A DNA stretch of 64,000 nucleotides from Candidatus Kerfeldbacteria bacterium (lineage in GTDB: Bacteria > Patescibacteriota > Patescibacteriia > UBA9570 > XYC2-FULL-38-9). The stretch spans positions 149,741 to 213,740 of the forward strand of contig JBDRKW010000006.1 in assembly GCA_043813585.1 (NCBI GenBank), read 5' to 3'. Positions 1-64,000 of the stretch are shown one piece after another. The notes beneath the pieces were generated by a model, which saw only the letters and a list, made by a program, of their open reading frames with translations, did not search any database and had not been told where the DNA came from. A program made the position numbers and the translations under genes. Positions within the stretch are counted from its first letter, which is position 1. Every line of letters starts with the position of its first letter.

Positions 1-456
1 TGACGGATCAAACGTGGGGCTTATTGTCTGAAAATAGTAATTATACTGTTTATTAAACCATATCGCGGAACAATCATATTGCGAACCTCCCGCGCCGTTA
101 CAGAGCTGATCAAACGCATCGACATCAAACAATACTGCAGGATAAGGGCGAATTGCCAGCGCCCCGGTTGCGACGCCTGAATAATCGTACACGCCCAAGC
201 TCTCCTCGAACAACCCCTCATTCCATACAATAACCTCATTTGAATCAATTCTCAGCCAATTCGTATCGCGATGCCCCCGGACCATCTCCATGCCTTCGCG
301 CGCAAGATTAGCTGCGACGAATTCATTGCTCATGATCTGGCCGCTGACAAACGACGTGGTGCTCAACGTCATAATCGATATCACCCCGAACAAAATCACG
401 CCGATCGCGAGAACGGTTTCCAGCAATGAAAAGCCGCGTTGTGGGTTGCGCCGCAT
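1..456 (-). CDS. Type IV (pseudo)pilin-like protein; C-terminus runs off the window edge
   Basis: Hand translation of the minus strand from ATG 456-454 gives MRRNPQRGFSLLETVLAIGVILFGVISIM..., a class III prepilin leader plus hydrophobic helix. There is no stop down to position 1. The ORF track misses it because it is truncated. Confidence 0.6.
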   Translation of the reverse strand, partial: MRRNPQRGFSLLETVLAIGVILFGVISIMTLSTTSFVSGQIMSNEFVAANLAREGMEMVRGHRDTNWLRIDSNEVIVWNEGLFEESLGVYDYSGVATGALAIRPYPAVLFDVDAFDQLCNGAGGSQYDCSAIWFNKQYNYYFQTISPTFDPS

Positions 457-457
457 A

Positions 458-991
458 TTAATATTCAAGCTGGCCGGTCTGGCCGTTGATCTTCATTGTT
501 ATTTCGTCTCCGCTCTGCGTATGGGACAGTACAACTCCCATATCAGCGCCGAGCGTTGCATTAGAGTAAAAATTTCCGCCGGGTAGCTGCACGAAAAAAT
601 CGCAGGATGCAACGCCGGGAAAACAATTGCCAATGATTACGTTACTGATGAGCTCTTCGACTTCGATATCATGGTGTTGAATGAGTGTATCAATGCCGGC
701 GTCAAACTTGTTGTTGCCGTCGAACTCCGCATAAATATCATAAGCAGATGTCGTTTTCAAAAACACGATGCCATAGCCGCGCGGTACGGTGCCGGTGACG
801 CTGTCAATCTTTCCGGACTGCGCCCATGACGTAACGGTTCGGATATCGGCCGAAATCGTTGACACGGCCAAGTCAAGCTCCGCGTCCGCCTGCGGCGATG
901 CAAAACGCGTAATAACAAGCGTCGACAATATACCAACTATCCCAATAACGATAAGCAGTTCGATTAGAGTAAAACCTCTGTGTCGCTTCAT
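458..991 (-). CDS. Prepilin-type N-terminal cleavage/methylation domain protein (minor pilin/pseudopilin)
   Basis: MKRHRGFTLIELLIVIGIVGILSTLVI motif. The likely start is the internal Met at 991; the longer ORF overlaps pilD. Confidence 0.65.
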   Translation of the reverse strand: MKRHRGFTLIELLIVIGIVGILSTLVITRFASPQADAELDLAVSTISADIRTVTSWAQSGKIDSVTGTVPRGYGIVFLKTTSAYDIYAEFDGNNKFDAGIDTLIQHHDIEVEELISNVIIGNCFPGVASCDFFVQLPGGNFYSNATLGADMGVVLSHTQSGDEITMKINGQTGQLEY

Positions 992-1767
992 ACGAGTAAT
1001 CCTAAATACCAATCAATCATGGTGTCGCCGTACAGCAGGGATACGAATGTCGCAACGCTTAAAAACGTACCAAACGCAATGCGCGTTTTCATCCCGGCTT
1101 GTTTTCGCAGTAGCATCGCCGATGCAATCAGCGCTCCTCCGACATAGGCCAAAAACAGCGCCAGGATTGTCGCCTGCCATCCCAGCAATAATCCCATGAG
1201 TATTCCCAAGCGAATATCACCATCGCCAATCCATTTTCCATTGGAGACAATGTACTGAAACCAAAAGAAAAAACCGGCAATCACGGCACCTGTCACCATA
1301 TTCAGGATAGTCATTCCGTTTACCAAACCAAACAAAAAGGCCAGTACGATTGCCGGCAGTATCACGACATCCGGCAGCTGATGGTGCTTATAATCATACA
1401 AGAAAAGAAATACGAGAATGGCACCGGTTATTATGGCCGTCGCCATCTGCACGCTCCAGCCGAACTCGAACGCCGACAACGCAAATACGCCGGCGGTCAC
1501 CAACTCTACCAATGGGTACTGCAAAGAGATCCTCTTTCCGCAAAAGCGACAGCGGCCCCGCAGCACCATGTATGAAAACAGGGGTATTAAATCACGCGCA
1601 AGCAGCGTCTTGCTGCAGTGCGGGCAAATGCTGCGCTCAGCCTCTCCCTCGCCGGTGAGAAATAAACTACGCCCGGTTGCCAGGCGGTATTCCGCAGCGT
1701 TCATGAAACTGCCGATCGAAAGCCCAAAAACAAAGCTAAAAATAATCAATAGGTAATCTACAAGCAT
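988..1767 (-). CDS. pilD: Prepilin peptidase (A24 family)
   Basis: N-terminal CPHC...CRFC zinc motif and a polytopic membrane body with a DGD catalytic region. It sits next to pilin genes. Confidence 0.85.
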   Translation of the reverse strand: MLVDYLLIIFSFVFGLSIGSFMNAAEYRLATGRSLFLTGEGEAERSICPHCSKTLLARDLIPLFSYMVLRGRCRFCGKRISLQYPLVELVTAGVFALSAFEFGWSVQMATAIITGAILVFLFLYDYKHHQLPDVVILPAIVLAFLFGLVNGMTILNMVTGAVIAGFFFWFQYIVSNGKWIGDGDIRLGILMGLLLGWQATILALFLAYVGGALIASAMLLRKQAGMKTRIAFGTFLSVATFVSLLYGDTMIDWYLGLLV

Positions 1768-1805
1768 AATTGTATTATACCGTCCCTGGCCGTGTCACAC
1801 AATAC

Positions 1806-1834
1806 AAAAAAAGGCCCGTATCGGGCCTTTTTTC
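1806..1834. terminator. Bidirectional rho-independent terminator after the major pilin gene
   Basis: aaaaaaaGGCCCGtatCGGGCCttttttt is a perfect 6-bp GC stem flanked by A- and T-runs. Confidence 0.6.
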
Positions 1835-1850
1835 AAGTAGTGTACGTATT

Positions 1851-2354
1851 TTACAGAGTTGAATCGCCTGATAGGCAGTACACCGGATCATTACACTGCA
1901 AATTAGCGTCAACTGTCCGGGCATCATTAGAGTTGAGCCGAACCCAACCGACGCCGCCAACGCTTCCGTCAACATCCTGGTTCAGTGACGAATGGTTGCT
2001 GTTTTCGAGTATTACGCCAATGTAGTATTGGTCGTTGTTCGTTCCATTTAGGAGGTAATCATAATACGTGCCGGTGTCATGGTCCGGATCGACAGGGATT
2101 GCACTCATGTATGCAGAAACATCGCTGCCAAGAGTCGTCCATGTCTTGCCTACCGGAATCAGCGGATAGTCCGCATTCGCGTTCCAGTACAGCTCAAGTG
2201 CCGTCTGGATCGCCTTTGCGTCTGCAACACGCTTGGTGTCGCGCGCGCGCTGCTGCGCTGAGGTCAATGATACGATTGCCAATGTTGCCAGCAAACCGAT
2301 GATGGCAACAACGATAAGCAATTCGATCAGGGTAAACCCTTTTTGAATTTTCAT
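1851..2354 (-). CDS. pilA: Type IV major pilin
   Basis: MKIQKGFTLIELLIVVAIIGLLATLAIVSL prepilin signal. The 167-aa size fits, and the gene is followed by a terminator. Confidence 0.8.
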   Translation of the reverse strand: MKIQKGFTLIELLIVVAIIGLLATLAIVSLTSAQQRARDTKRVADAKAIQTALELYWNANADYPLIPVGKTWTTLGSDVSAYMSAIPVDPDHDTGTYYDYLLNGTNNDQYYIGVILENSNHSSLNQDVDGSVGGVGWVRLNSNDARTVDANLQCNDPVYCLSGDSTL

Positions 2355-2443
2355 CGCGTTGTTTTCTTAACGTTTATCTTATTAATTAAAGTCAGAATAT
2401 ATTGTACCATATTTTAAGCAAAGGTGCAAAAAGCTTTTCAACA

Positions 2444-3646
2444 CTAGATATTTTCGGTCACCTGGTAAATTGGCAATAATATGCCTGCAATCAGAATAAG
2501 CGCGCCGGCTCCAAGCACAAGCATAATTATCGGTTCAACAATGCTTACCAACGCCCCGGTAAGGGATTCAACCTCACTGGTGTAGAAATCGGAAATCTTA
2601 GCCAAAATCTGGTCCATCTTGCCGGTTTCCTCCCCGACACTGACCATTTGCGACAACATCAGCGGTATGTACTTACTCTGTTCAAGCGACTTCGACAGCG
2701 GCTGTCCACCTTCCACGTCTTTCACAGCTTTCTGCATGATTGACTTATACATGTCATTGCCGACAACATCGCCCACAATCGTGATTGCCTGGTTCACCGG
2801 CACGCCTGAAGCCAGAAGGTTTCCGAGGCTCCGCGATAAGCGCGCCAGGTAAATCTTGCGGAAAATAGTTCCGATAATCGGGATATGAAGCTTTGCGCGC
2901 CCAATAAACGTCTTGCCTGCCGGATTATTTATTGCAAAGAGGTATCCGCCGGCCAGGCCGCCGATAACAATAATAATCAGCCACCAGTACGAGGTAATTG
3001 CGTGGCTTACCCATACCAGGATGCGCGTCACAAGCGGCAATTCGGTGCCGCTCTGCGCAACCACGTCCAATAAATTCGGGATAACGAAAATCATCATGAA
3101 GATGAACACACCGCCGAGAGCGGCAACGATAAACACCGGGTAAATCATGGAGCTGATGATCTTCGACCGCAATTGGTAGTCTTTCTCCTTCTGGTCGGCC
3201 AGGTATTCCAGCACCTCGTCCAGTCGGCCGGTGGTCTCCCCCGCGCGGATCATATACACGAAAAAATCATCAAACACTTTCTCGTGCTTATGCATGGCCG
3301 CTGACAAACGTGCGCCGCTGTCTACGTCGTCGGCAACAGCCGAAATGACATCCTGGAACTTCTTGTTCTCAACCTGCTGGATAAGAATGCGCAGCGCCCG
3401 CACAATCGGCACGGTGGCGGAAATCAACACGGACAGCTGGCGGGCAAACAGCACGACATCTTTGGCCTTCACGCCTGTGAGGGAGATGCTGGCAATGCTA
3501 AAGCCGCCGCCTTTCTTGTGCGATTCGAGTAAAATGAGATTTTTCCCGCGGATAACCTCCTGGAGAACCGCTTCGGACGGCGCCTCCAATACGCCTTCGA
3601 CAAGGTTCCCCTGGGGATCGCGCGCCTTATAATTGAATTCGGGCAT
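2444..3646 (-). CDS. pilC: Type IV pilus assembly platform protein (GspF/PilC family)
   Basis: 400 aa with two GspF-like repeats and three TM segments. It lies between pilA and pilT. Confidence 0.85.
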   Translation of the reverse strand: MPEFNYKARDPQGNLVEGVLEAPSEAVLQEVIRGKNLILLESHKKGGGFSIASISLTGVKAKDVVLFARQLSVLISATVPIVRALRILIQQVENKKFQDVISAVADDVDSGARLSAAMHKHEKVFDDFFVYMIRAGETTGRLDEVLEYLADQKEKDYQLRSKIISSMIYPVFIVAALGGVFIFMMIFVIPNLLDVVAQSGTELPLVTRILVWVSHAITSYWWLIIIVIGGLAGGYLFAINNPAGKTFIGRAKLHIPIIGTIFRKIYLARLSRSLGNLLASGVPVNQAITIVGDVVGNDMYKSIMQKAVKDVEGGQPLSKSLEQSKYIPLMLSQMVSVGEETGKMDQILAKISDFYTSEVESLTGALVSIVEPIIMLVLGAGALILIAGILLPIYQVTENI

Positions 3647-3657
3647 AAACGACGTTG

Positions 3658-4719
3658 TTACATGAACTGTTCGGGATTGTTAGAAAACCGGGCCGCCTCT
3701 TGTTTGCGAATGAGCCCCTGCTGGACTGCCTGCATCAGCGCATCATCGAGCGGCAGCACGCCGTCCTGCCCCCGCGACGTTTGCATAAAATTTTCCAGCG
3801 ATGCAATGTCGCCTTTCTGGATCACGCTACGCACCGCATCGTTCGGAACAAGCACCTCTGCAATCATCACTTTATCGCCGGTAAGAGAAGTAATCACCCG
3901 CTGGTTAATGATGCCGGCCAGGCTTGACGCGAGCTCTGCGCGCGCATGGCTCTGGTACGCCGGATCAAAGCTGTTAATAATCAGGTTAAGCGCCGCCACC
4001 ATGGAATTCGCGTTCAATATGCCGAATACCGTCTTTCCGGTATTGGCCACCTGGAGCGCTTTGCTCATCGCTTCCGGTTCTGACAAGTCAGTGACCATGA
4101 CTATATCAACGTCTTCCGCCAGCACAAAATCCAGGCCTTCGGCCACGGAACGAACGTCCTTGCCTACCTCGCGCTGGTCGATTACGCACTGGTTATCGTT
4201 GAATAAAATCTCAACCGGATCTTCAATCGTCACAATATGCTTTTGCGCAGACTGGTTGAGATACTCGACAAAGCCGGCCACAGTGGTTCCCTGGCGGGCG
4301 CCGTACGGGCCGATAACCAGCACCAGGCCCATCGGCACATTTACCAGCTGCTGTGCAGCCTGCGGCAGTCCCAGCTCCTGCAGTGTCGGAATTAAATCCG
4401 GAATCAGCGTCAGCGACGCAGACAGGTGGTTCTGCTGGTAAAACACCGAGATGCGGAACCGCTTCCCGTTCTCAAACGTCTTGGTTACGATAATCTCCTT
4501 CTGTTCATACAGCCGCTCGCGGTCCTCGTCATCCAGCCACTCCAGAATGACGCGCTCCATAAAATCAGGAGTCAGCACAGACTGCTCCGGCATCGGCATC
4601 AGCTTTCCGCCCACGCGCATCATCGGCGGGTTGCCGACAGAAAGATGGACGTCCGTCGCCTTATAAGTATCGATCTCCGAAAGCATCTTTCGGATGGCAA
4701 GTTGGTCTGCTGTTTCCAT
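3658..4719 (-). CDS. pilT: Twitching-motility retraction ATPase
   Basis: 353 aa in the PilT/PilU AAA+ family (GPTGSGKSTT-like region, PilT-length protein). Confidence 0.85.
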   Translation of the reverse strand: METADQLAIRKMLSEIDTYKATDVHLSVGNPPMMRVGGKLMPMPEQSVLTPDFMERVILEWLDDEDRERLYEQKEIIVTKTFENGKRFRISVFYQQNHLSASLTLIPDLIPTLQELGLPQAAQQLVNVPMGLVLVIGPYGARQGTTVAGFVEYLNQSAQKHIVTIEDPVEILFNDNQCVIDQREVGKDVRSVAEGLDFVLAEDVDIVMVTDLSEPEAMSKALQVANTGKTVFGILNANSMVAALNLIINSFDPAYQSHARAELASSLAGIINQRVITSLTGDKVMIAEVLVPNDAVRSVIQKGDIASLENFMQTSRGQDGVLPLDDALMQAVQQGLIRKQEAARFSNNPEQFM

Positions 4720-4727
4720 AGTTGCGC

Positions 4728-6464
4728 TTATTCTTCAGTAACGGTCCAGACCTCTTCAATCGTCGTCTGGCCACGCAAGGCCTTGATAAGACCGTCCTGT
4801 TTCAGCGTATAAAAACCCTGTCTTTTTAACTCTTCCTCCACGATGTGATACTGGTTGATCTGCCCTTCGGCAATAATCTCCTTAAACCGGTCGGTAATCT
4901 CAATAATCTCGGAAATTGATACGCGGCCGCGGTAGCCGGTATTATCGCACCGCTCGCATCCTTTGCCGCGCGAAACCTTCAGCGGCAGTGTTGAAGTGAT
5001 ATCCTTCGGCAGCGACTGCTTCGGGATGCTCTGAAGTTCAACCAACACGGAGCTCTCCATCTCAACCGGCAGCGTCAAATCTTCCTTGCAGTCATCGCAA
5101 ATTTTGCGGACAAGGCGCTGTGCCGCAATAAGGTTCAGAGAAGAGGATATTAAAAACGGTTCAATTCCCATGTCCACAAGGCGCGGAATCGCGCCAAGGG
5201 CGTTATTGGTATGCAGCGTGGAAAGCAGCATGTGACCGGTCAGCGCTGCATGGACCGCAAGCTCGGCTGTTTCGGCGTCACGAACCTCACCGACCATAAT
5301 GATATCCGGATCCTGGCGCAGAATGGAGCGCAGTCCGTTTGAAAATGACAGCCCGATCTCCGGCCGCACCTGCGACTGGGAGATGCCCTGAATGTGGTAC
5401 TCGACCGGATCTTCAAGCGTGATGATGTTGCGCGATTCTATGTTCAGCATCTGCAGCATGGCATAGAGCGTCGTCGACTTACCGGAACCGGTCGGCCCCG
5501 TGATCAGCAGCATGCCGTGAGGAATTTTCATGTGCTCCGTTATCACTTCCAGGTTGCGGTCTGAATACCCGAGCTCTTCCGGCGACTGCACCCCCGACTC
5601 CGTGTCCAAAATACGCAGCACGACCTTTTCCCTGCCGATCAGCGGCAGCGTTGAAACGCGAAAATCGATATCGCGCTTGTCAAACGACATTCGGAACCGG
5701 CCGTCCTGCGGCAGGCGCGTTTCATCCAGCTTCAGGTTCGACAGCACCTTGATGCGGGCAACAACTGAATCATGGACGTTCTTAGGCACCTGCAGCGACG
5801 TATGCAGCACGCCGTCCACGCGGTAGCGCACCCGTGTCTCATCATCCATCGGCTCGATATGTACGTCGGATGCATTTCCCTCCACTGCATACCGCAGAAT
5901 AACAGAGACAATTTTCGACACAGGCGCTGACTTCACCGCCGAATCGGCTGCCTCTTCTTCCAGTTGCTCTTCCATCGGCTTTTCCGCATCTCCTGCAAGA
6001 GCATCATTCAGCTCAATAGACATGCCAGCATACTGCCGGAGCACGGAATTCACGCTTGATTCGGAGGTGATGAAATACTTCAGTTTAATGTTGTCCCGGC
6101 GCGCGATAAAATCAAGCGCCTCAATCGCTTTGTAATTCAACGGATCCGCCATTGCAACCGAAACCGAGTCCCCGTCACGCGAAAAAGGAACTACCTGGTA
6201 ATTCTCGGCAATATCCTGGGTGAAAACATTCAGCACCTCTACCGGCATGTCCTTATCAATTAAAAAGACATACGGTATGCCAAGCACCTCCGCCTCGGTT
6301 TTTGCCAGCTCCTCTTCATCAACGATCGCCTCGGTAATAAGGACGTCATACATATGCAGCGCATCCTCCCGCGACTTTTCTGCAAGGGTATTTATTTGCT
6401 CATCCGTTAGGGCCTCTTTTTCCCGGAGCTTTTCTATGACTGCTGTTTTATCCTCGTCTTTCAT
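4728..6464 (-). CDS. pilB: Type IV pilus assembly ATPase (GspE/PilB)
   Basis: 578 aa with an N-terminal GSPII domain, Walker A GPTGSGKSTT and a CxxC...CxxC tetracysteine motif. Confidence 0.9.
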   Translation of the reverse strand: MKDEDKTAVIEKLREKEALTDEQINTLAEKSREDALHMYDVLITEAIVDEEELAKTEAEVLGIPYVFLIDKDMPVEVLNVFTQDIAENYQVVPFSRDGDSVSVAMADPLNYKAIEALDFIARRDNIKLKYFITSESSVNSVLRQYAGMSIELNDALAGDAEKPMEEQLEEEAADSAVKSAPVSKIVSVILRYAVEGNASDVHIEPMDDETRVRYRVDGVLHTSLQVPKNVHDSVVARIKVLSNLKLDETRLPQDGRFRMSFDKRDIDFRVSTLPLIGREKVVLRILDTESGVQSPEELGYSDRNLEVITEHMKIPHGMLLITGPTGSGKSTTLYAMLQMLNIESRNIITLEDPVEYHIQGISQSQVRPEIGLSFSNGLRSILRQDPDIIMVGEVRDAETAELAVHAALTGHMLLSTLHTNNALGAIPRLVDMGIEPFLISSSLNLIAAQRLVRKICDDCKEDLTLPVEMESSVLVELQSIPKQSLPKDITSTLPLKVSRGKGCERCDNTGYRGRVSISEIIEITDRFKEIIAEGQINQYHIVEEELKRQGFYTLKQDGLIKALRGQTTIEEVWTVTEE

Positions 6465-7402
6465 TCAGTTGCGGTTACCGTTTCGTCTTCCTGGTCAAAT
6501 GGCGTGAATGGGAGGCTGTTGCCTGCCGTCGGCATCTGGAAATCATCACTTGAACTGTTCCCGGACGCATCCACGCTCACCACGGTGTAATAATACGTTT
6601 TATTCGGGTCAACCGCGTCAAAATATTCCTGCGGAGCTTTTTTCTTGATGGCTGCCAGCTCCTCTCCGCGGTTGCCGTACGATGTTGAACGGTACAAACG
6701 TACAAGGTCTACGTCTTCCTCGCCGGAAAGCTCCCATGTCAGCAGCAAGCCGGTCTTCTGCGATTCCAGTACCGGGGTTATACCAACGTTTCGCGGCGGT
6801 GAAGGAGGAATTTCATCTGTCGGCGTAATAAGCACGGAAGGCGAGTCTGCAGAAGCATAGGTCTTGCCGCCGACCTCGTTCACGGAAACGACGGAATATT
6901 CGTAGCGAACCCTGTTTTGCACCGTGTCATCGATATATTCGAGGCCGGAAAAGCCTTCGGCAATCAGCTTGCGGTCCTTCACGGTCGATCCGTCGATTGT
7001 GGCGCGGTAGATATTTACCATCTGAACAAATTCCGGGCGCGTCCAGAATAATGCGACTTCGTCGCCAACGCGCGTATTCAGCACAGTCAAATCGCTCACC
7101 GGCGGCGGCGTCTTCGGATCCGCCAGCGTGGCTTCTACCTGCTCTGCCGATACCGCCTGAGGATACAGTTCCAGCTCGAGAAACGCCTCCCCGGTCAAAA
7201 CATCAGACCGAAACGATATGATCGCGGGCATCTCCTGCGCATACGCCGGCCGGTTAAACAGCCCGAATGCGGAATGGTCATCGCGGCTGGTGTAAACCGC
7301 AAGCCCTCCAACCACGGCAACAAGCATGATAAAAATGACTTCCCTGATAAATAGGCTGGGCGATTCGATCTTTTGTTGTTTGCTCCGCTGTTTCATAATC
7401 AT
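6461..7402 (-). CDS. Membrane-anchored protein with two fibronectin-III-like domains, pilus-cluster associated
   Basis: N-terminal TM helix followed by two roughly 100-aa β-rich modules (YEYSVVSVN... / YYYTVVSVDASGN). It is embedded between pilO and pilB. Confidence 0.4.
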   Translation of the reverse strand: MIMKQRSKQQKIESPSLFIREVIFIMLVAVVGGLAVYTSRDDHSAFGLFNRPAYAQEMPAIISFRSDVLTGEAFLELELYPQAVSAEQVEATLADPKTPPPVSDLTVLNTRVGDEVALFWTRPEFVQMVNIYRATIDGSTVKDRKLIAEGFSGLEYIDDTVQNRVRYEYSVVSVNEVGGKTYASADSPSVLITPTDEIPPSPPRNVGITPVLESQKTGLLLTWELSGEEDVDLVRLYRSTSYGNRGEELAAIKKKAPQEYFDAVDPNKTYYYTVVSVDASGNSSSDDFQMPTAGNSLPFTPFDQEDETVTATE

Positions 7403-8100
7403 TGAACTCCGGTTTGTTCTACCGTCGTACCAGGGTGAAGGAAATACGTCTGAAGCTGCAATGCATAGCTGGCGGATCCCGGTGAAAACGTCAGGTTCTG
7501 CAGATCCAGGATCGGGACAAATGACTCCAGCGTATCCAGAAACAGCTTCAATTCCTCATAGGTCCCCTCACCGCTCTCAATATTCAGCGTAATGGTGGCC
7601 GTACGAACATCCTTGCTTGTAAACTTCGACGCCTCACCCGCAATCGTTCCGGCATCTGTTATAGTCGCTTCCGCTACCGGCTCCGGCTTCACAACGTCTA
7701 TGCTTAAAATCGCCAGGCCGGCCTGCTCTGCCAGCGCGCTCATCCGGTTAATCACCGAAGCGGGCTCAAGTCCAACCGGCAACAGATGATCCATCTGCTG
7801 CAGCCGTTCTTCCGACAACTTGGAATATTCTGTTTCCATTGTCTGCAGCTGCAACAAGTAGTTCTCGCGCTCCTGCAGCCGCGCACTCGTATCCTCATAA
7901 CCTATCAGTCCGGCTTCCTCAATTTTCGTCAATTCCTTGTCGAGTAACACAAACCATCCAACCACCAGAATCAGCACCGCCTCAAGCGCAACAAACCATA
8001 AATAATATTTCGAGATAAACTCGACCACGGCGCCGGCTATTTTTTTCAGGTTAATCTGCATTGCCATATGATCGCGGGTGTGAAAAAAGTGACGGGTCAA
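7399..8100 (-). CDS. pilO: PilO-like pilus assembly protein
   Basis: Single N-terminal TM helix, a coiled-coil and a C-terminal α/β domain. Its position after the PilN-like gene supports the call. Confidence 0.55.
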   Translation of the reverse strand: MTRHFFHTRDHMAMQINLKKIAGAVVEFISKYYLWFVALEAVLILVVGWFVLLDKELTKIEEAGLIGYEDTSARLQERENYLLQLQTMETEYSKLSEERLQQMDHLLPVGLEPASVINRMSALAEQAGLAILSIDVVKPEPVAEATITDAGTIAGEASKFTSKDVRTATITLNIESGEGTYEELKLFLDTLESFVPILDLQNLTFSPGSASYALQLQTYFLHPGTTVEQTGVQ

Positions 8101-9385
8101 ACTGGATGCTCAGCGAAAACGTTACGTATACCTTCTCTTTTGTTTCGGGTGCCTGTTCTGTTGCTGTCTCTTCCGGCGTTGTTTCCGCAGACTGCTCTAT
8201 ATTGGATGCAAGAAACTGCGACGCAGATGAAGAAAATACGCTCGTTACATACGGAGAATTCCGCAGCGTATTCAGCTGTGACTCAATCTGCGAATAATCA
8301 GTGGCAATAGCTTTAAAGGTAAACAGCCCCGTGGTTGCAGAACCGGTCATAGACTGGTAATACACTGTCGGCAGCGTAAGGCCTTCCACCAACTGGAGAA
8401 ACGGCGTCCAGTACACGTGCTGCCGAAGCACTTCATCAACGTTATTCAGCTGCTCGCTCAACTCCTTGGCGTCTGCCTGGAGGGTTCGATACTGCGCGAT
8501 CTGCAACTCCACCTGCTGAATCTGATCTTCCGTCACGGCAATGTTCGTGTTCAGCCGCTGTTGGTACCACTTCATGCCGCCATACACGGCGAATAAAAAT
8601 ACCAGAAAGATGACACCCGCACCGATCAGCTCCCGGTAGCGGTTGCGGACGATAAACTCCTCGCGGATCTCTTCCGGAATAAGATTCACGCCCAAAAAGC
8701 CGCCTTTTTGGACGATCTCTTCTTTCTTCTTTCCTTTTTTCTTGCCGTTCTTCTTGTTCTTCTTGCCGTTCTTTTTCGGCTCAGCAAGAACTTCGGGGAC
8801 ATGCACCTTTGGCATGTCTTTACCCTGCGCTCCACGCGGATCCTTTAAATCGGGAGCTTCATCAGGCGTGACCGGCGGCGCAATGTGCTCGCCAAAATCA
8901 CGGGGCTGCGTCGCTGCAGCCAATAAGTCAGTGGCCGCCTTCTCTTTTTGATGAATCGGCGCCGTATGCTCTTTTGGCTGGGGTTGCGGAGTAGGCGCAG
9001 GCACTGGCTTCTGTTTTGGAACCGGCAGCGGTTTCGGCCTCTTCTTTTTTTTATGCTTTGGCGGTTCAGGCGTCTTTTCGGCTTGCTCTGTATCTGTAAT
9101 AGTGCTCATCGCTTTCTTCGCCGCCCGCACTGCGTCGCGCGCTGCGTCATCTGCGTCTCTGGCAGCCCGTTGCGCATCCCTGGCCGCCTTCATTGTTTCG
9201 CGCTTGCGGCGCCATGCGGAAAACGATGAACCTCTCTTCGGGCGGGACTGGGGCTGCGATTCCGGCAGTTTAGGTTCCGGCTTTTCTGTTGCCGGCTTAT
9301 CGGATTCCGGCTGGGAATACTCAATATCGAACGACTCCGGCCGTTCTTTTTCCTCCTTCTCTGGTACGAAACTGATTCCCTTCAT
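8051..9385 (-). CDS. pilN: PilN-like protein with a long K/P/A-rich low-complexity N-terminal extension
   Basis: The C-terminal half has a TM helix, coiled-coil and periplasmic domain typical of PilN. The N-terminal roughly 230 aa is low complexity (KKNGKK repeats, PKPLPVPKQKP). Confidence 0.5.
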   Translation of the reverse strand: MKGISFVPEKEEKERPESFDIEYSQPESDKPATEKPEPKLPESQPQSRPKRGSSFSAWRRKRETMKAARDAQRAARDADDAARDAVRAAKKAMSTITDTEQAEKTPEPPKHKKKKRPKPLPVPKQKPVPAPTPQPQPKEHTAPIHQKEKAATDLLAAATQPRDFGEHIAPPVTPDEAPDLKDPRGAQGKDMPKVHVPEVLAEPKKNGKKNKKNGKKKGKKKEEIVQKGGFLGVNLIPEEIREEFIVRNRYRELIGAGVIFLVFLFAVYGGMKWYQQRLNTNIAVTEDQIQQVELQIAQYRTLQADAKELSEQLNNVDEVLRQHVYWTPFLQLVEGLTLPTVYYQSMTGSATTGLFTFKAIATDYSQIESQLNTLRNSPYVTSVFSSSASQFLASNIEQSAETTPEETATEQAPETKEKVYVTFSLSIQFDPSLFSHPRSYGNAD

Positions 9386-9394
9386 TTAGGAATG

Positions 9395-10534
9395 TTATCC
9401 GATTTCACGCATTGCTAGGCCGACCGCGACCGACATGCGCGGACCGATGCTTTGTAATACCGGTTTCATCTCCATTGGGTACATCACGCGCGCCCACGGA
9501 TCGCCGATAAAAACCTTCACGCCAAGAACATTGCTTAAGTATTGCGTAATGTTTGGCAGCCAGGCAGATCCGCCGGCCAGCACGATCTTCTCAACGCTGC
9601 CGCTGCCCTGGCTCTGGTAGAGGTTCAGAACATATTTCACTTCATTTACCACGGACGAAACCATGAACTCAATCCGTTTTGGAATCTGGTTGCCCGTGCC
9701 GGCCTGTTCCACCAAGCCGAAGTCGCGCTTGAACTGTTCAGCGCGGTCGGCGTCTATATTCAGGCTGTTTGCAATCGCTTTGGTGATGGTGTGGCCGCCG
9801 ATATCAATGCTGCGGTTAATCAGCGGCACCGAATCAACAACAATGCTGATCGTGGTCGCCACCGCGCCCATGTCAATCAGCATTATCGGGGACTTATCAT
9901 TTCCTATGAGCGCACGTTCCAGAGCAAAACTCTCCGTTTCAAGGCTCACCAGGTTCAACTTGGCCGCTTTGAAAATTTCCAGGTACCGTGATACCAGGTC
10001 TTTTGGCGCTGCTGTGAGCAGTATTTTCAAAAATTTCTTAGACTTGCCTTCAATTTTTGCCTGGCTTGGCTGGCCGGCAGCCTGCTGGCCAGGGCCCTGT
10101 TGTCCCGGCTCCTGCCCGGCGTTTGCCGCAAATGCAGTTTCAATGTCAGCATCCTCCAAAATCTTCCAATCCAGGATCATCTCCTCAATCGGCATAGGCA
10201 CGAACTTTTTCGCTTCCCAATTCACTGCAGAAACCAGCTCTTTTTTCGGCATTTCAGGCAGGTGGATTATGGAAGTAAAAACAGTGTAGCTCGGAAGCGC
10301 TGCAACAGCGTTCGTGGACGTTGTCCTGGAATCCTTCTGTATTTTTTCGAGCGCTGCGATGATATTATCCTTGGCCTCCTTGCTTGCCGACGTCAGGATT
10401 TCATTCGATTGTTCCAGGTAGCCGTACGTCAACAGCTTTGGCCGGCCTTTAAAATTCTCTAGCTCCACGAGCTTTACTGCGGAATTGCCAATATCTATTC
10501 CCAAGTAACTCTCGTTTGATCCAAATAGTGCCAT
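9395..10534 (-). CDS. pilM: Type IV pilus assembly ATPase-fold protein PilM (actin-like)
   Basis: LGIDIGNSAVKLVEL actin/FtsA-like phosphate-1 motif with a Q/P/G-rich insertion. The likely start is Met at 10534; the ORF extends to 10612. Confidence 0.8.
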   Translation of the reverse strand: MALFGSNESYLGIDIGNSAVKLVELENFKGRPKLLTYGYLEQSNEILTSASKEAKDNIIAALEKIQKDSRTTSTNAVAALPSYTVFTSIIHLPEMPKKELVSAVNWEAKKFVPMPIEEMILDWKILEDADIETAFAANAGQEPGQQGPGQQAAGQPSQAKIEGKSKKFLKILLTAAPKDLVSRYLEIFKAAKLNLVSLETESFALERALIGNDKSPIMLIDMGAVATTISIVVDSVPLINRSIDIGGHTITKAIANSLNIDADRAEQFKRDFGLVEQAGTGNQIPKRIEFMVSSVVNEVKYVLNLYQSQGSGSVEKIVLAGGSAWLPNITQYLSNVLGVKVFIGDPWARVMYPMEMKPVLQSIGPRMSVAVGLAMREIG

Positions 10535-10637
10535 ATGCAAAACATTAATAAAATCAAAGGGAAAAATCCCGTAGATGTAGTAAATTATAACATCTTTTAG
10601 ACGCTTGTGCAACGAGTTCTACACAGGCCTTAATGCG

Positions 10638-12278
10638 CTAATCAACGATCGGAAGCGTTGACGCGTAGTCCTTAAGGCCCGGCGGCGTATTCGCAATTAT
10701 CCGGCCGTCATAATATATTAATTCGGAAGGTTCATCCGTGCCCGGCAGCCCTTCATAGGTTCGCTGGAAGTCAAACGTGCGCCCCATGAGCAGCCCGTAC
10801 GCAACCAGCTGCGACGCGCTGGTTGGGAGTGTGGTAATCGTGCCGTCGCTGACACCGTCTCCGATAAAATCATCACCGACCACGAAAAAGGATCCGACGA
10901 TGTTCGAAACATTCTCGCCGATCGTCAGGTCGCCGCGGATAATCCATGCAACAGAAGCCAGGTTTTTCAAATCAAGAAGCGTCGTGTTGTTATAAAAAAG
11001 ATTGGCATTAATCGTCAGGTCGCCGTTCACTACTATGGTAATAGCGCCGTCAAAATTACTGCCGCTCGATGGCAGTGCCGTGCCATTTAAAAATGTAATG
11101 GCATCTGATATTGTATTTGACTGGCCCGGTCCGGATCCATCGTCAACAAACACAACCGCGCCGTCAACAAACACCTGGGCAGGCATGCCGGCAAGCGACG
11201 GGACAACCATGACCTCGTCTCCCCAAATATTTTTTGTACCGTCAATCTGGGTGGTTAATTTGTCAAAATCAATGCGGCCAAGTTCGCTGCGATATTCACT
11301 GTCCGCATCCGGCAATGTCAGCACCGGCGAATTTTCATCTATGAAATTGCCTTCGCCCAAGAGCTCGCTGCTGAAATTCACAACCGATCCGGTGCCGGCG
11401 CTGCCCGTAATCAGGTAGGTGGCGTTGAATTGCGGCGGCGATAGGACGCCGGCCGGATTACTGATGCCGCCGGCCACATAAACATCTCCCCGTTCAGTGG
11501 CGACGAATCCTCCCTTTGGTCCGGTCGGTGAACCGCCGCCGCTTCCGGAAAAATCTATCCAGCCCAGGCCGACGCTGTTCGAATACGATGCGTCCGGAAG
11601 CGTGCCTCCGCCGGACCATGCCCAGCCTTCAAAACTGCCGTTGCGGTATAGCACGCCATACTCATCGCCGTCTGCCGTGTTATTGCCCTGGAGCAGGATC
11701 CAGCCCCAGTCATTGTCCATACTCGTTGTCCCCAGAGCGCGGTCCCCTTCCAGGCCGATCGATATAATGCGCGCCCAGCCCGACACCTCCTCTTTATTTT
11801 CGATATCCAATTGCGCCGGATAACACGGTTCTGCCGGGTAAAAGTTCGCCGGCCCCAAAGCCACGCATGCCGGGTCGGCATATAACGGATTGGTCAGCGG
11901 TTTCGGATCAAAATTCACCCAGCCTAGGCTGTACGGCGTGCCTGACGTTGTAATGTCATTACCAAACCAGCCCCATCCGCTGATATCGCCTGTATCAGCA
12001 TCAACGGTGACGTTCGGGTATTTGCTGTCAACCGTGTCGCAAAAACCGACGGCGCTATCGCAGTTCAAATGGAAAAAGCCTTCCGCAGAAGTTATCTGAA
12101 GCCCTTCTGTTGCGCCCGCCTGATCAGTCGGCGCTCCGATCCACCCCCATGCTTCCATGATGCCGGTCGTCAACTTTACCGGTACCGCAAACACCTGCTC
12201 ATGCCATAACAAAATAACCGCACCGGCCAAAACAGTTGCAAGAACCAAGGAAACTGATAGTGTACGCACACGCGTCAT
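10638..12278 (-). CDS. Large secreted or membrane-anchored protein of unknown function heading the pilus gene cluster
   Basis: Signal anchor MTRVRTLSVSLVLATVLAGAVILL followed by a G/D/S/T/N-rich β-type sequence. It has no prepilin motif and is co-directional with pilM. Confidence 0.4.
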   Translation of the reverse strand: MTRVRTLSVSLVLATVLAGAVILLWHEQVFAVPVKLTTGIMEAWGWIGAPTDQAGATEGLQITSAEGFFHLNCDSAVGFCDTVDSKYPNVTVDADTGDISGWGWFGNDITTSGTPYSLGWVNFDPKPLTNPLYADPACVALGPANFYPAEPCYPAQLDIENKEEVSGWARIISIGLEGDRALGTTSMDNDWGWILLQGNNTADGDEYGVLYRNGSFEGWAWSGGGTLPDASYSNSVGLGWIDFSGSGGGSPTGPKGGFVATERGDVYVAGGISNPAGVLSPPQFNATYLITGSAGTGSVVNFSSELLGEGNFIDENSPVLTLPDADSEYRSELGRIDFDKLTTQIDGTKNIWGDEVMVVPSLAGMPAQVFVDGAVVFVDDGSGPGQSNTISDAITFLNGTALPSSGSNFDGAITIVVNGDLTINANLFYNNTTLLDLKNLASVAWIIRGDLTIGENVSNIVGSFFVVGDDFIGDGVSDGTITTLPTSASQLVAYGLLMGRTFDFQRTYEGLPGTDEPSELIYYDGRIIANTPPGLKDYASTLPIVD

Positions 12279-12342
12279 GGCTCTATCATACGAGAAAACG
12301 GCCATGCTGGAAAGGTTTTGCCTTTACCCGTATAATCGACCT

Positions 12343-13503
12343 ATGCCTGAAACGGAAAAAACAACCTATGCGTTTATCCTGGGTTCGCACCCGGATCTTT
12401 CGCTTGCAGAGCTGAACGCCGTGCTGCCGTTGCCGGACGGAGCTCCGCTCACGCGCTCCGGAACCGTTGCGTTCTATAAAACGGCAGATCCGCTGGACGC
12501 CGACGCCCTCATGGAAACGCTCGGCGGCTGCATCAAGATTGTCGAAATGGCAGGCGTGTTTGATGAAGAAAAGCTTCTCGACTGGCTGATGAACCAAGTA
12601 GATCGTTCGACCAAATTCAATTATGGATTTTCTCTTTACCCGGCCGACAGAGGGATCAAAACGAAGAAACACTGGAAGACGCTGCACAAACTCGGCCTCC
12701 AGCTGAAGAAGTCATTCAAGGAGCAGGAGATCTCGGTACGCTTTGTGGAATCGCGCGAGGTCATATTATCGTCCGTGATCGTCCGAAAAGAACGGCTGCT
12801 GAAGAACGGCGTTGATATTGTGTTGCTCAAAGACAACGATGGCATGCGGTTTGGCAAAACCCTGGCCACCCAGCCATTTGGCGAGTTCTCCCGGCGCGAC
12901 TACGGCCGTCCGGAACGCGACGCGCGCTCCGGCATGCTGCCGCCCAAAGTCGCGCGCATGATGGTGAATATCGCGCAGCCGAAAAAAGACTCGGTGGTGC
13001 TCGATCCGTTCTGCGGTTCCGGAACAATCCCGCAGGAAGCACTGCTGCTCGGGTATGCAAACGTCATCGGCAACGACATCAGCGAGAAAGCGGTTGAAGA
13101 CACGCGAAAGAACCTGGAGTGGATGAAACTTCCGGAAATACCGTTGCACGTCTCGCCGGCTGAAGAGCTGGTGATGAAAAGCGTGCTGGATCCGTATTCG
13201 GTGGACCGCATCGTGTTTGAGGGTTACCTCGGTCCTCCATCGCCAAAGGAAGAACATATTTTGAAAATCAAAAAAGAACTGGCGGCATTGTATACAAATG
13301 CATTCCCGGTACTGTTCGACCTACTCAAGGAAGATGGGCGCGTTGTTGCGGCGCTGCCGTTCTGGAGATTCAGGGAGGACCACCATCTGGATATTCCCGC
13401 GATTATTAAAAGAGCCGGCTTTGTTATGGATGCCGGCCCATGGTTCTACCGTCGGCCGCAGTCAACCGTCGGCCGCGAAATTGTCCGCTTAAAAAAAGCG
13501 TAG
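12343..13503 (+). CDS. Class I SAM-dependent methyltransferase, TRM11/RlmL-like (N2-G / N6-A type) with an N-terminal substrate-binding domain
   Basis: Motif I VLDPFCGSGTIPQEA and a GPPSP motif-IV-like sequence. The upstream ATG at 12157 overlaps the neighbouring gene and was rejected. Confidence 0.6.
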   Translation: MPETEKTTYAFILGSHPDLSLAELNAVLPLPDGAPLTRSGTVAFYKTADPLDADALMETLGGCIKIVEMAGVFDEEKLLDWLMNQVDRSTKFNYGFSLYPADRGIKTKKHWKTLHKLGLQLKKSFKEQEISVRFVESREVILSSVIVRKERLLKNGVDIVLLKDNDGMRFGKTLATQPFGEFSRRDYGRPERDARSGMLPPKVARMMVNIAQPKKDSVVLDPFCGSGTIPQEALLLGYANVIGNDISEKAVEDTRKNLEWMKLPEIPLHVSPAEELVMKSVLDPYSVDRIVFEGYLGPPSPKEEHILKIKKELAALYTNAFPVLFDLLKEDGRVVAALPFWRFREDHHLDIPAIIKRAGFVMDAGPWFYRRPQSTVGREIVRLKKA

Positions 13504-13506
13504 ATA

Positions 13507-14574
13507 CTAACTGAAATGGAACAGCATCACGTCGCCGTCCTCCACGACGTATTCTTTGCCTTCCATCCGCACTTTCCCTTTTTCACGCGCACCGGCCCAG
13601 CCGCCGCCTGTGACAAAATCATCATACGAAACGACCTCGGCGCGGATAAACCCTTCTTCAAAGTCAGTATGGATCTTGCCGGCTGCCTGCGGCGCCGTGC
13701 TTCCCTTCGTGACAGTCCACGCGCGCACCTCTTTTTCGCCGGCTGTTAAAAAAGTAATAAGGTTGAGCGTCTCGTACCCGCGCTTGATCAGCTGTTCCAG
13801 GCCAGTCTTGTCCATGCCCATCTCTTTCATTAACTCCTTTGCGTCGTCTTCCGTAAGCTGCGCCAGCTCCGATTCGATCTTGGCAGAGATGGCAACCGGG
13901 TCCTTTTTCTTGAGCTCTTCAGGAAGGGCATCAGCTATGGCGCCTTCATCAACGTTTGCGATGAACAAAAACGGCTTCATGGTCAGTAGTTGGTACTTTT
14001 CCACGATCTCCCGCTCGTCTTCTTCCAGGGCGACGGTGTTTGCAAACTCGCCTGCGTCGAGCACGGGTTTTATCTTGTTTAAAATTTCCAATTCTTCAAC
14101 CGCTTCCTTGTCCTGGCCACGCGCCTTCTTTTCCATGGTTGCATGCAGTTTTTCAACTAGTTGGAGATCCGCCATGATCAATTCAAGATGAATAGTTTCC
14201 ATGTCGTCTTTCGGGTCGGCCTTGCCGGCGACGTGCACGACGTCCGGATCATTAAACGCCCGAACAACTTCGGCAATGGCATCCACTTCGCGGATATGCT
14301 GGAGGAACTTATTGCCCAGGCCTTCGCCTTTATGGGCGCCTGCCACCAACCCTGCGATATCAACAAACTCAATCATAGTAGGCACGATCTTTTCTGTTTT
14401 TACTAGAGGAGCCAAAACGGCGAGCCGTTCGTCCGGTACGGGCACGCAACCGACGTTCGGGTCAATCGTGCAAAACGGAAAATTCTCCGCAGCCACCTGG
14501 TTGCGGGTGAGCGCCTGGAAGAGCGTAGATTTTCCGACGTTGGGCAGGCCAACAATTCCTATCTGTAATGACAT
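13507..14574 (-). CDS. ychF: Ribosome-binding ATPase YchF
   Basis: MSLQIGIVGLPNVGKSTLFQALT G1 motif with TGS and C-terminal YchF domains. There is no SD upstream. Confidence 0.9.
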   Translation of the reverse strand: MSLQIGIVGLPNVGKSTLFQALTRNQVAAENFPFCTIDPNVGCVPVPDERLAVLAPLVKTEKIVPTMIEFVDIAGLVAGAHKGEGLGNKFLQHIREVDAIAEVVRAFNDPDVVHVAGKADPKDDMETIHLELIMADLQLVEKLHATMEKKARGQDKEAVEELEILNKIKPVLDAGEFANTVALEEDEREIVEKYQLLTMKPFLFIANVDEGAIADALPEELKKKDPVAISAKIESELAQLTEDDAKELMKEMGMDKTGLEQLIKRGYETLNLITFLTAGEKEVRAWTVTKGSTAPQAAGKIHTDFEEGFIRAEVVSYDDFVTGGGWAGAREKGKVRMEGKEYVVEDGDVMLFHFS

Positions 14575-14821
14575 AAAAATCGGGTTATGAACCCGATCAG
14601 CATAGAGGAATATTCATTTTGTTGCAATACGTCTGGCTTTACCGCCCGTTTCCCATTTCTCTGAAGCGAATGCTCGTTTCGCATCAGAGAGACGGGGCCG
14701 GGCCACTGCAGATCGTGTAGATTGCAGGGCCCGGCTTGAACTTCGTTCGTCCGTCGGTGCGCCGTGGTAGCGTGGCGCCGTTGCCACCGGCTTGCAGACC
14801 GGCGTTAAGCTCGGTTGTGCG

Positions 14822-15073
14822 CTAGCCGTTGAGGCCGCGCACGAACTGATCGGTGTCGACCGTGTCGCCGTCGGAGACCATCATCGGGGCGTAGGCGCCC
14901 ATGACGGGGGTCTTGACGAACTGCATGCGGATGCTGTCGACCAGGTCTGCCAACGCGTCGCGGACGTGGTCCACGGCCTTCTCGACCAGCGGGGTACCCG
15001 CAGGTGCGAAGCGGCCGATGACGGCGATGGCGAGGATGGACAGGACGACGAAGTTCGGGTTGGAGAGGCTCAT
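14822..15073 (-). CDS. Small (83 aa) hypothetical protein with an N-terminal hydrophobic helix; GC-rich
   Basis: About 65% GC in a roughly 50% GC context. A strong SD (AAGGGGG) lies 6 nt upstream of the ATG. Confidence 0.45.
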   Translation of the reverse strand: MSLSNPNFVVLSILAIAVIGRFAPAGTPLVEKAVDHVRDALADLVDSIRMQFVKTPVMGAYAPMMVSDGDTVDTDQFVRGLNG

Positions 15074-15443
15074 AATGGCCCCCTTTCGTAATCAGTCGTG
15101 TGCGCAGTCTCCCGGAGGACAAGCTCCCGCGGGAAACATTGCAACTTGTGTAGAACGACTGCTCGGTAGCGGTAGGGATGCATTTTGCTTTCAGCAAAAA
15201 ACGCAGTTCCCTCCCTTCACAGAGCAGCTGTCCTCAAGTGCTTAATTATTTCTCTCTCACTCTTATATACTCTCTCCTGCTCTTATTGCACAAATCTGTA
15301 CAAAAGAACGAAACAGCATAGCGCACTTTTGCTGTTTTGTCAAGAGTAAAAGACGGGATATTCGCTAATTTTAGCGAAACGATATATATGTTGGTTACCC
15401 TAGCAAAATGAAAAACAGCGATGAATTCAGCTCATGAACACCA

Positions 15444-15472
15444 TTGACAAAAGCCTTTTTTCATGATATCCT
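15444..15472 (+). promoter_or_regulatory. Sigma70-type promoter (TTGACA-17-TGaTATCCT extended -10)
   Basis: TTGACA at 15444-15449, 17-nt spacer, TG-extended -10 at 15464-15472. It lies upstream of the small membrane-protein gene. Confidence 0.4.
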
Positions 15473-15536
15473 ACTTGGTCTTTTACTCGAGGAGAGAGTT
15501 TCGAGGGAGGACAGCACCTTTGGAAGGAGAAACGTC

Positions 15537-15842
15537 ATGAACACGGTTTCCAAGACCATCCGTATCTGCACCAGCTTCGCGCTAGTGATCCTCGGCTACA
15601 TCCTGCTTCACAACATTTACGCCCACATCGATGCGATCATCGGCTGCATCTCGGCGTACGACGTGGAGCCGAGCTACACGCACGAATGGATCACTCGCGC
15701 GCTGATCTGGCACGTCAAGGAGTACGTCTTCGTGAATGGAGTGACCTGCTACCTGTTGATCGGCACGCTGATCATCAGGATGAACGCACGACGACTCTCT
15801 ACTGAACTCTTCCGTCTTGGGGAGGAATATAGGGAGGCATAG
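15537..15842 (+). CDS. Small (101 aa) two-TM membrane protein, unknown function
   Basis: Strong SD GGAAGGAG 6 nt before the ATG. Two hydrophobic helices and an RMNARRLSTELFRLGEEYREA tail. Confidence 0.5.
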   Translation: MNTVSKTIRICTSFALVILGYILLHNIYAHIDAIIGCISAYDVEPSYTHEWITRALIWHVKEYVFVNGVTCYLLIGTLIIRMNARRLSTELFRLGEEYREA

Positions 15843-15935
15843 AGGTGCTAGGGGGACGAACCGCAAGCGCGATTCAGGGTGGAGACGACACGTCACCGCC
15901 CACCCCCCAGTTCCTGTGACTGCAACTCGATTGTA

Positions 15936-16500
15936 GCCAGAGGAATGAAGCTCCCCGGGCTCACGCCCGGGGTATCTTTATACCCATACAAACTTCGTTT
16001 GTCCTTTGTCCTCTTTACCTTGCTGCTCTATATATTTTTCGATAGTATTTCTGTTGACTCCGACGGTAGAGACAAAATAGCCATCTGACCATATTCCCAT
16101 CTTGTCGTTCTCGTACATATGGCTAAGGAAAGGAAACTGCGTTCTCATGGCCTTTGCACTATTGCTTTTAAGAGTACGTACGATATCAGAAACAGCGTAT
16201 TTTGGAGGAATGACTAGAAGGAGATGGATATGGTCTTCATCCGTATTCATTTCAATAAGTTCAATATCAGGTTGTGTGTTGAGTATATTTTTTATAGTGG
16301 CCATGAGATACGCTCCCATGCCTTGTTTGAGTATCTTTCTTCTATATTTGGTGACAAAGACAAGATGGTATTGTGTATAGTAAATACTGTGCGCTTGTTT
16401 GCGGTATGCGATTGGTTCACTCATACTGTGAACATACCACGCTGCGGTAAAGAGGCCAAAGGCACAGCAAGGAACCCCGGGCTCACGCCCGGGGTATTGA
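15936..16500 (-). mobile_element. IS200/IS605-family insertion sequence (tnpA only)
   Basis: The identical perfect palindrome CCCCGGGCtcacGCCCGGGG occurs at both ends (15953-15972 and 16475-16494), flanking a Y1/HuH transposase gene. Confidence 0.75.
15978..16424 (-). CDS. tnpA: IS200/IS605 family transposase TnpA (Y1 HuH)
   Basis: YHLVFVTKYRRKIL and HIHLLLVIPP (HuH) motifs in a roughly 148-aa protein. Real start MSEPIAY at 16424. Confidence 0.85.
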   Translation of the reverse strand: MSEPIAYRKQAHSIYYTQYHLVFVTKYRRKILKQGMGAYLMATIKNILNTQPDIELIEMNTDEDHIHLLLVIPPKYAVSDIVRTLKSNSAKAMRTQFPFLSHMYENDKMGIWSDGYFVSTVGVNRNTIEKYIEQQGKEDKGQTKFVWV

Positions 16501-16515
16501 CTCCGTACACAAAAA

Positions 16516-16545
16516 GAATCCCGCACTAAACGGGATTCTTTTTAT
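16516..16545. terminator. Hairpin and T-run (bidirectional terminator candidate)
   Basis: GAATCCCGcactaaaCGGGATTCttttt. Confidence 0.45.
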
Positions 16546-16552
16546 ATATACT

Positions 16553-16915
16553 CTATTTCAGGATAACCTCATGATCCGGGCACCACGCCGGATCGACAAT
16601 GCATAAAAACTTCAAATCAATATCTCCGGTGTTCTCGATAAATTGCGTCGCGTTCGGCGGAATGGAGATCACACACCCGGGACCAACCAGTTCAGTCTCA
16701 TCGCCTATTGTCATCTTCCCCTCGCCTTCCAAAATATAATAGACCTCCGACACGCTCAACGTGTGCGGTGCAGAAACGTCGCCCGGCTTCACGACCGCGT
16801 GCGCCAAGCTATATCTAAAATCCTCATCTGACTTATCCGCATGAAGAAGCTCACGCAAAATCGTATTGTCCCCGGCAATAAATTCTTCGCACTCGTCCAG
16901 CTTTCGAATAAACAT
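16553..16915 (-). CDS. Cupin domain protein
   Basis: Conserved-barrel motifs (G(X)5HXH-like HAVVKPGDVSAPHTL ... PPNATQFIENTGD). Start at MFIRKLDE, 4 nt after the folD stop. Confidence 0.6.
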   Translation of the reverse strand: MFIRKLDECEEFIAGDNTILRELLHADKSDEDFRYSLAHAVVKPGDVSAPHTLSVSEVYYILEGEGKMTIGDETELVGPGCVISIPPNATQFIENTGDIDLKFLCIVDPAWCPDHEVILK

Positions 16916-16919
16916 AATT

Positions 16920-17795
16920 CTACTTATCGCCGGTAAATCCTTCAATTCGCCGCATCGCAAGCCAGGTATTCTGCAACAGCGACACAACTGTCATCGGCCC
17001 AACGCCTCCCGGCACCGGGGTAATAAATCCTGCTTTGTCAGCAACCTCTTCCAGGGCCACGTCTCCGACAACCTGTCCTTTGTGACGGCTGATCCCGGCA
17101 TCAATCACCATCGCGCCCTCTGCAATCATATCCGCGGTAATCAAATTCGGAACGCCCGTGGCAGTTATCAGAATATCCGCTTGCTGCGTATGCGCTGCCA
17201 GATCTTCAGTGAGCTTGTGGCATATCGTTACAGTCGCGCCTTTGTTCAGAAACAACGCGGCTGTCGGTTTGCCCACGATATTGCTCGCACCTACCATCAC
17301 CACATGTTTGCCACGAATATCCACGCGCGTTGATCGCACTAGCGTCCAGATTCCTTTTGTGGTTGCCGGCACAAAAAATGGCTCGCCCATATATAACCGC
17401 CCAATGTTATCCGGATGAAACCCATCCACGTCTTTCCACGGCGCCACCGCCTCCATAATCGTATTCGCATCAATATGGTCCGGCACAGGCATCTGCACCA
17501 GGATCCCGTGGATCTTCTTGTCCTTATTGAGTTTCTCTATAATCTTCAACACCTTATCCTGTTTGATGTCCTCCGGCAGCTCCACTGTCTCTAAATACAT
17601 GCCCACCTCTTCGGACGCCTGCGACTTGAACTTCACGTAAATCTTCGAAGCCGGATCATGCCCAACCAAAACCACGGCTAATCCCGGCCGCACATCCGAC
17701 TGTGCGATTTTATGCTTTAAATCAGCGCGAATCTGCGCCGCCATCCCCTTGCCGTTGAGGATCTTCGTTACATGTGATTGTTCTTTGTTTTCCAT
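16920..17795 (-). CDS. folD: Bifunctional methylenetetrahydrofolate dehydrogenase / methenyl-THF cyclohydrolase
   Basis: Full-length FolD-family protein (GKGMAAQIRADL..., GHDPASKIYV, NIVGKP motifs). Confidence 0.9.
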   Translation of the reverse strand: MENKEQSHVTKILNGKGMAAQIRADLKHKIAQSDVRPGLAVVLVGHDPASKIYVKFKSQASEEVGMYLETVELPEDIKQDKVLKIIEKLNKDKKIHGILVQMPVPDHIDANTIMEAVAPWKDVDGFHPDNIGRLYMGEPFFVPATTKGIWTLVRSTRVDIRGKHVVMVGASNIVGKPTAALFLNKGATVTICHKLTEDLAAHTQQADILITATGVPNLITADMIAEGAMVIDAGISRHKGQVVGDVALEEVADKAGFITPVPGGVGPMTVVSLLQNTWLAMRRIEGFTGDK

Positions 17796-17877
17796 TGCTA
17801 TACTCTACCGCATTCTTGACTTTTTACAAATTCACAGATATAGTCTACTGTTCATTCATGAGTATTTAATACCTTCT

Positions 17878-18585
17878 ATGGGAGAACCACAACCCGCCCG
17901 GCAGCAGCCGGCAGAAAGCTACGATCGAGAAACAAAACCGGGCAAACGTAAAATACCGCCTGCCAGGCTTGAAGTTATTGAAGGTGGAGATGAAAGTCAA
18001 CTGCTTGATGAGGCGGCGGCCGGATCAAGTGAAGCGTTCAACCAGTTATGGAAAATGTATGATGATGAACTCACTGGATTTCTCTATAACAAAATCCCTT
18101 CATACGTTGCCAACCGCCGGGAAAAAGCCGAAGAAATCAAACAAGAGGTGGCCGTAAAAGCATGGAACAATATTCATACGTTTAAGAAAGAAGCAACATT
18201 CAAAACATGGATATACCAAATCGCAAAAAATAAATTGATCGATGAATTTAGACGAAAAAAACGCAGAGTCAAAACACGTTCTATCGACGAAGAGTATGAC
18301 GACGGGGGAAAGAAAATTGATCCCGAGGCCACAGGCCTGTCAGCTGATCCGGAACTGGCCAGCATGATGGCCGAACAGGCAGATGTCGTGCGCGAAGCAA
18401 TCAAAGAGCTTCCGTCCGAGCAAGCTGAAGCAATACGCCTGTTCCATCTTCAAGACAAATCATATTCAGAAATCGCAGAGATCCAGGGCATTAGTGAAGG
18501 AACTGTCATGAGCCGTCTGTTCTATGCAAGAAAATCACTTAAAGAAAAGCTTAGCGAAATGGGTCAAGAATTGCGCAGCGCTTAA
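17878..18585 (+). CDS. RNA polymerase sigma-70 family (ECF-type) sigma factor
   Basis: Region 2 ([19 protein letters not shown]) and region 4 HTH ([28 protein letters not shown]). TTTAAT 7 nt upstream of the ATG suggests a leaderless transcript. Confidence 0.75.
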
Positions 18586-19835
18586 CCGTACAGCGGAAAT
18601 GCTTTTGTAAGCTCGGACACCAATGTCCGGGCTTTTTGTTTCACGTTATCGTCTTCTGGATTCTTGAGTAACTCGATAATCATATCTCCGATTTGAGTCA
18701 TCTGATTTTCCTTCATGCCACGCGTGGTCAACGCCGGAGTACCGAACCTGATACCAGATGGATCAGTTGGCGGCCGCTCGTCATCAGGAATGACATTTTT
18801 ATTCACTGTGATGCCGACCTCGTCCAATAATTCTTCCGCCTGCTTGCCAGTGAGACCCAATGATGTCACGTCAGTGAGCACAATATGATTTTCTGTACCG
18901 CCAAAGACAATCTTGAGCCCTCCGTTCAACAAAGATTCAAATAATGCAGCAGCATTCTTCACAATCTGTTGGGCGTAGTCTTTAAACTCCGGCTGTGCTG
19001 CCTCTTTAAGTGCAACAGCCAACGCTGCAATCACATTCTCATGCGGACCGCCCTGTAAACCCGGGAACACCGCCTTGTCGATCTGCTTTGCGAACTTCTC
19101 TTTACAAAGAATCATCGCACCGCGCGGTCCACGGAGTGATTTATGCGTGGTAGTTGTCACCACATCCATTATCGGCACCGGATTCTTCATCACACCGCCG
19201 GCAACAAGCCCCGCAATATGCGCCATGTCCATCATACTCACCGCTCCAACCTCTTCTGCGATCTCCTGGAGCTTTTCATAATCCAAATCACGAGAGTATG
19301 ACGAGTATCCGGCCAATAAAATCTTTGGCTTCACCTCCTGCGCCTGCTTGCGAATCGCTTCATAATCAAATGCACCGGTTTCCGGATCGCAGGTGTAGTG
19401 TTCAAAGTTATAAATACTTGCGGAAAATGTTACGGGGTGTCCGTGCGTCAGATGGCCGCCATACGAAAGCGCCATTCCTAGCACTGTGTCTCCAGGTTTG
19501 AGTAATGCCGCATACACAGCCAGGTTTGCTGGCGAACCAGACAACGGCTGCACGTTAACATGCTCCGCTGCAAACAATTCCTTCGCCCGGTCGATTGCCA
19601 TCTGCTCTAACGCATCAATAAATTCATTACCCCCGTAGTACCGCTTGCCTGGGTACCCTTCAGCGTACTTGTTCGTTGCAACCGATCCGATAGCTTCCAT
19701 CACCGCTTCAGATGCGAAGTTCTCCGATGCAATCATCTCTAATGTGTTCTGTTGCCGGTTTAATTCATTCGATAATGTCTCTGCAACTTCCGGATCGTTC
19801 TTTTTGATATTTGAGTAGTCAATCATGCTGTCCAT
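18582..19835 (-). CDS. glyA: Serine hydroxymethyltransferase
   Basis: Full-length SHMT with a PLP-lysine region ([13 protein letters not shown]). Confidence 0.95.
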
Positions 19836-19868
19836 ACTATACCACGCAGCCCCTTTTGCCTAGAACCA

Positions 19869-19898
19869 TTGACAAATACACCCTTTTCAGCCTATAAT
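19869..19898 (+). promoter_or_regulatory. Near-consensus sigma70 promoter (TTGACA-18-TATAAT)
   Basis: TTGACA at 19869-19874 and TATAAT at 19893-19898. It is about 100 nt upstream of the LOG-like gene, which has SD AGGGGAGG. Confidence 0.5.
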
Positions 19899-19997
19899 AC
19901 TTCGATTACCCGGGGGGAATTCCATGAAGGATTCTTCTCGTTTTGGTAATTGTACATACCACACCACAGCGCAAGCTGGTTTTAGGGGAGGCTACAG

Positions 19998-20762
19998 ATG
20001 GCAAGCGGATATTGGAAGACAGACCCACACGCCGTCATGCAGAGCGAGTGGCTGCAGCACGGCACCTGGTCCTTCAGCGACAAGGTGCGCCGGTACGCTC
20101 AGTGGATTCGTCCACAGGTCGGCCCGATGATCGGCATCTTCGGCTCGGCACGCGACCCGGAGAAGGCGCCGAACCTGCACGCCAGGTACGCCAATCGCGC
20201 GACGGAGATCGGTCGGCTGCTCGGAGAGCGCGGCGCGTCGCTGATCAGCGGCCACTGCCCCGGCCTGCCGGAGCTGACCGAGAACGGGTTCAAGGCGGCG
20301 CGCATTAGCGACCGCAAGCAGCCCGTCATCGGAGTGCGCATCGTCATCACCAAGGACGGCGTGATCTTCGAGGAGACGGACCGGACCAAGGTGGATGTCT
20401 ACATCGAGTGTGATGATTTCGGTCCCAGGATCGAGATAATGGAAGCGCTCGCCGATGGCGCCATCTTCTGCCCCGGCGGCATCGGGACGCGCCTCGAATT
20501 GCAGCTGTTCATCCAGAAACAGCAGCTCGGCAGCTACCTGGGCCGGAAGATCCCGTTGGTTCTGGTCGGCACCTCGCACTGGGCCAAGATCCTCGACGAC
20601 TTCTCCGCCCAGCAAGAGGACGAGACAATCGGCTCCCACGAATTCTGGGTGACGGTCACCGACCACCCGGAGGAGGCAGTCGAACTGGTCCTCGGCGAGA
20701 ACGGCAACAGGGACCGCGCCGAGCGAATCCTGGTCGAGACCAGCGGCGACCTGAGCATATAA
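19998..20762 (+). CDS. LOG/SLOG-family Rossmann-fold protein (TIGR00730-like)
   Basis: IGIFGSARD and FCPGGIGTRLELQLF (PGGxGTxxE) signatures. About 64% GC with a strong SD. It has N- and C-terminal extensions relative to minimal LOG proteins. Confidence 0.7.
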   Translation: MASGYWKTDPHAVMQSEWLQHGTWSFSDKVRRYAQWIRPQVGPMIGIFGSARDPEKAPNLHARYANRATEIGRLLGERGASLISGHCPGLPELTENGFKAARISDRKQPVIGVRIVITKDGVIFEETDRTKVDVYIECDDFGPRIEIMEALADGAIFCPGGIGTRLELQLFIQKQQLGSYLGRKIPLVLVGTSHWAKILDDFSAQQEDETIGSHEFWVTVTDHPEEAVELVLGENGNRDRAERILVETSGDLSI

Positions 20763-20765
20763 AAA

Positions 20766-20800
20766 AGGGACGGACGACCCTACAATATCGTCCATCTTTT
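20766..20800. terminator. Hairpin and T-run between the convergent LOG-like and Elp3 genes
   Basis: aaaaaaGGGACGgacgaccctacaatatCGTCCatcttttttt. Confidence 0.45.
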
Positions 20801-20821
20801 TTTACTCAAACCTCGCCGGTT

Positions 20822-22375
20822 CTAAATATCCTTTACCATATACTCGCCTTCCAGGCGGTACCCGCATTTATTCCTAAAATATTCGCGCACGCCGACGCCC
20901 GCAATGACCGCGATTTTTGTATACCCCGCGTGCCGCGCGATCTCTTCCGCATCTTCCATCAACTGCTGGCCCATGCCGACATGCTGCACCGAATGTTCGC
21001 CCGAATCAATCTTCGCCATCCGCCCGTAGGTGTGCACCTCGCGGATAAGCGCTGCATCCTGCAATTCGGGAATCCAGTGCTTTCCAATATTCTGCAAACG
21101 GAGCCGCGCAAACGCATACATAATCTCCTTATCCGGTGACTCATAGCTCAAAAAAACTTCGCGCCCGCCGGACGCGTCATACCCGCGCCGGACCAGCTCC
21201 AAATCCTCCAGCGCAACCGACACGTCGCCGGGTTCCCGGCACCGGATGCACCGGCACTGCACGCCCTGGCGCTTCATCATCTGCCGCAGATTCGTTTTCC
21301 GGTTCCCCGCGTAAATCGAACTGCTCGGGATGTCCCGCACCAGCCGTTCAATGCGCACCCACTCCGGTACGAGCTTTTTAATTTCCACCAATAAATACTC
21401 CAGTGACTCCTGCGCATACGGCGTATACGAACCATCTTTCCACCACTGATACAATACGGAGTTTCCAGTAACAACAGTCGGATAGATCTTAATATGGTCC
21501 GGCTGGAAATCCGGCGTGCAAAACGCGTCAACAATCGTCTTCAGGTCCTTCTCAATGGTCGCGCCCGGCAGCCCCTGCATATAATGGTGCGAAACCTTCA
21601 TGCCCGCTTCCTTCAGCAGCCGCGTCGCCCGAACCGCATCTTCATTCGTCTGCTCGCGGCGCACCAGCTGCAATACTTCCTCGTCAGTCGTCTGCACCCC
21701 AAGCTGCACCCGCGTGCACCCAAGCACACGCATCCGCCGTACCTCTTCTTCATCAATTAAATCCGGACGGGTTTCAAGCGTCAGCCCGATCACGCGGTGC
21801 TGCGCAGTTTCATTCAGCATCTTCGCTTCCTCGATATCCCGCGCCACGCAACTATTAAACGCATCATAACACCGCTTGATAAACCAGGTCTGGTATTCAT
21901 GCGGATACGCAGACCACGACCCGCCCAAAACAATCAGCTCACATTTATCCGTCACATGGCCGTTTGCGTCCAACGCCTTCAGCCGCGCCTCCACCTGGCT
22001 AAACGGATCAAACTGATGGCGCAACGCCCGCGCCGCACCCGGTTCGTTGGACAGGTACGATTTCGGCATTCCCTGCTCGGACGGGCAGTACACGCACTTG
22101 CCAGGGCAAGAATACGGCTCGGTCAGTACGGTAATCACCGCAACGCCGGACAAATTCCGCACGATCCGCTTGGAAAACAGCGTCCATATCGCGCCATCCT
22201 TCTCCAGCTCCCCCGCGTTTATCATTTCGCGGTATTTTGCTAGTATTGAAGAGTTGGGAGCCATGCTGGTTCCGTATTCCTTGGCCACCACCGCTTTTAC
22301 AGCCTTAAGCTGCTGCGGCGACGCAACGCCGCGCTTGATGGCCAACTCAATAATTTTTTTTAACGCATCAGACAT
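20822..22375 (-). CDS. elp3: Elp3-like radical-SAM / GNAT acetyltransferase (tRNA U34 carboxymethylation family)
   Basis: Radical-SAM cluster CPGKCVYCP, an Elp3-type central domain and a C-terminal GNAT region (QHVGMGQQLMEDAE..). Confidence 0.8.
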   Translation of the reverse strand: MSDALKKIIELAIKRGVASPQQLKAVKAVVAKEYGTSMAPNSSILAKYREMINAGELEKDGAIWTLFSKRIVRNLSGVAVITVLTEPYSCPGKCVYCPSEQGMPKSYLSNEPGAARALRHQFDPFSQVEARLKALDANGHVTDKCELIVLGGSWSAYPHEYQTWFIKRCYDAFNSCVARDIEEAKMLNETAQHRVIGLTLETRPDLIDEEEVRRMRVLGCTRVQLGVQTTDEEVLQLVRREQTNEDAVRATRLLKEAGMKVSHHYMQGLPGATIEKDLKTIVDAFCTPDFQPDHIKIYPTVVTGNSVLYQWWKDGSYTPYAQESLEYLLVEIKKLVPEWVRIERLVRDIPSSSIYAGNRKTNLRQMMKRQGVQCRCIRCREPGDVSVALEDLELVRRGYDASGGREVFLSYESPDKEIMYAFARLRLQNIGKHWIPELQDAALIREVHTYGRMAKIDSGEHSVQHVGMGQQLMEDAEEIARHAGYTKIAVIAGVGVREYFRNKCGYRLEGEYMVKDI

Positions 22376-22402
22376 ATGGATGGTAAAACCGCAGAACGCT
22401 TG

Positions 22403-23101
22403 ATGAGCCAGATAGAGGCTGATTACGACACGATATCAGACCACTTTGCGCAAACCCGGCTCAACCAGTGGTACGAGGTCGATTTCCTCATCGACCAATA
22501 TGTAAAGCCGGAAGAGCTGGTGCTGGACCTTGGCTGCGGTAATGGGAGGGTAGCTGATCTGGTCAATCAAATCAAGGCAAAATATGTCGGGCTCGACGTG
22601 TCGGACAAGCTCATCGCGATTGCACGTGAACAGCGGCCGGGCAATGACTTCCGCGTCGGCAACATGCTGCGCACCGGGTTCGAAGACCAAACCTTCGACC
22701 ACGTGCTGATGATCGCGAGCCTCCACCATATTCCGTCCGACGAACTTCGGCAGCAGGCACTGGAAGAAGCCAAGCGCATTACCAAGCGGCACGGATTCAT
22801 CATAATGACCAACTGGAACCTGCGGCAGATGCGCTTTGCAGTGCGCCGATGGAAGTTCAACCTGCAAACGGCGCTGCGGATGAACGAGCTGGACTGGAAC
22901 GACATGTTCATCCCGTGGTACGACCAAAAACAGCATCTCCTTGCATCGCGGTATTACCATGCATTTACGCCGGGCGAGCTGAAACGCCTGGCAAAGAAGA
23001 CCGGTCTAACTGTTATTGACCAATACTACGAAACAAACGGCATGCATGTGGCGCGCCGAAACGGCCAGAACATCGTCACGGTTCTTTCCCCGGAAAGTTG
23101 A
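22403..23101 (+). CDS. Class I SAM-dependent methyltransferase (Methyltransf_11-like)
   Basis: Motif I VLDLGCGNGR. The alternative start at 22376 shares CATATG with the divergent elp3 start. Confidence 0.65.
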   Translation: MSQIEADYDTISDHFAQTRLNQWYEVDFLIDQYVKPEELVLDLGCGNGRVADLVNQIKAKYVGLDVSDKLIAIAREQRPGNDFRVGNMLRTGFEDQTFDHVLMIASLHHIPSDELRQQALEEAKRITKRHGFIIMTNWNLRQMRFAVRRWKFNLQTALRMNELDWNDMFIPWYDQKQHLLASRYYHAFTPGELKRLAKKTGLTVIDQYYETNGMHVARRNGQNIVTVLSPES

Positions 23102-23161
23102 ATTGAAAACGGAAAACTTGTATAATACATTAGGTTAAATAATAAAATCTAAATACAAAAC

Positions 23162-24508
23162 ATGGAGGTCAAAAAACAAATGTACGGCATAACCCTTCCA
23201 ATTGCAGGGGTTATTATTTTGGCAAGCGCATTTTTCGCGCCAGCCGTCCTGGCTCAGCCGGAACTAACGGCTACTGACGAAGACACAACCGTCACAGCAA
23301 CAGAAGACGAGGTTAAAATAGATAAGGAGGAGAACAAGAAAGACTACAAAGTCACTAAAAATACTGACTGGAAGGTCAACGGTTCCACTGAAGAGACTGA
23401 CTTTACCGTCGCCGGCCTGCACCTGATGGCTGGAATGAGCCCGCTTGTCGCAGACGATTCCGGGTCGGACGTATTTGCTTTTGGACAAACCGTTACAGTG
23501 GTAGACGCGGTCATGGGAGATCTCTTTTCAGCAGCAAATGCAGTAACGATCGAAGGTCCTGTCGCAGGATCAGCACGAATTGCCGGTAACTACATAGAAA
23601 TTGATGACAACGTCGGGCGAAACGTCGTCGCTCTCGGCAACAGTATACGTCTTACGGAAAATGGAATGGTCGGAGGCCACATGAATGCAGCTGGTGCGAC
23701 CATACAGATCGATGGCGAAGTAATGGGAAAACTCGCAATATCCGGAGACACAGTATTCCTAAATGGAACATTCAACGATGAAATTTCTATTGAAGCAAAC
23801 AGCGTAGTCATCGGTGACAACGCCGTATTTATGGGAGAAGCGGAGGTTAAGGGACCAAACGCACCGCAAATCAGTAAAGTTGCAGAAGGCGGCGACATGG
23901 TCACCTATACCTATCAAGAATTTGATCAAAGCGAGAAAGGTACATATACAAAAAAATACGACAGCGCTTTCTTCAATCCCGGAGCACGCATGGGAAGATG
24001 GCTCATGTCCTTCCTGTTCTTCGGAATCATCGGACTTCTTTCAATCCTCGTCGCACCAAAATGGATGACGAAAGTCACAGACGTCATGACAGAGCACGCC
24101 GGCATGAGCTGGATGAAAGGCGCACTGCTGTTCTTCGTCGCCCCAATTGTTGGAGTGATCCTAATGATGACTCTCATCGGCATTCCACTCTCACTGATGT
24201 TGATGTTCGCGTATTGGCTGCTGCTGCTATTCGGCCGAATTGTTGCTGGTTATATGCTGGGCCGCCTGATCCTTTCACGCGACAAGGTCGAAGATGAACG
24301 ATCATACATGTTGCTGTCATTTGTTATCGGTTTCGCAATTCTGTCGATCCTGTACTATATCCCTGTTATCGGCGGACTGATTGGTTTACTGGCTGCTATC
24401 TGGGGTGTTGGTGCTATTACTCACTACTGCTGCATGAAGCTCGCTGAAAAAAAAGCAAAGAAAGCCAAAGCAAATAAAAAAGGGGGAACGGCTAAAAAGA
24501 AAAAGTAA
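23162..24508 (+). CDS. Membrane protein with an extracytoplasmic β-helix/bactofilin-like repeat region and a C-terminal multi-TM domain with a K-rich tail
   Basis: Signal peptide, then roughly 18-aa repeats (V.G..a.I.G), four predicted TM helices and a KKAKKAKANKKGGTAKKKK tail. Confidence 0.4.
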   Translation: MEVKKQMYGITLPIAGVIILASAFFAPAVLAQPELTATDEDTTVTATEDEVKIDKEENKKDYKVTKNTDWKVNGSTEETDFTVAGLHLMAGMSPLVADDSGSDVFAFGQTVTVVDAVMGDLFSAANAVTIEGPVAGSARIAGNYIEIDDNVGRNVVALGNSIRLTENGMVGGHMNAAGATIQIDGEVMGKLAISGDTVFLNGTFNDEISIEANSVVIGDNAVFMGEAEVKGPNAPQISKVAEGGDMVTYTYQEFDQSEKGTYTKKYDSAFFNPGARMGRWLMSFLFFGIIGLLSILVAPKWMTKVTDVMTEHAGMSWMKGALLFFVAPIVGVILMMTLIGIPLSLMLMFAYWLLLLFGRIVAGYMLGRLILSRDKVEDERSYMLLSFVIGFAILSILYYIPVIGGLIGLLAAIWGVGAITHYCCMKLAEKKAKKAKANKKGGTAKKKK

Positions 24509-24519
24509 CCCTTTAATGC

Positions 24520-25854
24520 ATGAACCTGGACGCAATCTTCAAAGCGTATGACATCCGCGGAGTCGTACCCGATGACCTAAACGAAGATCTCGTCACCAAA
24601 CTTGGAAAAGCATTTGCAACGTTTGTCGAAGCTGACACTGTCATGGTTGGCCACGACATGCGAAACACGTCTCTGCCGCTTGCAGAGGCGTTTGCATCTG
24701 GGGTGATGAGCACCGGGAAAAATGTCACTTTTTTGGGGCTAATCCCGACTGACGCAAGTTACTATGCCGCCGGCAAGTATGAGTTGCCGTGTGTGATGTT
24801 TACCGCGTCGCACAACCCGGCGCAGTGGAACGGGCTGAAGCTCACCAACGCGGGCGCGGTTCCCATCGGCTTGGAATCCGGCCTGCAGGACATCCGTGAT
24901 ATTCTCGAAAAAGAATTATGGAAAGAAAGCAGCACGCCCGGCACACGAAGCGACAAAAACGTCATTGACGAATATATCGCGCATGCGCTCTCGCTCGTGG
25001 ACGTATCCAAGATCAAGCCGTTTAAAGTGGCAATTGACGCGGGCAACGGCATGGGCGGATATGTTGCGCCAAAGCTGTTTGAACACCTGCCATGCGAAGT
25101 CATCCCGCTCTATTTCGAGCTGGACGGCACCATGCCCAACCATGAACCAAACCCGATTAAATCGGAAAATGTCGCAGACCTGATCGAGGCGGTTAAAAAG
25201 GAAGGTGCAGACATCGGTCTGGCGTTTGACGGAGATGCAGACCGTGTCTTCTTCATTGATGAAAAAGGCAGCCGCGTAAGCGCATCGTTTGTCGGCGCGA
25301 TGGTCGCCAAAAACATGCTGAAAAAAAACCCCGGCGCGACCATTATTTATAACGCGGTGTCGAGCAAGATCGTGCCGGAAACAATTGAAAAAAACGGCGG
25401 CACGGCGGTGATAGAACGCGTTGGCCATTCGTTCATCAAAAAAACTATGGCCGAAACCGGTGCGGTATTTGCGACCGAGCACTCGGGCCACTACTACTTC
25501 AAGGACAACTACCGCGCGGACAGCGGGCTTATCACGTCACTCATTGTATTGGAGATGCTGTCCGAAACAGACAAGCCGTTTTCCGAACTATTGGCAGAAT
25601 TCCAAAAATATTTCGCCATTGAAGAAACGAATTCAGAGGTGGATGACAAGGACGCGGCCATTGCGCGGGTGAAGGAAAAATATGCTGACGCGAAAATAAC
25701 CGAGCTTGACGGTGTCACGTTCGAATACGACGACTATTGGTTCAACGTGCGGCCGTCAAATACCGAACCGGTGCTGCGGCTGAACCTGGAAGCGAACACG
25801 CCAGAATTGCGCGACGAAAAAGCGGCAGAGGTACTACAAATCATTAGAGGTTAA
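24520..25854 (+). CDS. Phosphomannomutase / phosphoglucomutase (α-D-phosphohexomutase family)
   Basis: Active-site TASHNPAQWNGLK, Mg-binding DGDADR and the sugar-binding region are all present. Confidence 0.85.
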   Translation: MNLDAIFKAYDIRGVVPDDLNEDLVTKLGKAFATFVEADTVMVGHDMRNTSLPLAEAFASGVMSTGKNVTFLGLIPTDASYYAAGKYELPCVMFTASHNPAQWNGLKLTNAGAVPIGLESGLQDIRDILEKELWKESSTPGTRSDKNVIDEYIAHALSLVDVSKIKPFKVAIDAGNGMGGYVAPKLFEHLPCEVIPLYFELDGTMPNHEPNPIKSENVADLIEAVKKEGADIGLAFDGDADRVFFIDEKGSRVSASFVGAMVAKNMLKKNPGATIIYNAVSSKIVPETIEKNGGTAVIERVGHSFIKKTMAETGAVFATEHSGHYYFKDNYRADSGLITSLIVLEMLSETDKPFSELLAEFQKYFAIEETNSEVDDKDAAIARVKEKYADAKITELDGVTFEYDDYWFNVRPSNTEPVLRLNLEANTPELRDEKAAEVLQIIRG

Positions 25855-25888
25855 AAAAAATACGGGGAAGCGTTTCCCGTATTTTTTT
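25851..25888. terminator. Bidirectional rho-independent terminator
   Basis: aaaaaaaaTACGGGgaagcgtttCCCGTAttttttt. Confidence 0.55.
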
Positions 25889-25895
25889 GTTCCCG

Positions 25896-26819
25896 TTAAT
25901 TCAGTTCGCCCACCGTCGGCCGCAGGTCATCCACGCCGTTGTCTGTTAATCGCTTCTTATTCTTGTCGCGCAGGCGCAGGGAATAGATCTCGAAATCCAC
26001 TTCTCCTTTCTTTTTGAATGAGTAAAAGATTTTTTTGCCGTTCGGGGAATAGTACGGCGTGCGCGCTTTCGCGTTGGAGGTCAGCTGTTTCTTTGACGAT
26101 CCGTCCTTCTTCATGGTGTACAGGTGGTACTGCTTCTTGTACCGCTTGATAAACGCGATCCTCTTTCCATTCGGAGAAAAACGCGGCTCGAGGCAGCCCT
26201 TTGTGCACTTGGTCAGCTTCTTCATGCGCGTGCCGTCTGTCTTGACCGTATAAATGTTATGGATGCCGTTCAAGTTCACGCCTTCAAACACAAGACGGTT
26301 GCCGCCGGGCGCGTAGGATGGGTTGTATGCGTGCTTCAGTTTCGGATTGTCAATCAGCACAAGACTCGTATTTTTGCCATTCGTCCCTACAAGATAAATC
26401 TTGCCAATAAATTCATTCAGTTCATATGATTCGCGCGTAAATGCCATTTCAGTGGAACCCGGCGCCCAGGATACCATGTGGTCAGCGCCAAGCCCTGCGT
26501 CATTAAGGTAGGTCTTGCCAGTTCCATTAGCGTTCATGATGAGTAGTTCATAGATCCCGGCAGGCGATGCCATCGCGATCTTGTTGCCCGCAGGCGCGAT
26601 AGCGATCCCTTCAGGCGCATTCAGGCTGCTGCCGCCCGGTTTGAATTCCTTTAAATCCTGGCCTTTGAGGCCCATCTCATACACCGGATACAGGGTGGTT
26701 GCCAGCGTTTCTTTTTCCTGGGCAAAGTAGACCTTTGCCGCTGCGTTTGTCGCATCTGCGCGGACAAGCAGGAATACTGCCGCGCACACTCCGATGCCAA
26801 TCGCGAACGTTCGCTTCAT
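25896..26819 (-). CDS. Secreted TolB-like β-propeller (PD40 repeat) protein
   Basis: Signal peptide followed by repeated Y.P.FSPNGK / SP.GK.I.F motifs typical of WD40-like β-propeller repeats. Confidence 0.6.
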   Translation of the reverse strand: MKRTFAIGIGVCAAVFLLVRADATNAAAKVYFAQEKETLATTLYPVYEMGLKGQDLKEFKPGGSSLNAPEGIAIAPAGNKIAMASPAGIYELLIMNANGTGKTYLNDAGLGADHMVSWAPGSTEMAFTRESYELNEFIGKIYLVGTNGKNTSLVLIDNPKLKHAYNPSYAPGGNRLVFEGVNLNGIHNIYTVKTDGTRMKKLTKCTKGCLEPRFSPNGKRIAFIKRYKKQYHLYTMKKDGSSKKQLTSNAKARTPYYSPNGKKIFYSFKKKGEVDFEIYSLRLRDKNKKRLTDNGVDDLRPTVGELN

Positions 26820-26836
26820 AGTTTAGTACGTTATGC

Positions 26837-28324
26837 TTAATCAGTCAGAGAAATATAATCCCATAACCGCGTCCCGCCGTTGCAGATGTACAGCCGGTTA
26901 TTGCTGGTGTCGATGTACAGCCGGCCGCGCTCGTCATCGTCATCGCAGTCTGCTGCAGTTGGCGCTCCGCCGCCGTTCCGCTCAAACTGGGCGTACTGGT
27001 CGCTGCCGACATGCAGCGCACTTTGCGGGTTCGGCGTGTTGATGCCGACGTTATTCCCGGAAATCGTCATGCCGGCGCCGTTGTTGTTGAGAATTTTCAG
27101 GTCATTGCCGGTATCAAGCGTCAGTGTCGCGTAGCTGACGCCGGCGTGCTTGAAATTCAGGATGCTGTCGTATCCGCTGCCGGAATTGATGACAATACCC
27201 GCTTCCCGGTTGCCCTGCACCTTCACATACACATTGTCCGTAGTCGCGCCGCCGTGCTTCACGTCCAGCAGGTAGCCCGAATCCGGGTCGTCCGTGCCGA
27301 TGCCGACGTTGCCGCGGTACCCGTTGACATACAGCATGTTGCCGTTCAGAACGATGTCTCCGCTGTAGGTCGCATCAGAAATGGCAGTTAAACCTATGTC
27401 GTCACCCGGCTGCGTGGTATAAATCTGGAAAAAACTGTCTTTCGCCCACAGATACCCGCTATCGATGGTGACGTCTCCGTCAAAATTGGTGGTTCCGTTC
27501 ACATCAAAATTTTCGTTCACTGTAAGGTCGCCGCGCGCAATGACATCTGCCGAACCGCCGGCCGTTCCCAGATTAATCGTCCCGTCAGCGTCAAAATCGC
27601 CGTTCACGGTCAAATCCCCGGTCATGGTCCCGGTGGAAAGCTTTGCCGGGGAAAGCGAGGCGATCCACGCCGGATTCGCGTACGAACCGGTGGTATACAC
27701 GCCGTTCGTTACCGTACCCGCGTTTCCGGTGACATTCCCCGTGACATTTCCGGTTACGTTGCCCGTCAGGTCGCCCTCGAACGTACCGGCTATCGTACCG
27801 CCGTTCGAAATATTATTCCCGCCCAGGTTGATAGACCCGGTCATGGTTCCGCCAAGCAACGGAAGGTATTTAGCTACTGTAATCGAATCCGGCACCTGCG
27901 CGTTCGAAACCGAACCGAGTATTTCCGAAAAATCCACGCCGTTTTTCGTCACGTTCAGTTCTGCTGCGGTCGCGGTCAGGTCGTTGATGTCTGCAACCTT
28001 CAACGCAGAAACATCAACGCCGTCAACCGTCTTCCCGTCTGCCACGATAATGTCGCCCTCTGCGCGCAGGTCCTTGTTCACGCGGAGCTTATCATCCACG
28101 ATCACTGCCTTGTTGGCACCGCCTTTGGTCTTGGCCGGATTGACGATCTTCCCCTTTACTTTCAACTGTTCCATTTTCATGATGCCATTGACGACAAACA
28201 TGTCGCCGGGCGCCCCACCCAGCAGTGACGTCACGTCATGCGCAGCCGCATACACGGCAGTGGAGCTTAAAATAAAAGCTACCACGCCAGTTGCGACCGC
28301 CGATACTTTTAGTGTTTTTTTCAT
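26837..28324 (-). CDS. Secreted cell-surface protein with (TGNV)n tandem repeats and a C-terminal RLYI..N..RLYICNGG motif
   Basis: Signal peptide, a Gly/Thr/Asn-rich β-solenoid-like sequence, and the 12-nt tandem repeat at 27700-27790 encoding GNVTGNVTGNVTGN. Confidence 0.45.
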   Translation of the reverse strand: MKKTLKVSAVATGVVAFILSSTAVYAAAHDVTSLLGGAPGDMFVVNGIMKMEQLKVKGKIVNPAKTKGGANKAVIVDDKLRVNKDLRAEGDIIVADGKTVDGVDVSALKVADINDLTATAAELNVTKNGVDFSEILGSVSNAQVPDSITVAKYLPLLGGTMTGSINLGGNNISNGGTIAGTFEGDLTGNVTGNVTGNVTGNAGTVTNGVYTTGSYANPAWIASLSPAKLSTGTMTGDLTVNGDFDADGTINLGTAGGSADVIARGDLTVNENFDVNGTTNFDGDVTIDSGYLWAKDSFFQIYTTQPGDDIGLTAISDATYSGDIVLNGNMLYVNGYRGNVGIGTDDPDSGYLLDVKHGGATTDNVYVKVQGNREAGIVINSGSGYDSILNFKHAGVSYATLTLDTGNDLKILNNNGAGMTISGNNVGINTPNPQSALHVGSDQYAQFERNGGGAPTAADCDDDDERGRLYIDTSNNRLYICNGGTRLWDYISLTD

Positions 28325-28361
28325 ATGTATTGCTTATTTACCGATTCTATTTTACCAAATT

Positions 28362-28410
28362 CCGGTATCAAAGTAAAAAAAAGCCCAGCCGGATGTTCCT
28401 CCATTCCAGA
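28362..28410 (-). terminator. Imperfect hairpin plus T8 run after the GC-rich gene pair
   Basis: The minus strand reads CCCATCTGG..(loop)..CCGGCTGGG followed by TTTTTTTT. Confidence 0.4.
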
Positions 28411-28414
28411 TGGG

Positions 28415-29467
28415 TCAGTCGATGATGACGGGCGGTGTCTCGTCCGGGTCTCCGGTCCAGCGCTGCAGGTCTTCGTCAGAGAACGACGGCGCGCGTGCCG
28501 TCAAAAACCGCCAGCCGGAATCCCATGTGGTGGCTGCCCTGCCGACCGTAAGCATGCGCTTCTTCCCGTCCTGGGTAAGGTTCACTGCGTGCCTCCGGTT
28601 GCCGCCCAGCTTGGCGAAGATCGTGATCGGCCGGTCATGCGTCAGGTCATGGAGCGACAGGCCAAACGAGATCAGCTCTTCCAGGTCGGCCATGCGGAGC
28701 TTCCGGTCGGAAATCTCCGCCTGGATCTCGCCCGAGGTCGCAGGCCGGTCCAGCTGAACAATTACGAGCTCGCGCACGACGCGGCCATCGCCGTCGCCGT
28801 GGGACTCCAGGCGGCTCGTGTTGAGTTTGGGATCGACATAGACGAACTGCCCGCGTGCAATCAGCTCTCTGGGCGTCAGGTTGTAGTTGACAACCAGCGT
28901 GTAGTCATCATCATCCCAGGTCTCCTGGCTGTCCGTGTCGCGCTCCGTGAGCACGATCTCCGGCTGCGAAGGCGCGATGACTACATCATGGCGCACACGC
29001 TTCTTCGGGCGCCACCGCGGAACCTCTGGCGGCACGTCCGGTCCTGCCTCCACCTTCTGATCGAGCGACACCTCCATCTCCGTCTCGTGGAGTTGCCACT
29101 TATCGCGGTTGCGGATGATCATGCGTGCAAGCTTGCGCATGAGCCGCTCGTTATGGACAAACGCGAAATAATCCTCGTCTGTCCCGCCCACTCGGGCGAA
29201 CTCGTCCACGAACGCGTACCCCGCGCCGATAAACTCCTTCACGTGCAGCCCGACGGCCAAAGCGCCGCGGTTGAAGAAGGGGTCCGTGATCCGGCGATGG
29301 GACAGGATGACCTGGTTGATCACCAGGCCGAGCGCCTCGCTGCCGGTCCCGAGAATGCTCCGATGCAGTACCCGCACCGAGTGGCCGAGCTTCGCGTCGT
29401 CGATCTTCTCGATCGCGCGCAACACCTCTGTTGCGATGTAAAGGAACTCTTTCGGGTTGGATGACAC
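28415..29467 (-). CDS. Hypothetical protein (350 aa), paralogue A of a GC-rich two-gene module
   Basis: GTG start preceded by GGAGG. About 62% GC. Its N-terminal roughly 120 aa are paralogous to the upstream gene (GGTDEDYFAFVHNERLMRKLA vs GGTEEDILRMFFDYRLIERIA). Basic linker RWRPKKRVRHD. Confidence 0.5.
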   Translation of the reverse strand: MSSNPKEFLYIATEVLRAIEKIDDAKLGHSVRVLHRSILGTGSEALGLVINQVILSHRRITDPFFNRGALAVGLHVKEFIGAGYAFVDEFARVGGTDEDYFAFVHNERLMRKLARMIIRNRDKWQLHETEMEVSLDQKVEAGPDVPPEVPRWRPKKRVRHDVVIAPSQPEIVLTERDTDSQETWDDDDYTLVVNYNLTPRELIARGQFVYVDPKLNTSRLESHGDGDGRVVRELVIVQLDRPATSGEIQAEISDRKLRMADLEELISFGLSLHDLTHDRPITIFAKLGGNRRHAVNLTQDGKKRMLTVGRAATTWDSGWRFLTARAPSFSDEDLQRWTGDPDETPPVIID

Positions 29468-29501
29468 AACTCACCTCCGCTCATCATCCCGAGTTTCACC
29501 T

Positions 29502-29530
29502 ATCATATCGTCATCCGGAGGCAGGGTCAA
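29502..29530 (-). promoter_or_regulatory. Sigma70-like promoter (TTGACC-17-TATGAT) for paralogue A
   Basis: On the minus strand, TTGACC corresponds to plus 29525-29530 and TATGAT to plus 29502-29507. Confidence 0.4.
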
Positions 29531-29571
29531 CGTAAAAAAATCCGGCGAACGCAGCGATGCTGTGTTGCCGG

Positions 29572-30528
29572 TCAATTCACATCCTCTGCGCACTCCGCCG
29601 GAGAGCGCGCCAGAACCTGCACGCCGTTCTCGATCTCACGGGCGATGTTCCAGTACTTGATGGTCCACTCGCGCCCGTCGTCATCCGGAACGAAGAACGG
29701 CACGTACGCGTCGCCGTGCGACCCTTCCCACCGCTCGCAGGGAACCAGCACCTCGCCGGTTGCGTGCGTGCGGTAGCGCCGCATGAAGAACAACGCGTCT
29801 CCCAGCGTCGGACGCGCAAGCCCCTGACGCCGCAGGGCGGCGAGCATCGCCTCGAAGTTCAGGCTGCGGTCGAACTCCACCAGCGCCATCTGGTACGGCG
29901 CATCACCGCGGCAGGTGTTGCCGACGTTCAGCGGGAACTGCTGCTCCGACACCATGGAGCCGGGTTCCATCCGCACGCCCGCCTCGTGCAGCGCGGCAGC
30001 GAACGTCTTCTGCTCCGAAGGCCGGAACAGGTCCGGAAACACGGTGGAACGCAACCGCGTGGCCGGAGCAAGCACCTTCAGCCGCGGCTTGCGGGGCCTG
30101 GACTTCTGCCTGCCGCATGCTCCGCCTTCGGCAAACGGACTTTGCGGCCCGGCATTACCGTGCTCCATCTCGTCGGCGAAGTTCACCACCGTGGTGGCGA
30201 TCCGCTCGATCAGCCGGTAGTCGAAGAACATGCGCAGAATGTCTTCCTCCGTGCCGCCGGCAGAACGAATCTCACTCAGCAGCACTTTGGACGCCGTCAT
30301 CATGGTACGGACGGCGAAACCAATCTCGGCATCGCTCATCCTGTCCAATGTTCTGAACAGATCCCCGTACATCGCATACCGGCGCGGCCGTACGACCGAC
30401 ATCATCATCTTCTCCGCGATCAGCGCCCTAATGGCTACCCCGATGTCCTCGTCCCTGAAGGACTTGAACTGGTCGATCACGGAGCTCAACAGCGAAAGAA
30501 TCCCGCGATACACTGCAGTCATGTTCAA
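29572..30528 (-). CDS. Hypothetical protein (318 aa), paralogue B of a GC-rich two-gene module
   Basis: SD GGGAGGA 7 nt upstream of the ATG. About 62% GC. It shares the N-terminal domain and a basic linker (RQKSRPRKPRLK) with paralogue A. Confidence 0.5.
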   Translation of the reverse strand: MNMTAVYRGILSLLSSVIDQFKSFRDEDIGVAIRALIAEKMMMSVVRPRRYAMYGDLFRTLDRMSDAEIGFAVRTMMTASKVLLSEIRSAGGTEEDILRMFFDYRLIERIATTVVNFADEMEHGNAGPQSPFAEGGACGRQKSRPRKPRLKVLAPATRLRSTVFPDLFRPSEQKTFAAALHEAGVRMEPGSMVSEQQFPLNVGNTCRGDAPYQMALVEFDRSLNFEAMLAALRRQGLARPTLGDALFFMRRYRTHATGEVLVPCERWEGSHGDAYVPFFVPDDDGREWTIKYWNIAREIENGVQVLARSPAECAEDVN

Positions 30529-30635
30529 ATCCTCCCGGAATTCGAGTTTTCAAGTGCGCATACCATAATAAAACAACGGCCTCCTGTCAACGCTGCATGT
30601 TCGATTTTGCCTGCGGCTATGGTACACTTCAAAAC

Positions 30636-31424
30636 ATGAACAAGGAGCTTCAAACCGCCATGAAGGCTGCTGATGCAGCGTCGCGCATCGCGTTGAAGTA
30701 TTGGCGCAAAAAGAACCATGTACGCACGAAAACCAACTGGCGCGATCCGGTCACGATCGCTGATGTAAAAGCGGATAGAGCAATTCGCAAAATGATCAAG
30801 AACAAATTCCCTGACCACGGCATCGTTTCAGAAGAGCTGGATGATGTAGAAGCAACAAAACAATCAGAATACGTATGGGTCATTGACCCCATTGATGGCA
30901 CGATGAATTACGCCATGGGCCTGCCGACCTTCAGCATTGCAATTGGCTTGTTGAAGAACAGCAAGCCCGTACTCGGTGTGATCGACCACCCTGCGCTTAG
31001 CGAACGCTACTGGGCAGAAGCAGGAAATAATACGCTGATGAAACGCGGCAATAAAAAACCGGTTCGCTGCACTGTTTCAAAAACAACATCACTGAAAGAA
31101 AGCAAATTCTCGTTCGGCTTCAGCTACACTGATGCCTCCCGCAAACGCTTCCTTAAATCATTTCCAGGCCTTGTAATGAAGACCGCAGCCTCGCGTATCC
31201 ACTACTGCGCCGCCTACGACTGCACAAATGTCGCCCGCGGCGGGCTCGACTTCTACATCAGCATCAACCTGCAACTCTGGGACTTTGTTGCTGCCTGGCC
31301 GATCGTCGAAGGATCCGGCGGTGAAATCGTAAACCTCGAAGGTAAACCGATTACCATCGAAGACCGCAGCATTGTCGCGACAAATAAAAAAGTCACACAC
31401 TCCGTCTTGAAAATGCTGAAGTAA
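30636..31424 (+). CDS. Inositol monophosphatase family protein (SuhB/IMPase-like)
   Basis: WVIDPIDGTMNY and GLPTFSIAIGL motifs. Confidence 0.8.
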   Translation: MNKELQTAMKAADAASRIALKYWRKKNHVRTKTNWRDPVTIADVKADRAIRKMIKNKFPDHGIVSEELDDVEATKQSEYVWVIDPIDGTMNYAMGLPTFSIAIGLLKNSKPVLGVIDHPALSERYWAEAGNNTLMKRGNKKPVRCTVSKTTSLKESKFSFGFSYTDASRKRFLKSFPGLVMKTAASRIHYCAAYDCTNVARGGLDFYISINLQLWDFVAAWPIVEGSGGEIVNLEGKPITIEDRSIVATNKKVTHSVLKMLK

Positions 31425-31504
31425 CGGCGGCATACGAAAAAGATGACAGCCGGCTTGCATTCTGGTACCCTAAATCAGGATAATTTATTCAAATTCCATT
31501 TCAT

Positions 31505-33055
31505 ATGACCGTAAAACGACCGCTGGTATTAGCCATTCTCGACGGCTGGGGCATTGGGGAGGATGACGCGCACAACGCCATCTATCTTGCTGACACTCCG
31601 AATATCGACAAACTGCTTGCAACCTACCCCAACGGGCCGATCGGCGCTGCCGGAGAACACGTAGGGCTGGAGCCGGGCCACCAGGGTTCAAGCGAAATGG
31701 GCCACCTGATTATCGGGGCCGGACGCAATGTCGTTCTGCCGCAGATGCAGGTGCAGCAGGCGCTTGATACGGGGTCAATTTTCAAAAATGAAGCCTACCT
31801 TAAGGCGATTCGTCACGCGAAAGAAAGAGGTTCGCGGCTGCATCTGTTTGGTTTGTTATCCAACGCGGGCGTGCATTCGTACGATACGCTCTGCCATGCG
31901 CTTCTTGAAATGGCCGCCAAAGAAGGGCTCACCAAAGAACAGGTCTATATCCATATTTTTTCCGACGGACGGGATTCTTCGCCCACTTCCCTGCCCACAT
32001 ACGTAAACCGGCTCGAAGAAAAAATGAAAGAAACCGGCGTAGGCATTATCGCCTCCGTGCAGGGCCGCTGGTGGGTGATGGACCGCGATCACAACTGGGA
32101 CCGGATCAATGTCGCATACGACCTGCTCACCCAGGGAAAGGCAAAGCGCGAAGCCAAAAACATCTACGCCGCCATCGAACTGGCGCGGCGCGAAAACGAA
32201 ACCGACGAACAGTTAAAGCCGACAATCATCGACAAAAACGGCATATTCAAAGACAACGATGCGGTGATCAACTTCAACTACCGCGTTGACCGCGAAATCG
32301 AAATCACGCAGGCGCTGGTGGAGCCGGACTTTGATGAATTCCACCGCGAAGTCCACCCGGGCATCTTCTACATTGCCACCATGCCCTACTACGACGGCAT
32401 GCCGAGCCTGACCGCGTTCGATCGCGAAGAGCTAAAAATGCGGAATATCCTCGGCGAGGTGCTGGCGCGCGAAGGCCTCATGCAGTACCGCGTAACCGAA
32501 ACGGAAAAATGGGCCTACCTCACGAAAATCTTCAACGCCATGCAGGAAGGCCCGTTTGAAGGCGAAGAACGCCACCTGATCCCTTCCGACAAGGTCAACA
32601 CCTTTGATGAAAAACCGGAGATGCAGGCCGTGCCTATTGCGGAGAACATTGTAGTGCAGCTGCAGGAGAAAAAATACGACGTTATCTTCACGAATATCTG
32701 CAACGCGGACATGGTCGGCCATACAGGCAACCAGGAAGCCGCCATTCGCGCCTGCCAGGCCATTGACCGCGCCATCGGGCTCATCCGAGAGGAGTTAAAA
32801 AAACAAAACGGCATCCTGCTCATCACCGCCGACCACGGCGACGCGGAAGTCATGTGGGATCCGGAACACGACATGCCGCATACCCAGCATACGGACAGCT
32901 TCGTGCCGTTCATCTATATTGATGACGAGAATAAAAACGTGCGCATCCGCGAAACCGGCGCTCTCAAGGACATTGCGCCGACCATTCTGGACCTGCTTAA
33001 CATAGATATCCCCGGCGAGATGGAAGGCAAATCATTACTCGTACCGAAAAAATAG
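31505..33055 (+). CDS. gpmI: 2,3-bisphosphoglycerate-independent phosphoglycerate mutase
   Basis: Full-length iPGM (LAILDGWG, phosphoserine region, metal-binding C-terminal ADHGD/HT motifs). Confidence 0.9.
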   Translation: MTVKRPLVLAILDGWGIGEDDAHNAIYLADTPNIDKLLATYPNGPIGAAGEHVGLEPGHQGSSEMGHLIIGAGRNVVLPQMQVQQALDTGSIFKNEAYLKAIRHAKERGSRLHLFGLLSNAGVHSYDTLCHALLEMAAKEGLTKEQVYIHIFSDGRDSSPTSLPTYVNRLEEKMKETGVGIIASVQGRWWVMDRDHNWDRINVAYDLLTQGKAKREAKNIYAAIELARRENETDEQLKPTIIDKNGIFKDNDAVINFNYRVDREIEITQALVEPDFDEFHREVHPGIFYIATMPYYDGMPSLTAFDREELKMRNILGEVLAREGLMQYRVTETEKWAYLTKIFNAMQEGPFEGEERHLIPSDKVNTFDEKPEMQAVPIAENIVVQLQEKKYDVIFTNICNADMVGHTGNQEAAIRACQAIDRAIGLIREELKKQNGILLITADHGDAEVMWDPEHDMPHTQHTDSFVPFIYIDDENKNVRIRETGALKDIAPTILDLLNIDIPGEMEGKSLLVPKK

Positions 33056-33062
33056 CCGAGCC

Positions 33063-33722
33063 ATGAACACTAAGGCAGTCATCTTCGACCTCGACGGCGT
33101 CGTCATCCACTCGGAACAGATCTGGTACGATGCGATGATCGAATTTTACCGGGAACACGGGAAGGAATATTCTTCAGGCATCCGCGAAATGCTCATGGGA
33201 ACGAGCCAGCAGTTTTCCGGCCAGTTCATCAAGGACGACCTCGGCCTTGGCAGCGATTGGCCGCCCGAAAAAGTGATCACCACCATCATCGACCGCGTGA
33301 AAGTCGGGTACCAGAACAACCTGCGGCTGGTGGACGGCTATATGGATCTGATGAAGCAGATTATGGAAACCGATGTACGGCGCGGGCTGGCGTCCGGCGC
33401 CCGTCCCGACCTGATAGAACACGCAATCACGGAATTCAAGCTGTACGACCATTTTGAATCCACCATGTCCGGCGACATGGTGAAACATCCAAAACCGGCA
33501 CCGGATGTCTATTTGGAAGTGGCCAAGCGTTTAAATGTTGAACCGGAGCGGTGCGTCGGCATCGAGGACTCGCCCAAAGGCGTGCAGTCGGTGAAAGCTG
33601 CCGGCATGCGCTGCGTGGCCATTCCGGATAAATTCCTGAAAGACCATGACGCATTTGCGGGCGCAGACGTGATACGCGAAGACCTCACCCTGGTGACCCT
33701 TCACGATTTAGGCATACAATAA
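33063..33722 (+). CDS. HAD-superfamily hydrolase (β-phosphoglucomutase-like subfamily IA)
   Basis: Motif I FDLDGVV and motif IV GIEDSPKGVQS. Its stop overlaps the next gene's start (TAATG). Confidence 0.75.
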   Translation: MNTKAVIFDLDGVVIHSEQIWYDAMIEFYREHGKEYSSGIREMLMGTSQQFSGQFIKDDLGLGSDWPPEKVITTIIDRVKVGYQNNLRLVDGYMDLMKQIMETDVRRGLASGARPDLIEHAITEFKLYDHFESTMSGDMVKHPKPAPDVYLEVAKRLNVEPERCVGIEDSPKGVQSVKAAGMRCVAIPDKFLKDHDAFAGADVIREDLTLVTLHDLGIQ

Positions 33723-35071
33723 TGACAATACGCAGCGAACAACCATTTATCTTCAAAGAGTATAACTTCGACCACGGCACGAATACGGCCACGTTTACCT
33801 ATTCATACGGCAACGAACTGACGTTCACAGAAACTCTGGAGTTCCCTGCCGAAACGGTCGCACTGGATAATAACCCCGAGGTGTTCAAACGGCTGCTGTT
33901 CTGCCTCCACCTGATCCTCGGCATCAGCTACTGGAAAGCGTACTGCCCGAAAAAGATCGAAGTGGAATCCGGCATGCTTACGCGCGAACAGGCCGATTTC
34001 TGGAATACCGTGTACACCAAAGGCCTGGGCGAATTTTTCTACAAGAACGAAATCGATTTCCGCGGCCTGGTACAGTTTCCAGCGACCGCAACCGTGGCGC
34101 TGGATCCGCATGCGGCCAGCGTCGATGACACGTCCCTGGTTCCGCTCGGCGGCGGAAAAGACTCGCTGCTCACCATCACGCTGCTGAAGCAACTGGAAAA
34201 GCCGTTTTCCACTTTTGCCCTGGGCAGCCATGAAATCATTGAACAGCAGGCCGAACGCATCGGTGAAGAGCATTTCATCGTCAAACGCACAATTGACCCG
34301 AAACTGCTTGCGCTGAATAAGCAAGACGCCTACAACGGCCACGTGCCAGTATCCGCCATCTACGCGTTTACCGCACTGGCAACGGCAGCGCTCACCGGAA
34401 ACCGGTATGTCATCGTTTCCAACGAACACAGTTCGAACGAAGGCAACGTGCAGTACCTCGGCGAAACCATCAACCACCAGTGGAGCAAAAGCTACGAGTT
34501 CGAACAGCTGCTGCGCGGGTATGTGACAACGTACATCACGCCGGACATTGAATACTTCAGCCTACTGCGGCCGCTCCATGAAATACAGATCGCGAAACTG
34601 TTCAGTGAATACGCGGCAGAATGGCTCCCCCGCTTTACCAGCTGCAACAGGAATTTCCGGCTGGAAGAGCGCGCCGAGTCGCTCTGGTGCTGCCAATGCC
34701 CCAAGTGCGCGTTCGTGTTCCTGATGCTCGCGCCGTTCATGCCCAAGCAGGACCTGATCAAAGCGTTCGGCAACAACCCGCTGGATGACGAATCGCTCAT
34801 CCCGGTCTACGAAGAGCTGCTGGGCGTTAAAGACCACAAGCCATTTGACTGCGTCGGTACGCCTGAAGAGGTCCGTGTGGCGTTCAGCATGCTTGGCGAT
34901 GTCGAGAATTTCGACAATGACGCGGTTATGACGCATGTCCGGACGCTGTCGAGCGTCAGCCTGGATGACGTGGAAGACGTGCGGAAGGCCGTTTTCTCCG
35001 TCTCTGACGAACATGCCCTCCCTGACGAATTCTTAACCACATTCGATGCCATCGAACTATCTCAACAATAA
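33722..35071 (+). CDS. PP-loop (adenine-nucleotide α-hydrolase) ATPase with a CxxC..CxxC element; candidate MurL-type UDP-MurNAc-L-Ala-L-Glu epimerase
   Basis: PP-loop LGGGKDS near residue 140 and a CQCPKCAFVF zinc-ribbon-like motif. It is translationally coupled to, and overlaps, the downstream stand-alone murD. Confidence 0.45.
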   Translation: MTIRSEQPFIFKEYNFDHGTNTATFTYSYGNELTFTETLEFPAETVALDNNPEVFKRLLFCLHLILGISYWKAYCPKKIEVESGMLTREQADFWNTVYTKGLGEFFYKNEIDFRGLVQFPATATVALDPHAASVDDTSLVPLGGGKDSLLTITLLKQLEKPFSTFALGSHEIIEQQAERIGEEHFIVKRTIDPKLLALNKQDAYNGHVPVSAIYAFTALATAALTGNRYVIVSNEHSSNEGNVQYLGETINHQWSKSYEFEQLLRGYVTTYITPDIEYFSLLRPLHEIQIAKLFSEYAAEWLPRFTSCNRNFRLEERAESLWCCQCPKCAFVFLMLAPFMPKQDLIKAFGNNPLDDESLIPVYEELLGVKDHKPFDCVGTPEEVRVAFSMLGDVENFDNDAVMTHVRTLSSVSLDDVEDVRKAVFSVSDEHALPDEFLTTFDAIELSQQ

Positions 35072-36371
35072 AAACATTCTCATCCTTGGGGGGGGCCGCG
35101 AAGGCATTTCTGCCGCGTACTACCTCAACCAGCTCTATCCGTCTGCGACGTTAAGCGTTGCCGACAGGCAAGTGCTGGACATCGCCCTGCCAAACGGCAC
35201 GCAGCCGCTCTACGGCCCGAACTATCCCGCCTCACTCGAGCAGTGGGACCTTGTGATTGTATCACCCGGCATCCCGCCGAATGACCCGCTCCTGGCAACC
35301 GCCCGCGCGGTTACGACCTCCACCAACATTTTCATGGACGACTGCGCCGGCATGGTGATCGGCGTAACCGGCTCCAAAGGCAAAAGCACGACTGCATCGA
35401 TTATCCATAACATCCTCACCACTGCGGGGAAACACGCGTACCTGGTGGGCAATATCGGCTACCCGGCGCTTGCGGAACTGTCGCGACATAATGACAAAGA
35501 AGATATTTTCGTATTTGAAATGTCGAGCTATCAGTTGAGCCGCATCAACAAAGGGCCGGAGATCGCGGTTATCACCAACCTGTTTCCCGAACATCTCGAC
35601 TATCACGGCGACGTGCAGCAGTACTACGCGGACAAAATGAACATCACCATGAAGCAGAAGCCGGAACAGGTGGTAATCGCCAACCAGGCGTACGGCGAAC
35701 TGCTTCAGCGCGTCCAGCAGTCTCAGGCAACCAAGATATTTTACCCGGACATGCAGGGGCCGCACACGCAGGATTCCACCGTCATGCTCGGCAACCTGGA
35801 GCTGGTGCACCGCAGCGAAATCCAGCTAAAGGGAGACCACAACGTGGAAAACATCATGGCCGCCGTGGCCGTCACTTCCTATATGGACATTGCCATGAAT
35901 GCGATCAAGCAGGGCATCGTTACGTTCACTCCACTGCCGCACCGGCTGGCGCTCGTTGGCACCGTCAACGGCGTAACGTTTTATAACGATTCCCTCGCCA
36001 CCACGCCGGAAGCGACCATCGCCGCGATCAACGCATTGGAAAATGTCGGCACAATCATCCTCGGCGGACTTAACCGCGGGTATGATTTTAGTCAGCTGGC
36101 GTTATTAATCACGCAGAAACAGATCCCGAATATCGCCTTTTTCCCGGACTCGGGCGCGCAGATTGAAGAACAGCTGCTCAAACTGAAATACGAACCCAAT
36201 CGGATCCACACGCAGTCCATGAAAGAAGCGGTTGCGTTCGCGTTCAAGAATTCACCGAAAGGATCGATCTGCCTGCTCTCCTGCGCCAGCCCCAGCTACT
36301 CCGTGTTCCGCAACTACGAAGACCGCGGCAACCAGTTTGAACAGGCGGTTATCGAACTGCAGACACAATAG
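35046..36371 (+). CDS. murD: UDP-N-acetylmuramoyl-L-alanine--glutamate ligase (MurD family; possibly an L-Glu-specific MurD2)
   Basis: N-terminal Rossmann domain ILILGGGREG and P-loop GVTGSKGKSTTAS (Mur ligase middle domain), with a Mur ligase C-terminal domain. Confidence 0.8.
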   Translation: MPSNYLNNKNILILGGGREGISAAYYLNQLYPSATLSVADRQVLDIALPNGTQPLYGPNYPASLEQWDLVIVSPGIPPNDPLLATARAVTTSTNIFMDDCAGMVIGVTGSKGKSTTASIIHNILTTAGKHAYLVGNIGYPALAELSRHNDKEDIFVFEMSSYQLSRINKGPEIAVITNLFPEHLDYHGDVQQYYADKMNITMKQKPEQVVIANQAYGELLQRVQQSQATKIFYPDMQGPHTQDSTVMLGNLELVHRSEIQLKGDHNVENIMAAVAVTSYMDIAMNAIKQGIVTFTPLPHRLALVGTVNGVTFYNDSLATTPEATIAAINALENVGTIILGGLNRGYDFSQLALLITQKQIPNIAFFPDSGAQIEEQLLKLKYEPNRIHTQSMKEAVAFAFKNSPKGSICLLSCASPSYSVFRNYEDRGNQFEQAVIELQTQ

Positions 36372-36416
36372 TCTTTCCGGAATAAAAAAATCGGCTCGAA
36401 GACGACTTTTTTTTAT

Positions 36417-37409
36417 TCAGTATCCTAGGCCGATAGTGTCGTACACGTCGGCTAATGTTTGTGATGCCACTTCCTGCGCGCGCTCGCGGCCGTCATCCAA
36501 GATGCGCTCCAATTCGCCCTCGTCCTTGAGCAACGAATTCACTTCCTGCTGCAGCGGTTCGAGCCACGCGATCACCGCGTCCGCCATGCCGGCCTTGAAA
36601 TCCGCATAACCCTTGCCGTTGTATTCCTTTTCCAGGCCAGCAACCGATGTTCCGGTGACAGCGCTGTAAATGGTGAGCAAATTCGTCAGCGCCGGCTTGT
36701 TCTTGCCCGCCTTTACCTCGCTACCCGTGTCCGTGACCGCCTTCATGATCTTCTTGCGAACGACATCCATGTCGTCAAACAATGAAATATAATTATTAGC
36801 GCTCGCCGCGCTCTTCGACATCTTGTTTGCCGGATCATCCAGCCCCATGATGCGCGCACCCGCTTTCGGCATAAACGGCTCCGGCACGGTAAACACCTCG
36901 CGATCATAATGGTTGTTGAACCGCTCGGCAATATTGCGCGTCAACTCCACGTGCTGTTTCTGGTCCTCACCCACCGGCACGGCATCTGCCTTGTACAACA
37001 GGATGTCCGCCGCCATCAGCACCGGGTAGGTATACAGCCCGACGCCGACGCCTTCCTTTTTCTGCTTGCCGACCTTGTCCTTAAACTGCGTCATGCGTTC
37101 CAGTTCGCCCATCTGCGTAAAGGTGGAAAGCACCCATGCCAGCTCCGCATGCGCCGGCACGGTTGACTGCACAAAAATGGCCGACTGCTTCGGATCAACG
37201 CCGCACGCCAGGTAGACGGCCGCAGTCTTTCGGATATTCGCGCGCAGCTCTTCCGGGTCCTGCCGCGCTGTAATCGCGTGCAGGTCCACGATGCAGAAGT
37301 AGCTATCATACTTTTTTTGCATCTCCACCCACTGGCGGATTGCCCCCAGGTAATTTCCTATGTGGAGTTCGCCCGAAGGCTGAATCCCCGATAAAATGCG
37401 CTGTTTCAT
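36417..37409 (-). CDS. trpS: Tryptophan--tRNA ligase
   Basis: HIGN (HIGH) and KMSKS motifs. TACAAT lies 6 nt upstream of the ATG, consistent with a leaderless mRNA. Confidence 0.9.
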   Translation of the reverse strand: MKQRILSGIQPSGELHIGNYLGAIRQWVEMQKKYDSYFCIVDLHAITARQDPEELRANIRKTAAVYLACGVDPKQSAIFVQSTVPAHAELAWVLSTFTQMGELERMTQFKDKVGKQKKEGVGVGLYTYPVLMAADILLYKADAVPVGEDQKQHVELTRNIAERFNNHYDREVFTVPEPFMPKAGARIMGLDDPANKMSKSAASANNYISLFDDMDVVRKKIMKAVTDTGSEVKAGKNKPALTNLLTIYSAVTGTSVAGLEKEYNGKGYADFKAGMADAVIAWLEPLQQEVNSLLKDEGELERILDDGRERAQEVASQTLADVYDTIGLGY

Positions 37410-37472
37410 TGCCCGATTGTACCATAAATCAAAAAGAGCCGCCACACGGACGGCTCTTCAGTAAATCTGGAA

Positions 37473-39299
37473 TTAGACCTCCACCACCACCGGAAGGATC
37501 ATCGGGCGGCGCTGCGTCTTCTCGAACAGGAACTGCCCGAGCTGGTCGCGCAGGCGGTCCTTGATATACATCGGGTTCGGCACGTCTCCCTTTTCTTTAG
37601 GAGTCACAATGTCGTGCACCTTCTTCTTCGCGTCTTCCACAAGGGACTTGCTGCCCTTCATGTAGATAAAGCCGCGTGAAATCACGTCCGGCTTGCCAAT
37701 CAGCTCTCCGGTCTGGCCGTCCACCGTCACAATGACGATAAACATGCCGTCCTCGGAAAGCATCTGCCTATCGCGCAGCACGATGTCAGAGACATCGCCC
37801 ACGCCCAGGCCGTCAACAAACACGTAATTTGTTGAAAGCATTTCATCGGTCAGCATCCCTTCGCCTCCGGCAAATTCCATTACCTGGCCGTTGGACACGA
37901 CAAAAATATTTTCGTCTTTCATGCCAACCTCACGCGCAACTTTCGCATTATCGCGCAGGAAATGATGGTTGCCCTCAATCGGGACGTAATACTTCGGCTG
38001 CACCATGCGGATCATGAGCTTCAGGTCTTCCTGCTGCGCGTGTCCACCGGCATGCACGTCCATCATCTGGTAGTGCACCACGTTGGCGCCCTGCCGCGCA
38101 AGCCGGTCTTTGAGGTTCTGTACCGTCCGTTCGTTGCCGGGAATCACCGATGACGAAAATACCACCGTATCGTTCTCCGAAATATTGAAGAACCGGTGCT
38201 CGCCCATCGCGATGCGCATAAGCGACGCATTCTCTTCGCCCTGCGCTCCGGTGCACACGATCAGCACTTTATGCGGAGGCAGCTTCACCGCCTCTTCAGC
38301 CGTAATAATCGTTTTACTCTGTACATCCAGGTAGCCGAGCTGTTTTGCGATGTCGACGTTCGTCTTCATGGAAAATCCTTCCAGCACGACAAATCGCTCA
38401 AGCTCCTCTGCAGCCCACAGCAGCTGCTGCACGCGGTTGAGGTTGGACGCAAACGTACCGACAATAATGCGGCCGTCCACGTCAGACATCATATCCTGCA
38501 TCGTCTTGCCGATGTAGCTTTCAGAGAGCTGCTGCCCCGGCTTTGACGCGTTTGTCGAATCAGTCAGCATCGCCATGACGCCTTCCTGCCCAATCCGCGT
38601 CAGTTTGGCGAAATCCGTCACCTGGTCGCCGATCGGCGACAGGTCGATCTTGAAGTCGCCTGTATGCAGTATGGTGCCTTCCGGCGTATGCACGACGATC
38701 GCCAGCGAATCCGGCACGCTGTGGTTCACGCGGATGAATTCCACGGTGAAATCGCCAAGCTGCAGTTTGCCGTCGATGTCCACTTCGCGCAGGTCCAGTT
38801 TCGGCTTATCGCGGTAGTCGTCCTGCCGCTTGGCAATGATGCCCAGCGTCAGCCGCGCCGAAAAGATCGGCGGGTTGTGCAGCATCGGCGCAATGTGCGG
38901 GATGCCGCCGATATGGTCGTAGTGCGCGTGGGTAATGATAATCCCGCGCACGTTCTTCTCTTTCCCCTTCAGGTAGGACATGTCGTTGATGATGTAGTCA
39001 ATGCCCGGCATCTCCTCCTCGGGAAACTGCAGTCCGCAGTCAATCAGAATAATATCGTTGCCGTATTCCAGCATCGTCATATTCCGTCCGACCTCTTCTG
39101 CGCCGCCCATCACGGCCACGCGTAATTTATTCGAGGTCTTGTTTCGCGGCCCTTTCTGCGACTTCTGCGGCTGCTTGCCGTCAGGTGCGTTCGGGGCCTT
39201 CTTCCACTTCTTTGAAAGATCACGCTGCTTGCGCTTGCCGCCGCGATGCGTTCTCTTTGTACCCGAAGTATTCTGTTTTTTCGATTCTGTCATATTCAC
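37473..39299 (-). CDS. rnj: Ribonuclease J (β-CASP metallo-β-lactamase) with a K/R-rich N-terminal extension
   Basis: HAHYDHIGG metallo-β-lactamase motif, β-CASP domain and C-terminal domain. The N-terminal roughly 60 aa are basic and low-complexity. Confidence 0.85.
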   Translation of the reverse strand: MNMTESKKQNTSGTKRTHRGGKRKQRDLSKKWKKAPNAPDGKQPQKSQKGPRNKTSNKLRVAVMGGAEEVGRNMTMLEYGNDIILIDCGLQFPEEEMPGIDYIINDMSYLKGKEKNVRGIIITHAHYDHIGGIPHIAPMLHNPPIFSARLTLGIIAKRQDDYRDKPKLDLREVDIDGKLQLGDFTVEFIRVNHSVPDSLAIVVHTPEGTILHTGDFKIDLSPIGDQVTDFAKLTRIGQEGVMAMLTDSTNASKPGQQLSESYIGKTMQDMMSDVDGRIIVGTFASNLNRVQQLLWAAEELERFVVLEGFSMKTNVDIAKQLGYLDVQSKTIITAEEAVKLPPHKVLIVCTGAQGEENASLMRIAMGEHRFFNISENDTVVFSSSVIPGNERTVQNLKDRLARQGANVVHYQMMDVHAGGHAQQEDLKLMIRMVQPKYYVPIEGNHHFLRDNAKVAREVGMKDENIFVVSNGQVMEFAGGEGMLTDEMLSTNYVFVDGLGVGDVSDIVLRDRQMLSEDGMFIVIVTVDGQTGELIGKPDVISRGFIYMKGSKSLVEDAKKKVHDIVTPKEKGDVPNPMYIKDRLRDQLGQFLFEKTQRRPMILPVVVEV

Positions 39300-39360
39300 A
39301 CAAAAAATTATTAATTAGGTAGTGTGGCAGTGAATCACCGTTCACTGCTTTGATCGAGTG

Positions 39361-39443
39361 TGCCGAAGGAGAGATTTGAACTCTCACGAGCTTGCGCCCA
39401 CAGCGACCTGAACGCTGCGTGTCTACCGTTTCACCACTTCGGC
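39361..39443 (-). tRNA. tRNA-Leu (anticodon CAG), long variable arm, no encoded CCA
   Basis: The reverse complement GCCGAAGTGGTGAAACGGTAGACACGCAGCGTTCAGGTCGCTGTGGGCGCAAGCTCGTGAGAGTTCAAATCTCTCCTTCGGCA has a class II tRNA cloverleaf, anticodon loop TTCAGGT and a GTTCAAATC T-loop. Confidence 0.8.
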
Positions 39444-39471
39444 CTGTATGCCGGTTGCCCGGCGCGCCGGG

Positions 39472-41430
39472 TTATTTCCAGCGGCGCTTGGTCTTGACGT
39501 ACCAGCGCGTGGCGCGAGCAAACCGGTCTGACGGTACGGAGATGTACTGCACCGGATTCACGCCCTGAATCTTGTCATGGATCGAATAAGAATAATGGGG
39601 ATTATACAGGAAAACCGCCTGTGCATCATCTATAATGTTTTCCTGGAACTGCTCGTACTGCGTCTTGCGCTCTTCCTCATCGTCAGTCGTGCGCGCCTCT
39701 TCCAGCAGGTCATCCACCTCCGTGTCGCGGAAAATCGACAGCGCGAACCCAGGATGGTCCTGCTGCGAGGAATGCCAGAACGGATACGGATCCGGGTCAT
39801 TGCCCACGATCTCGCCGAACAGCAGCGCTTCATAGCTGCGCGTCTTGATCACTTTGTTCTGGATGTCTTCCGGGCTGTAGAAATCGACGTTCACCTTAAA
39901 GCCTGCCTCTTCCAGGCTTTCCTGCAGAATCGACAGGGTCGTGCGGTATTCCGGAAGGTCAACGGTCGAAATCGTAAACTCCAGGATAACGCCGTCCTTC
40001 TCGCGCGGCATCATCTCCAGTGAATTGTCCTCTTCTGCATCAGCATTCTCATTGGTTGCCGGCGCTTCTTCTGCTTGCGGCTGTTCTTCTGCCGGAACCT
40101 CGCCGTTTGCGATCGCTTCACGCTTTTCCAGTACTTCTTTATTATGCTTTTTGGCTTTATCCGTCCATTCCCAGCCGGCATCCAGCAGCGTTCCCTTGGC
40201 CGCCTGCACGTTAAAGTCGCGCTTGCGGACATCGGCGTTGTACCCGAGGTACCCGGGCAGGATCGGCGCATAAATCGGCTCGCCCTGTCCGTACAGCGCT
40301 TCTTTGATGATGCGGTCGCGGTCGATCGAATACGCAATGGCATACCGGACTTCATCTTCGTGCAGGATATCGCTTTCCTTCTGGTTGAAAAACAACGCGG
40401 TATATTGCGGAATGCGCAGCGTGTATGTATTGACGCTGCTGTTTTTCTTCTCAATCGCCGCTGTTTCGCTGGCAGGATAGAACGCAAGCCCTTCAACCTT
40501 CTTGGTCTTCAGCGCTTCAACCGCAGACATCGGGTCCGAGTAAAAGATAAAGGTAATTTCATCCAGATACGGAAGGTCGCCGTAATAATCGTCATTGCGC
40601 ACAACATGGAAATCCTTGATGTTGCCGGTCTTCTCCTTGGTGAGTGACGCAAACTTGTATGGGCCGGTTCCGACCGGCTTGATGTTCAACTCGGTAAATG
40701 CAATGTTCTGCGCCGGGACGTTAAACCACAGATGCTGCGGCATAATGCCGAATGTCAACGAGGATAAAAACGGCGCGAACGGCTCGGGCAGGGTCAGTGA
40801 TACGGTATAGTCGTCCACTTTTTTCGCTTCCACGCCTTTCAGCACGGACTGCAGCGGGCTCCGGTACAGCGGATCCTGAATCGCGGCAACCGTGAACAGC
40901 ACGTCGTCCGCATCCAATGTTTCGCCGTCATGCCATTTGACGTTGTGGCGCAGGAAAAAGGTATAGGTGAGGTTATCGTCGGAAACAACGTAATTCGTAA
41001 TTAAGTCCATCTCCAGTTTCTGCTCGTCTGTCGTGCGGAACAGGCCGGAATACACCAGCGACGAAAGGTCGGAATCAACATCAGAATAGGCCGACAATAA
41101 CGGATTGATGTATTGCGGAGTCCCAACGAGCCCTTCGGTGTAGGAACCACCGTAATCCGGGCCGATCTCTGTTGCGGAGAAATACCACCGCACTCCCAAA
41201 ACGGGCAATCCAACAAGAACCAGTGCCAGCGCCGCCCAAAACAAGATGCGTTCGCGCTTCTCCATTAACCGAGTCGCGTAACGGAAATGCGCCCAGGTCG
41301 GGAACTTCCGGTCCGGGGCGGATTTAAAGACCAGCTGCTCGGGCTGTTGCGGAGGCTCTACCTCAACAGCAGCGTCCGCTGCCGCGTCTTGTTGCTTCTT
41401 GCGCGTAATAAAACCAATGGGGTTTTTCAT
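39472..41430 (-). CDS. ABC transporter substrate-binding protein, family 5 (OppA/DppA-like), membrane-anchored
   Basis: N-terminal TM anchor followed by a cluster C SBP fold of roughly 600 aa. Family assignment is by overall similarity. Confidence 0.7.
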   Translation of the reverse strand: MKNPIGFITRKKQQDAAADAAVEVEPPQQPEQLVFKSAPDRKFPTWAHFRYATRLMEKRERILFWAALALVLVGLPVLGVRWYFSATEIGPDYGGSYTEGLVGTPQYINPLLSAYSDVDSDLSSLVYSGLFRTTDEQKLEMDLITNYVVSDDNLTYTFFLRHNVKWHDGETLDADDVLFTVAAIQDPLYRSPLQSVLKGVEAKKVDDYTVSLTLPEPFAPFLSSLTFGIMPQHLWFNVPAQNIAFTELNIKPVGTGPYKFASLTKEKTGNIKDFHVVRNDDYYGDLPYLDEITFIFYSDPMSAVEALKTKKVEGLAFYPASETAAIEKKNSSVNTYTLRIPQYTALFFNQKESDILHEDEVRYAIAYSIDRDRIIKEALYGQGEPIYAPILPGYLGYNADVRKRDFNVQAAKGTLLDAGWEWTDKAKKHNKEVLEKREAIANGEVPAEEQPQAEEAPATNENADAEEDNSLEMMPREKDGVILEFTISTVDLPEYRTTLSILQESLEEAGFKVNVDFYSPEDIQNKVIKTRSYEALLFGEIVGNDPDPYPFWHSSQQDHPGFALSIFRDTEVDDLLEEARTTDDEEERKTQYEQFQENIIDDAQAVFLYNPHYSYSIHDKIQGVNPVQYISVPSDRFARATRWYVKTKRRWK

Positions 41431-41448
41431 TCAGTTCAGTAAATCCAC

Positions 41449-41664
41449 TTACAGGAACATGCGGAGAGCCGCAAGCCCCAGGAATAGTGCGGATAAAATT
41501 ATAGAAATCGTAAAAAGTCCTTTTTCAGCGCCGCGGCGCGTGCTGGCGATCGTCTCGCCGCCGCCAAATGCGGAACCGAGCCCACCACCCTTCTGCTGCA
41601 GCAATATAGCCGCAATGAGCAGGATGCCGATGATTATCTGTGCTATATCGAAAATTGAATCCAT
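41449..41664 (-). CDS. secG: Preprotein translocase subunit SecG
   Basis: 71 aa with two TM helices and a Gly-rich loop (QQKGGGLGSAFGGGE). Confidence 0.7.
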   Translation of the reverse strand: MDSIFDIAQIIIGILLIAAILLQQKGGGLGSAFGGGETIASTRRGAEKGLFTISIILSALFLGLAALRMFL

Positions 41665-41725
41665 AGGTAATTCAGAAATAGATCAAGAATACACTACCAT
41701 ACGGGTTATAATATGTCAATGCCTC

Positions 41726-43528
41726 CTATTTCTTCATCCCGCGGAACAGATACCCTTCCATTCTCTCTACTGATAACCCATCTTCATGTTTATCAAACAA
41801 TATATCAGTAAGAATGATTCGAAGTCGTACGTCCGAATCCTCACCCTCCAACGTCAGGTCTGATGAAGGAACTTTCCCGCTGTCTAAACCATTCTCGCTT
41901 ATCAATGACTCCAGCAATGCATTCAAATCAAGGACAAACACCTCATCATCATACTCCTCTAACGTAAGAGTATTCTCCTTTGGATCAAATCGTACTACAT
42001 GCGGATAAGCCACCCCAAACGCATCCTTCAGCCCTCCGGAGTCGGGCCTAACCCATTTAAACGTACTCATGGTCGTATATCCGTCCAACACATACGGATT
42101 CGGGTTTTGAATCTCATAGTGATGCCAAGTATTTTCCTCCGCATCATCATAGACAGTATCATAGTAGAGGTTTGTATCACTGTCGGAAAAACCAAGCTGC
42201 TTTAACACATGTTGCACATCAGAATCACGAGTGATCTGATTATCAAACCATGGAACAAGCTTACTGTAATCATGATACTGCGATAGATACCGCACGATCG
42301 ACCGCACTTGCGTTTTATCTTTATCAGACAACACGATATCGTCTGAAACAATCACCTTCCCGTCCACAAGCACTTCGTTATTCACCAGAATCTCTTCCAG
42401 CCGATTCAACTGGCTGCGTTCGGACAAACCGCGCGCGCCCCACGGCCCAAACGACACCACAAGAAGGAATAACCCAAGTGAGTAAAACAGCACCTTCGGA
42501 TTCTGCATCTTGCTAAAGATGTAATACAGCGCGATAACTATCAACCAAACGCCAAACGCCACAACAAAATATCGCCGTTCGGTCACGCCATAGTCAGCAA
42601 TACGTTTTTGTACGGCCCAAAACAGCATGCCGGTCATCGGCAGGATCGCCAGGTAAATCACGCGCGTCGCTTTCTTCACCCATTTCGTTCCGGCAAACCC
42701 GGCAGGGAACAGCGCCAGGCCGGCAAGCACGCCAACGCTGGAAAATCCGATGATCATATACGCAAGCACTCCTTCCGGCCACTCACCGGAGATAAGAATA
42801 TCACCAGAATAGATATACAAAATCACCATATAGACGGCGAACAACGTTAACAGAATATATTGGCCGAACATTTTTACGCTTGCGGAGTCCTTTCGTTCTT
42901 CCAGCTCCTCCTTGCCGCGCGGGATGCCTGCAAGGATATAGTGTGAAACCAGGATGCCGACAAAGAAAATCCACAAACGGAACAGGAAGTCTTCGGGATT
43001 CCAGCTCCAATTGAACAATGAACCTGCTGCCATAAGCGCAATAAGCAGTCCAAGGTACATTGCGCCAAAATAGATGCCCGCAGAAACAATGCGCAGACCA
43101 ACAATCTCGATAAACCGCCAAAAATGATCATGGTTCTTTTTCCCGACAAACGGCGCAACAAAAAATGCGCAGAGCACTGCGCTGATGAGTGTAAGAAATA
43201 GGATAGCGGTCCCACCGTTCAAGTCACCCAGAAGCATGAAGTACAGTCCGCTGGTCAGAATAAGCGCGATCGCCTGCACTGACACTGAAGTGGTGTAATC
43301 TTTGCCGCGTCCCTCCATATAGAGCGTTGCGGAAAGCATCAGCGGCACCGCAATGGCGCCTACGAGCAGCATTTTAAAAAGTATCTCTTCGGTTGTATTG
43401 GAATAGCCGTTATCCACCAGTAGCATCCCAATAACGGTCATGACGACAAGCAAGATGGAAACAAACGGAAACCGCGCGACGGCTCGTTTAACGCCTTTGC
43501 CGATCTCGGCGATAGAAGGAAACTTCAT
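41726..43528 (-). CDS. Polytopic membrane protein (about 10 TM) with a C-terminal soluble domain, unknown function
   Basis: Hydrophobicity pattern only; no catalytic motif recognised. Confidence 0.4.
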   Translation of the reverse strand: MKFPSIAEIGKGVKRAVARFPFVSILLVVMTVIGMLLVDNGYSNTTEEILFKMLLVGAIAVPLMLSATLYMEGRGKDYTTSVSVQAIALILTSGLYFMLLGDLNGGTAILFLTLISAVLCAFFVAPFVGKKNHDHFWRFIEIVGLRIVSAGIYFGAMYLGLLIALMAAGSLFNWSWNPEDFLFRLWIFFVGILVSHYILAGIPRGKEELEERKDSASVKMFGQYILLTLFAVYMVILYIYSGDILISGEWPEGVLAYMIIGFSSVGVLAGLALFPAGFAGTKWVKKATRVIYLAILPMTGMLFWAVQKRIADYGVTERRYFVVAFGVWLIVIALYYIFSKMQNPKVLFYSLGLFLLVVSFGPWGARGLSERSQLNRLEEILVNNEVLVDGKVIVSDDIVLSDKDKTQVRSIVRYLSQYHDYSKLVPWFDNQITRDSDVQHVLKQLGFSDSDTNLYYDTVYDDAEENTWHHYEIQNPNPYVLDGYTTMSTFKWVRPDSGGLKDAFGVAYPHVVRFDPKENTLTLEEYDDEVFVLDLNALLESLISENGLDSGKVPSSDLTLEGEDSDVRLRIILTDILFDKHEDGLSVERMEGYLFRGMKK

Positions 43529-43652
43529 ACTAATATATTTACTAATTTAGTGGGTATATACACCCTAGCAATACACCATAAAAAGAGCAAAAAAAGAAGC
43601 CCGTTGTTTTCCGTCCCGGGCATCAGGACGTTGCGCCTGAAGTTAGGCGCGA

Positions 43653-44408
43653 TTAGAAGTCGAGCACGACGTAGAGGCGGCCCACAATGTCGCGGCCTGT
43701 ACAGGCAGCGGAAGAACCGTCGTTGCTGCAGCGGACCTGCATCGCGCCGACCAAGGTGAAGTGGTCGCCGAACGGCACGATGACGTGCGGTCCGGCGCCG
43801 ATCGACCCACCGCTGCCGTGCCAGGCCTTGCCTGCCTCGAACTCCATGCCGATTTTCATCAACACCTGTTTGCCGCGGCGCACCGGGACGTCTACTTCCT
43901 GAAAGGTGTAGGCCACCTGCGTCGTCGCCATCCCTTCGCCCCAGAAGTGGAGCCACGGGATCGCGGTTAGCGAGTACCGCAGGTCAAACACCGGCGCGAA
44001 CGGCGTGTCCGAGTCGGGGGAAGCGAGGCCGCCGCCCATGAACTCGATCCAACCATCGGCACCTGCGAACCTGGGACCAATGAACGCGACCGCTTCGGGA
44101 GCCCCATCCAGCAGGTTCGGCTCCACGAACCAGAACGCGACACCGGGGTCAACCGCACGACTGATGCCGGTGTCTTCCGCGGCGTGGTGCATCTTGGTGC
44201 CGTGCACCACCAAACGCGCCTCAGGGCTAAAACCGAATTCCTGCGCATGCGCCTTGAGCCCCATGGAGAAGATCAATGCGAGGGTCAACACCGCCAGTGT
44301 CGGGAAGTACCGCTGGATGTAGTTGTCGTCGCGGTCCTTCATGCTGTAAACGGTTGAGATCATCGCAATGACAATCGCTGCGAGCGTGAAAAAGTGGATG
44401 ATGAACAT
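43653..44408 (-). CDS. GC-rich hypothetical secreted protein with a β-barrel-like C-terminal signature (…YVVLDF)
   Basis: About 60% GC. SD GGAGG 7 nt upstream. It has a signal-like segment ending AHA-QE, alternating hydrophobic β-pattern and a terminal Phe. Confidence 0.35.
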   Translation of the reverse strand: MFIIHFFTLAAIVIAMISTVYSMKDRDDNYIQRYFPTLAVLTLALIFSMGLKAHAQEFGFSPEARLVVHGTKMHHAAEDTGISRAVDPGVAFWFVEPNLLDGAPEAVAFIGPRFAGADGWIEFMGGGLASPDSDTPFAPVFDLRYSLTAIPWLHFWGEGMATTQVAYTFQEVDVPVRRGKQVLMKIGMEFEAGKAWHGSGGSIGAGPHVIVPFGDHFTLVGAMQVRCSNDGSSAACTGRDIVGRLYVVLDF

Positions 44409-44472
44409 TTTCGTTCCTCCTCTATTTTTCGATGTTCACATTCCCTGCCTGCGAAATCATATTGAAATCGCA

Positions 44473-44501
44473 TTGACAAAGAACCGCGCATCATATACCA
44501 T
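44473..44501 (+). promoter_or_regulatory. Sigma70-like promoter (TTGACA-17-TACCAT)
   Basis: TTGACA at 44473-44478 and TACCAT at 44496-44501. It lies inside the longer upstream ORF, so the TrmB-like gene must start downstream. Confidence 0.45.
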
Positions 44502-44577
44502 ATTTAGTGAGTGGCAAATACCACCACAGAGGAGATACTGCCGCTTTTGGCTAATATCAGCCCATTCCCCTACCCAT

Positions 44578-45354
44578 ATGTATATCGAACTGTTCCAAAA
44601 CCTCGGCCTGTCAAAAAACGAAGCGCAAATATATGAGGAACTCCTGAAACAAGGCGAAGCTTCAGTTTCCACAATTTCGAGTAAAACCAACATTAATCGC
44701 CGCAATATTTACGACGTACTCAATCGCATGATGGAAAAGGGTCTGGCAATCGCTGTTTTGCAGAAGGGTGAAACGCAGTTCAAACCGGTCGATCCGGGCA
44801 AGCTCATGGAAATACTCAAAGAAAAGGAAAGCATATTGCAGAAATCCATGCCTGACCTTGAAACGCTGTACAGGGCAACTCCGAAAGAGAATGAAGTGTA
44901 TATCTACCGCGGTCCTGAAGGGTGGAAGAATTACATGCGCGATATGCTGCGGATCGGCGAGCCGGCGTATTTCATCTCCGCAAAAGGGGGCTGGCTGGAT
45001 CAACGCGTGAAGGATTACTTCCCCACGTTTATGAAAGAAGCGCAACGCAAAAAAATGAAATTCTATCATCTTTTTGACGCGCGCGTGCCTGAAGAATGCC
45101 CGGAAATCCTGAAATATGTCACGAATAACTATAAATTCCTGCCAAAGGAATATTCAACACCGAGCGCAATCGATATTTTTGGTGATCATGTGAATGTTCT
45201 GGCCGATGTACAACTGGGCGGCCAGGAAGAAGATTTCTCTTTTACCGTGATTGTAAACCAAACAATCGCTGGTTCATTTAAGGTGTGGTTCAAGTACATG
45301 TGGGATTTTTGCCCAGACGTTAAGGGTAGCAAGCCAGGAAAACTGGCAATATAA
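44578..45354 (+). CDS. TrmB-family transcriptional regulator
   Basis: N-terminal wHTH MYIELFQNLGLSKNEAQIYEELLKQGEASVSTISSKTNINRRNIYDVLNRMMEKGL and a TrmB-type C-terminal domain. Confidence 0.65.
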   Translation: MYIELFQNLGLSKNEAQIYEELLKQGEASVSTISSKTNINRRNIYDVLNRMMEKGLAIAVLQKGETQFKPVDPGKLMEILKEKESILQKSMPDLETLYRATPKENEVYIYRGPEGWKNYMRDMLRIGEPAYFISAKGGWLDQRVKDYFPTFMKEAQRKKMKFYHLFDARVPEECPEILKYVTNNYKFLPKEYSTPSAIDIFGDHVNVLADVQLGGQEEDFSFTVIVNQTIAGSFKVWFKYMWDFCPDVKGSKPGKLAI

Positions 45355-45460
45355 ATAGGTCCATTGTTTTAGTCCCGAGCGTCAGGAACGGGATTTAAAA
45401 AAACTTGCAGAATCCCAAACGAATGCTACTCTCAACATGCGTTAATAACACATATTTCAT

Positions 45461-46282
45461 ATGAACAAACCGCAAGAAGAAACAGCCAGCTGGAACTACG
45501 CCGAACTTTGGGACAAATTTCCACCGCCGGCACGGCCATCAAAAGAAGAACTCGAATACCTGGAAAAGGAACTCCGTCCATTAGTTGCGGCAAATCCAGA
45601 TATAAAGCTGCTCATTCTGGGTTCGACCATCGAATACCGTTCACTCTGCAAAAAACTTGGAATCAAGCCGTATGTTGTTGACTTCAAAAAAGAACATTTC
45701 GACACACTGTCCGAATACGCTGACGAAAAATTCGAAGACGAACATTTTATCGAAGCCGACTGGCTACATCTGGAAGGAGAAGACACATACGACATCATCA
45801 TCGGCCACCGGCCATACAATGTGATCAGGCATGGTGAAATCGAACAGCTCTTCCGGGTTATGCATAAGGTTCTGAAACCTGGCGGCGTCTTTTACTGCAA
45901 GGGAAATATGATCAACCCGGACGCTCCGGACCGTCTTGAACAGATACGCGAACAATGGACGATGGAAGAAAACCGCGAATACCCATTATTCAGCTATATT
46001 GAAGTTGAACTCTACACGCACACCGCTGGAGAAAACGGTTACGTGGATTATCCAAAGGCACGAAAAATAATTAACGATTGGTTCGAGCAAGAGAAAATAT
46101 CCCAGGAAGATTATGACCTTGCGAAACTGCTTGTTTCAATGGATGCAGAAGCTCAATTCAGAAATGCAACAAAAGACGAAATCGATTCTGGAATAGAAGC
46201 GGCAGGTTTTTCATCATCTGAACAACTTGTTCTTGATAAAGAGATCTGCGAGAACATGCCGATTATCAAACTGACGAAATAA
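45461..46282 (+). CDS. Putative SAM-dependent methyltransferase-fold protein
   Basis: Weak motif I (LLILGSTIE) and post-I/III region VLKPGGVFY. Low confidence. Confidence 0.35.
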   Translation: MNKPQEETASWNYAELWDKFPPPARPSKEELEYLEKELRPLVAANPDIKLLILGSTIEYRSLCKKLGIKPYVVDFKKEHFDTLSEYADEKFEDEHFIEADWLHLEGEDTYDIIIGHRPYNVIRHGEIEQLFRVMHKVLKPGGVFYCKGNMINPDAPDRLEQIREQWTMEENREYPLFSYIEVELYTHTAGENGYVDYPKARKIINDWFEQEKISQEDYDLAKLLVSMDAEAQFRNATKDEIDSGIEAAGFSSSEQLVLDKEICENMPIIKLTK

Positions 46283-46283
46283 T

Positions 46284-47639
46284 ATGAAAAGGCGCATCAC
46301 AACCGAATTTTCTTCACCCAAACAATGGGAGGATGAAAAAGCCAAATACAAAAAAGGAGAACCGGTAGAAATGTATGCGCGTTACAGCTACCCGGAATTG
46401 CAAAAACGCGAAGAGGAATTTGCGGAAATGATCGGGGTACCGGATACCGCTCTGTTTAACTCTGGAATGGCCGCTATTCATACAACAATCGAAGCTGAAC
46501 AACTGCGGCCAGGCGATATCGTCATGTGCGCAAAAGAAGTGTACGGCATGACAAAAGAGGTAGTCGAAGCGTTAGCGGCAAAAGGAATAACAATCCACTA
46601 CTTTGATTCTGCAGATACTGAAGAATTTAAAAAAATGTCTGCTCAGTATCGACCGCGGCTTGTCGTTCTGGAAAGCATTGCAAACTCAAAAAACATGGAG
46701 GTCGCAAATATTGATGCACTGGCTGAAACCTGTGACAAACTAAATGAAAGCTACCAAAACGATTACACTGGGGAGGCAATCCTTTCGCGCTTCATAGAAA
46801 AAAAGGAACGATACGAAAACGTCTCTAATGAAACAAAGGGAATGCTTCAAGATGTAATTGAAGAATTCAAACGTGGGAATAACCCATTTGTATTCCGCAG
46901 CGCTATCCGCGCTCTCGAACAGGAGACGGGCCGACCGCGCCGCGAAACAATCCAAGATCTTTCAAAAATGGTGAAACACGTATTGAAACAAAGCAGAGAA
47001 AAAGTATCTCTTATAATCGACAACACACTCGCTTCCCCTGCCCTCTTCAATCCGCTATCGGAAACAGCAGGCCACGAAGTTGAAACGGTGGTTGTGGAAA
47101 GCGGTACAAAACATTTTCAGGCCGGGAAAGATAAAATTACGAGCGGTATCGCCTATTCAGATGATGAAGAGAAGATCAAAACGATAAAAAACGTACGTGC
47201 AATGATCGGCACCTACCTGCAGCCTGTTGCAGAAAAGGAAATCCCCAAAGATATTACAGAACAAATGCCGGAAATAATGGCCCGGCATGCAAAAAACGCA
47301 GTTGCTCTGGCTCAGCAGCTGGATAACACAGGAAAAATAGAAGTGTCCCATCCAAATCTACCGAAACACGAACAAAACGAACTCATTGAGACTATCGCAC
47401 CTGACGGAGCGGTAAGCCTCTTCTATATCAGAGTACCGGATGCACAAGCATTTATAAAAACGATAAAAGCAGCAGGCGGTGATTCTGTCGGAATCGGTTC
47501 TAGTTTTGGTCACGACAAAACATGGCTCTCCGATTTTGAACTCGAACCGGGGTCTGTGCGCATCGCAGTTGGCAGCGAGTCGGAAGAAGACTTCAAAAAA
47601 ACGCTTCAGATATTCGAACAGGTCCTACAGGCAATGTAG
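46284..47639 (+). CDS. PLP-dependent transsulfuration-family enzyme (cystathionine γ-synthase/lyase-like)
   Basis: FNSGMAAIHTTI and the candidate PLP-lysine region VVVESGTKHFQAG. Only 2 nt from the upstream gene, so likely an operon. Confidence 0.65.
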   Translation: MKRRITTEFSSPKQWEDEKAKYKKGEPVEMYARYSYPELQKREEEFAEMIGVPDTALFNSGMAAIHTTIEAEQLRPGDIVMCAKEVYGMTKEVVEALAAKGITIHYFDSADTEEFKKMSAQYRPRLVVLESIANSKNMEVANIDALAETCDKLNESYQNDYTGEAILSRFIEKKERYENVSNETKGMLQDVIEEFKRGNNPFVFRSAIRALEQETGRPRRETIQDLSKMVKHVLKQSREKVSLIIDNTLASPALFNPLSETAGHEVETVVVESGTKHFQAGKDKITSGIAYSDDEEKIKTIKNVRAMIGTYLQPVAEKEIPKDITEQMPEIMARHAKNAVALAQQLDNTGKIEVSHPNLPKHEQNELIETIAPDGAVSLFYIRVPDAQAFIKTIKAAGGDSVGIGSSFGHDKTWLSDFELEPGSVRIAVGSESEEDFKKTLQIFEQVLQAM

Positions 47640-47692
47640 GGGAAAAAGAATGTTGCATGTTCGGCTGTGTAATGTGTTACAATTGGTCGACT

Positions 47693-49897
47693 ATGCCAAA
47701 GAAAAAAGCCACAAAAAAGGCGAAACCAAAAAAATCTACCCCCAAAAAAAACACTGGACGTGTATCTAAGGGTGATTTGATATTGAAGGAGCTGAACGAA
47801 ATGCAGCGCGAGGCAGCCGAGGCCACAGAAGGCCCGGTGTTGGTGCTTGCCGGAGCCGGTTCGGGCAAAACGCGCACCCTGATCCACCGCACCGCCTACC
47901 TTATTGCAGAAAAAGGGGTGAAACCATGGACTATCCTCGCCGTTACCTTCACTAACAAAGCAGCGCAGAACATGAAGGAACGTATGTCCGCATTACTTGG
48001 CGACATGAAGCATACTCCCGTCATGGGCACGTTCCATTCCATCTGTGCCCGCCTGCTCCGCAAAGAGATCCCCGCGCTCGGTTTTGAACGCAATTTCGTG
48101 ATCTACGGTGATGACGACCAGAAAGGCCTGGTCAAGAAAATCATGAAAGAGATGGGATACGACACCAAGCAGATCCCCGCCAACTCTGTCCACTGGAAAA
48201 TCAGCAGCGCGAAAAACCTGCTTATCGGCCCGGAAGAGTTTGAACAACTCGTGGATGACCCTATCAGCGAAGTCGCGGCAAAGGTGTATCCCAAATACCA
48301 GGAAGAGCTGCACAAGGCCAACGCGCTGGATTTTGACGATTTAATAATGAAGACGGTCGAATTGTTCCAGCAATTCCCTGAAATCCTCGCCAAATACCAA
48401 AAGATGTGGAAGTACATTTTGGTGGACGAGTACCAGGACACGAACAAGGCGCAATACACGCTCGTCTCGCTGTTGGCAGACGACAACAAGAACATCTGTG
48501 TTGTGGGCGACGACTTTCAATCCATTTACAGCTGGCGCATGGCGGACATCCGAAACATCCTCGACTTTGAAAAGGACTACCCGGATGCGACCGTCGTCCT
48601 GCTCGAGCAGAACTACCGCTCCACCCAGACCATCCTGGACGCATCGAACGCAGTGATCGCCAAAAACAAGAACCAGAAAAAGAAAGTGCTCTGGACGGAA
48701 AATGACCTCGGCGAAAAAATAATCGTTAATGAAGTGGAGGACCAGGAAGCCGAAGGCCGGTTCATCGTGGAACAAATCATCAACATCGAAACCGGCGACG
48801 GGAAGGTAGCAGGCAGCAGCACGCCGGAACTGAAATACGAAAACGACGAATACGCGCAGCCCGACCCGGCCGACCAAGAAAACATGCAGCCGATCCAGGA
48901 GGGTGAAAGCATCCTGGAACGCGTGATGCGCTCCAAGATGTTCGAACAGAACCGCGAGGCGCAGGATTTACAGCAGAAAGTGGATGCCAACAAGAAAGCA
49001 ATCGACTTCTCGCGCTATGTGGTGCTCTACCGCACGAACGCGCAGTCCCGCGCAATTGAAGAAGCATTCCTCAAATACAACATCCCGTACAAAATCATCG
49101 GCGGCATCCGGTTTTACGAACGCATGGAGATCAAAGACGCCATCGCCTACCTTCGCGTCATGTTCAACCCGGCCGACTGGGTGGCGCTCGAACGCATCTC
49201 CAACACGCCGGCACGCGGCATCGGCGACCGCACCTGGATAAAAATCGAACAATTCGCCGCACAACGCGGATTCAACATAGTAGAAGCGGCAGGACAGGCC
49301 ATTCCCGACATCCAAAACGCGCGCTTGTCGGCGTTCTACCAGTTTGCAGAGATCATCAAGACCGTGCGCGACAAAATGGAAGAGCTGAACCCCACGGAGA
49401 TCCTGGATATGGTCCTCAAAGAGATCGGCTACAAGGAACACCTGTTCAACACCACGGAGACAAAGGAAAAAGCAGAGGCAAAATGGGAAAATGTGCAGGA
49501 GTTGAAGAATGTCACGCAGAAATTCGCGAACTTGCGCGGGGCAGAAGGGCTGGAAGCGTTCCTGGAAGAAGTCTCGCTCGTCATGGACCAGGACAACGTG
49601 GACGAATCAGAAAACGTCGTGAAGCTCATGACCGTGCATGCGGCCAAAGGGCTGGAATTTCCGGTAGTGTTCGTGGTTGGCATGGAAGAAGGGCTGTTCC
49701 CCCACTCGCGATCGCTCATTGACCCGAAAGAAATGGAAGAAGAACGCCGGCTGTGCTACGTGGCGCTCACCCGCGCGATCGAACGGGTATACCTGGTGCT
49801 CGCCAGCCAGCGTATGCGCTGGGGAAACGTGCAGGTAAACCCGCCGTCGCGCTTTATCGACGATATTCCGGACGAATTGATGATCTGGCTGCAATAG
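47693..49897 (+). CDS. pcrA: ATP-dependent DNA helicase PcrA/UvrD
   Basis: SF1 motifs (AGAGSGKT Walker A, DEYQDTN, C-terminal VALTRA). A basic N-terminal tail MPKKKATKKAKPKKS. TTGCAT..TACAAT promoter with the -10 9 nt before the ATG. Confidence 0.9.
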   Translation: MPKKKATKKAKPKKSTPKKNTGRVSKGDLILKELNEMQREAAEATEGPVLVLAGAGSGKTRTLIHRTAYLIAEKGVKPWTILAVTFTNKAAQNMKERMSALLGDMKHTPVMGTFHSICARLLRKEIPALGFERNFVIYGDDDQKGLVKKIMKEMGYDTKQIPANSVHWKISSAKNLLIGPEEFEQLVDDPISEVAAKVYPKYQEELHKANALDFDDLIMKTVELFQQFPEILAKYQKMWKYILVDEYQDTNKAQYTLVSLLADDNKNICVVGDDFQSIYSWRMADIRNILDFEKDYPDATVVLLEQNYRSTQTILDASNAVIAKNKNQKKKVLWTENDLGEKIIVNEVEDQEAEGRFIVEQIINIETGDGKVAGSSTPELKYENDEYAQPDPADQENMQPIQEGESILERVMRSKMFEQNREAQDLQQKVDANKKAIDFSRYVVLYRTNAQSRAIEEAFLKYNIPYKIIGGIRFYERMEIKDAIAYLRVMFNPADWVALERISNTPARGIGDRTWIKIEQFAAQRGFNIVEAAGQAIPDIQNARLSAFYQFAEIIKTVRDKMEELNPTEILDMVLKEIGYKEHLFNTTETKEKAEAKWENVQELKNVTQKFANLRGAEGLEAFLEEVSLVMDQDNVDESENVVKLMTVHAAKGLEFPVVFVVGMEEGLFPHSRSLIDPKEMEEERRLCYVALTRAIERVYLVLASQRMRWGNVQVNPPSRFIDDIPDELMIWLQ

Positions 49898-49922
49898 ATT
49901 GAAAAACGACATCGGAAGCTAT

Positions 49923-49950
49923 ACAGCGCCTATCAACGGCGCTTTTCTTG
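49923..49950 (+). terminator. Rho-independent terminator after pcrA
   Basis: AGCGCCtatcaacGGCGCTTTTCTT. Confidence 0.55.
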
Positions 49951-50080
49951 ACTTCTCTGCCTGATGCGGTAAGAAGGGTAGGTAAACCGGGCAGGAATAT
50001 GGCGGGTTTCGGGCTAATAGAGGCCCGGGGCTCAAACGATCATAGTGATCCGATTCCTGTTTGGTGCACGAGGAGAAATC

Positions 50081-51403
50081 ATGCCTAGTGGCGAAGAGGA
50101 CGCTCTGTCCAGACTTGTGACTGCTGCCGTCGACCCGTGGAAACGGACCGACAAGCACCACCTGAACCAGGGGTTGCTGGCGCTTGAAGGCAAGCACACC
50201 GACCTGCTGCCGAATGAACAGTTCAGGTGCCGGATTCCGGTGTCCGAAGGCGAGATCAAGACTGCGGTGTCCGAAGACGGCGCGGTCACAGTTGGTGGTT
50301 TGGACGATTCTGGCATGCACCAGCTGTTCGTGGCTGCGCCCGACAGCACTCGGTTCACGCCGGTGCTGAAACAGCCGGTCGGCGAGATCCGTGCGGTCTG
50401 CTTCCCAAGCGGCAGCAACCGACCGGCGTGCGTTGCCGGCGACGACTTCGACTCCTGGAGGGTCATCTGGGACGACTGGGAAGCGGTCTTCTCCGTGCCG
50501 GTCCGGACGTACCTGAACCCGTTCGCAACGCAGCAATGCTGGCTCACCTGCTGGATGGAAGACGGCCAAAAAAACGCATTCATCATGACGTACGGCATGT
50601 CCGAGATGCTGACGAAGAAACCTGATGGAACTGTCCGAATCACACACTACCCGAAAGGGGGCGCACGAGTCATCGGCGTATTCGACGGCAGTGCAGTTGT
50701 CATGCCGGACCGACGGCTGAACAAACCCATCACATACGGGGATTTCACACTCCCCAAGACGAGCGACTTCAACCGCCACCACGTCCAGGCGCATCCGGAG
50801 GGCGGCATCATCATGGTGGGCTTCGACCTCGACAGCACCACATCACCGTCCAACTTCATCGCCACCTCATTCAACAGGTCGATCAGGTACGTGGAGCAAG
50901 GAGGATTGTTCCTGGTCAACGGCGAAGTGTACAGCAACCATCTGACGGGGAATGATCCGCACAACCGGCAGAACACGGTGGTCTCGCTCGATGGCAGCTG
51001 GCAGACGAAGTCGTCAATCGCCGGAATCGCTGTACAGGGGTTCAGATACGGCGACGGTTCGCTTGCGGTCACCACGGGCCGGCTAGAGTCGCAGGTGTTG
51101 TGTCTCTTCGATCGGGACGGAAACAGTACGTTCGAGTACCGGATCGGAAGCGGGCACTTCACGCCCGACGGCCGCCTTCTCTTCCCGGGTGGATGGTACT
51201 ACCCGCAGACCTTCGCCGGCATGGAAGAGTCGATGCGGCGCACTCTCACCATAATGCCCATTCGCCTCGGGCAACGCTCACTCCACCAGATGACGCTCAT
51301 CAACGAAAACGAGCTTATGGGCATTCATCCGGTGGGCAACGGCCAGCTTGCGGTTCACCGCTGGCTGCCGATGGACCCGGACGTCGACCTGACGGTCGAG
51401 TAA
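50081..51403 (+). CDS. GC-rich hypothetical protein (440 aa), β-rich
   Basis: About 62% GC. SD GAGGAG 5 nt upstream of the ATG. No recognisable motifs. Confidence 0.5.
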   Translation: MPSGEEDALSRLVTAAVDPWKRTDKHHLNQGLLALEGKHTDLLPNEQFRCRIPVSEGEIKTAVSEDGAVTVGGLDDSGMHQLFVAAPDSTRFTPVLKQPVGEIRAVCFPSGSNRPACVAGDDFDSWRVIWDDWEAVFSVPVRTYLNPFATQQCWLTCWMEDGQKNAFIMTYGMSEMLTKKPDGTVRITHYPKGGARVIGVFDGSAVVMPDRRLNKPITYGDFTLPKTSDFNRHHVQAHPEGGIIMVGFDLDSTTSPSNFIATSFNRSIRYVEQGGLFLVNGEVYSNHLTGNDPHNRQNTVVSLDGSWQTKSSIAGIAVQGFRYGDGSLAVTTGRLESQVLCLFDRDGNSTFEYRIGSGHFTPDGRLLFPGGWYYPQTFAGMEESMRRTLTIMPIRLGQRSLHQMTLINENELMGIHPVGNGQLAVHRWLPMDPDVDLTVE

Positions 51404-51540
51404 CGTCCACACCGAACTACGGTTCGGTCCTTTTTTTACGCGGGCTTGCACGGTTCCGGGAAATCGGTTATACTATTGCCCAGTGCACGACACTTCGTCT
51501 CACCCTTTTTTAAAAAATCCATAATATATTTTGAGGAGTA

Positions 51541-51968
51541 TGGCAGCCAAAAAAAAACCTACGAAAAAAAAGCCGGCAGCGAAAAAATCCGTAAAGAAAG
51601 CAACAACGGCAAAGAAGAAACCGGCTGCAAGGAAAAAAGCTCCTACGAAAAAGAAAGCGACAAAACGCGGGTCCTCTGCCCCGAAAAAACCAACTGTCCT
51701 GAAAAGCGAAATCCTGGAAACCATCGACAGCTTTACTGACGTGGAAACGCCGCAGATGGAAACCACGCCGGAAACACCGCAGGCAACAGAAAAAGTATTT
51801 ACCTTCACGCACGTTGGCGAATTCTTTCTGGCGATCGTCATGCTCTCGCTCGTTTTCCTGACCGCCCTGTACTGGATCATCAGCGTCAGCCAGCCGGCCC
51901 TGTTTTCACAGATCGACAGCCGCGGAGGCATCTGCTCCATCCAGGAGACGCTTGCGCTCAAGCAATAG
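51541..51968 (+). CDS. Histone-H1-like basic (AKK/KKP-repeat) N-terminal domain fused to a single TM helix
   Basis: MAAKKKPTKKKPAAKKSVKKATTAKKKPAARKKAPTKKKATKR followed by FFLAIVMLSLVFLTALYWIISV. An intrinsic terminator follows. Confidence 0.5.
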
Positions 51969-51990
51969 GACAAACACACGCCAAACACAA

Positions 51991-52013
51991 ACGCCCCATG
52001 ACGGGGCGTTTTA
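51991..52013 (+). terminator. Rho-independent terminator
   Basis: ACGCCCCatgacGGGGCGTTTT. Confidence 0.6.
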
Positions 52014-52041
52014 TAATTCTGCGTTGTTGAAAAAAGAAGCA

Positions 52042-52728
52042 TCATCTGCGCAGCCTTCTCTTGATGTCATCCAGTTGGATGACATGAGCTGACGCCGATG
52101 ATGCCGGCATCGTTGTTTTTCCCGTGGTTCCTCCCATGGCGTAGACGAGCGCATGCTCGTCCTTCTCGTCCTCCTTGTCGTCGTCGCCGTCCGGGTTCAC
52201 GTCCGAAACCGCGTAGTAGGTGTCGCGGTCGATCTGGACCATGAAGGTTCCTGTCTCGTCGTAGACGAGGGTGCGGTCGGGGGTTCGCGGCGATGCGATG
52301 GTGCGGTCAGAGGTCTGCATGAGGATGCGCCGCTGGGTGCGCCACCTGTTGTAGTTGTCCAGCGCCGCCTGGAACCCGGGCGCGGAGCGCGTCGACGGGA
52401 ACCTTGGGGCGTCCTCGGTCCAGTTGACGTCGGCGTAGAACGGGATCAGCGTCTCGCTGTAGAGCAGGACATCGGCGCTGCCGTTGCCGTTGTCCCTGAC
52501 CTGCAGACGAAATCCCGACTTGGTGCCCAGCGTGAACTGGACGTCGTTGTCCAGTATGAACTTCCCGGCCGGGAAGCTCCTGTACGAGAACGTGATGCGA
52601 ACCCATGCGTAGAGCAGCCGGATCTGGAGCAGTTCCAGCTTCTCGATCATGGGTAGTGGCCGCACCCGCCGCAAAGCAGGTGTGTTCGTTGCCCGCACTC
52701 GGGTCAACGGCTTTTTCCAGCGGTCCAT
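52042..52728 (-). CDS. GC-rich hypothetical protein (about 228 aa)
   Basis: About 62% GC. The likely start is the second Met (MDRWKK), which has GGAGGT 5 nt upstream. An acidic DGDDDKEDEKDE stretch and an RRLRR tail. Confidence 0.45.
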   Translation of the reverse strand: MDRWKKPLTRVRATNTPALRRVRPLPMIEKLELLQIRLLYAWVRITFSYRSFPAGKFILDNDVQFTLGTKSGFRLQVRDNGNGSADVLLYSETLIPFYADVNWTEDAPRFPSTRSAPGFQAALDNYNRWRTQRRILMQTSDRTIASPRTPDRTLVYDETGTFMVQIDRDTYYAVSDVNPDGDDDKEDEKDEHALVYAMGGTTGKTTMPASSASAHVIQLDDIKRRLRR

Positions 52729-52947
52729 TCTGACCTCCATAGCGTTCCCTGACGGAACACTTTGGTTGGGATTGTCGATGTCCGTTGCCCAAGGCGGATT
52801 ATAAGAGTATATCCGCCCGCCCCCTCCCGGGGGCCACGTGCTGTGTGGGACTAGTCACCCTACAACATAAATTCGCCATTTGTCAAGCCATAACTGTTAA
52901 TACCGAAAATGCAGGTCACGCCCGTATATCTGCCCATATTCCAGGCA

Positions 52948-52976
52948 TTGACAAAACGCGTTGACTGACCTATAAT
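52948..52976 (+). promoter_or_regulatory. Perfect-consensus sigma70 promoter TTGACA-17-TATAAT
   Basis: TTGACA at 52948-52953, a 17-nt spacer and TATAAT at 52971-52976. It is about 45 nt upstream of the 659-aa acidic protein gene. Confidence 0.6.
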
Positions 52977-53019
52977 AACGCGTTAAAATAAGCATGTATT
53001 AGCCAAATAAATACTTTTT

Positions 53020-54999
53020 ATGCCAGAACCCAAAGGAATCCCAATTGGTCCCGCAAAGGCCGAAGCACGCCCAACGCCAGTACCGGTCAAACCGGGTGAA
53101 AGAGAAGTGCCTCCGATTACCCGCGAGGACCTGAAAGTTGTCCGGGGAGATGGCGGCGGGGAGATGGCGGCAGAACCGCAGGGCGATGACGCCTATGATC
53201 CCGCAAAAATGGAGCGGTATTATCCGGAAGATCTGTTGAATGTACTTGGCGCGAAGATCGAAGCGGCAACCGGCCAAAAAGTAAATCTGAAATACCAGGA
53301 ATTTACCCTGCAGGAAGCGGGCGGCAAACCGGGTGAAGCAAAAGCGGTTCGCAAAAACGGGGAACAGTATGCAAGCGAACTGATGCAGGCCATGACAAAA
53401 TCCGATAACAAACAGCTGGACGACTTCTACCTGTCGCGCTTTGAACCGGCGACCGACCAGGCGCTGGCGGCCAAACAGCCCCTCACTGAACAGCAGCTGG
53501 CGGCCGCAGTCGTGGCAGAAGCCGCGCGCATGGTTCATGACAACCCAAAAATACGCGAGGCGGTACTGGCAGCGCAGTTTGGTTTTACTTCCATTAATGA
53601 AATTTCAAAAGAATCACTGAATAAGAAGATAAACGATCTCTACGACGCGGAACGCGCAAAAGCCGGCGCTATGACCCCGGAGGTTGCGGCAAAGCTGCAA
53701 TCCTTTATGGATTGGCAGGAACGGCTGGAAGGCATGTTGCTTGATGCGCATGAAAAAGCGGAAAAACTTCGCGGCGAGGCGGCAGAATTGGTTGAAGAGA
53801 TAAAACTGCCGGAGCTGGATATTGAACCAATGGCAATGCCGGAGATTCCCAAAGCCGAATTAAAAGCGGAAGACCTGGAAGCAATAACGGAAACGCCGGC
53901 CGAAGCGCGCGGACGCATTGAACAGCTCCGCATAGCGCTGGACGCAGAGCTGGGCGCAACCCGCTTTGAAGAACGCGGCGTCTGGAGCCGTTTGAAAAAT
54001 ATTGCCACTGAACTGAAAGGCGCGCGCGCCAAGCAGGGCAAGCTGCGCGACCAGCTGAAACAGCTGGACCGGTTTAGCGCTGAAATGAACGATAACAACT
54101 ACAAAGAATACATGGCAAAGATGGATGCGATGCAATCCATGATGGCTGAACAGTTTGAAATCAAGACGCTCCCGGAACTGCGCCCCATAGAAGCAGCAAC
54201 AGAAGCGCCTGCTGCAGAACTCCCGCCGGAACAACAGCCGGCCACAGCAGAAGAAGAAAAAGAGCGCATGATGATCTCTGCGGAAATTGCGGATATTATC
54301 GGCATAGACCAGCCGGAGCAGGCGGCGGCGGAAGAGGAATTCTTCTCCACCGGAGCGCGCGAAACCAAGCCGGCGGCTGAAACAGATATGCCGATTGACG
54401 CGAAGGCAGTGGCAAACCTCCAGCAGCTGGAATACGGCGACCTTGAAATGATGCTCAAGCAGGTGGAGGGCCAGATGGGCGCTGAAAAAGGCGATGCGCT
54501 CAAAGCGCTGCAGATGCGCGAATCGGCGATTACCGAAGCAATGCGTACGCATCCGAGCAATGAAGGCGCGCTGAAGGCAGAAGCGGCTGCGGAAGAGGAT
54601 GAAGACATCCCGCCGACCGAACAGGCGCTTGACCTCGGGCAGCAGCCCGTGGAGCGCGTCCCTATGACCAAGCTGAAAGCGGAATACAAAGAATTTGATA
54701 CCAACGATGTGACCATTGAAGAACAGAAGATCCTGCAGGAATTTGATTTGGATACGCAATTCCTCACCGAAAAATCGATGGACGACCCGGAACGAACAAC
54801 AAAGATGCTGGTTGCGATGAAAACGCGCATCAATGAAAAAGCTGCAGAAATGAAAACGGAACTAAAAGCATCCGGCGTGACCGACCAAAAAGAAATTGAC
54901 GAGCAGGTCGGCGCATACACAGAACGGCTGTATGAGATGTATGACCGCATGTACGTGCTGGAACAACTGCCGAGACCGGAACGCATGAAAGACAAATAG
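53020..54999 (+). CDS. Large (659 aa) acidic, E/A/K/Q-rich, predicted coiled-coil protein of unknown function
   Basis: Long uninterrupted ORF driven by a consensus promoter and ending at a strong terminator. No TM or enzymatic motifs. Confidence 0.55.
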   Translation: MPEPKGIPIGPAKAEARPTPVPVKPGEREVPPITREDLKVVRGDGGGEMAAEPQGDDAYDPAKMERYYPEDLLNVLGAKIEAATGQKVNLKYQEFTLQEAGGKPGEAKAVRKNGEQYASELMQAMTKSDNKQLDDFYLSRFEPATDQALAAKQPLTEQQLAAAVVAEAARMVHDNPKIREAVLAAQFGFTSINEISKESLNKKINDLYDAERAKAGAMTPEVAAKLQSFMDWQERLEGMLLDAHEKAEKLRGEAAELVEEIKLPELDIEPMAMPEIPKAELKAEDLEAITETPAEARGRIEQLRIALDAELGATRFEERGVWSRLKNIATELKGARAKQGKLRDQLKQLDRFSAEMNDNNYKEYMAKMDAMQSMMAEQFEIKTLPELRPIEAATEAPAAELPPEQQPATAEEEKERMMISAEIADIIGIDQPEQAAAEEEFFSTGARETKPAAETDMPIDAKAVANLQQLEYGDLEMMLKQVEGQMGAEKGDALKALQMRESAITEAMRTHPSNEGALKAEAAAEEDEDIPPTEQALDLGQQPVERVPMTKLKAEYKEFDTNDVTIEEQKILQEFDLDTQFLTEKSMDDPERTTKMLVAMKTRINEKAAEMKTELKASGVTDQKEIDEQVGAYTERLYEMYDRMYVLEQLPRPERMKDK

Positions 55000-55015
55000 T
55001 CGCATACGCGATACA

Positions 55016-55047
55016 CGAAAAAACCGGCATTCCTGCCGGTTTTTTTC
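55016..55047. terminator. Bidirectional rho-independent terminator between the convergent acidic-protein gene and uvrC
   Basis: aaaaaaCCGGCAttccTGCCGGttttttt. Confidence 0.6.
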
Positions 55048-56663
55048 TACACCATCCCTTTGAGGTGGCGTTTGCGGTAAAATCCGATGGCAAAACGGTG
55101 CGCCTCATCGCGCATGCGCTGTACTAAATATAATCCTTCTGAGTTGCGTTTTAATAATACTGATTGCGATTCGCCCGGTATAAATATCTCTTCCTCGCGC
55201 TTGGCAAGGGATATTAACGGGATCTTCAGGCCGGTCGCGTCCAAAATCGCCTTCACAGCATTTAACTGCGGTTTGCCGCCGTCAACAATAATCAGGTCCG
55301 GCCGCGGCCAGGGCTGGGTGCTGCCTTTCACCTTTTTGGGCAGGTGCCGAACGCGGCGCGAAACGATCTCCTGCAGCGACGCTACGTCATTTGCGCCAAC
55401 CACGCCTTTGATCTTGAACTTCCGGTATTCAACCGGCTCCGCAAGCCCATCCTTAAACACCACCATCGACCCGACCGAATACTTTCCCTGGATATTCGAG
55501 ATATCATAAATTTCAATGCGGCCGAGCTTGGCAGCATCCAGCCCGATGGCCGCGGCAAGCTCCGTCAACCCCTTCTTCGCGCGCTCGTCATGCTTTTCAA
55601 ACGACGCCTTCTGCCGCTTCAGCGCCTCCCCGGCATTCTCGATGCCCATCTCCAGCATTTTCTTGTGCCTGCCGCGTCGGGACTCGATGCTCAAATAGAC
55701 ATTCTTCGGAACCGACTCGGTCTGCGCATAATACTGGTCTGCAAACGCCCCCAGCACGTCATCGTCGCTCTGGTCGCGCGTGTGCTTCAGGAAAAACACC
55801 TCCTGGTGGATCATCTTCCCACGCCGCACCACAAACAGATTCACCGCCGCCGTCCCGTCCATGCGCGCCAGCGACAGATAATCGGCATCTTCCTGCCGCG
55901 GCGACACCACCTTCTGCTTCACCATTAACTTATCGATCGAAAGCAGCTGGTCGCGCAGCTGCGCCGCCTTTTCAAACTGCTTCAAATCAGACGCACGAAC
56001 CATCTCCCGCTCTACATACGCGCGCACCGGTTCATAATCCCCGCGCAAGAACTGTTCGATCTGTTTAAACACTGCCCGGTACTCGTCCGCACTGATCACA
56101 TCCGCGCACGGGCCCAAACAACGCCCCATCTGGTAATCCAGACACGGCCGCTTTGGGAACACGACCTTCCCGCGCACTTCCCGCGGCGGCGACGTACAGA
56201 TATGGAACAGCTGCTTCATCAGCCGCATGGCGCGCTTCACCGCAAACCCAGAAATGTACGGGCCAAAATACTTCCCGCTCCGCCCGCGCAGCGGAATCTT
56301 CCGCGTCGTTTCCAGCACCGGGTACTTGTCATCTGTTATATGGATATACTGGAAATTCTTGTCGTCCTTCATCACGATGTTGAACGGCGGCTTGTACTTC
56401 TTGATCAGCGTCGTCTCCAACAACAGCGCCTCCGACTCGTTATCAACCACCGTCACCGCAACATCCGCAACAGAACGAACCATCACGCGCTTGGCATCGG
56501 ACAAATCGGCAGAATCGCGGAAATACGACAGCACGCGTGAACGCAAATTCGTCGCCTTACCTATATATAAGAGATGCTTGTCCACATCCAAAAACTGGTA
56601 CACGCCGGGTTTTGCCGGCAGGGACCGCACCTTTTCCATCAATTTTTTGCGAACGTCAGCCAT
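55047..56663 (-). CDS. uvrC: Excinuclease ABC subunit C
   Basis: GIY-YIG (GVYQFLD..LLYIGKATNLRSR), UvrBC, RNase H-like endonuclease and (HhH)2 domains. Confidence 0.9.
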   Translation of the reverse strand: MADVRKKLMEKVRSLPAKPGVYQFLDVDKHLLYIGKATNLRSRVLSYFRDSADLSDAKRVMVRSVADVAVTVVDNESEALLLETTLIKKYKPPFNIVMKDDKNFQYIHITDDKYPVLETTRKIPLRGRSGKYFGPYISGFAVKRAMRLMKQLFHICTSPPREVRGKVVFPKRPCLDYQMGRCLGPCADVISADEYRAVFKQIEQFLRGDYEPVRAYVEREMVRASDLKQFEKAAQLRDQLLSIDKLMVKQKVVSPRQEDADYLSLARMDGTAAVNLFVVRRGKMIHQEVFFLKHTRDQSDDDVLGAFADQYYAQTESVPKNVYLSIESRRGRHKKMLEMGIENAGEALKRQKASFEKHDERAKKGLTELAAAIGLDAAKLGRIEIYDISNIQGKYSVGSMVVFKDGLAEPVEYRKFKIKGVVGANDVASLQEIVSRRVRHLPKKVKGSTQPWPRPDLIIVDGGKPQLNAVKAILDATGLKIPLISLAKREEEIFIPGESQSVLLKRNSEGLYLVQRMRDEAHRFAIGFYRKRHLKGMV

Positions 56664-56756
56664 AGTCAGTTGTTACTCTAGCACACGCGCCCAGCTATTG
56701 ACCACTAACGGTTTATAGTGTAAAATTGGCGCCTGATTTGCATATAACGATATTAC

Positions 56757-59597
56757 ATGTCCGATTCCATCAAAATCAAGGGTGCGCGCGTCCATAACCT
56801 CAAGAACATCGATGTCGACATCCCGCGCGACAAATTCGTCGTTATAACGGGCCTTTCCGGCTCGGGCAAGTCCTCGCTCGCATTCGACACGATCTACGCT
56901 GAAGGGCAGCGCCGCTACGTGGAATCATTAAGCTCCTACGCCCGGCAGTTCCTGGGCCTTATGGACAAGCCGGACGTGGACCAGATCGACGGCCTTTCCC
57001 CCGCCATCTCAATAGACCAAAAAACCGCATCACATAACCCGCGTTCTACCGTGGGAACCGTAACGGAGATTTACGATTATCTCCGTTTATTGTTTGCCCG
57101 AATCGGCGTGCCGCACTGCCCGTCCTGCGGCCAGGTGGTCAAGAAGCAGACGATCGACCAGATGATAAAAAAAGTCATGACCATGAAGGACGGCACCAAG
57201 ATCATGGTGATCGCACCGGTTATCCGCGACAAAAAAGGCCACCACCGCCCGGTTTTTGAAGAAGCGCGCAAAGCAGGGTATGTCCGCGTGCGCGTGGACG
57301 GCCTGCTCTACTCTGTTGACGAAGCGGACGAGCTGAACCTGGACAAGCAGAAAAAGCACAACATCGAAATTATCATCGACCGGCTGGAAGTCAAAAAGAG
57401 CATCGACAAGCAGCGCCTGCACGAATCCATCGAAACCGCGCTCGACCTGTCCGACGGCCTGGTTGTCATCCATAATTCCGACGAGGAAAAGGACACGCTG
57501 CTCTCGGAAAAGCTGGCCTGCAACGACTGCGGCATCAACCTGGAAGAGATAGAACCGCGCAACTTTTCGTTCAACTCGCCGCACGGGGCATGCCCGCGCT
57601 GTACCGGCCTGGGCACCAAGCTGGAGGTGGACCCGAATTTAATTATTCCAAACAGGAAGCTGTCCATTGCAGAAGGTGCTGTCCGTCCCTGGTCGCGCAC
57701 CAGTTCCAACCAGACCTGGATGATGCGCATCCTGGAAGCGGCCGCGCACTCACACGGCTTCTCCACCACCGAACCGGTAAAATCCCTGTCCCAGGACGAA
57801 CTCAACATCGTTCTCTACGGCACCGGGGACGAAGAATACGACGTGAATGCCAGCGAAAACTACTCCGGCAAAGTCCAGCAGTTTATGGCCACGTACGAAG
57901 GCGTCATCCCGAACCTGGAACGCCGCTACCGCGAAACAGAGTCCGAATATATCCGCACGGAAATCGAGCGCTACATGCGCGTATTCGACTGCCCGACCTG
58001 CGAAGGAAAACGCCTGAAGCCGGCCGCGCTCGCCGTGACCGTGAATGACCACAATATCTCGCAGGTGACGTCGTTTACCATTGAACAGGCAGAACAATTC
58101 TTCAAGGAACTCAAACTCACCAAAAAGGAAGAAACCATCGCGCGCCAGATTCTCAAAGAAACCCAGGCGCGGCTCGCGTTCCTGGAAAACGTCGGCCTCA
58201 CTTACCTCACGCTGGACCGCACGGCATCCACCCTGTCCGGCGGCGAAGCCCAGCGCATCCGCCTGGCCACGCAGATCGGTTCCTCGCTGGTGGGAGTGCT
58301 GTATATCCTGGACGAACCGTCCATCGGCCTGCACCAGCGCGACAACGGCCGCCTGATTGAAACGCTCAAACAGCTCCGCGACCTGAAAAACACTGTGATC
58401 GTGGTGGAGCATGATGAAGAAACCATCCTGGCGGCAGACCATGTCATCGACATCGGCCCGGGCGCAGGCAAGCACGGCGGCGAAATTGTTTCACAGGGAA
58501 CGCCGGACCAAATCAAGAAAGACAAGAGGTCCCTTACGGGCAAATATTTATCGGGCAAGGACTCGATCCCGATGCCGAAAAAACGTCGCAAAGGCAACGG
58601 CAAAAAGCTCACGGTTGTGGAGGCGGAAGAATTCAACCTGCAAAAAGTGACTGTCGATATCCCGCTGGGCACATTTGTCTGCATCACCGGCGTATCCGGC
58701 TCGGGCAAGTCCACGCTCATGACGGAAATCCTCGCGACCGCGCTCAAGCAACACTTCTACAACGCCAAAGACCTGCCTGGCAAGTATAAGGAGATTAAAG
58801 GCATCGAATACATCGACAAAGTCATTGATATTGACCAGTCGCCGATCGGCCGCACCCCGCGGTCCAACCCGGCAACCTACACCGGCGTCTTCACGCATAT
58901 CCGCGACCTGTATACCCAGGTGCCGGAAGCCAAGATGCGCGGATACAAAGCCGGCCGGTTCTCGTTCAACGTCAAAGGCGGCCGCTGCGAGGCGTGCCAG
59001 GGCGACGGCGTCATCAAGATCGAAATGCACTTCCTGCCGGACGTCTACGTCGAATGCGACGAATGCCACGGCCAGCGCTACAACAAGCAGGCGCTTGAGA
59101 TCCACTACCGCACCAAGACCATCGCGGACGTTTTAGGCATGACCGTAAATGAAGCGTATGAATTCTTCGAAAATATCCCGAACATCCGCAAGAAGCTTGA
59201 AACACTCCGTGATGTCGGCCTCGGCTACATCCGCCTGGGGCAGAACGCAACCACCCTGTCCGGCGGCGAAGCGCAGCGCGTGAAACTCGCAACCGAACTG
59301 TCGCGGCGCGCAACAGGCAAAACATTGTATATTCTGGACGAACCGACCACCGGCCTCCACTTTGACGACGTGAAGCGGCTCCTCAACGTGCTGCAGCAGC
59401 TCGCAGACATGGGCAACACCGTCATGGTCATCGAACACAACCTGGACGTGATCAAATCCGCAGACCACATTATCGACCTCGGCCCGGAAGGCGGCGACAA
59501 AGGCGGCCTGGTAGTTGCCGAAGGCACCCCGGAAGAGGTGGCGAAGGTCAAAGAGAGCTACACCGGCCAGTACCTCAAAGAATCGCTCAAAAAATAA
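56757..59597 (+). CDS. uvrA: Excinuclease ABC subunit A
   Basis: Two ABC ATPase modules ([10 protein letters not shown] / [18 protein letters not shown] x2) and zinc-finger CxxC motifs. TATAAC lies 8 nt upstream of the ATG. Confidence 0.95.
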
Positions 59598-60626
59598 TTA
59601 CGCCACTGCGGTCCTTTCCGCTTCCTCGAACCGTCGTTTAATTTGATCGGGTATGACGGCGATCGCCAGACGATCATCAGGCTTGGCACCGCGAACCTTC
59701 CGCACCTCGTTTATCAGCGCCTGCGAAGGGTTGTCGCCCGCTTCCAATGCGGCAATGACGGTCCGCACAATATAGTCGTCCGGCAGAACGTCGCGGATGC
59801 CGTCACTGCAGCCCAAAACAATATCTTTGCGCAAATCAATCTTGCGGCTAGTCACATGCGGTTCCAACTTGCCTTCTATCCCCAGGCTCTTCGGAAGCAC
59901 GCTTAAAAATACATTCCCACGGTTACCCTCCAGCTCTTTTAACGCCTCTTCGCGCGTGCACTCTTTCGAAGCCATCACATGTTTGAGGCGCAACTCCACC
60001 GCTTCTACGCCTGCAGCAGCCAGCGCTTGTAATATGCCAGGCGTCAGCACTGTGTCTTTTTTCAGCCTCCCGCCCGGCACCTCAACGCCTGCAGCTGTCA
60101 GCGCCGCATCCACCTCCTGCTGCGGATCATCATTCACCGTAAACTGTTCAATCGTCCGTTCTTCGATGTTAATAACAAATCCCGGGCTGTCGCCGATACT
60201 TGCGCTCGTCACCCGACCCTCGTTCTCCGACAGCTTTTCAAACAATGTCACGTTCATCGTGGTCTTTCCGCCCTCCCCGTTGCGCTTCACCGCTTCATTC
60301 ATATCCGCCGTAACGTTGCGCAGATACTTTCCCCGCTTGTCCGGGTCACCGAATAACTTCGCAGCATTTTCCTGCGCAGCGGCGGCCGCAGCGCGCGATG
60401 CCTTCACGCCAGAACCTTCAGGTCCGCCCTTGGAAGCGCCGTCGTATATGCCTATCACAAATCCTTCGCCTTCGGGGGCTTTAATCAGCTGACCGGTATC
60501 CTCGTTGCGCGTCGGATGGTCCGGGCTCGCTTTGGTCGCATAACTGATCGTAAAACCGGGCTCGGTGCGTTCGCGCGCCTCCTGCGCCTGTTTTTTCGGC
60601 CGAAATTCAATGGAAGTTGTTGCCAT
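59598..60626 (-). CDS. PP2C-family Ser/Thr protein phosphatase-like protein
   Basis: IGIYDGASKGG (DGxGG-like), LGCSDGIRDVL and the terminal DDRLAIAVI resemble PP2C/SpoIIE motifs. Moderate confidence. Confidence 0.5.
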   Translation of the reverse strand: MATTSIEFRPKKQAQEARERTEPGFTISYATKASPDHPTRNEDTGQLIKAPEGEGFVIGIYDGASKGGPEGSGVKASRAAAAAAQENAAKLFGDPDKRGKYLRNVTADMNEAVKRNGEGGKTTMNVTLFEKLSENEGRVTSASIGDSPGFVINIEERTIEQFTVNDDPQQEVDAALTAAGVEVPGGRLKKDTVLTPGILQALAAAGVEAVELRLKHVMASKECTREEALKELEGNRGNVFLSVLPKSLGIEGKLEPHVTSRKIDLRKDIVLGCSDGIRDVLPDDYIVRTVIAALEAGDNPSQALINEVRKVRGAKPDDRLAIAVIPDQIKRRFEEAERTAVA

Positions 60627-60727
60627 ACATTATACGTTTATTGCTCACGCTTGTACTATATATGATGTGGGGAAGAACGCAAAAAAACGGCCTCGTGAGC
60701 CGCTTTATGATTGATATAACACAAAGC

Positions 60728-62071
60728 TTACGATTGCGCCTTCCCGCGGTGCCGCACAAAACCAAACGTTCCGAGCCCCAGCCCGAACGCGACAATCATC
60801 GTCAGCAAAGAAAATTCCGGAACAGCCCCCGCTTCAGGCCCGTTCTCATCAGCACCTTGGTCATAATTTGTGCCCACAGGCATAGGACGCGTTTGCCCAT
60901 CAATATCTAAGCCGCTAAACGTAGCAGGGAGCGAAGTTGTTCCCTCCTCTTCAGCCGGCGAACCTGTCAGGATGTGATATGTCCCATCTAATAAAGGATC
61001 TGCATCTTGAGAAGCCGCATCATCGCCAGAAGCTGATTGCCAATCACCGAGTGAAGTTGCCGGCGTACCATCCCAACTACCCACGTCTGCCGAACCCCCG
61101 GAGCTATAAATCAAATTATTATCAGAGTCCCATCCTGTTGCTGAAGCGAAGATATATAGACCAATACCTCCACTGGGTGGTTGAATGATGTTATTGCGAA
61201 GATAGGTGTTCTCACAACCGAATAACTCAATTTCTGAGCCTTCAGAGTCATCACCATCTGCAACAGTATTATGAACTAACTCTAATCCATCAGATAGAGA
61301 TCCAGAAATTTGTGCAGCGCCCGCACCAATGTCCGTCGAATTGTTATACAAAATATTATTGTGAACCACTGTATCAACAACATACCATGTAGAGCGCCCA
61401 GAAGTACCGATTATATAAATGCCGGAATAACCATTTGAATAAATGTAGTTTCGGCGTACTTCATTGTCTGCAATCATTCCCCCTAATGCGTAGATTTCAA
61501 CACCATTCGTTCCATTGCTGTAAATACTGTTATTTCGAATGATATTGCTGCTCGAATCCATAACCTGCACACCATCTTCCGTTGCATTACGTATTACGTT
61601 GTACTGAAGAATATTGCCAGATCCGCCGCTAATAACGACGTTATGCAAATCAACCCCCTGAAATATAAAATTTTCAAATGTTACGCCGGTTCTGCTGCTT
61701 AAGTTAATCCCATAATCCCCTCCTGTATTTTGGATAATCGGCGATCCTACCCAGTCGGTCCATGTAGTATTATCATGACTAAATGAATCCAATACCAACG
61801 TTTGAAGCGATGCTCCGTTTACATCGCACGTTCCTCGAACATACACTGTTTCTCCTGCCGCTACCTGACTAGCTGCATATTGAAGCGTCGAACATTCGCT
61901 TCCTACGGTACAACCACCCGAATCATTACCAGGGACATCACAATCTACATATCGGTCAGCAGCAAATGCAGCACTAGGCAAAACTACGAAAAAAGCTGCC
62001 AATAAAGCAGCAGTTATTGCAAATGTTCTAATCCGAACAGCACCACGTAGTTGTGACCGTTTTTCTGGCAC
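60728..62071 (-). CDS. Secreted right-handed parallel β-helix (PbH1 repeat) protein with a PEP-CTERM-like C-terminal sorting signal (…VPEFS + TM + RHRGK)
   Basis: Signal peptide and repeated N.I..N/GxxG β-helix rungs. The C-terminus AVPEFSLLTMIVAFGLGLGTFGFVRHRGKAQS has the tripartite exosortase/archaeosortase-signal architecture. Confidence 0.5.
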   Translation of the reverse strand: MPEKRSQLRGAVRIRTFAITAALLAAFFVVLPSAAFAADRYVDCDVPGNDSGGCTVGSECSTLQYAASQVAAGETVYVRGTCDVNGASLQTLVLDSFSHDNTTWTDWVGSPIIQNTGGDYGINLSSRTGVTFENFIFQGVDLHNVVISGGSGNILQYNVIRNATEDGVQVMDSSSNIIRNNSIYSNGTNGVEIYALGGMIADNEVRRNYIYSNGYSGIYIIGTSGRSTWYVVDTVVHNNILYNNSTDIGAGAAQISGSLSDGLELVHNTVADGDDSEGSEIELFGCENTYLRNNIIQPPSGGIGLYIFASATGWDSDNNLIYSSGGSADVGSWDGTPATSLGDWQSASGDDAASQDADPLLDGTYHILTGSPAEEEGTTSLPATFSGLDIDGQTRPMPVGTNYDQGADENGPEAGAVPEFSLLTMIVAFGLGLGTFGFVRHRGKAQS

Positions 62072-62233
62072 CTTTTTTTGTTTTAAGAAGATAAAGGCAG
62101 AATTGCCCCTATCTAAAGATAGTATAACACAATTTCATTATTAATGCAAGCCTTCTTTCATTGACACCCCTCTGCCCTATTGATACCCTCACTTTCCAAG
62201 GGATCGCATGAAAAATGCGAGAAAGGGGGAAAA

Positions 62234-62566
62234 ATGACCAGGGAATTCACTGTCAACATGGAGGATCAGAACTCCATCGGTCACGCATTCGTGGTAATGC
62301 TGATTCACCGCTATCTGCGGTACCCGGAACAACTCCGGGTGCAGATCCAGCGGATCGACGACAAGAATGTCGTGGTGCACATCCGCGCGCACCCGGTCGA
62401 CAAGGCCATGCTGGATGAATGGAAGCGCACCAACAGCAGCCAGCTGATTGCGCTCAGCACCATGCTGGCCCTGCACGCGCACCAGAACGTACTCCCGATC
62501 TACAGCATTCGGGATCACAACAGCCCGCTGCCGGGCGACACTGCATCGCGGAAGAGTATCGCGTAA
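62234..62566 (+). CDS. GC-rich small hypothetical protein (111 aa)
   Basis: SD GAAAGGGGG 4 nt upstream of the ATG. About 62% GC. A terminator-like hairpin and T-run follow at 62567-62615. Confidence 0.45.
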   Translation: MTREFTVNMEDQNSIGHAFVVMLIHRYLRYPEQLRVQIQRIDDKNVVVHIRAHPVDKAMLDEWKRTNSSQLIALSTMLALHAHQNVLPIYSIRDHNSPLPGDTASRKSIA

Positions 62567-62641
62567 CTGCCTGACGCTTCGGAGGGAAGCGATTCAGGCT
62601 CCTTTTTTTTATTTGTTGTTTTACCGCACGCAATCTATACT

Positions 62642-63559
62642 ATGGAGCGTATGGCAACACCGGCAACAACACTCCAGGAAGCGGCATACCGCACGATCGT
62701 CTATTTCGACATGTTCGACTTTGCGCCGACGCTGTTGGAGATAGAAAAATGGATGCTCCACCACGGCCAGGGTCCGTCGTCTTTAAGCTTTCTTAAAAAA
62801 ACAATCGAAAGCGACGAACGGATCAGCCACAAAGACGGATTCTACTTCCTCCGGGGGGACGAGGAACTCACCCGCGCCCGCCTGAAGCGCTACGACTATA
62901 CCGACGAAAAATGGAAACACGCCCGGCCGTACATAAAACTGCTTGCCATGATGCCGCATGTGCGCGCCATCTGGCTTGCGAACGCCATGGGCTGGGGCAA
63001 TGCGCGCGAAAACAGCGACATCGACCTTTTTATTGTTACAACGCCCGGCAAAATATGGTCGGCGCGGTTTTTTACCACAGCGCTGCTGAAACTCCTCCGC
63101 CAGAGACCATTCGAGACCGAGGACCGCAAGGCGATCTGCCTCTCCATGTACGCGGCGGAAAACGCGCTTAACATGGAGCCGTATAAAATCGCGGAGAACG
63201 ACATACACTTTTCCTTCTGGGCCGCGCAGTTCTACCCGGTCTACGATAGCGGCAGTTATTTAATGTATAAGGACTCCAACCGCTGGCTGAACGACGTATT
63301 TGAACACCTCTACTGGACTGAACCGGCCCGGAGACGGATGGTCCGACTGCCGATCGCCATGCGCATCATCAAAGGACTGCTTTCGCTTTTTGCATTAGAG
63401 CGCCTGTTAAAAATGGTCCAGCTCGCCATCATGCCGCTCACGCTCAAAGATATGGCAAACAAGGACAACCGCGTGGTGACGAACGACCAGATACTCAAAC
63501 TCCATACCAACGACAAACGCGCCGAACAGCAGCGCATATACGAACAACGAATTGCGTAA
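62642..63559 (+). CDS. Nucleotidyltransferase-fold (Pol β superfamily) protein
   Basis: GWGNARENSDIDLFIVT matches the G[SG]x9-13D[IV]D minimal NTase active-site signature. TATACT immediately precedes the start. Confidence 0.5.
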   Translation: MERMATPATTLQEAAYRTIVYFDMFDFAPTLLEIEKWMLHHGQGPSSLSFLKKTIESDERISHKDGFYFLRGDEELTRARLKRYDYTDEKWKHARPYIKLLAMMPHVRAIWLANAMGWGNARENSDIDLFIVTTPGKIWSARFFTTALLKLLRQRPFETEDRKAICLSMYAAENALNMEPYKIAENDIHFSFWAAQFYPVYDSGSYLMYKDSNRWLNDVFEHLYWTEPARRRMVRLPIAMRIIKGLLSLFALERLLKMVQLAIMPLTLKDMANKDNRVVTNDQILKLHTNDKRAEQQRIYEQRIA

Positions 63560-63594
63560 AAAAAGAGGATGGAACCGGAGTTCCATCCATGCAG

Positions 63595-64000
63595 TCAGAG
63601 CGTTACATCGCACTGGCCGCCGTCGTTCTGTCCCCAACAGGTGACAGCGTTGTTGATATCCACCGCGCAGGTGTAGTACCAACCGGCAGAAACCTGGAGG
63701 TATTGGCCCGGAGGTACGGCGGTCTGGCCGTAGATGTTCATACCCCAGCACTCGATGCTTCCATCGAACCGGAGGCCGCACATGTGGTACATGCCGGCGC
63801 TCACGTGGACAAACTCCCCTGCCGGAGCATTGAGTTCGCCGTAGTTGTTGGAGCCCCAACAGATGACCGTGTTGTCCTGGCGTTGTGCGCAGGTGTGCAT
63901 CGCACCGGCCGTCATCTCTTTGACGTTCGAAAGGCCCCACGGAACCGACAACTGATTGAAGTTGTTCTGGCCCCAGCAGGTAACCGTGCCGTTGGTGCGC
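63595..64000 (-). CDS. RCC1-repeat (β-propeller) protein; only the C-terminal part lies in the window
   Basis: Repeated CWG.N.YGQ / ICWGSNNYGELN / ECWGMNIYGQT blades. The ORF continues past 64000. Confidence 0.6.
   Translation of the reverse strand, partial: RTNGTVTCWGQNNFNQLSVPWGLSNVKEMTAGAMHTCAQRQDNTVICWGSNNYGELNAPAGEFVHVSAGMYHMCGLRFDGSIECWGMNIYGQTAVPPGQYLQVSAGWYYTCAVDINNAVTCWGQNDGGQCDVTL

Follow-up and report, generated by a model that had tools for sequence, protein, structure and literature searches.

A lineage-wide class of GC-rich, Shine-Dalgarno-led accessory genes between the core genes of a Kerfeldbacteria genome

Between the core genes of the 64,000-nucleotide stretch analysed here (the window), from a Candidatus Kerfeldbacteria genome, stand single GC-rich genes led by strong Shine-Dalgarno (SD) motifs, and the question is whether they represent imported DNA or a gene class proper to the lineage. 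The original prediction described ten ORFs of 60-65% GC as possibly a dispersed foreign set from a high-GC, SD-using donor, with a distinct regulon as the alternative. Eight ORFs, designated HG1 to HG8, were verified in frame, composition and SD site (GC 0.58-0.66, GC3 0.78-0.94); nine sets of coordinates had been given for the ten, and HG8 has 58% GC.

14822-15073 (- strand): HG1; GC.659, GC3.94; SD duplex dG -10.7 kcal/mol
19998-20762 (+ strand): HG2; GC.639, GC3.87; SD duplex dG -11.2 kcal/mol
28415-29467 (- strand): HG3; GC.626, GC3.82; SD duplex dG -10.8 kcal/mol
29572-30522 (- strand): HG4, with the ATG start of PGAP; GC.63, GC3.83; SD duplex dG -10.3 kcal/mol
43653-44408 (- strand): HG5; GC.620, GC3.82; SD duplex dG -12.0 kcal/mol
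50081-51403 (+ strand): HG6; GC.604, GC3.78; SD duplex dG -8.9 kcal/mol
52042-52728 (- strand): HG7; GC.619, GC3.83; SD duplex dG -10.0 kcal/mol
62234-62566 (+ strand): HG8; GC.583, GC3.82; SD duplex dG -10.7 kcal/mol

The predicted division into two classes was upheld. The 45 other genes of the window have a GC content of.42-.57, and exactly HG1-HG8 occupy the top eight ranks both in GC and in the share of two-fold codons that end in G or C; over these 53 genes SD strength is bimodal, while GC by itself is not formally so. As anticipated, a GGAGG-type SD precedes all eight HG genes at a core-to-start spacing of 4-8 nt. An anti-SD duplex dG of -8.5 kcal/mol is reached in only 2 of the 45 others (Fisher p=5e-8), both doubtful: the PilD motif (-8.6) lies ~14 nt from its start, and the start of the cupin ORF (-9.3) is itself questionable. 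Since only 2% of 20-nt segments within GC-rich genes match the HG scores (P ~3e-14 for eight of eight by chance), the SDs are not an artefact of composition. GC and SD strength were uncorrelated among the 45 non-HG genes (rho -0.04), so that the two properties do not vary continuously across the window.

In the HG genes GC is raised at all three codon positions, NNC codons are favoured for Phe, Tyr, Asn, His, Asp and Ile (.78-.90), and the encoded proteins are rich in Arg and poor in Lys (R/(R+K).65-.80 versus ~.4). This excess is confined to the coding sequence: the flanks (.46) are native in composition (core intergenic DNA,.43), and the GC edges are sharp within ~100 nt. The core genes, by contrast, have SD-less translation starts in AU-rich, weakly folded regions (mean start-region folding -9.0 kcal/mol for the non-HG genes versus -13.5 for HG genes, p=.006). 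They had been termed SD-less or leaderless; the former holds apart from the two doubtful cases, but truly leaderless genes are few and most have short leaders.

Consensus promoters had also been ascribed to the GC-rich genes. Six of the eight (HG2, HG3, HG4, HG5, HG7 and HG8) have a clear promoter of their own, with a TTGACA/TTGACC -35 and a -10 box at 16-18 nt, but such promoters occur on core genes too. T-run hairpins lie downstream of HG2-HG8. The HG leaders span 30-130 nt, and the three that were tested (HG1, HG2 and HG7) are strongly folded (z-scores -2.1 to -3.3). Around HG2 the signals are as follows:

19869-19898 (+ strand): HG2 promoter, a perfect TTGACA-18-TATAAT, kept in the sister species
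19905-19950 (+ strand): 5'-terminal hairpin of the HG2 leader (~100 nt)
20767-20803 (+ strand): hairpin and T-run, a terminator common to the convergent HG2 and Elp3-like genes

The HG2 SD is AGGGGAGG (19984-19991), and the sister-species leader carries a hairpin at the same place with a different sequence.

The set had been considered devoid of assignable function; a function or fold can, however, be assigned to HG2, HG3, HG4 and HG5. HG2 is a LOG-family (PF03641 / SLOG) nucleotide-processing enzyme and carries the motif PGGxGTxxE. HG3 (GTG start; SD CGGAGGTGA at 29471-29479; promoter 29502-29530; terminator 28375-28399) has a helical N-terminal half and a C-terminal C-type-lectin-like domain (residues ~185-335), of the family diversified in relatives by diversity-generating retroelements (DGRs). 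HG4 (ATG at 30522; SD GGGAGG at ~30531-30536; promoter TTGACA-17-TATGGT at 30562-30590; terminator 29534-29571) is its distant tandem paralogue (24% identity over 54 aa), and by sequence both are C-type-lectin-like paralogues of DGR targets. HG5 (SD AGAGGAGGA at 44415-44423; promoter 44490-44517; terminator 43589-43620) has a signal peptide, a predicted 11-12-strand beta-barrel and the C-terminus ...VVLDF.

Among the remaining four, HG1 encodes 83 aa with a hydrophobic N-terminus, has the highest GC of all genes, an SD AAGGGGG at 15079-15085 and a structured leader; the PGAP call is identical (83 aa, MFH1426243.1). HG6 is an orphan of 440 aa (SD GAGGAG at 50070-50075, terminator 51411-51437), whose weak candidate promoter, directly 3' of the uvrD terminator (49948-49976), has a TTGACT -35 and a poorly matching -10; promoter scoring returned no good one. 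The orphan HG7 (228 aa; SD GGAGG at 52734-52738; terminator 51983-52012) has a highly structured leader of ~120 nt behind TTGACA-18-TAGGGT (52857-52886), and its PGAP start lies 26 codons later. HG8 (110 aa) has an SD AGGGGG at 62224-62229, a promoter at 62161-62189 with a TTGACA -35 box, and a terminator at 62569-62610.

Two further genes are not members. The gene at 53020-54999 (+ strand), proposed as a further high-GC member, was rejected (GC.541, GC3.58, no SD); its product is an acidic, Glu/Ala/Lys-rich protein of 659 aa, and its promoter (52948-52976) is a perfect TTGACA-17-TATAAT. The other had been suggested as the delivery vehicle:

15978-16526 (- strand): IS200-type Y1 transposase gene; GC.42, no SD

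This AT-rich gene shares the ychF|folD slot with HG1, ~900 nt away, lies near no other HG gene, and was not seen at the recovered loci of relatives having GC-rich SD-led genes, which speaks against IS200-borne delivery. The proposal of an integrative element fares no better: no integrase, att-like repeat or flanking tRNA was found.

The origin of the class was approached through its relatives. The homologue search validly covered six HG proteins, HG2 to HG7. Homologues were obtained for four of the eight, and every one that has a named source or whose contig was recovered is from Patescibacteria; HG6 and HG7 had no detectable homologue, and none of the six searched proteins had one outside Patescibacteria. 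Likewise, tblastn of HG5 against plasmids and of HG6 against phages gave no match, and against PHROGs HG2 produced a weak SLOG/DprA-like match and the other seven proteins none.

HG2, HG3 and HG4 have syntenic orthologues in the sister species, with promoter and SD conserved. The order glyA|HG2|Elp3-like is matched in relatives L020 and L021/L022 and in GCA_042568075.1, and the Logan SRR1716514x organism shares both it and IMPase|HG4|HG3|hyp495. Four-fold-site distances (LOG.81, HG3.93, HG4.88) fall within those of core genes (.66-1.11), and on these sequence comparisons the three genes are judged to descend vertically. Between species the -35, -10 and SD align while the rest of the leader has diverged; GC-richness, SD and promoter are kept in orthologues whose synonymous sites are near saturation. 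The HG4 orthologue of the sister species is just 31% identical. Relatives share these genes together with their traits, which points to a conserved accessory class rather than freshly imported DNA, and for the traceable genes (HG2-HG5) the idea of a dispersed foreign set is not supported; HG1, HG6, HG7 and HG8 may still be of foreign origin.

The two classes recur in relatives with a core GC of 41-58%; class composition is nearly constant across genomes in which core GC4 ranges from.33 to.86. In L025 (core.41-.47), a block of four genes, two unknowns and those for cytidine deaminase and GTP cyclohydrolase II, reaches.64, and a strong SD precedes three of the four; L001, L020, L021 and L079 show the same two-class pattern. 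What the slots between syntenic core genes contain differs from one relative to another, as is usual where genes have been gained, and some slots hold no gene (ychF|folD in L020, PGM|IMPase in L025, uvrA|hyp305 in L001). An AT-rich gene of L001 for a Lys-rich protein carries the SD AAGGAGG, which suggests that SDs are in use in this clade.

HG5 provides the deeper comparison. Its family has the same divergent partner in four distant genomes:

44578-45354 (+ strand): TrmB-family regulator gene (trmB), start corrected to 44578; promoter 44473-44501

In all four, trmB is AT-rich (GC.44-.47) and HG5 GC-rich (GC3.76-.90, versus.49-.63 for neighbours and.51-.57 for trmB). For both genes the pairwise identities are highest between the same two genomes (six pairs: Pearson r=0.78, p=0.07, without a significant rank correlation).

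HG1-HG8 are thus part of a lineage-wide second gene class in Kerfeldbacteria/Uhrbacteria-type Patescibacteria, made up of accessory genes, several of them fast-evolving, that stand as independent units in variable slots between syntenic core genes. Its products here are lectin-fold binders of the DGR-target type, a beta-barrel family under a TrmB regulator, a LOG nucleotide enzyme and four proteins to which no function is assigned. As the best explanation of the whole, with a probability of about 0.5, we propose a lineage-wide, stand-alone, SD-dependent and fast-evolving accessory class whose composition is held by selection, probably maintained and not decaying. Selection on coding and mRNA sequence, rather than residue of recent import, would hold these traits. 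The SD would be functional, and it would be needed because these GC-rich messages may be too structured around the start for SD-independent initiation. Since the 16S rRNA 3' end lies outside the window and the anti-SD motif is missing from about half of Parcubacteria 16S sequences (PMC9297842), the SDs are taken to be functional on the grounds of conservation and spacing only. The 5' hairpin and strong SD probably also shield the mRNA from RNase J, in which case the class would be expressed under separate control from stable mRNAs and would serve mainly, perhaps, host interaction and salvage; the distinct regulon originally offered as an alternative is compatible with the findings.

One competing explanation, which we think unlikely, is a GC-rich pool circulating inside Patescibacteria (an unseen plasmid or phage, or sister lineages of high GC) that repeatedly re-seeds or replaces slot genes, whose composition would mirror the pool and not the resident genome. 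The near-uniform class composition, the stand-alone, 'moron'-like architecture and the shift in glyA GC4 (.50 in the window,.78 in the sister species), a hint that alleles were replaced among relatives differing in GC, agree with it, and recorded transfers into Patescibacteria come mostly from other Patescibacteria (PMC12455944). However, synonymous distances equal to those of the core leave no room for recent replacement of HG2, HG3 and HG4; promoter and leader diverge together with their gene; a pool of this kind would need a high GC in coding sequence but not in non-coding DNA; no recovered Patescibacteria locus has a core above ~58% GC; and PHROGs gave only the weak HG2 match, the two tblastn searches (HG6 against phages, HG5 against plasmids) none. 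Also unlikely is import from GC-rich, SD-using donors outside Patescibacteria (hosts, for example), as single cassettes in integration hot spots that ameliorate slowly and still carry donor promoters, SDs, codon usage and Arg-rich proteins. The genes do resemble those of a 62-68% GC bacterium, down to terminators and R>K; slot contents vary; HG6 and HG7 lack detectable relatives; HG5, as a predicted beta-barrel with signal peptide and C-terminal Phe, is a diderm-type protein; and horizontal transfer into Patescibacteria is documented (PMC12455944). With a GC3 of.69, the L020 LOG gene is less extreme, which is what one would expect from partial amelioration. Against such donors stand the failure of the six validly searched proteins to match anything outside Patescibacteria, the empty tblastn searches with HG5 (plasmids) and HG6 (phages), the vertical descent of HG2-HG4 with their regulatory DNA, the native flanks, the missing integration signals and the unrelated IS200 gene. 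Enterobacterial AT-rich islands hold an atypical composition over a comparable synonymous distance, so the window-versus-sister comparison alone leaves room for slow amelioration; it is only the deeper comparison of one family, HG5 beside AT-rich trmB, that appears to exclude it.

Ordinary expression-linked codon bias, in which the most expressed genes acquire the strongest promoters, SDs and C/G-ending codons, would account for the NNC preference (typical of translationally optimal codons), the promoters and SDs of the class, and the AT-richness of trmB, expected to be weakly expressed. It is nevertheless improbable: L084 ribosomal-protein genes have the lowest GC3 (.27-.38) and no SD beside a class member at.74, in the window glyA, gpmI and the genes for pilin and the solute-binding protein are core-like, and the Arg shift is not an effect of codon choice. 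With one rRNA operon and slow growth, translational selection is normally weak, which also counts against it. A neutral process acting regionally (GC-biased gene conversion, or a mutation bias local to slots prone to recombination, the SD being a by-product of G-richness) fits the position of HG genes at synteny break points and the enrichment at all codon positions, but is very improbable and largely refuted by the sharp, CDS-limited boundaries, which leave intergenic DNA and adjacent core-gene ends unaffected; trmB deviates oppositely beside HG5, and SDs at 4-8 nt exceed the 2% chance rate. An artefact, whether of chimeric assembly or binning or of ORFs called on the wrong strand of GC-rich DNA, might be suspected in a MAG whose HG2, HG3 and HG4 are overlapped by long antisense ORFs. 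These ORFs arise because TTA, CTA and TCA codons are lacking; the chosen frames show GC3 >> GC1 > GC2 and positive amino-acid log-odds, the genes are also called by PGAP, and they sit between core genes in independent NCBI, JGI, ENA and Logan assemblies, so that artefact is refuted for practical purposes.

Selectively held composition also has a point against it: Arg-rich, Lys-poor proteins would be the expected product of a long stay in a genome of high GC, and without such a stay the shift requires that nucleotide content itself be selected. Roughly one in seven genes clearly exceeds those around it in GC.

The window has an overall GC content of 52.9% and a gene content typical of Patescibacteria, comprising a type IV pilus cluster (458-12305) and genes for ychF, folD, glyA, an Elp3-like radical-SAM protein, PGM, IMPase, gpmI, MurD, trpS, RNase J, tRNA-Leu, a solute-binding protein, uvrD, uvrC and uvrA. 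The best matches of UvrD are Patescibacteria MAGs (62-70% identity). Interspersed with these are eight GC-rich ORFs preceded by a Shine-Dalgarno (SD) motif, here referred to as the class and compared with 45 other genes:

14822-15073, minus strand: HG1, no assigned function
19998-20762, plus strand: HG2, predicted LOG/SLOG enzyme
28415-29467, minus strand: HG3, predicted lectin-like C-terminal domain
29572-30522, minus strand: HG4, distant tandem paralogue of HG3
43653-44408, minus strand: HG5, predicted beta-barrel protein
50081-51403, plus strand: HG6, no assigned function
52042-52728, minus strand: HG7, no assigned function
62234-62566, plus strand: HG8, no assigned function

All eight are real coding frames, with GC3 far above GC1 and GC1 above GC2, positive amino-acid log-odds (the score by which gene strand and frame were chosen in GC-rich DNA) and the same genes in the PGAP annotation. 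As originally predicted they are GC-rich (.58-.66 versus.42-.57 in the other genes; GC3.78-.94), but the proposed range of 60-65% has to be lowered for HG8 (58%), and the gene at 53020-54999, formerly counted with them, is excluded by its GC of.541, its GC3 of.58 and the lack of an SD. A GGAGG-type motif lies 4-8 nt 5' of the start in 8/8 class genes, with a dG of -8.9 to -12.0 kcal/mol for the predicted duplex with the 16S tail (the window itself carries no rRNA gene, according to Rfam). A dG of -8.5 was reached by 2 of the 45 other genes, namely PilD, with the wrong spacing, and a cupin ORF with a doubtful start (Fisher p=5e-8). The motif as a by-product of G-rich DNA was ruled out: an equally strong SD score occurs in just 2% of the 20-nt windows within GC-rich genes, versus 8/8 at the 4-8 nt spacing. 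The top eight genes by GC and the top eight by fraction of G/C-ending two-fold codons are both exactly HG1-HG8, and GC and SD strength are uncorrelated among the other genes (rho -0.04); the two predicted classes are separated by a step, not a gradient. The PGAP starts of HG2 (241 aa), HG3 (281 aa) and HG7 (202 aa) give shorter proteins than the SD-preceded starts (19998, 29467 and 52728, respectively); the longer starts of HG2 and HG3 are additionally covered by orthologue alignments.

Class genes and the GC-richer core genes overlap in GC4 (.76-.92 versus.78-.85), and at these four-fold sites they have the same preferences (CCG far above CCC, GCG above GCC, and GGC). The difference between class and core resides in two-fold sites and protein make-up, with an R/(R+K) of.65-.80 in the class versus about.4 in other genes.

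Codon and residue usage in the class and the core
GAG of Glu codons: class.75, core.34
AAG of Lys codons: class.78, core.4-.5
TTC of Phe codons: class.89, core.4-.55
Arg / Lys, % of residues: class 7.9 / 3.2, core 4.7 / 6.4

Overlapping antisense genes were rejected as the cause of the GC-richness, the antisense ORFs of most genes being no longer than in synonymous shuffles; long antisense ORFs arise because TTA, CTA and TCA codons are absent. A composition effect likewise underlies those of an acidic Glu/Ala/Lys-rich protein kept in the uvrD|uvrC slot (659 aa in the window, 52948-54999 with its promoter; 861 aa in the related locus L001, 14347-16932). The promoter in the window is a perfect TTGACA-17-TATAAT, followed by an SD-less leader of 43 nt. 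A second set of outliers is AT-rich (GC.42-.46) and carries no SD (15978-16526, 17749-18585, 45461-47639 and 60728-62071); it consists of an IS200 transposase, an ECF sigma factor, a methyltransferase plus a PLP enzyme, and a beta-helix protein.

Promoters with a TTGACA-type -35 and a -10 at 16-18 nt were found in six of the eight class genes, as had been anticipated, at 30-130 nt 5' of the gene; consensus promoters are, however, not exclusive to the class. A hairpin followed by a T-run is present at the 3' end of HG2-HG8. The core, originally described as SD-less or leaderless, is indeed SD-less, but few of its genes have a leaderless look, with a -10 box close to the start (PilD, TATAAT at 6 nt; folD, TAGAGT at 6 nt; RNase J, AATAAT at 7 nt). 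In the majority of the remaining core genes, promoter-like sites lie 20-70 nt ahead of the start, suggestive of short SD-less leaders.

The same two classes recur in relatives, where slots between conserved core genes are the sites of the GC-rich genes. Two core orders are conserved, RNaseJ-SBP-[slot]-uvrD-[slot]-uvrC-uvrA-hyp305 and ychF-[slot]-folD-glyA-[slot]-Elp3-MTase-...-PGM-[slot]-IMPase-gpmI. The principal loci are the following:

L025: core GC.41-.47 (GC4.33-.45); 2.9-kb block of GC.64 in the glyA/Elp3 slot, encoding a cytidine deaminase, GTP cyclohydrolase II and two unknowns, three of the genes with a strong SD
L001: core GC about.45; HAD phosphatase and two unknowns, GC.59-.63
L020: core GC about.50; LOG, NDP-hexose dehydratase, PNP/UDP phosphorylase and two small genes, GC.60-.67
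L021 / L079: core GC about.58; LOG, HG4 and HG3 orthologues and a target of a diversity-generating retroelement (DGR), GC.63-.68

The composition of the class is near-constant across these genomes (GAG.67-.82, TTC.87-1.0, R/(R+K).70-.79), and a few GC-rich SD-bearing outliers were seen in more distant loci too, where the data are thin. The glyA|Elp3 slot of L025 (11594-18547) contains a nucleotide-salvage cluster of four GC-rich and four AT-rich genes; to judge by their translations, the latter resemble genes for an NTPase, PRPP synthetase, a PfkB-type kinase and a possible phosphoribosyltransferase. L001 (CAYFNF010000001.1, 335 kb) has its gene order in common with the window at 57-81% protein identity, and its label 'uncultured Gammaproteobacteria' is probably wrong.

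The original prediction had considered a foreign gene set and proposed a check for empty loci in sister genomes. In the sister species (the Logan SRR1716514x organism), HG2, HG3 and HG4 all occur in synteny, the HG3 and HG4 orthologues (58% and 31% identity) lying in the same order beside IMPase; HG2 is also present in L020. The two HG2 relatives with recovered contigs (L020; L021/L022) both lie between glyA and Elp3. L020 has no gene in the HG1 slot. In L001 the HG8 slot is empty, and those of HG5, HG6 and HG7 are occupied by other genes. Distances at four-fold sites of conserved residues (LOG.81, HG3.93, HG4.88) are core-like (.66-1.11) and near saturation for this composition; the descent of the three genes is therefore vertical. 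Their -35, -10, SD and start codon can be aligned between the two species, and the remainder of the leader has diverged. The glyA gene has a GC4 of.50 in the window (18582-19835) versus.78 in the sister species (L022, 172-1416), and neighbouring core genes agree; allele replacement by recombination with a lower-GC relative may account for this gap.

Two Uhrbacteria proteins are members of the HG5 family, and HG5 is arranged head-to-head with trmB in four Kerfeldbacteria- and Uhrbacteria-type genomes:

Window, 43653-45354: divergent trmB-barrel pair (HG5 on the minus strand)
L081, 6283-8717: divergent trmB-barrel pair
L082, 1568-3102: divergent trmB-barrel pair
L085, 7117-8663: divergent trmB-barrel pair

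The real start of trmB in the window is at 44578, and the two promoters overlap within a spacer of 170 nt. HG5 is GC-rich in 4/4 genomes (GC3.76-.90 versus.49-.63 in its neighbours) and trmB is AT-rich in 4/4, while the closest genome pair is identical for the two genes (Pearson r=0.78, six pairs, p=0.07). Since the two are adjacent, apparently co-inherited and deviate in opposite directions, a single donor does not explain them.

The proposal of a foreign donor taxon finds no donor among the homologues traceable by source name or recovered contig, each of which comes from Patescibacteria (Kerfeldbacteria-like, Uhrbacteria). Valid homology searches covered HG2-HG7, with HG3, HG4, HG5 and HG7 run joined in the HMMER representative search. 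HG2 has four Patescibacteria-type relatives only, and a scan of metagenomes with the LOG alignment returned none; HG6 matched its own entry alone among 5.8 billion proteins, and a full HMMER scan with HG7 returned HG7 alone. No integrase, flanking direct repeat or tRNA anchor was found around the class genes in the window, whose sole tRNA (39360-39443) is not adjacent to any of them. The IS200-like element, suggested earlier as a vehicle, was rejected in that role; it is AT-rich and lies near HG1 alone. Searches by tblastn for a phage or plasmid origin (HG5 against plasmids, HG6 against phages) and a PADLOC search for defence genes gave zero matches, and the PHROGs phage families yielded just a weak SLOG/DprA-like match for HG2 among the eight proteins. 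The non-coding flanks of the eight genes have a GC of.46, like the core intergenic DNA (.43), and the excess is confined to the CDS. For HG1, HG6, HG7 and HG8 a foreign origin is possible, and slow amelioration is a possible reading of the sister-species comparison taken alone.

None of the models tested accounts for the CDS-wide GC-richness. Plain horizontal transfer with amelioration clashes with three findings: the orthologues are vertical, HG5 is paired with trmB, and the flanks are native. The sharpness of the CDS edges is at odds with a regional mutation bias and with biased gene conversion. A codon bias due to high expression would leave the Arg-for-Lys shift unexplained and clashes with the ribosomal-protein genes of L084 (GC3.27-.38, without SD) and with the pilin and solute-binding protein genes of the window. 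Transversion-driven GC pressure on fast-evolving proteins fits the window and L079 (core GC4 about.8) but explains neither the LOG enzyme, which is conserved, nor L025 and L001 (core GC4.33-.45).

Features of the messages suggest a probable mode of expression. The start regions (-30 to +33) of core genes are AU-rich, with a mean folding energy of -9.0 kcal/mol, versus -13.5 in the SD-bearing class (p=.006). The leaders tested, those of HG1, HG2 and HG7, were all significantly structured (3/3); the LOG leader opens with a hairpin, whose position is kept in the sister species and whose sequence has changed. The tRNA was the sole match in the Rfam search for riboswitches and known RNAs in leaders (E <=1). 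In L001, the orthologue of a Lys-rich protein gene (12238-12927) has an AAGGAGG SD despite being AT-rich; we infer that the SD is functional because it is conserved, well spaced and present on this gene. It would compensate for the structure of the GC-rich message, and the 5' hairpin and SD may protect against RNase J; from these two roles we infer that the class is separately controlled in expression. The anti-SD motif is missing from about half of Parcubacteria 16S sequences (PMC9297842). A more far-reaching reading, which we consider improbable (about 15%), is that two translation regimes may coexist per cell: an SD-independent default for the core, and a conserved SD-dependent one for a GC-rich host-interaction and salvage set. 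In this reading, CDS-wide GC would itself be selected, for message structure or stability, or for fewer AU-rich internal entry sites, and this translational regulon would be switched via access to the 16S anti-SD or via ribosome heterogeneity. An extreme variant is considered very improbable: gene composition and signals would match a GC-rich diderm host because the host is where, or on which, the gene products or the messages themselves act.

Several known systems resemble the class in part. The atypical genes or genomic islets of the amelioration model (Lawrence and Ochman) are similarly a minority deviant in GC, codons and amino acids, in variable slots between core genes. Such islets are usually AT-rich, however, whereas the class deviates towards GC within the CDS only, and does so persistently in vertical orthologues and in a family common to several orders; it also lacks integrases, att sites and tRNA anchors, and its traceable homologues are from the same phylum. 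Phage 'morons' (Hendrix) are likewise promoter-gene-terminator units of differing GC inside a conserved order, but the class is chromosomal rather than prophage-borne, several members have conserved orthologues, and PHROGs recognized HG2 alone, and weakly. Mixed-initiation genomes (GeneMarkS-2 classes; mycobacteria, with leaderless and SD genes) likewise combine starts led by an SD with SD-independent or leaderless ones, the mode depending mainly on operon position and not being tied to a compositional class; here, operon-internal core genes are also SD-less, and the SD-led genes are a distinct GC and codon class.

Bacteroidia are reported (Jha 2021; McNutt 2023) to avoid the SD genome-wide, with an occluded anti-SD and few SD-led genes, e.g., rpsU. 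The likeness consists in SD-less A-rich starts of most genes and a small strong-SD set that could be a translational regulon; in the present case the genes led by an SD are far more numerous (about 15% of genes), accessory and GC-rich. There is no evidence in the window for an occluded anti-SD or for a role of bS21. In Firmicutes, STAB-SD and 5'-terminal hairpins act as 5' stabilisers by blocking RNase J; the 5'-terminal hairpin and strong SD of the class leaders may be comparable, by functional analogy only, and an RNase J is encoded at 37473-39299.

The original prediction had regarded the class as devoid of assignable function, which holds for HG1, HG6, HG7 and HG8; HG2-HG5 could be given a function or fold. 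HG2 matches PF03641 (47.8 bits; cut-off 27) and PF18306 (34 bits), and its PGGxGTxxE motif (PGGIGTRLE) is invariant across the alignment; it does not reach the equivalog cut-offs that NCBIfam sets for PpnN and cytokinin LOG, and by sequence is assigned as a LOG/SLOG enzyme. HG5 has a signal peptide (...AHAQE) and a C-terminal Phe (ends ...VVLDF), and its AF2 model (pLDDT 86.9) is an 11-12-strand beta-barrel whose informative PDB matches are all porins or autotransporter barrels, albeit weak (E >=3e-3, i.e. at least 3e-3; TM-score 0.3-0.5). In the model, HG5 combines the signal peptide, closed antiparallel barrel and C-terminal aromatic residue of an outer-membrane-type beta-barrel. Patescibacteria are generally described as having no outer membrane, and such a barrel is odd for them. 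HG6 and HG7 have zero PDB sequence relatives.

More than 100 proteins are distantly related to the HG3 C-terminal domain, and the model of this domain (pLDDT >90) retrieved top PDB matches that are almost all C-type lectin domains, though weak (E of at least 0.09, target TM-score 0.4-0.5). Members of this family in L079 and L084 are true DGR targets, with 20/20 mismatches at TR adenines in each VR/TR pair, and are GC-rich paralogues of the HG3 C-terminal domain:

L079, 14844-16114: DGR with VR 15256-15368 and TR 15751-15863, adjoining bAvd
L084, 53-2549: DGR with VR 508-628 and TR 1015-1135, adjoining bAvd and a reverse transcriptase

HG3 and HG4 resemble DGR variable proteins in the family of their C-terminal domain and differ from them in an extra helical N-terminal half. 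No VR/TR repeat, Avd or reverse transcriptase was found in the 64-kb window, and third-position adenines are not selectively depleted; an active DGR there was rejected.

Horizontal transfer and genomic islands have been documented in groundwater Patescibacteria, mostly from other Patescibacteria (PMC12455944). Accessory genes of atypical composition and mixed initiation modes are already known kinds; in our literature search, no paper was found that joins Patescibacteria, codon usage and the ribosome binding site, and no description of a conserved GC-rich SD-led class. Composition-based screens would call vertically inherited genes foreign in these genomes. For Patescibacteria, the prediction of genes and of start sites calls for two models in each genome, the PGAP starts of HG2, HG3 and HG7 appearing misplaced. 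CDS-limited GC-richness that persists over deep divergence is not compatible with amelioration and points to selection on the nucleotide content of particular messages. The class offers a concrete test of SD-dependent translation as a regulatory channel in a mostly SD-less bacterium. It also yields a small set of candidates for a role in host interaction (lectin-fold DGR-type binders, a TrmB-controlled beta-barrel, nucleotide-salvage enzymes and unknowns), which could be tracked in metatranscriptomes of uncultured symbionts.

Some minor features of the window were also recorded. The minus-strand ORF 'hyp181' (51500-52045) is probably a shadow ORF, the real gene likely being that of a Lys-rich protein, membrane-anchored at its C-terminus, on the plus strand (51540-51968), to which the SD-bearing L001 gene at 12238-12927 is orthologous. 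The 247-nt non-coding stretch 3' of HG1 (14575-14821) has a GC of.56 versus.43 in other intergenic DNA and could either be what is left of a GC-rich gene after decay or encode a small RNA. At the window edge (63407-63951, minus strand), RCC1-repeat coding fragments in two frames, with a GC of about.60, are possibly a frameshifted or decaying GC-rich gene.

Follow-up and report, generated by a model that had tools for sequence, protein, structure and literature searches.

An IS200-group insertion sequence in a Candidatus Kerfeldbacteria genome, with identical subterminal hairpins and a covarying long-range helix

The window analysed here is a 64-kb stretch of a Candidatus Kerfeldbacteria (Patescibacteria) genome, and all positions given without a locus name refer to it. 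At 15978..16424 on the minus strand it contains tnpA, an intact gene with an ATG start that codes for a 148-residue Y1/HUH transposase. The predicted protein matches the Pfam model PF01797 (Y1_Tnp) with an E value of 2e-32 and the NCBIfam model transpos_IS200 (NF033573) with 128 bits, against a cut-off of 55, and it aligns end to end with the TnpA of IS608 (PDB 2a6m; E 3e-22). The HUH histidines (HIH) and the catalytic tyrosine (within YIEQQ) are in register with those of IS608 TnpA, and every position that is invariant in 24 relatives is kept. The annotation of a Candidatus Kerfeldbacteria MAG includes an identical protein; an exact-protein look-up in a different collection gave no match. The GC content of tnpA is 36-41%, compared with 50-56% in the surroundings, and this lower value suggests acquisition from outside. 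Elsewhere in the neighborhood, a block of 63-67% GC lies at 14600-15100 (context 50-55%) between ychF and a small open reading frame at 15444-15842, and contains short overlapping open reading frames only.

A -10-like TATGTT (16431..16436, minus strand), read from the sequence, follows TGG and lies 6 nt upstream of the tnpA ATG, with a -35-like TTGGCC at 16454-16459 of the same strand, 17 nt above it. The -10-like box beside the ATG is not called by a consensus promoter scan. Of 29 relatives, 26 have a TAnnnT box 4-9 nt before the start codon, and its conservation suggests that the tnpA mRNA may be leaderless, both in the window and in the clade.

The preliminary description of this locus reported an exact 20-nt palindrome on both sides of the transposase gene, and this is what is found: CCCCGGGCTCACGCCCGGGG is present at 15953-15972 and at 16475-16494 of the plus strand, in direct orientation. 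The exact direct repeat is 23 nt long (ATACCCCGGGCGTGAGCCCGGGG, ending in GGGGTAT), the TAT extending the palindrome on one side only. Read on the minus strand, the sense strand of tnpA and presumably the 'top' strand of the element, the copy at 16475..16494 is the left-end hairpin, CCCCGGGC-GTGA-GCCCGGGG, and the copy at 15953..15972 is the right-end hairpin with the same sequence. The two stems are identical, perfect and 8 bp long with loops of 4 nt, and each copy is predicted to fold into a hairpin of 8-9 bp with a z score of about -3.6 relative to shuffled sequences. No further copy of CCCCGGGCTCACGCCCGGGG is present in the 64-kb window even when 3 mismatches are allowed (0.02 expected), and a perfect-hairpin scan over its full length finds the GC-rich type with a TCAC/GTGA loop only at the two sites beside tnpA. 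The same scan finds no PATE, the name given to non-autonomous derivatives of the IS200/IS605 family (PMC7290912), of which the window element would be the autonomous form.

Both hairpins covary among relatives. In 60 elements, pairing is kept in 93.5% of cells at the left hairpin and in 96% at the right, and 7 of the 8 pairs of each helix covary. The right hairpin follows the tnpA stop codon after AGATA (15973..15977, minus strand), whose ATA is shared with the left end; immediately 5' of the hairpins stand AATA (left) and GATA (right). The AATA that ends the left leader and the ATA before the right hairpin occupy the position of the guide sequences of IS608, and by analogy they may act as guides. 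On the plus strand TATCTTTATA follows the right hairpin, and the hairpin scores there as resembling a terminator of incoming transcription. A stretch of 35 nt at the right end is 94-97% identical in loci from Elusimicrobia, Muribaculaceae and Patescibacteria; in the Elusimicrobia and Muribaculaceae IS200 relatives about 35 nt at the right hairpin are 94% identical whereas TnpA is only 50% identical, so that the right end is more conserved than the gene.

The ends of the element were transferred from relatives that could be compared together with their flanks, P0002 (75% identical), P0003 (71%) and P0004 (73%). The P0003 element has its borders fixed by at least three different upstream and at least three different downstream flanks, which diverge, on the tnpA-sense strand, exactly at TTAGCAGAGCTAATA-hairpin and hairpin-AGTTTCATT; sharing begins at TTAGCAGAGCTAATA, 15 nt before the left hairpin, and ends at AGTTTCATT, 9 nt past the right hairpin. 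In the window this corresponds to an element of 566 bp on the minus strand, running from 16509 (TGTACGGAGTCAATA...) to 15944 (...AGCTTCATT). The left-end leader TGTACGGAGTCAATA (16495..16509) spans the 15 nt from the insertion point to the left hairpin and is the counterpart of TTAGCAGAGCTAATA in the relatives, and the right-end tail AGCTTCATT (15944..15952) forms the 3' end of the element, AGTTTCATT being the last sequence shared before three different flanks. The exact borders of the window copy are thus predicted by homology, and since its leader agrees with that of the relatives at 9 of 15 positions, the left border may be off by 1-2 nt. The interval of 15936-16500 proposed earlier was close, although the element ends lie instead at 15944 and 16509. 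The elements that are 73-75% identical (L121 and L132) have the same left-end architecture and a hairpin 5 nt past the stop codon, on contigs that stop at or just beyond the right hairpin. The P0003 element occurs on metagenome contigs (L122-L131) with its three upstream and three downstream flanks in five combinations, which points to assembly chimeras or to recombination across repeat copies.

The only long open reading frame between the element ends is tnpA, with neither tnpB nor iscB. The tips TGTACGG... and ...TTCATT are unrelated and form no terminal inverted repeats, and there is no target duplication, the flanks TTTTTG and CCTCTG not being duplicated. We conclude that 15944-16509 is very probably a complete insertion sequence with a single gene, belonging to the IS200 group within the IS200/IS605 family; the earlier assignment to an IS200-type element with a Y1 gene stands on the family models, the alignment with IS608 TnpA, and ends derived from independent insertions of relatives. 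The element is of an ordinary type, a further member of the IS200 group. Like IS200 and IS1541A it has a single tnpA coding for a Y1/HUH transposase, one subterminal hairpin per end, a left hairpin about 12-16 nt from the tip, and neither inverted terminal repeats nor target duplication, although their TnpA proteins are only about 32-35% identical to that of the window. At 566 bp it is shorter than IS200 with 707 bp (PMC4513863), and element lengths in the clade are estimated at 531-570 bp with a median of 546 bp. IS200 also has a 70-nt 5'-UTR stem-loop that hides the ribosome-binding site, for which the window element has no room, and the -10-like box is found instead.

The element starts immediately after TTTTTG, and its insertion target is the intrinsic terminator of a cupin gene with its T-run and G16510 (16510..16543, minus strand; stem 16543-16531 / 16523-16511). 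Related elements show similar settings. In five of six related contexts a hairpin and T-run are followed by G or A at the left border, and in 13 of 29 further contexts TTTT is present there, compared with 11% of control 15-mers. Borders of relatives defined by at least three different flanks per side lie after TTTG, TTTA or TTGG, and the one copy of IS1541A examined in Yersinia likewise follows a hairpin and T-run. From these border contexts, insertion appears to occur 3' of a T-rich word (approximately TTTR), typically in the tail of an intrinsic terminator. The empty site is predicted, on the minus strand, to be CGGGATTCTTTTTG joined directly to CCTCTGGCTACAATCG.

By analogy with IS608, a TnpA dimer would bind both of the identical subterminal hairpins on the single-stranded tnpA-sense strand. 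The dimer would cleave the left end behind the host TTTTTG, about 15 nt before the hairpin on its 5' side, and the right end behind ...TTCATT, 9 nt past the hairpin on its 3' side, and so excise the element as a single-stranded circle. Re-insertion would occur 3' of a T-rich tetranucleotide (TTTR), typically in an intrinsic terminator whose T-run is exposed on the template for the lagging strand. The choice of the tnpA-sense strand as the active one is suggested by the spacing, since 15 and 9 nt resemble the 19 and 10 nt of IS608 only on that strand (PMC3201880); this strand specificity and the exact cut sites would hold in the window element as far as the analogy does. The GC skew of the plus strand is negative throughout the window, and from this the tnpA-sense strand presumably lies on the lagging-strand template, as expected for the family. 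The Helicobacter pylori element IS608 also resembles the window element in having near-identical left and right hairpins, asymmetric cut sites (far 5' at the left end, near 3' at the right end) and insertion 3' of a short target word (PMC3201880). It differs in that the window element lacks tnpB, has perfect stems with no extrahelical base, and has the T-rich target TTTR in place of TTAC.

A further structure, outside the original claim, joins the two ends of the element. Arm B (CCTTTGGCCTCTTTACC, 16446..16462, minus strand) lies between the left hairpin and the ATG and overlaps the -35-like TTGGCC, and arm B' (GGTAAAGAGGACAAAGG, 16003..16019, minus strand) lies near the 3' end of tnpA, inside the codons for G-K-E-D-K-G. 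On the sense strand the two are 94% complementary over 17 nt, with one mismatch. Next to arm B', the last codons of tnpA (Q-T-K-F-V) contain a mini hairpin, ACAAAC-GAA-GTTTGT (15988..16002, minus strand). Both the minimum-energy and the centroid folds of the single-stranded element DNA, of either strand, contain the long-range helix, both end hairpins and the mini hairpin, with z scores of -3.7 and -4.3.

The helix is a feature of the clade. Three close relatives keep the pairing through compensatory changes that fall on synonymous positions. In a set of 83 elements the longest exact complementary run between the 5' region of an element and its own 3' coding end averages 10.5 nt. When the same 5' region is compared with other segments of its gene the average is 5.9 nt, and with 3' ends taken from other elements it is 6.2 nt. 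In a MAFFT alignment of 60 full elements made with no structural input (alignment A2), the helix corresponds to columns 84-107 with 554-570; its core of 8 pairs is 95% paired, and four core pairs each show 26-35 double changes with 4-6 pair types. When the 3' partner is slid by 1-3 columns, pairing over all four helices falls from 89.7% to 35-44%. The variable codon within E-D-x-G is tracked by its upstream complement (AGC/GCT, ATG/CAT, TCA/TGA and others). Mismatches in the helix, compared with a view to finding the strand under selection, comprise 29 G-T and 18 A-C. Homologues of the mini hairpin are 82% paired, with a switch from GC to AU in 8 of 60 elements. Its GAA loop closed by C-G, within codons Q-T/A-K-F/L, is conserved across the clade. 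IS1541A lacks the long-range helix, its longest complementary run being 7 nt and lying outside the element. No account of such a helix was found in the literature searched, a search that did not extend to ISfinder and TnPedia.

Tentatively, and regarding it as less than probable, we propose that the helix (about 10-17 bp) and the mini hairpin act on DNA as a scaffold for synapsis in cis. As a corollary, the Rfam motif Acido-Lenti-1, discussed below, would be a DNA repeat of the REP/REPIN kind on which Y1 transposases act, and not an RNA gene. The helix and the mini hairpin would draw the left and right hairpins together on the top strand when it is single-stranded, and so pre-assemble the substrate of the TnpA dimer. 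If the -10-like box is the promoter, the tnpA mRNA would be leaderless and arm B would lie outside the transcript, which would favor a role at the level of DNA. The helix may instead act in RNA, because transcription of the Salmonella IS200 starts just past the left hairpin (PMC4513863), and the mismatch counts and the derivatives without tnpA described below favor neither role.

We infer that the window copy may be mobile at present, although an intact copy need not be moving, since IS200 itself is notoriously inactive (PMC4513863). It can be argued that this is a true IS200-type element that has become an immobile single-copy resident, fossil or domesticated, in which the hairpins serve mainly as transcription insulators. 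There is one copy in the window, the exact TnpA protein is recorded on one contig only, the right hairpin with its T-rich stretch scores as a terminator on the plus strand, and the left hairpin of the Salmonella IS200 is a bidirectional terminator in an element that seldom moves (PMC4513863). However, every functional part of the window copy is intact, from the catalytic residues and the two ends to the helix with its one mismatch in 17, its GC content well under that of the flanks argues for a fairly recent arrival, and the close relatives are multi-copy. We consider an immobile resident to be unlikely, though with some real weight, and favor the reading of the locus as a complete IS200-group element.

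The palindrome itself is widespread. In a scan of one genome per species, at least 120 stretches (loci L001-L120), belonging to many phyla, contain the exact 20-mer, so that although within the window it occurs only beside tnpA it is common in other genomes. A small group among the listed matches are right ends of IS200 relatives in Elusimicrobia and Muribaculaceae. In another Patescibacteria genome a stretch of about 150 nt (L067, 3240-3385) has two hairpins and no tnpA: the right end consists of AATGAAGACT, the hairpin and TATCT, and about 105 nt away is a left-end-like hairpin with one base different in the loop, followed by TATTTGG. The pair again adjoins a hairpin-TTTG target, and to judge by its sequence L067 is a PATE-type non-autonomous derivative; its predicted stem differs from the long-range helix. 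One Desulfobacteraceae MAG contains, in three different contexts (L020 1449-1524, L057 70-145 and L089 2596-2671), an element of about 110 nt with two hairpins. The hairpins of this element are 36 nt apart, its right tail is GTATCTACT, and its targets are not T-runs. Two Elusimicrobia loci (L033 2350-2385 and L073 84-119) contain the palindrome between ATGAAACT and AGTTTCAT, giving a perfect palindrome of 36 nt built from the right-end tail of the insertion sequence on both sides. The 63-nt spacing of the palindrome in a Planctomycetia locus (L050, 4732-4877 and 5854-5936) was considered as a CRISPR array and rejected; the 'spacers' are identical, and the array is therefore a tandem repeat.

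The large remainder of the listed matches, from Acidobacteriota, Verrucomicrobiota and Planctomycetota, score 55-59 bits with the Rfam model RF01687 (Acido-Lenti-1), the first hairpin of which can be the same 20-mer. The original description places this motif in Acidobacteria and Lentisphaerae and, in some cases, close to group II introns, and a 2026 preprint still called its function unknown. We counted 164 hairpins in the genome loci, on the strand with the GTGA loop in hairpin 1, and the tetranucleotide preceding the hairpin is GTAG in 34, ATAG in 21, TTAG in 17 and CTAG in 6. This NTAG (mostly GTAG) lies on the strand opposite to the Rfam motif. Neighboring copies within 300 nt form 24 inverted and 13 direct pairs, and many of the inverted doublets are 105-146 nt apart. 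Examples of the motif are at L025 4918-4963, L093 2638-2683 with 3262-3307, and L104 3860-4056. A GTAG before the palindrome and arrangement as inverted doublets are hallmarks of REP/REPIN repeats, and the Acido-Lenti-1 motif looks like a DNA repeat of this type, which we regard as a lead and not as a result. A Y1 profile search of the 120 loci identified one IS200 (L026), one bona fide REP-associated tyrosine transposase (RAYT) gene (L104), which scores above the cut-off and lies 1 kb from an inverted doublet, and one weak open reading frame (L049), which is probably decayed. The inverted pair in L093 encloses no Y1 transposase. Three Y1 matches are too few, and we do not claim a linkage of Acido-Lenti-1 with Y1 enzymes.

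These repeats raise the question of whether the window locus might instead be a RAYT gene whose palindromes are REPs spread by the enzyme. It shares with REP/RAYT systems a Y1-family enzyme and GC-rich hairpins recognized as single-stranded DNA, and identical palindromes of this kind lie on both sides of the gene, the same 20-mer being abundant as a dispersed repeat in other phyla. Nevertheless, the window protein reaches only 31 bits with the RAYT model NF047646 (cut-off 80), far from its 128 bits with the IS200 model, the hairpins are direct and not inverted, there is no other copy within the 64 kb, AATA and GATA precede the hairpins in place of GTAG, and the relatives are discrete elements with fixed ends. 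A RAYT locus is thus very improbable. Likewise very improbable is a reading of the palindromes as two copies of the Acido-Lenti-1 small RNA with the transposase gene merely situated between them: many RF01687 matches have exactly this 20-mer as their hairpin 1, but the window copies do not match RF01687 (15000-17500 at E up to 1; the whole window at the gathering score), lack the CTAC linker and the second hairpin, and are flanked by conserved ends of the insertion sequence. Rfam finds at this locus only sub-threshold, leader-like noise near the cupin terminator.

The preliminary description also placed a related hairpin-like remnant about 34 kb away, and suggested that this sequence near 50.02 kb is a REP-like or solo-end relic that marks a second insertion point of the same element. 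Neither proposal is upheld. The sequence in question, GGCCCGGGGCTCA (50022..50034, plus strand), is intergenic and contains the GCCCGGGG of the palindrome, followed by CTCA, but this 8-mer is all that the two have in common, and its expected number per window is 2.66. Aligned with the first 13 nt of the palindrome it differs at 3 positions, and the window contains 14 matches of this quality in all, where 21.7 are expected. There is no complementary arm at 50.02 kb, the region folds like shuffled sequences (z scores of -0.3 and -0.9), and it has neither the conserved ATA that precedes the hairpin on the 5' side nor the conserved AGYTTCATT that follows on the 3' side. The refuting condition named in the preliminary description holds within the window, where the palindrome is confined to the tnpA locus and the similarity near 50 kb is not significant. 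The similarity is at chance level, we reject the remnant as a part of the element, and a relic of a second insertion is scarcely conceivable here.

The IS200-group element at 15944-16509 matters little as an annotation, since it adds one more member of the IS200 family in a Patescibacteria lineage with reduced genomes. Elements of its clade are shorter by about a quarter than IS200, which was still named the smallest autonomous insertion sequence in a paper of 2015. If Acido-Lenti-1 is a REP-type DNA repeat, then an orphan Rfam 'sRNA' would gain an explanation. The part worth following is the clade-wide helix. If the scaffold is real, it would be a cis-acting aid to synapsis that is undescribed for IS200/IS605 elements, and the covarying helix would offer a mutable handle on how a single-strand transposon joins its ends, or controls its transposase.

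Follow-up and report, generated by a model that had tools for sequence, protein, structure and literature searches.

Automated annotation commonly names proteins of the LOG family "cytokinin" enzymes or "lysine decarboxylases". Among the closest described systems are the type-II LOGs CgLOGII/Cg1261 (5WQ3), ScLOGII (5ZI9) and TtLOGII/TT1465 (1WEK), which share a Rossmann-like fold. Type-II LOGs are hexameric and are defined by an extra N-terminal alpha-1 helix, and the Asp just before the catalytic Glu (D177 of CgLOGII) is a synapomorphy of the type (PMC5379747). The roles of the LOG motif and of the catalytic residues have been described (PMC5379747, PMC4979012), as has the role of Arg155/Lys156 of CgLOGII (PMC5379747). 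NmYgdH (9US2) of Neisseria meningitidis, a short type-II-like LOG acting on pyrimidine NMP, is a UMP-preferring nucleosidase, and SgGouE is a CMP hydrolase (PMC12500856). Also related are PpnN/YgdH of E. coli (6GFL), a (p)ppGpp-regulated NMP nucleosidase of about 450 aa in which regulatory domains flank the core of a three-domain protein, and the SLOG sensors (Thoeris ThsA; Pfam LDcluster4), with which LOGs have the superfamily fold in common.

The gene compared with these systems is located at 19998..20762 on the + strand of the window (the whole stretch of 64,000 nucleotides that was analysed) and encodes 254 aa. The gene is real and self-contained and its product is a divergent member of the LOG family; the CDS was annotated as a divergent type-II-like LOG-family phosphoribohydrolase from Pfam, AF2, Foldseek and the NCBI name. 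The corresponding NCBI record (P0001) is a 'LOG family protein' of a Candidatus Kerfeldbacteria MAG, with a start that gives 241 aa; the 254-aa start was favoured because a Shine-Dalgarno sequence, GGGGAGG (19985..19991, + strand, read from the sequence), is found 6 nt upstream of its ATG. An equivalent purine-rich box was aligned in relatives. The protein exceeded the Pfam threshold for the LOG family (PF03641, 47.8 bits, cut-off 27) and also that of PF18306 (LDcluster4, SLOG cluster 4; 34 bits, cut-off 26.3). The second match does not discriminate between SLOG and LOG, because ordinary TIGR00730 LOG proteins carry the same precomputed match. Scores were below the cut-offs of the TIGR00730 subfamily (48.6 vs 96.35 bits), the PpnN/YgdH equivalog NF038390 (31 vs 450 bits) and the cytokinin riboside 5'-monophosphate phosphoribohydrolase equivalog NF058542 (25.8 vs 300 bits). 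The clade is rare, with 16 matches at E<=1e-10 among 1.84 billion representatives, and the closest relative outside it that was named by a source is an actinobacterial TIGR00730 protein (P0155).

The gene is preceded by a sigma-70-type promoter at 19869..19898 (+ strand), in which TTGACA (19869-19874) and TATAAT (19893-19898) are separated by an 18-nt spacer and match the consensus at 12/12 positions. Perfect promoter sites numbered two in the window vs none in 100 shuffles, and identical boxes were retained in the related loci L001/L002, L004 and L005. A hairpin near the predicted mRNA start (19905..19950, + strand) was identified by folding and was flagged as terminator-like by the scan; the fold of 19905-20000 was calculated at -28 kcal/mol (z = -2.05), and a hairpin of different sequence is present at the same place in L002, L005, L004 and L007. 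It is followed by UUUUGG only in the Kerfeldbacteria genome studied and not in its relatives. An attenuator was rejected on the ground that the U-tract is not conserved among relatives, and the hairpin probably serves as an mRNA-stabilising 5' stem-loop. When 19700-20900 was scanned by E-value against Rfam for a riboswitch or other known RNA in the leader of about 100 nt, only chance-level matches were obtained. Downstream, an intrinsic terminator spans 20762..20803 (core stem 20772-20777 / 20788-20793, T-run 20797-20803); an A-tract precedes the core stem, and the RNA fold was calculated at -14.8 kcal/mol (z = -4.33). The scan called this terminator on the - strand, and it is therefore bidirectional, common to the LOG gene and to elp3, which is downstream and convergent; glyA is upstream and divergent. 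The preliminary description of a LOG-fold gene standing alone, with a consensus promoter and a terminator of its own, agrees with the PF03641 match, the complete promoter and the terminator hairpin; that the gene is monocistronic, as also described, follows from the geometry of glyA and elp3.

The AF2 model (pLDDT 92.8) places 43 residues ahead of beta-1 (strand 44-48), and these form one long helix (10-40) that corresponds to the alpha-1 helix by which type-II LOGs are defined. The C-terminal extra is a single helix (237-249). What had been taken for atypical extensions of roughly 45 aa at both ends is thus the type-II alpha-1 helix on the N-terminal side and only about 20 aa on the other. 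Foldseek returned probability 1.0 for 9US2, 5ZI9, 5WQ3 and 1WEK, with 209-237 aligned columns against type-II LOG structures; the top 39 PDB matches were LOG, PpnN or LOG-like proteins, all at probability 1.0, and the first non-LOG match, a molybdenum-cofactor-binding protein, was found at rank 40. By sequence, the best PDB relatives were likewise type-II LOGs and NmYgdH, the latter being the top match in both sequence and structure (27% identity), and the alignments to 9US2 and 5ZI9 begin at residues 28-39 and end at residue 238. The 'FGSAR' first loop, the PGGxGTxxE motif and the catalytic Arg/Glu pair are shared with type-II LOGs; identity is just 21-27%, however, and a 5-residue insert with conserved Arg102/Gln108 and a longer beta3-beta4 loop are present here. 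The core of PpnN aligns at residues 68-225 and the same chemistry is predicted, whereas its flanking domains have no counterpart, the match being to the core only. The modelled architecture indicates that the protein is probably a divergent branch of the type-II, N-terminal-helix LOGs, and a hexamer would be expected.

The residues for catalysis and phosphoribose binding are kept. Arg144, the putative catalytic Arg (in FGPRIE; 20427..20429, + strand), is invariant in alignments A2/A3 and aligns with the RK of 5ZI9/9US2, and the phosphate-binding motif PGGIGTRLE (residues 159-167; 20472..20498, + strand) ends in the catalytic Glu167. Both R144 and E167 are invariant across 20 aligned proteins; the remainder of the motif is conserved almost completely, P159 being nearly invariant and T164 sometimes replaced by Ser. 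On the base side, the residues are changed. In comparison with 5ZI9/9US2, the Lys after the catalytic Arg is Ile145, the Asp before the catalytic Glu is Leu166, and Phe and Glu are replaced by Gly142 and Leu170; of the adenine- and prenyl-binding set Lys, Glu/Asp, Met/Phe, His/Phe and Glu, only Phe141 is retained. Canonical LOG matches have the type-II Asp, which gives way to Leu, Thr, Phe or Gly in the other members of the clade. The GGGPG or GGGEG loop of canonical LOGs is replaced by G85-H86-C87-P88-G89 (20250..20264, + strand), a clade signature of the form G(G/H)CPG; alignment A3, with 14 clade members, shows C87 without variation. Across the clade alignments, the changes at K, D and GGG are found repeatedly.

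A classical cytokinin-activating LOG, that is, a cytokinin riboside 5'-monophosphate phosphoribohydrolase as the database relatives are named, was considered very unlikely. The PDB relatives bear that name and both PGGxGTxxE and the catalytic pair are present; against this stand the low NF058542 score, the exchange of Lys, Asp/Glu, Phe/His and Glu around the adenine and prenyl groups for Ile, Leu, Gly and Leu, and the fact that type-II relatives with UMP or CMP preference are now known. Since the residues that hold adenine or the prenyl group in cytokinin LOGs are replaced, a cytokinin nucleotide or AMP is an improbable substrate; a pyrimidine NMP (CMP/UMP) or another base is plausible. The specificity residue Q97 of NmYgdH, the closest solved structure (E106 in SgGouE), aligns with E126 of the LOG protein, an equivalence that is tentative given an indel in this loop, and neither the Lys nor the Asp of the NmYgdH pocket is retained. 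The pyrimidine reading is drawn from this one indel-rich loop alignment and from the neighbours of some relatives, among which are a cytidine-deaminase-like ORF, an HD/YfbR-like nucleotidase in L009 and L034, and, in L029, PRPP synthase together with the pyr operon. A PRTase-like ORF was also found near the gene in L008, L029, L033 and L035; searches of Pfam, NCBIfam and PDB sequences gave no name for its family.

The searches for related loci included one with a 7-sequence alignment. The neighbours of the LOG gene are the housekeeping genes glyA, folD and elp3, and a relative occupies the same slot in at least nine related Patescibacteria loci. The order glyA-LOG-elp3-methyltransferase-DUF8173-PGM was retained in L001/2, L004, L009, L028, L031/32 and L034; adjacency to glyA/folD could reflect inherited gene order and not a functional link. 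Conserved synteny and a grouping with housekeeping LOGs had been named in advance as findings that would refute the initial interpretation; the first was observed, and a grouping with YgdH/PpnN or with cytokinin LOGs was not, at the scores given above. In L004, L029 and L031 the gene is adjoined by variable small ORFs, and the insertion near it in L028 is a HepT/MNT toxin-antitoxin pair.

Within this slot, the LOG unit diverges differently from its surroundings. Between L005 and L002 the flanks have 87-97% nucleotide identity, while the leader, CDS and terminator have 46-75%, and the two LOG proteins share 59% aa identity. Identity of LOG and of SHMT is uncorrelated among relatives (Spearman 0.20), as in the pair L009-L031, with 77% for SHMT and 34% for LOG. 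Because flanks about 90% identical carry alleles 59% identical, the comparison of this one closely related pair points to replacement of the whole LOG transcription unit by recombination. Detected gene transfers involving Patescibacteria have been mostly between Patescibacteria (PMC12455944).

The preliminary description had also proposed that the protein might act as a SLOG sensor in antiphage defence and had recommended a search for partner genes. The sensor proposal found no support: PADLOC gave no match to the LOG protein, no TIR, SIR2 or effector gene adjoins it (the flanks being glyA and elp3), and the catalytic Arg and Glu are kept. Among the 10 neighbours, PADLOC returned only methyltransferase matches, all to one gene, which holds its place in the conserved order in L004. 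In contrast to ThsA-type SLOG proteins, the LOG protein stands alone: it has neither a SIR2, TIR or transmembrane effector nor a partner resembling thsB, and it retains the full set of enzyme catalytic residues. A wider form of the proposal, that the gene is a conflict-system component, either a SLOG-type sensor or a single-gene antiphage or anti-host enzyme whose hypervariability records an arms race (for example, through destruction of phage-specific or signalling nucleotides), was judged improbable. It would account for the allele replacement and sharp divergence island, for divergence out of step with SHMT, for the atypical composition and for the small ORFs and HepT/MNT pair mentioned above, and PF18306 is over its cut-off. 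That Pfam entry is matched by ordinary LOGs as well, however; PADLOC recognised neither the protein nor defence partners nearby, no effector is fused or adjacent, the housekeeping flanks are in conserved order, and no relative was found in a scan of viral contigs. Moreover, the catalytic and pocket residues are invariant in the clade (A4), which places the variation outside the specificity residues. A related proposal is also unlikely, namely that in these ultra-small symbionts a hypervariable LOG cassette occupies a fixed slot where frequency-dependent selection in conflict swaps divergent, persistently GC-rich alleles by recombination. Such a cassette might, for example, act by destroying modified nucleotides that are phage-specific or host-derived, or by evading inhibitors. 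If real, it would represent a kind of immunity or host-exploitation factor, encoded by one gene and directed at nucleotides, that has not been catalogued.

The GC anomaly reported at the outset was confirmed, the gene having the highest GC3 in the window: GC is 0.639 and GC3 0.867, compared with means of 0.53 and 0.62 for 51 long ORFs, a reference set that includes a few shadow frames (z about 2.4). The excess is limited to the CDS, with values of 0.40-0.53 in the leader and terminator, and is common to 10/12 clade genes, whose 4-fold synonymous sites are near saturation between lineages; the exceptions are L034, near its flanks, and L035, below its flanks. The anomaly does not mark a recent foreign insertion into this genome, because it is shared by most of the relatives that fill the same slot. 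That the gene was recently acquired as GC-rich cargo, with no integrated host role, is very doubtful, even though its GC3 tops the window and its nearest named relative outside the clade (P0155) is actinobacterial: related genomes have the same slot, promoter and leader architecture, the excess is shared by clade genes with mutually saturated 4-fold sites, it ends exactly at the CDS boundaries, and no donor was found among the 1.84 billion representatives. The related loci, JGI metagenomes and viral contigs likewise yielded no high-GC donor pool, and further alleles in JGI metagenomes were limited to two weak partial matches. Ancient transfer followed by amelioration was rejected as a sufficient cause, as GC3 is still high with 4-fold sites near saturation. 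Codon bias from high expression was also rejected, as GC3 is ordinary for DnaK, GrpE and DnaJ of L008 and for SHMT in every case.

A full-length antisense open frame (19992..20795, - strand; 267 aa, codon-aligned) is present across the gene. The absence of TTA, CTA and TCA codons from the LOG gene keeps it open, and it was judged a by-product of GC-rich codon usage and not a gene. Dual coding is extremely improbable; under that reading this frame would be a genuine gene running in the same direction as elp3 and glyA, and its need to stay open would explain the GC-richness. The frame is stop-free across the whole CDS in 6/10 clade genes, two of them with GC3 of just 0.64-0.68, and the depletion of CTA and TCA together is 4-fold stronger than in neighbouring genes (odds ratio 0.16 vs 0.62); the depletion is nearly all in CTA and TTA, however, which is the Leu bias commonly seen when codon usage is GC-rich. 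In codons pooled over the clade, CTA makes up 2/214 CTN, and TCA, at 7%, is at least as frequent as ACA or GTA. The antisense protein is not conserved, since the third positions of the LOG gene, which are its first positions, are near saturation between relatives, and the frame has no good ribosome-binding site, its ATG being inside the terminator stem. An overlapping antisense gene was rejected for this frame.

Taken jointly, the observations are explained best, and with somewhat better than even probability, by a catalytically competent type-II-like NMP N-glycosidase encoded by a resident gene whose unit is exchanged by recombination. By homology, the enzyme would convert an NMP-like substrate to free base and ribose-5-phosphate, with phosphoribose-binding and catalytic residues kept and base-side residues changed, and in a symbiont with a reduced genome it would most likely serve nucleotide salvage or catabolism. 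The gene would be a resident, separately transcribed member of a Kerfeldbacteria-related Patescibacteria lineage, always between glyA/folD and elp3, and homologous recombination in the conserved flanks would swap the transcription unit between related genomes; its divergence would be out of step with that of its neighbours because of this exchange. The persistent GC-richness may come from GC-biased conversion or from a GC-rich allele pool.

The finding would be ordinary if the protein proved to be a plain NMP nucleosidase that is inherited and only occasionally exchanged. Candidate-phyla-radiation bacteria rely on salvage metabolism for survival on hosts, and a clade in which the chemistry appears kept and the base pocket rebuilt offers a clean candidate for nucleotide salvage with a new substrate specificity. 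Gene-specific GC-richness despite saturated synonymous sites is unusual for a small cytoplasmic enzyme, as is replacement of a whole transcription unit between near-identical backgrounds, which appears to have occurred here. Together, the two may offer a tractable case of recombination-driven composition (GC-biased conversion) or of hidden selection in uncultivated bacteria.

The DNA derives from a metagenome-assembled genome of Candidatus Kerfeldbacteria (Patescibacteria/CPR). NCBI lists the exact LOG protein, encoded on a 219-kb contig, under the name "LOG family protein"; the gene is real and already annotated. A stand-alone gene with its own consensus promoter and terminator, as proposed in the preliminary description, was recovered. 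It consists of a 254-aa ORF at 19998..20762 (+), a perfect promoter (TTGACA-18-TATAAT) located by signal scan at 19869..19898 (+), and a hairpin with a T-run at 20762..20803 (fold -14.8 kcal/mol, z = -4.3). Since the hairpin was also called on the minus strand, it was interpreted as a bidirectional terminator, acting on both strands and shared with convergent elp3. Only two perfect promoter sites occur in the 64 kb, and none was obtained in 100 shuffles; the other (TTGACA-N17-TATAAT, 52948..52976, +) lies approximately 45 nt upstream of a 659-aa ORF at 53020..54999. The 254-aa start was favored over the 241-aa start used by NCBI because GGGGAGG lies 6 nt 5' of its ATG. The gene is also monocistronic, as had been claimed, by the geometry of glyA (SHMT; 18582..19835, -), divergent upstream, and Elp3 (20822..22375, -), convergent downstream. 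The leader opens with a strong hairpin at 19905..19950 (+), whose position, not sequence, is kept in four relatives; no Rfam family matched the leader, and the hairpin is probably a 5' stabilizer. Strong expression of the gene is suggested by these signals.

The protein scored 47.8 bits against Pfam PF03641 (cut-off 27), 34 bits against PF18306 (cut-off 26.3), 48.6 bits against TIGR00730 (cut-off 96.35), 31 bits against the PpnN equivalog NF038390 (cut-off 450), and 25.8 bits against the cytokinin-LOG equivalog NF058542 (cut-off 300). By sequence, the nearest solved structures were 9US2 (NmYgdH), 5ZI9, 1WEK, and 5WQ3, all type-II LOGs, followed by PpnN cores and then type-I LOGs. An AlphaFold2 model built from a 20-sequence alignment was confident (pLDDT 92.8), and Foldseek returned an identical ranking with this model (probability 1.0). 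The terminal extensions, previously regarded as atypical, are mostly a normal type-II helix. In the model, the 43 residues ahead of beta-1 form a single long helix (10-40). This is the additional alpha-1 by which type-II LOGs are defined and from which their hexamer core is built (PMC5379747). The C-terminal extra is one helix (237-249) carrying an NGN motif, whose N235 and N237 do not vary across the seven closest members.

Strong matches were few when 1.84 billion representatives were searched exhaustively with HMMER: 4 proteins at E <= 1e-30, 16 at E <= 1e-10, and 239 at E <= 1e-3. Residues were compared using alignments of clade members and canonical LOGs, in which the catalytic Arg144 and Glu167 were invariant and the remainder of the PGGxGT motif was largely kept. 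In contrast, the canonical GGGPGxM is G(G/H)CPGxP in the clade (Cys87 invariant), the Lys after the catalytic Arg is hydrophobic (Ile145), the Asp/Glu preceding the catalytic Glu is Leu166, the prenyl-site Phe/His and Glu are Gly142 and Leu170, and a canonical Asn is Arg114; an insert absent from canonical LOGs bears near-invariant Arg102 and Gln108. Adenine and the prenyl group are bound in CgLOG and CgLOGII by these Lys, Asp/Glu, and Phe/Met residues (PMC4979012; PMC5379747), so the machinery for phosphoribose binding and catalysis has been kept and base recognition remodeled. NmYgdH, the solved structure nearest to the window protein, is a nucleosidase that prefers UMP; its specificity switch Q97 is equivalent to E106 of the CMP hydrolase SgGouE (PMC12500856). 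This position aligns with Glu126 of the window protein, albeit in a loop that holds an indel. Based on the retained machinery, rebuilt pocket, and aligned switch, the protein is best read as a putative NMP N-glycosidase of non-adenine, possibly pyrimidine, specificity, and it represents a distinct, rare, CPR-restricted LOG variant.

Around clade members (81% down to 27% identity to the window protein), the order glyA-LOG-elp3-methyltransferase-DUF8173-PGM recurs in the related loci L001/L002, L004, L009, L028, L031/L032, and L034; folD and an ECF sigma factor often precede it. In L029, the LOG gene is flanked by PRPP synthase-folD-glyA on one side and the pyr operon on the other, and in L008 it follows folD. 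Recurrent extra neighbors are nucleotide-metabolic: a PRTase-like ORF in L008, L029, L033, and L035, an HD/YfbR-like 5'-nucleotidase in L009 and L034, and a cytidine-deaminase-like ORF in L029. The PRTase-like ORFs, a family of 316-336 aa proteins with 56-60% mutual identity and a PRPP-binding-like motif, IIFGDVVATGVSL, adjoin the LOG gene in these four loci of otherwise differing contexts (L035:2319-3329, +; L008:8228-9214, +; L029:5622-6617, -; L033:674-1624, -). The family had no match in Pfam, NCBIfam, or PDB sequences and no copy in the 64-kb window; it may be an uncharacterized phosphoribosyltransferase partner of the LOG enzyme. The suggested link to Thoeris-like SLOG defense gained no support: PADLOC found nothing for the LOG protein and, among ten neighbors, only methyltransferase matches, all for one gene that holds its place in the conserved order in L004. 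The neighborhood is one of housekeeping and nucleotide metabolism, not a defense island. A conflict-related role is improbable; if true, it would make the gene considerably more interesting.

Several further features were observed in these loci. The bacterial Elp3 homolog (TIGR01211, 529 bits) is divergently paired with a class-I SAM methyltransferase (20822..23101), a pair conserved in all related loci that may serve Patescibacteria as a module for modifying tRNA U34. In L028, a low-GC HepT/MNT (nucleotidyltransferase) toxin-antitoxin pair (11228-12063) lies between the methyltransferase and DUF8173, marking the conserved block as insertion-tolerant. In the window, an IS200-like Y1 transposase (PF01797, 111 bits; 15978..16526, -; low GC, 0.42) lies between YchF/cupin genes and folD, approximately 3.5 kb from the LOG gene. 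The L009 assembly (CAYFNF010000001.1) is labeled 'uncultured Gammaproteobacteria'; its order (folD-sigma-glyA-LOG-elp3-methyltransferase-DUF8173-PGM) is that of the window and its SHMT is 71% identical, and the label is probably wrong.

The GC anomaly reported earlier is real: the LOG gene has a GC of 0.639 (mean of 51 long ORFs, 0.53) and a GC3 of 0.867 (mean, 0.62), the highest in this ORF set, which is slightly contaminated by shadow frames. The excess is limited to the CDS. The frames in question, 28325..29464 (+) and 29557..30639 (+), have GC1 of about 0.78 and nonsense-like, Arg/Leu/His-rich translations, and are probably shadows of minus-strand genes 28415..29467 and 29572..30528. Three other ORFs of high GC3 (0.77-0.83) without Pfam matches, 43653..44408 (-), 52042..52740 (-), and 50045..51403 (+), are either further GC-rich accessory genes of this genome or, for the last, which overlaps 49919..50794 (-), a shadow frame. 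Ten of 12 clade genes had GC of 0.59-0.67 and GC3 of 0.64-0.91, in hosts of 0.43-0.58 GC with adjacent genes at GC3 of roughly 0.3-0.7; the exceptions were L034, whose value is close to that of its flanks, and L035, which falls below its own. The excess belongs to the gene family rather than to this particular genome. Simple amelioration after an old transfer does not suffice as an explanation, as four-fold sites are near saturation between lineages yet still about 85-90% G/C. Expression-linked codon bias fails as well, since GC3 is ordinary in chaperone genes and in SHMT. One reasonable putative cause is GC-biased gene conversion acting at a recombination-prone locus. Extra small, GC-rich ORFs beside the LOG gene in L004 (10871-11773; 60 and 223 aa, GC3 0.80-0.88, the longer with a short MazE-like match) and L029 (6742-7622; 93 and 140 aa, GC 0.59-0.61) indicate that the cargo of the GC-rich segment in this slot can vary. 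In L004, the LOG protein ends with a tail of tandemly repeated SGSRIIRAVR.

The codon-aligned antisense frame (19992..20795, -, in the window) is uninterrupted over its full length in 6 of the 10 clade genes compared. Its stops correspond to sense TTA, CTA, and TCA; depletion is almost entirely of CTA (2/214) and TTA, with TCA as common as ACA and GTA, and antisense first positions are unconserved, so the frame was treated as a by-product.

LOG divergence is decoupled from that of its neighbors: at seven loci, SHMT identity was 64-79% and LOG identity 81% down to 32%, without correlation (Spearman 0.20). The clearest case is L002 and L005, whose alleles co-occur in samples SRR17165147 and SRR17165148; one is nearest the window's (81%) and the other nearest that of L004 (73%). 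Nucleotide identity between them was 87-94% in the upstream intergenic region including the promoter, 46-75% in the leader, CDS, and terminator (CDS 65%; amino acids 59%), and 82-97% at the elp3 3' end. Because this divergence far exceeds that of the near-neutral flanks and its boundaries are sharp, it is best explained by recombination in the conserved flanks, which would replace the whole LOG transcription unit. Such replacement would fit the pattern in Patescibacteria, where most detected gene transfers are intra-phylum (PMC12455944). Cassette-like allele exchange of the LOG unit, together with the persistent GC-richness of its clade, is unusual evolutionary behavior.

Follow-up and report, generated by a model that had tools for sequence, protein, structure and literature searches.

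The gene pair at positions 33722-36371 of the window, the 64,000-nucleotide stretch analysed here, very probably encodes a MurD2/MurL bypass of glutamate racemase in Candidatus Kerfeldbacteria, as judged from its sequence. The window derives from a MAG of this lineage (CPR/Patescibacteria). In the proposed pathway, the MurD2-type ligase would use ATP to join L-Glu, not D-Glu, onto UDP-MurNAc-L-Ala, as its signature residues and phylogeny suggest. MurL, as its PP-loop fold and its orthology to the enzyme characterised from X. oryzae both suggest, would then bind ATP at its GGGKDS motif, adenylate the terminal L-Glu at the alpha-carboxylate and, in an ATP-driven epimerisation, turn this residue into D-Glu. 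The route itself is known from Xanthomonas, and probably occurs here in a lineage unlisted by the MurL literature examined.

Gene layout and surroundings

Region 31505-36371 carries gpmI, a gene for a HAD phosphatase, the gene for a 449-aa protein and murD, all on the forward strand (Table 1). The four are genuine genes and not chance open reading frames, since they are strongly conserved, with family E-values of 1e-25 to 1e-163. The gpmI stop codon is followed after 7 nt by the HAD ATG, while the HAD TAA and the murL ATG overlap by one base in TAATG. Across the 26-nt overlap, murL and murD are read in different frames. The first-pass annotation had described this gene order, the TAATG coupling and an overlap of about 26 nt, and all four reading frames, the TAATG junction and the overlap are as it described them. 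Given the overlap, murL and murD are probably translationally coupled; overlaps of at least 4 nt between these two genes are common among CPR loci.

Upstream lies an IMPase-like gene, and downstream are convergent genes for trpS and RNase J. No dcw genes or further Mur ligase were found among the window reading frames tested. A minus-strand cluster at 1-14.6 kb, suspected of being a dcw cluster, turned out to be a type IV pilus cluster. In this CPR genome, a promoter and terminator scan of 30300-36700 gave fewer sites than shuffled sequence. The Candidatus Kerfeldbacteria host is ultrasmall and uncultured.

Table 1. Features of the gpmI-HAD-murL-murD locus, in window positions
Feature	Position	Strand	Basis
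gpmI, cofactor-independent phosphoglycerate mutase, 516 aa	31505-33055	+	TIGR01307, 544 bits (cutoff 331)
HAD-IA sugar-phosphatase-like protein, 219 aa	33063-33722	+	HAD_2, E 1e-25; HxpB best NCBIfam match, below cutoff
murL, 449-aa protein	33722-35071	+	NF041275 match
GGGKDS PP-loop of MurL (residues 143-148), predicted ATP alpha/beta-phosphate site	34148-34165	+	Invariant in 25 homologs
Cys cluster of MurL, C308...C323-x2-C326-x2-C329 (SCN ... WCxxCxKC), putative Zn site	34643-34708	+	Alignment
murL/murD overlap, 26 nt	35046-35071	+	Junction sequence inspected
murD, 441 aa	35046-36371	+	TIGR01087, 311 bits; Mur_ligase N/M/C domains
MurD E182 codon (E. coli D182; X. oryzae MurD2 E197)	35589-35591	+	Alignment, exact E. 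coli numbering
MurD L317 codon (E. coli K319), lysine absent	35994-35996	+	Alignment
MurD R344 codon (E. coli K348; MurD2 R358)	36075-36077	+	R in 75/75 MurL-linked MurDs
MurD P416-S417-Y418 (E. coli A414-S415-L416; MurD2 P433-x-F435)	36291-36299	+	Alignment

The 449-aa protein is MurL-like

The sole NCBIfam match of the 449-aa protein is NF041275, which covers its full length (residues 6-442 onto model positions 7-444 of 447) with an E-value of 9e-120 and 400 bits. BLASTP against the annotated X. sacchari MurL gave 37% identity over 431 aa with three gaps (E 9e-93). These matches bear out the earlier proposal that the protein is MurL-like. The score lies below the equivalog cutoff of 700, which leaves family-level homology unaffected; the model takes its name from Xanthomonadales, to which it is tuned, and gives 836 bits to the X. 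sacchari protein, 355-426 to CPR fusion proteins and 323 to an actinobacterial homolog. X. sacchari served as the MurL reference; the experimentally confirmed actinobacterial orthologs are those of Micromonospora and Salinispora. A local Pfam scan found no match; the precomputed families PF26298 and PF26299 are listed for the protein, neither being in the local copy scanned. A search of PDB sequences with MurL alone as the query returned noise only.

The predicted structure has the fold of a QueC-like PP-loop ATP pyrophosphatase, with QueC, Asn-synthetase-like proteins and NAD and GMP synthetases as nearest folds. The PP-loop, of the SGGxDS type, occupies the turn between the first strand and helix of an alpha/beta domain that is Rossmann-like, and the motif and fold together are consistent with AMP formation. 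In a profile search, TtuA was matched over the PP-loop only (E 0.002), its SGGKDS aligning with GGGKDS. Set against TilS, ThiI and QueC, the relatives that the first-pass annotation had weighed, the protein goes with MurL alone at the sequence level, though its predicted fold is QueC-like.

Both motifs picked out earlier, LGGGKDS (residues 142-148) and CQCPKC (within WCCQCPKC, residues 322-329), are present, but only part of the second is constrained. In an alignment of 25 sequences, no variation is seen at G143-S148, C308, C323 or C326, and at least 90% retain C329. The middle cysteine, C324 of 'CQC', is unconserved, so that the conserved pattern is C308...C323-x2-C326-x2-C329. Xanthomonas MurL keeps the GGGKDS motif and the four-cysteine cluster as well. 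By analogy with QueC, the cluster probably holds a structural metal (Zn).

The MurD protein carries MurD2 signatures

Five MurD positions, E182, L317, R344, P416 and Y418, are all MurD2-like and unlike those of 11 canonical controls. The numbering was checked on E. coli K115, N138, H183, K198, K319, T321, K348, S415 and F422, all of which map correctly; K319 is the lysine of 'DSKAT' and K348 lies inside 'GGDGKSADF'. At the K319 position, lysine is found in 11/11 canonical MurDs and in none of 75 MurL-linked MurDs, all of which have Ile, Leu or Ala; X. sacchari MurD2 has Ile. Proline occupies the A414 position in 73 of the 75 (0/11 canonical). An aromatic residue at the L416 position also occurs in canonical MurDs and is thus undiagnostic alone. 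Position 182 is Asp instead of Glu in 15/73 CPR MurDs, and Glu in the window protein. An E197D/R358K double mutant of X. oryzae MurD2 acquires D-Glu specificity, and E. coli MurD K319T accepts L-Glu (PMC8788868). The K319T result, taken with the 11/11 and 0/75 counts, suggests that loss of the K319-equivalent lysine may be a marker of the MurD2 family.

A neighbour-joining tree places the window MurD and X. sacchari MurD2 apart from the 11 canonical MurDs with a bootstrap of 100/100, and the split persists without the five signature columns (96/100); it is a distance tree with one Xanthomonas reference and 11 canonical sequences. The Xanthomonas murL and murD2 references were taken from a 508-kb X. 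sacchari record labelled 'plasmid'. As the first-pass annotation had supposed, the protein thus falls on the MurD2 side, in both residues and clade. Overall identity is near-equal, 26-32% to canonical MurDs and 31% to X. sacchari MurD2, and the assignment therefore rests on the five residues, the tree topology and the gene linkage.

Could murD instead be an ordinary D-Glu ligase, supplied with D-Glu by a racemase or aminotransferase elsewhere or by a host, beside a PP-loop enzyme of RNA or cofactor modification such as TilS, QueC or ThiI? The top match of the window MurD is the TIGR01087 'D-glutamate ligase' model, its identities do not separate the two classes, QueC is the nearest fold to that of MurL, and the genome was inspected over 64 kb. 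This makes such a reading conceivable, yet it is very improbable. The TIGR01087 label does not discriminate, since the genuine X. sacchari MurD2 scores equally well (298 bits). Five specificity positions and a fully supported split speak for MurD2, the NF041275 match is strong, and no tRNA or queuosine family matched the PP-loop protein at E 0.01 or better in Pfam or NCBIfam. The fusions of MurL with MurD in both orders, described below, are also hard to square with an unrelated function. No Asp_Glu_race or Aminotran_4 domain (murI, dat) was found among the tested reading frames of the window, whose 64 kb belong to a contig at least 219 kb long.

Distribution and gene context

Besides the Kerfeldbacteria genome, at least 588 species-level genomes carry the murL/murD pair. 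Locus counts refer to the best 80 of these at least 588 related genomes, almost all of them CPR. In 78 of the 80, i.e. wherever the contig permits, murD lies beside murL, and in 26, about a third of the best 80, the two are fused into a single polypeptide; the fusions occur in both domain orders. At least 16 of the best 80 have the pair among dcw genes, six have it in the mraY-murD-ftsW slot, and recurrent murL neighbours are ftsW, murG, mraY, ftsA, ftsZ and murB. The murD gene was earlier noted to stand outside a dcw cluster. This is true here, but it does not mark a MurD2, as the gene holds the dcw murD position in other CPR.

The almost constant adjacency, the frequent fusion and the occasional occupation of the dcw murD slot argue that the pair is a housekeeping route in CPR and not an accessory one. 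We lean, by a small degree, towards MurL/MurD2 being the default D-Glu route in most CPR (Patescibacteria), often as a bifunctional polypeptide and in some lineages in the dcw murD slot. If so, this would explain why glutamate racemase is, to our knowledge, scarce in CPR genomes, and the route would be among the most phylogenetically widespread ways to D-Glu; the versions in Xanthomonadales and actinobacteria might in that case have been acquired laterally or be relics. A 2024 paper by Penalver reportedly gives, in its title, glutamate racemase (MurI) activity for Ca. Saccharimonas aalborgensis. Since racemase activity is reported for one CPR bacterium, the MurI and MurL/MurD2 routes both occur within CPR.

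The loci also bear on whether the PP-loop enzyme performs other adenylation-dependent chemistry on the stem-peptide glutamate, for instance amidation of the alpha-carboxylate to iso-glutamine in a non-canonical stem. Its nearest folds are carboxylate-adenylating, amidating enzymes, its identity to the characterised-family MurL is no more than 37%, and CPR wall chemistry is essentially uncharacterised. Even so, we regard this as a slim prospect, slimmer than that of an ordinary D-Glu ligase. Every conserved motif is common to Xanthomonas MurL, in a full-length alignment, and in none of the best 80 of at least 588 loci is murL linked to a glutaminase or ammonia-donor partner. An L-Glu-type pocket in MurD, moreover, is sensible only with a later stereo-inversion, because downstream Mur steps expect D-Glu.

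The proposed MurL/MurD2 route leaves gpmI and the HAD gene aside, although the first-pass annotation had seen in them a link between glycolysis and cell-wall genes. Tight spacing at the three junctions would suit a four-gene unit coupling lower glycolysis or sugar-phosphate turnover to cell-wall precursors, and the order IMPase-gpmI-HAD-murL-murD is repeated in a sister Kerfeldbacteria genome. It occurs nowhere else among the best 80 of at least 588 loci, where HAD is linked to murL in two and gpmI in three, with gpmI on the opposite strand in two of the linked cases. The recurrent neighbours elsewhere are instead the dcw genes listed above, and the HAD protein, of a generic HAD-IA type, scores beneath every specific NCBIfam cutoff. 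The link is thus unconserved, and a four-gene functional unit is the least likely of the alternatives. With the full arrangement confined to the closest relatives, the linkage is probably incidental and the two genes outside the pathway; they would be co-transcribed neighbours in a compact genome.

Significance

A literature search found no paper tying MurL/MurD2 or 'glutamate epimerase' to CPR, and the D-Glu step is absent from two CPR metabolism papers. If the assignment holds, it offers a testable answer to how reduced-genome CPR obtain D-Glu without a racemase, and the TIGR01087 'D-glutamate ligase' labels are stereochemically wrong for much bacterial diversity. We know of no solved structure or established mechanism for MurL; the natural fusions would provide single-polypeptide systems for structural work and may reveal substrate channelling between ligase and epimerase. 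A 2021 review by the discoverers confines MurD2/MurL to relatively few genera and proposes it as a target for narrow-spectrum antibiotics. The present distribution weakens the narrow-spectrum premise, at least for environmental and oral CPR bacteria.

Comparison with known systems

The published distribution of MurL/MurD2 comprises Xanthomonadales, a few Alphaproteobacteria and Micromonosporaceae, with weak matches in cyanobacteria, a fungus and an amoeba; CPR are absent, and neither MurL-MurD fusion nor dcw placement is mentioned in these reviews (PMC8788868, PMC5808125). Complementation requires both murL and the gene for the MurD-like ligase. As in Xanthomonas, murL precedes murD with a stop/start overlap (20 nt in X. 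sacchari, 26 nt here), the pair lies outside the dcw cluster, MurL is collinear over its full length with all motifs in common, and MurD has the E/R/P/aromatic residues and misses the K319-equivalent lysine. The window proteins differ in having Tyr for Phe at E. coli position 416 and Leu for Ile at 319 and in a MurL score below the Xanthomonadales-tuned cutoff, while their CPR relatives are frequently fused and sometimes lie within the dcw cluster.

Two domains of MurL set it off from QueC-type PP-loop enzymes, an additional beta/helical one of about 130 aa at the N-terminus and a helical one of about 100 aa at the C-terminus, and its outcome would be epimerisation, not amidation, thiolation or nitrile formation. 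No Pfam or NCBIfam match links it to QueC, Cap9, LarE, TilS, TtuA or NAD/GMP synthetases, the PP-loop profile hit at E 0.002 apart. The window MurD shares with canonical MurD the three-domain Mur ligase architecture and the conserved catalytic residues K115, N138, H183, K198, T321 and S415; its best PDB matches are 3lk7 (E 5e-60) and E. coli MurD (E 6e-43). It departs from canonical MurD in its separate, supported group and at the five specificity positions, which are D/K/K/A/L in the canonical enzyme. Like the proposed route, MurI and D-amino-acid aminotransferase supply D-Glu at position 2 of the stem peptide; they are not related to the MurL/MurD2 pair and work on free glutamate, reversibly and without ATP.

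The murL-murD locus in its genomic setting

The four open reading frames of the locus occupy exactly the positions given in the first-pass annotation, all on the plus strand (see the table of coordinates). Read directly from the sequence, the gpmI stop codon is followed by a 7-nt spacer and the HAD-family gene, which meets the gene for the 449-aa protein in a TAATG junction with a one-base overlap; the 449-aa gene in turn overlaps murD by 26 nt. The locus is flanked upstream by an IMPase/HisN-like gene and downstream by trpS, an RNase J gene and a tRNA-Leu gene, which are convergent with it. Neither dcw (division/cell-wall) genes nor a further Mur ligase were found among the tested open reading frames of the 64-kb window, in agreement with the earlier description of murD as lying outside a dcw cluster. 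An Asp/Glu racemase and a class-IV aminotransferase were also not found among these frames. As evidence on the genome, which extends beyond these 64 kb, all these negatives are weak.

The remaining gene content fits a CPR/Patescibacteria genome: CPR epibionts typically have a type IV pilus gene cluster such as the one here, and FolD, SHMT, UvrA/C/D, an oligopeptide-binding protein and numerous proteins without a family are also encoded. For the PGM/PMM-family mutase, GlmM (phosphoglucosamine mutase), which acts upstream in UDP-MurNAc synthesis, is a possible identity. The IS200-like transposase gene adjoins folD, an ECF sigma factor gene and glyA in a stretch of lower GC (0.47-0.48). GC is highest at 28325-30639 (0.61 versus about 0.53), where two adjoining minus-strand frames of 350 and 318 aa, without Pfam match, are mirrored by plus-strand frames of 379 and 360 aa, so that length alone leaves the coding strand non-obvious.

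Coordinates of features in the window and in related loci
Feature	Sequence	Position	Strand	Match or content
Type IV pilus cluster	window	2444-12305	-	PilC, PilT, PilB, three no-family ORFs, PilM, 555-aa no-family ORF
IS200-like Y1 transposase	window	15978-16526	-	PF01797, E 4e-32
Four-domain PGM/PMM-family mutase	window	24520-25854	+	family match
gpmI	window	31505-33055	+	TIGR01307, 544 bits, over cutoff
HAD-family gene	window	33063-33722	+	generic HAD-IA phosphatase, family scans
murL (449-aa ORF)	window	33722-35071	+	NF041275
murD	window	35046-36371	+	three-domain; TIGR01087, 311 bits
MurL-MurD fusion	L008	1836-4448
MurL-MurD fusion	L040	8001-10451
MurL-MurD fusion	L080	7980-10502
dcw cluster, complete Roizmanbacteria chromosome	CP066689.1 (L010)	1849-15946		murB...mraY-murL-murD-ftsW-murG...ftsA-ftsZ
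Plasmid MurL homolog, Pseudonocardia alni pPaSha1	NZ_CP052772 (L083)	4959-6359

The 449-aa protein as a MurL homolog

The proposal that the 449-aa protein is MurL is supported by profile searches. The protein is 100% identical to a database entry from a Candidatus Kerfeldbacteria MAG (hypothetical protein ABIG66_02400, encoded on a 219-kb contig). Its sole NCBIfam match, end to end, is NF041275, UDP-N-acetyl-alpha-D-muramoyl-L-alanyl-L-glutamate epimerase (E 9e-120, 400 bits). This score is below the equivalog cutoff of 700 bits; control scores of 836 for the annotated Xanthomonas sacchari MurL, 355-426 for CPR homologs and 323 for an actinobacterial homolog show that the cutoff is lineage-tuned. 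In a pairwise alignment, the protein is 37% identical to X. sacchari MurL over 431 residues with three gaps, and the two have the motifs GGGKDS, NGH(V/I)P, SNEHS, NHQWSK, SLLRP, SCNRNF, WCxxCPKC and KPF(D/E)CVG in common. On these sequence data we class it as a homolog of MurL. The family comprises 7,676 clusters at 90% identity and 1,266 at 50% identity (E 1e-30 or better).

MurL has been described as lacking known conserved domains, and as needing one ATP and releasing AMP; in the proposed chemistry, the alpha-carboxylate of Glu is adenylated, followed by epimerisation and hydrolysis (PMC8788868, PMC5808125). A sequence search with MurL detects no solved structure. An AlphaFold2 model calculated with 25 homologs has high confidence (pLDDT 91, pTM 0.92), and an independent profile search aligned 'vplGGGKDSivta' of MurL to the PP-loop 'vavSGGKDSavta' of TtuA (E 0.002). 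Together, these indicate that the PP-loop was called correctly in the first-pass annotation and provide a structural rationale for the formation of AMP. As for the CQCPKC zinc motif noted at the same time, conservation in MurL falls on C308, C323, C326 and C329 rather than on the literal 'CQC'. QueC has a Cys4 zinc site; by analogy, the four MurL cysteines probably hold a putative structural metal.

A lone MurL homolog, 30-33% identical and scoring 323 bits on NF041275, is also encoded on mobilizable actinobacterial plasmids (pPaSha1, NZ_CP010991 and NZ_CP011869). Next to it, the region examined on pPaSha1 encodes a WD40 protein and an HTH protein and has no annotated MurD. Many PLSDB 'plasmid' records are whole chromosomes of 2-5 Mb with murD.

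The window MurD as a probable MurD2-type ligase

Residues that discriminate the two ligase types have been reported: Asp182, Lys348, Ala414 and Leu416 of E. coli MurD correspond to Glu197, Arg358, Pro433 and Phe435 of X. oryzae MurD2, the E197D/R358K double mutant of MurD2 becomes a D-Glu ligase, and K319T lets E. coli MurD accept L-Glu (PMC8788868). We aligned the window MurD with E. coli MurD, X. sacchari MurD2 (the gene with a 20-nt overlap on murL) and 73 full-length MurDs from MurL loci, with 11 canonical MurDs from 5 phyla as controls; residue numbering was verified against nine literature residues. Loss of Lys319 and gain of Pro414 jointly split MurL-linked from canonical MurDs perfectly in this sample.

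Discriminating MurD residues in the window, reference and control sequences
E. coli	Window	X. sacchari MurD2	73 CPR MurL-linked	11 canonical
D182	E182	E	E 58, D 15	D or A
K319	L317	I	I 68, L 3, A 2	K 11/11
K348	R344	R	R 73	K or R
A414	P416	P	P 71, A 2	A or S
L416	Y418	F	Y 67, F 3, H 3	L, F, Y or W

A neighbour-joining tree separates the MurL-linked MurDs, including X. sacchari MurD2, from the canonical ones with a bootstrap of 100/100, and with 96/100 when the five signature columns are left out. The window murD product, for which a place among MurD2 rather than canonical sequences had been anticipated, groups with X. sacchari MurD2 (100/100) and is predicted to be of the MurD2 type.

TIGR01087, named 'D-glutamate ligase', matches genuine X. 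sacchari MurD2 (L082:6304-7740) at 298 bits, so this label carries no stereochemical information. The window MurD (311 bits) and Xanthomonas MurD2 are named alike, and wherever MurL occurs such naming systematically misstates the stereochemistry of the substrate. The X. sacchari R1 replicon with this gene (NZ_CP010410.1, 'plasmid unnamed', 508 kb) carries murL/murD2, ssb, a lysC-lysA fusion and a gene for a polyprenyl synthetase; these housekeeping genes point to a probable chromosomal fragment or chromid.

Gene order and fusions among relatives

A single scan with the MurL alignment across species-representative genomes placed MurL in at least 588 of them; the best 80 loci were examined. Almost all of these 80 are from CPR lineages, namely Kerfeld-, Peri-/Peregrini-, Falkow-, Roizman-, Gracili-, Levy-, Uhr-, Moran-, Taylor-, Woese- and Staskawicz-bacteria, Saccharibacteria and Microgenomates; some have a label that was evidently assigned automatically, for example 'uncultured Gammaproteobacteria'. 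murD accompanies murL in 78 of the 80, the other two contigs stopping at or just past murL, and in about 74 of those 78 it lies directly downstream on the same strand. In the Gracilibacteria loci L014 and L036, murD is 1.3-3.3 kb downstream of murL, not adjacent. Gracilibacteria use genetic code 25, and the table 11 frames called there may be broken for that reason.

About a third of the best 80 loci (25 full-length and one truncated) have a single in-frame MurL-MurD frame of 790-896 aa, in which the MurL C-terminus leads straight into the MurD Rossmann motif; three are tabulated, with 23 more loci alike. They come from several classes, among Saccharibacteria and the Falkow-, Moran-, Uhr-, Peri- and Staskawicz-bacteria, and NCBIfam confirmed both domains in one polypeptide (proteins P0122, P0124 and P0126). 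The opposite order, with MurD N-terminal and MurL C-terminal, is found in P0230 (878 aa) and P0239 (835 aa). Fusion in both orders points to independent events and tight functional coupling.

At least 16 of the best 80 loci have murL-murD among dcw genes, as in the Roizmanbacteria chromosome and in L003, L013, L078 and L080; ftsW follows directly in 11 and mraY is directly upstream in six. No second MurD was found at any locus within the fetched flanks. The MurL-linked ligase fills the canonical murD slot there, which argues for a housekeeping enzyme.

The tight spacing of gpmI, HAD, murL and murD suggests co-transcription in the Kerfeldbacteria lineage. The link between glycolysis and cell wall that had been read into it is not supported as a conserved functional one: near murL, gpmI occurs in three of the best 80 loci (twice on the opposite strand) and the HAD gene in two, and the order IMPase-gpmI-HAD-murL-murD is common only to the window and a sister Kerfeldbacteria genome (L001).

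Comparison with known MurD2/MurL systems

MurD2/MurL was first found in X. oryzae, with confirmation in Micromonospora and Salinispora; its distribution, called limited, covers Xanthomonadales, three alphaproteobacterial genera and Micromonosporaceae, with weak matches in cyanobacteria, a fungus and an amoeba (PMC8788868, PMC5808125). Full-text searches found no literature connecting MurL/MurD2 to CPR. In some databases the family is already recognised (JGI names, precomputed Pfam families), and so the knowledge is not absent but latent there. Penalver et al. (2024) reportedly found glutamate racemase activity in Ca. Saccharimonas aalborgensis, and the abstract of that study is said to describe D-Glu and D-Ala racemases as missing from most CPR genomes. 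Going by this study, both D-Glu routes would exist in CPR, and MurL/MurD2 could fill a recognised gap.

In CPR bacteria, the 'alternative' pathway seems common and often fused, and is possibly the default route. The window pair very probably functions as MurD2/MurL: known here from sequence, it belongs with the X. oryzae system by every testable criterion. It differs from that system in its CPR host lineage, outside the distribution given in the reviews, and its CPR relatives differ in the frequent fusion of the two enzymes and in their dcw placement.
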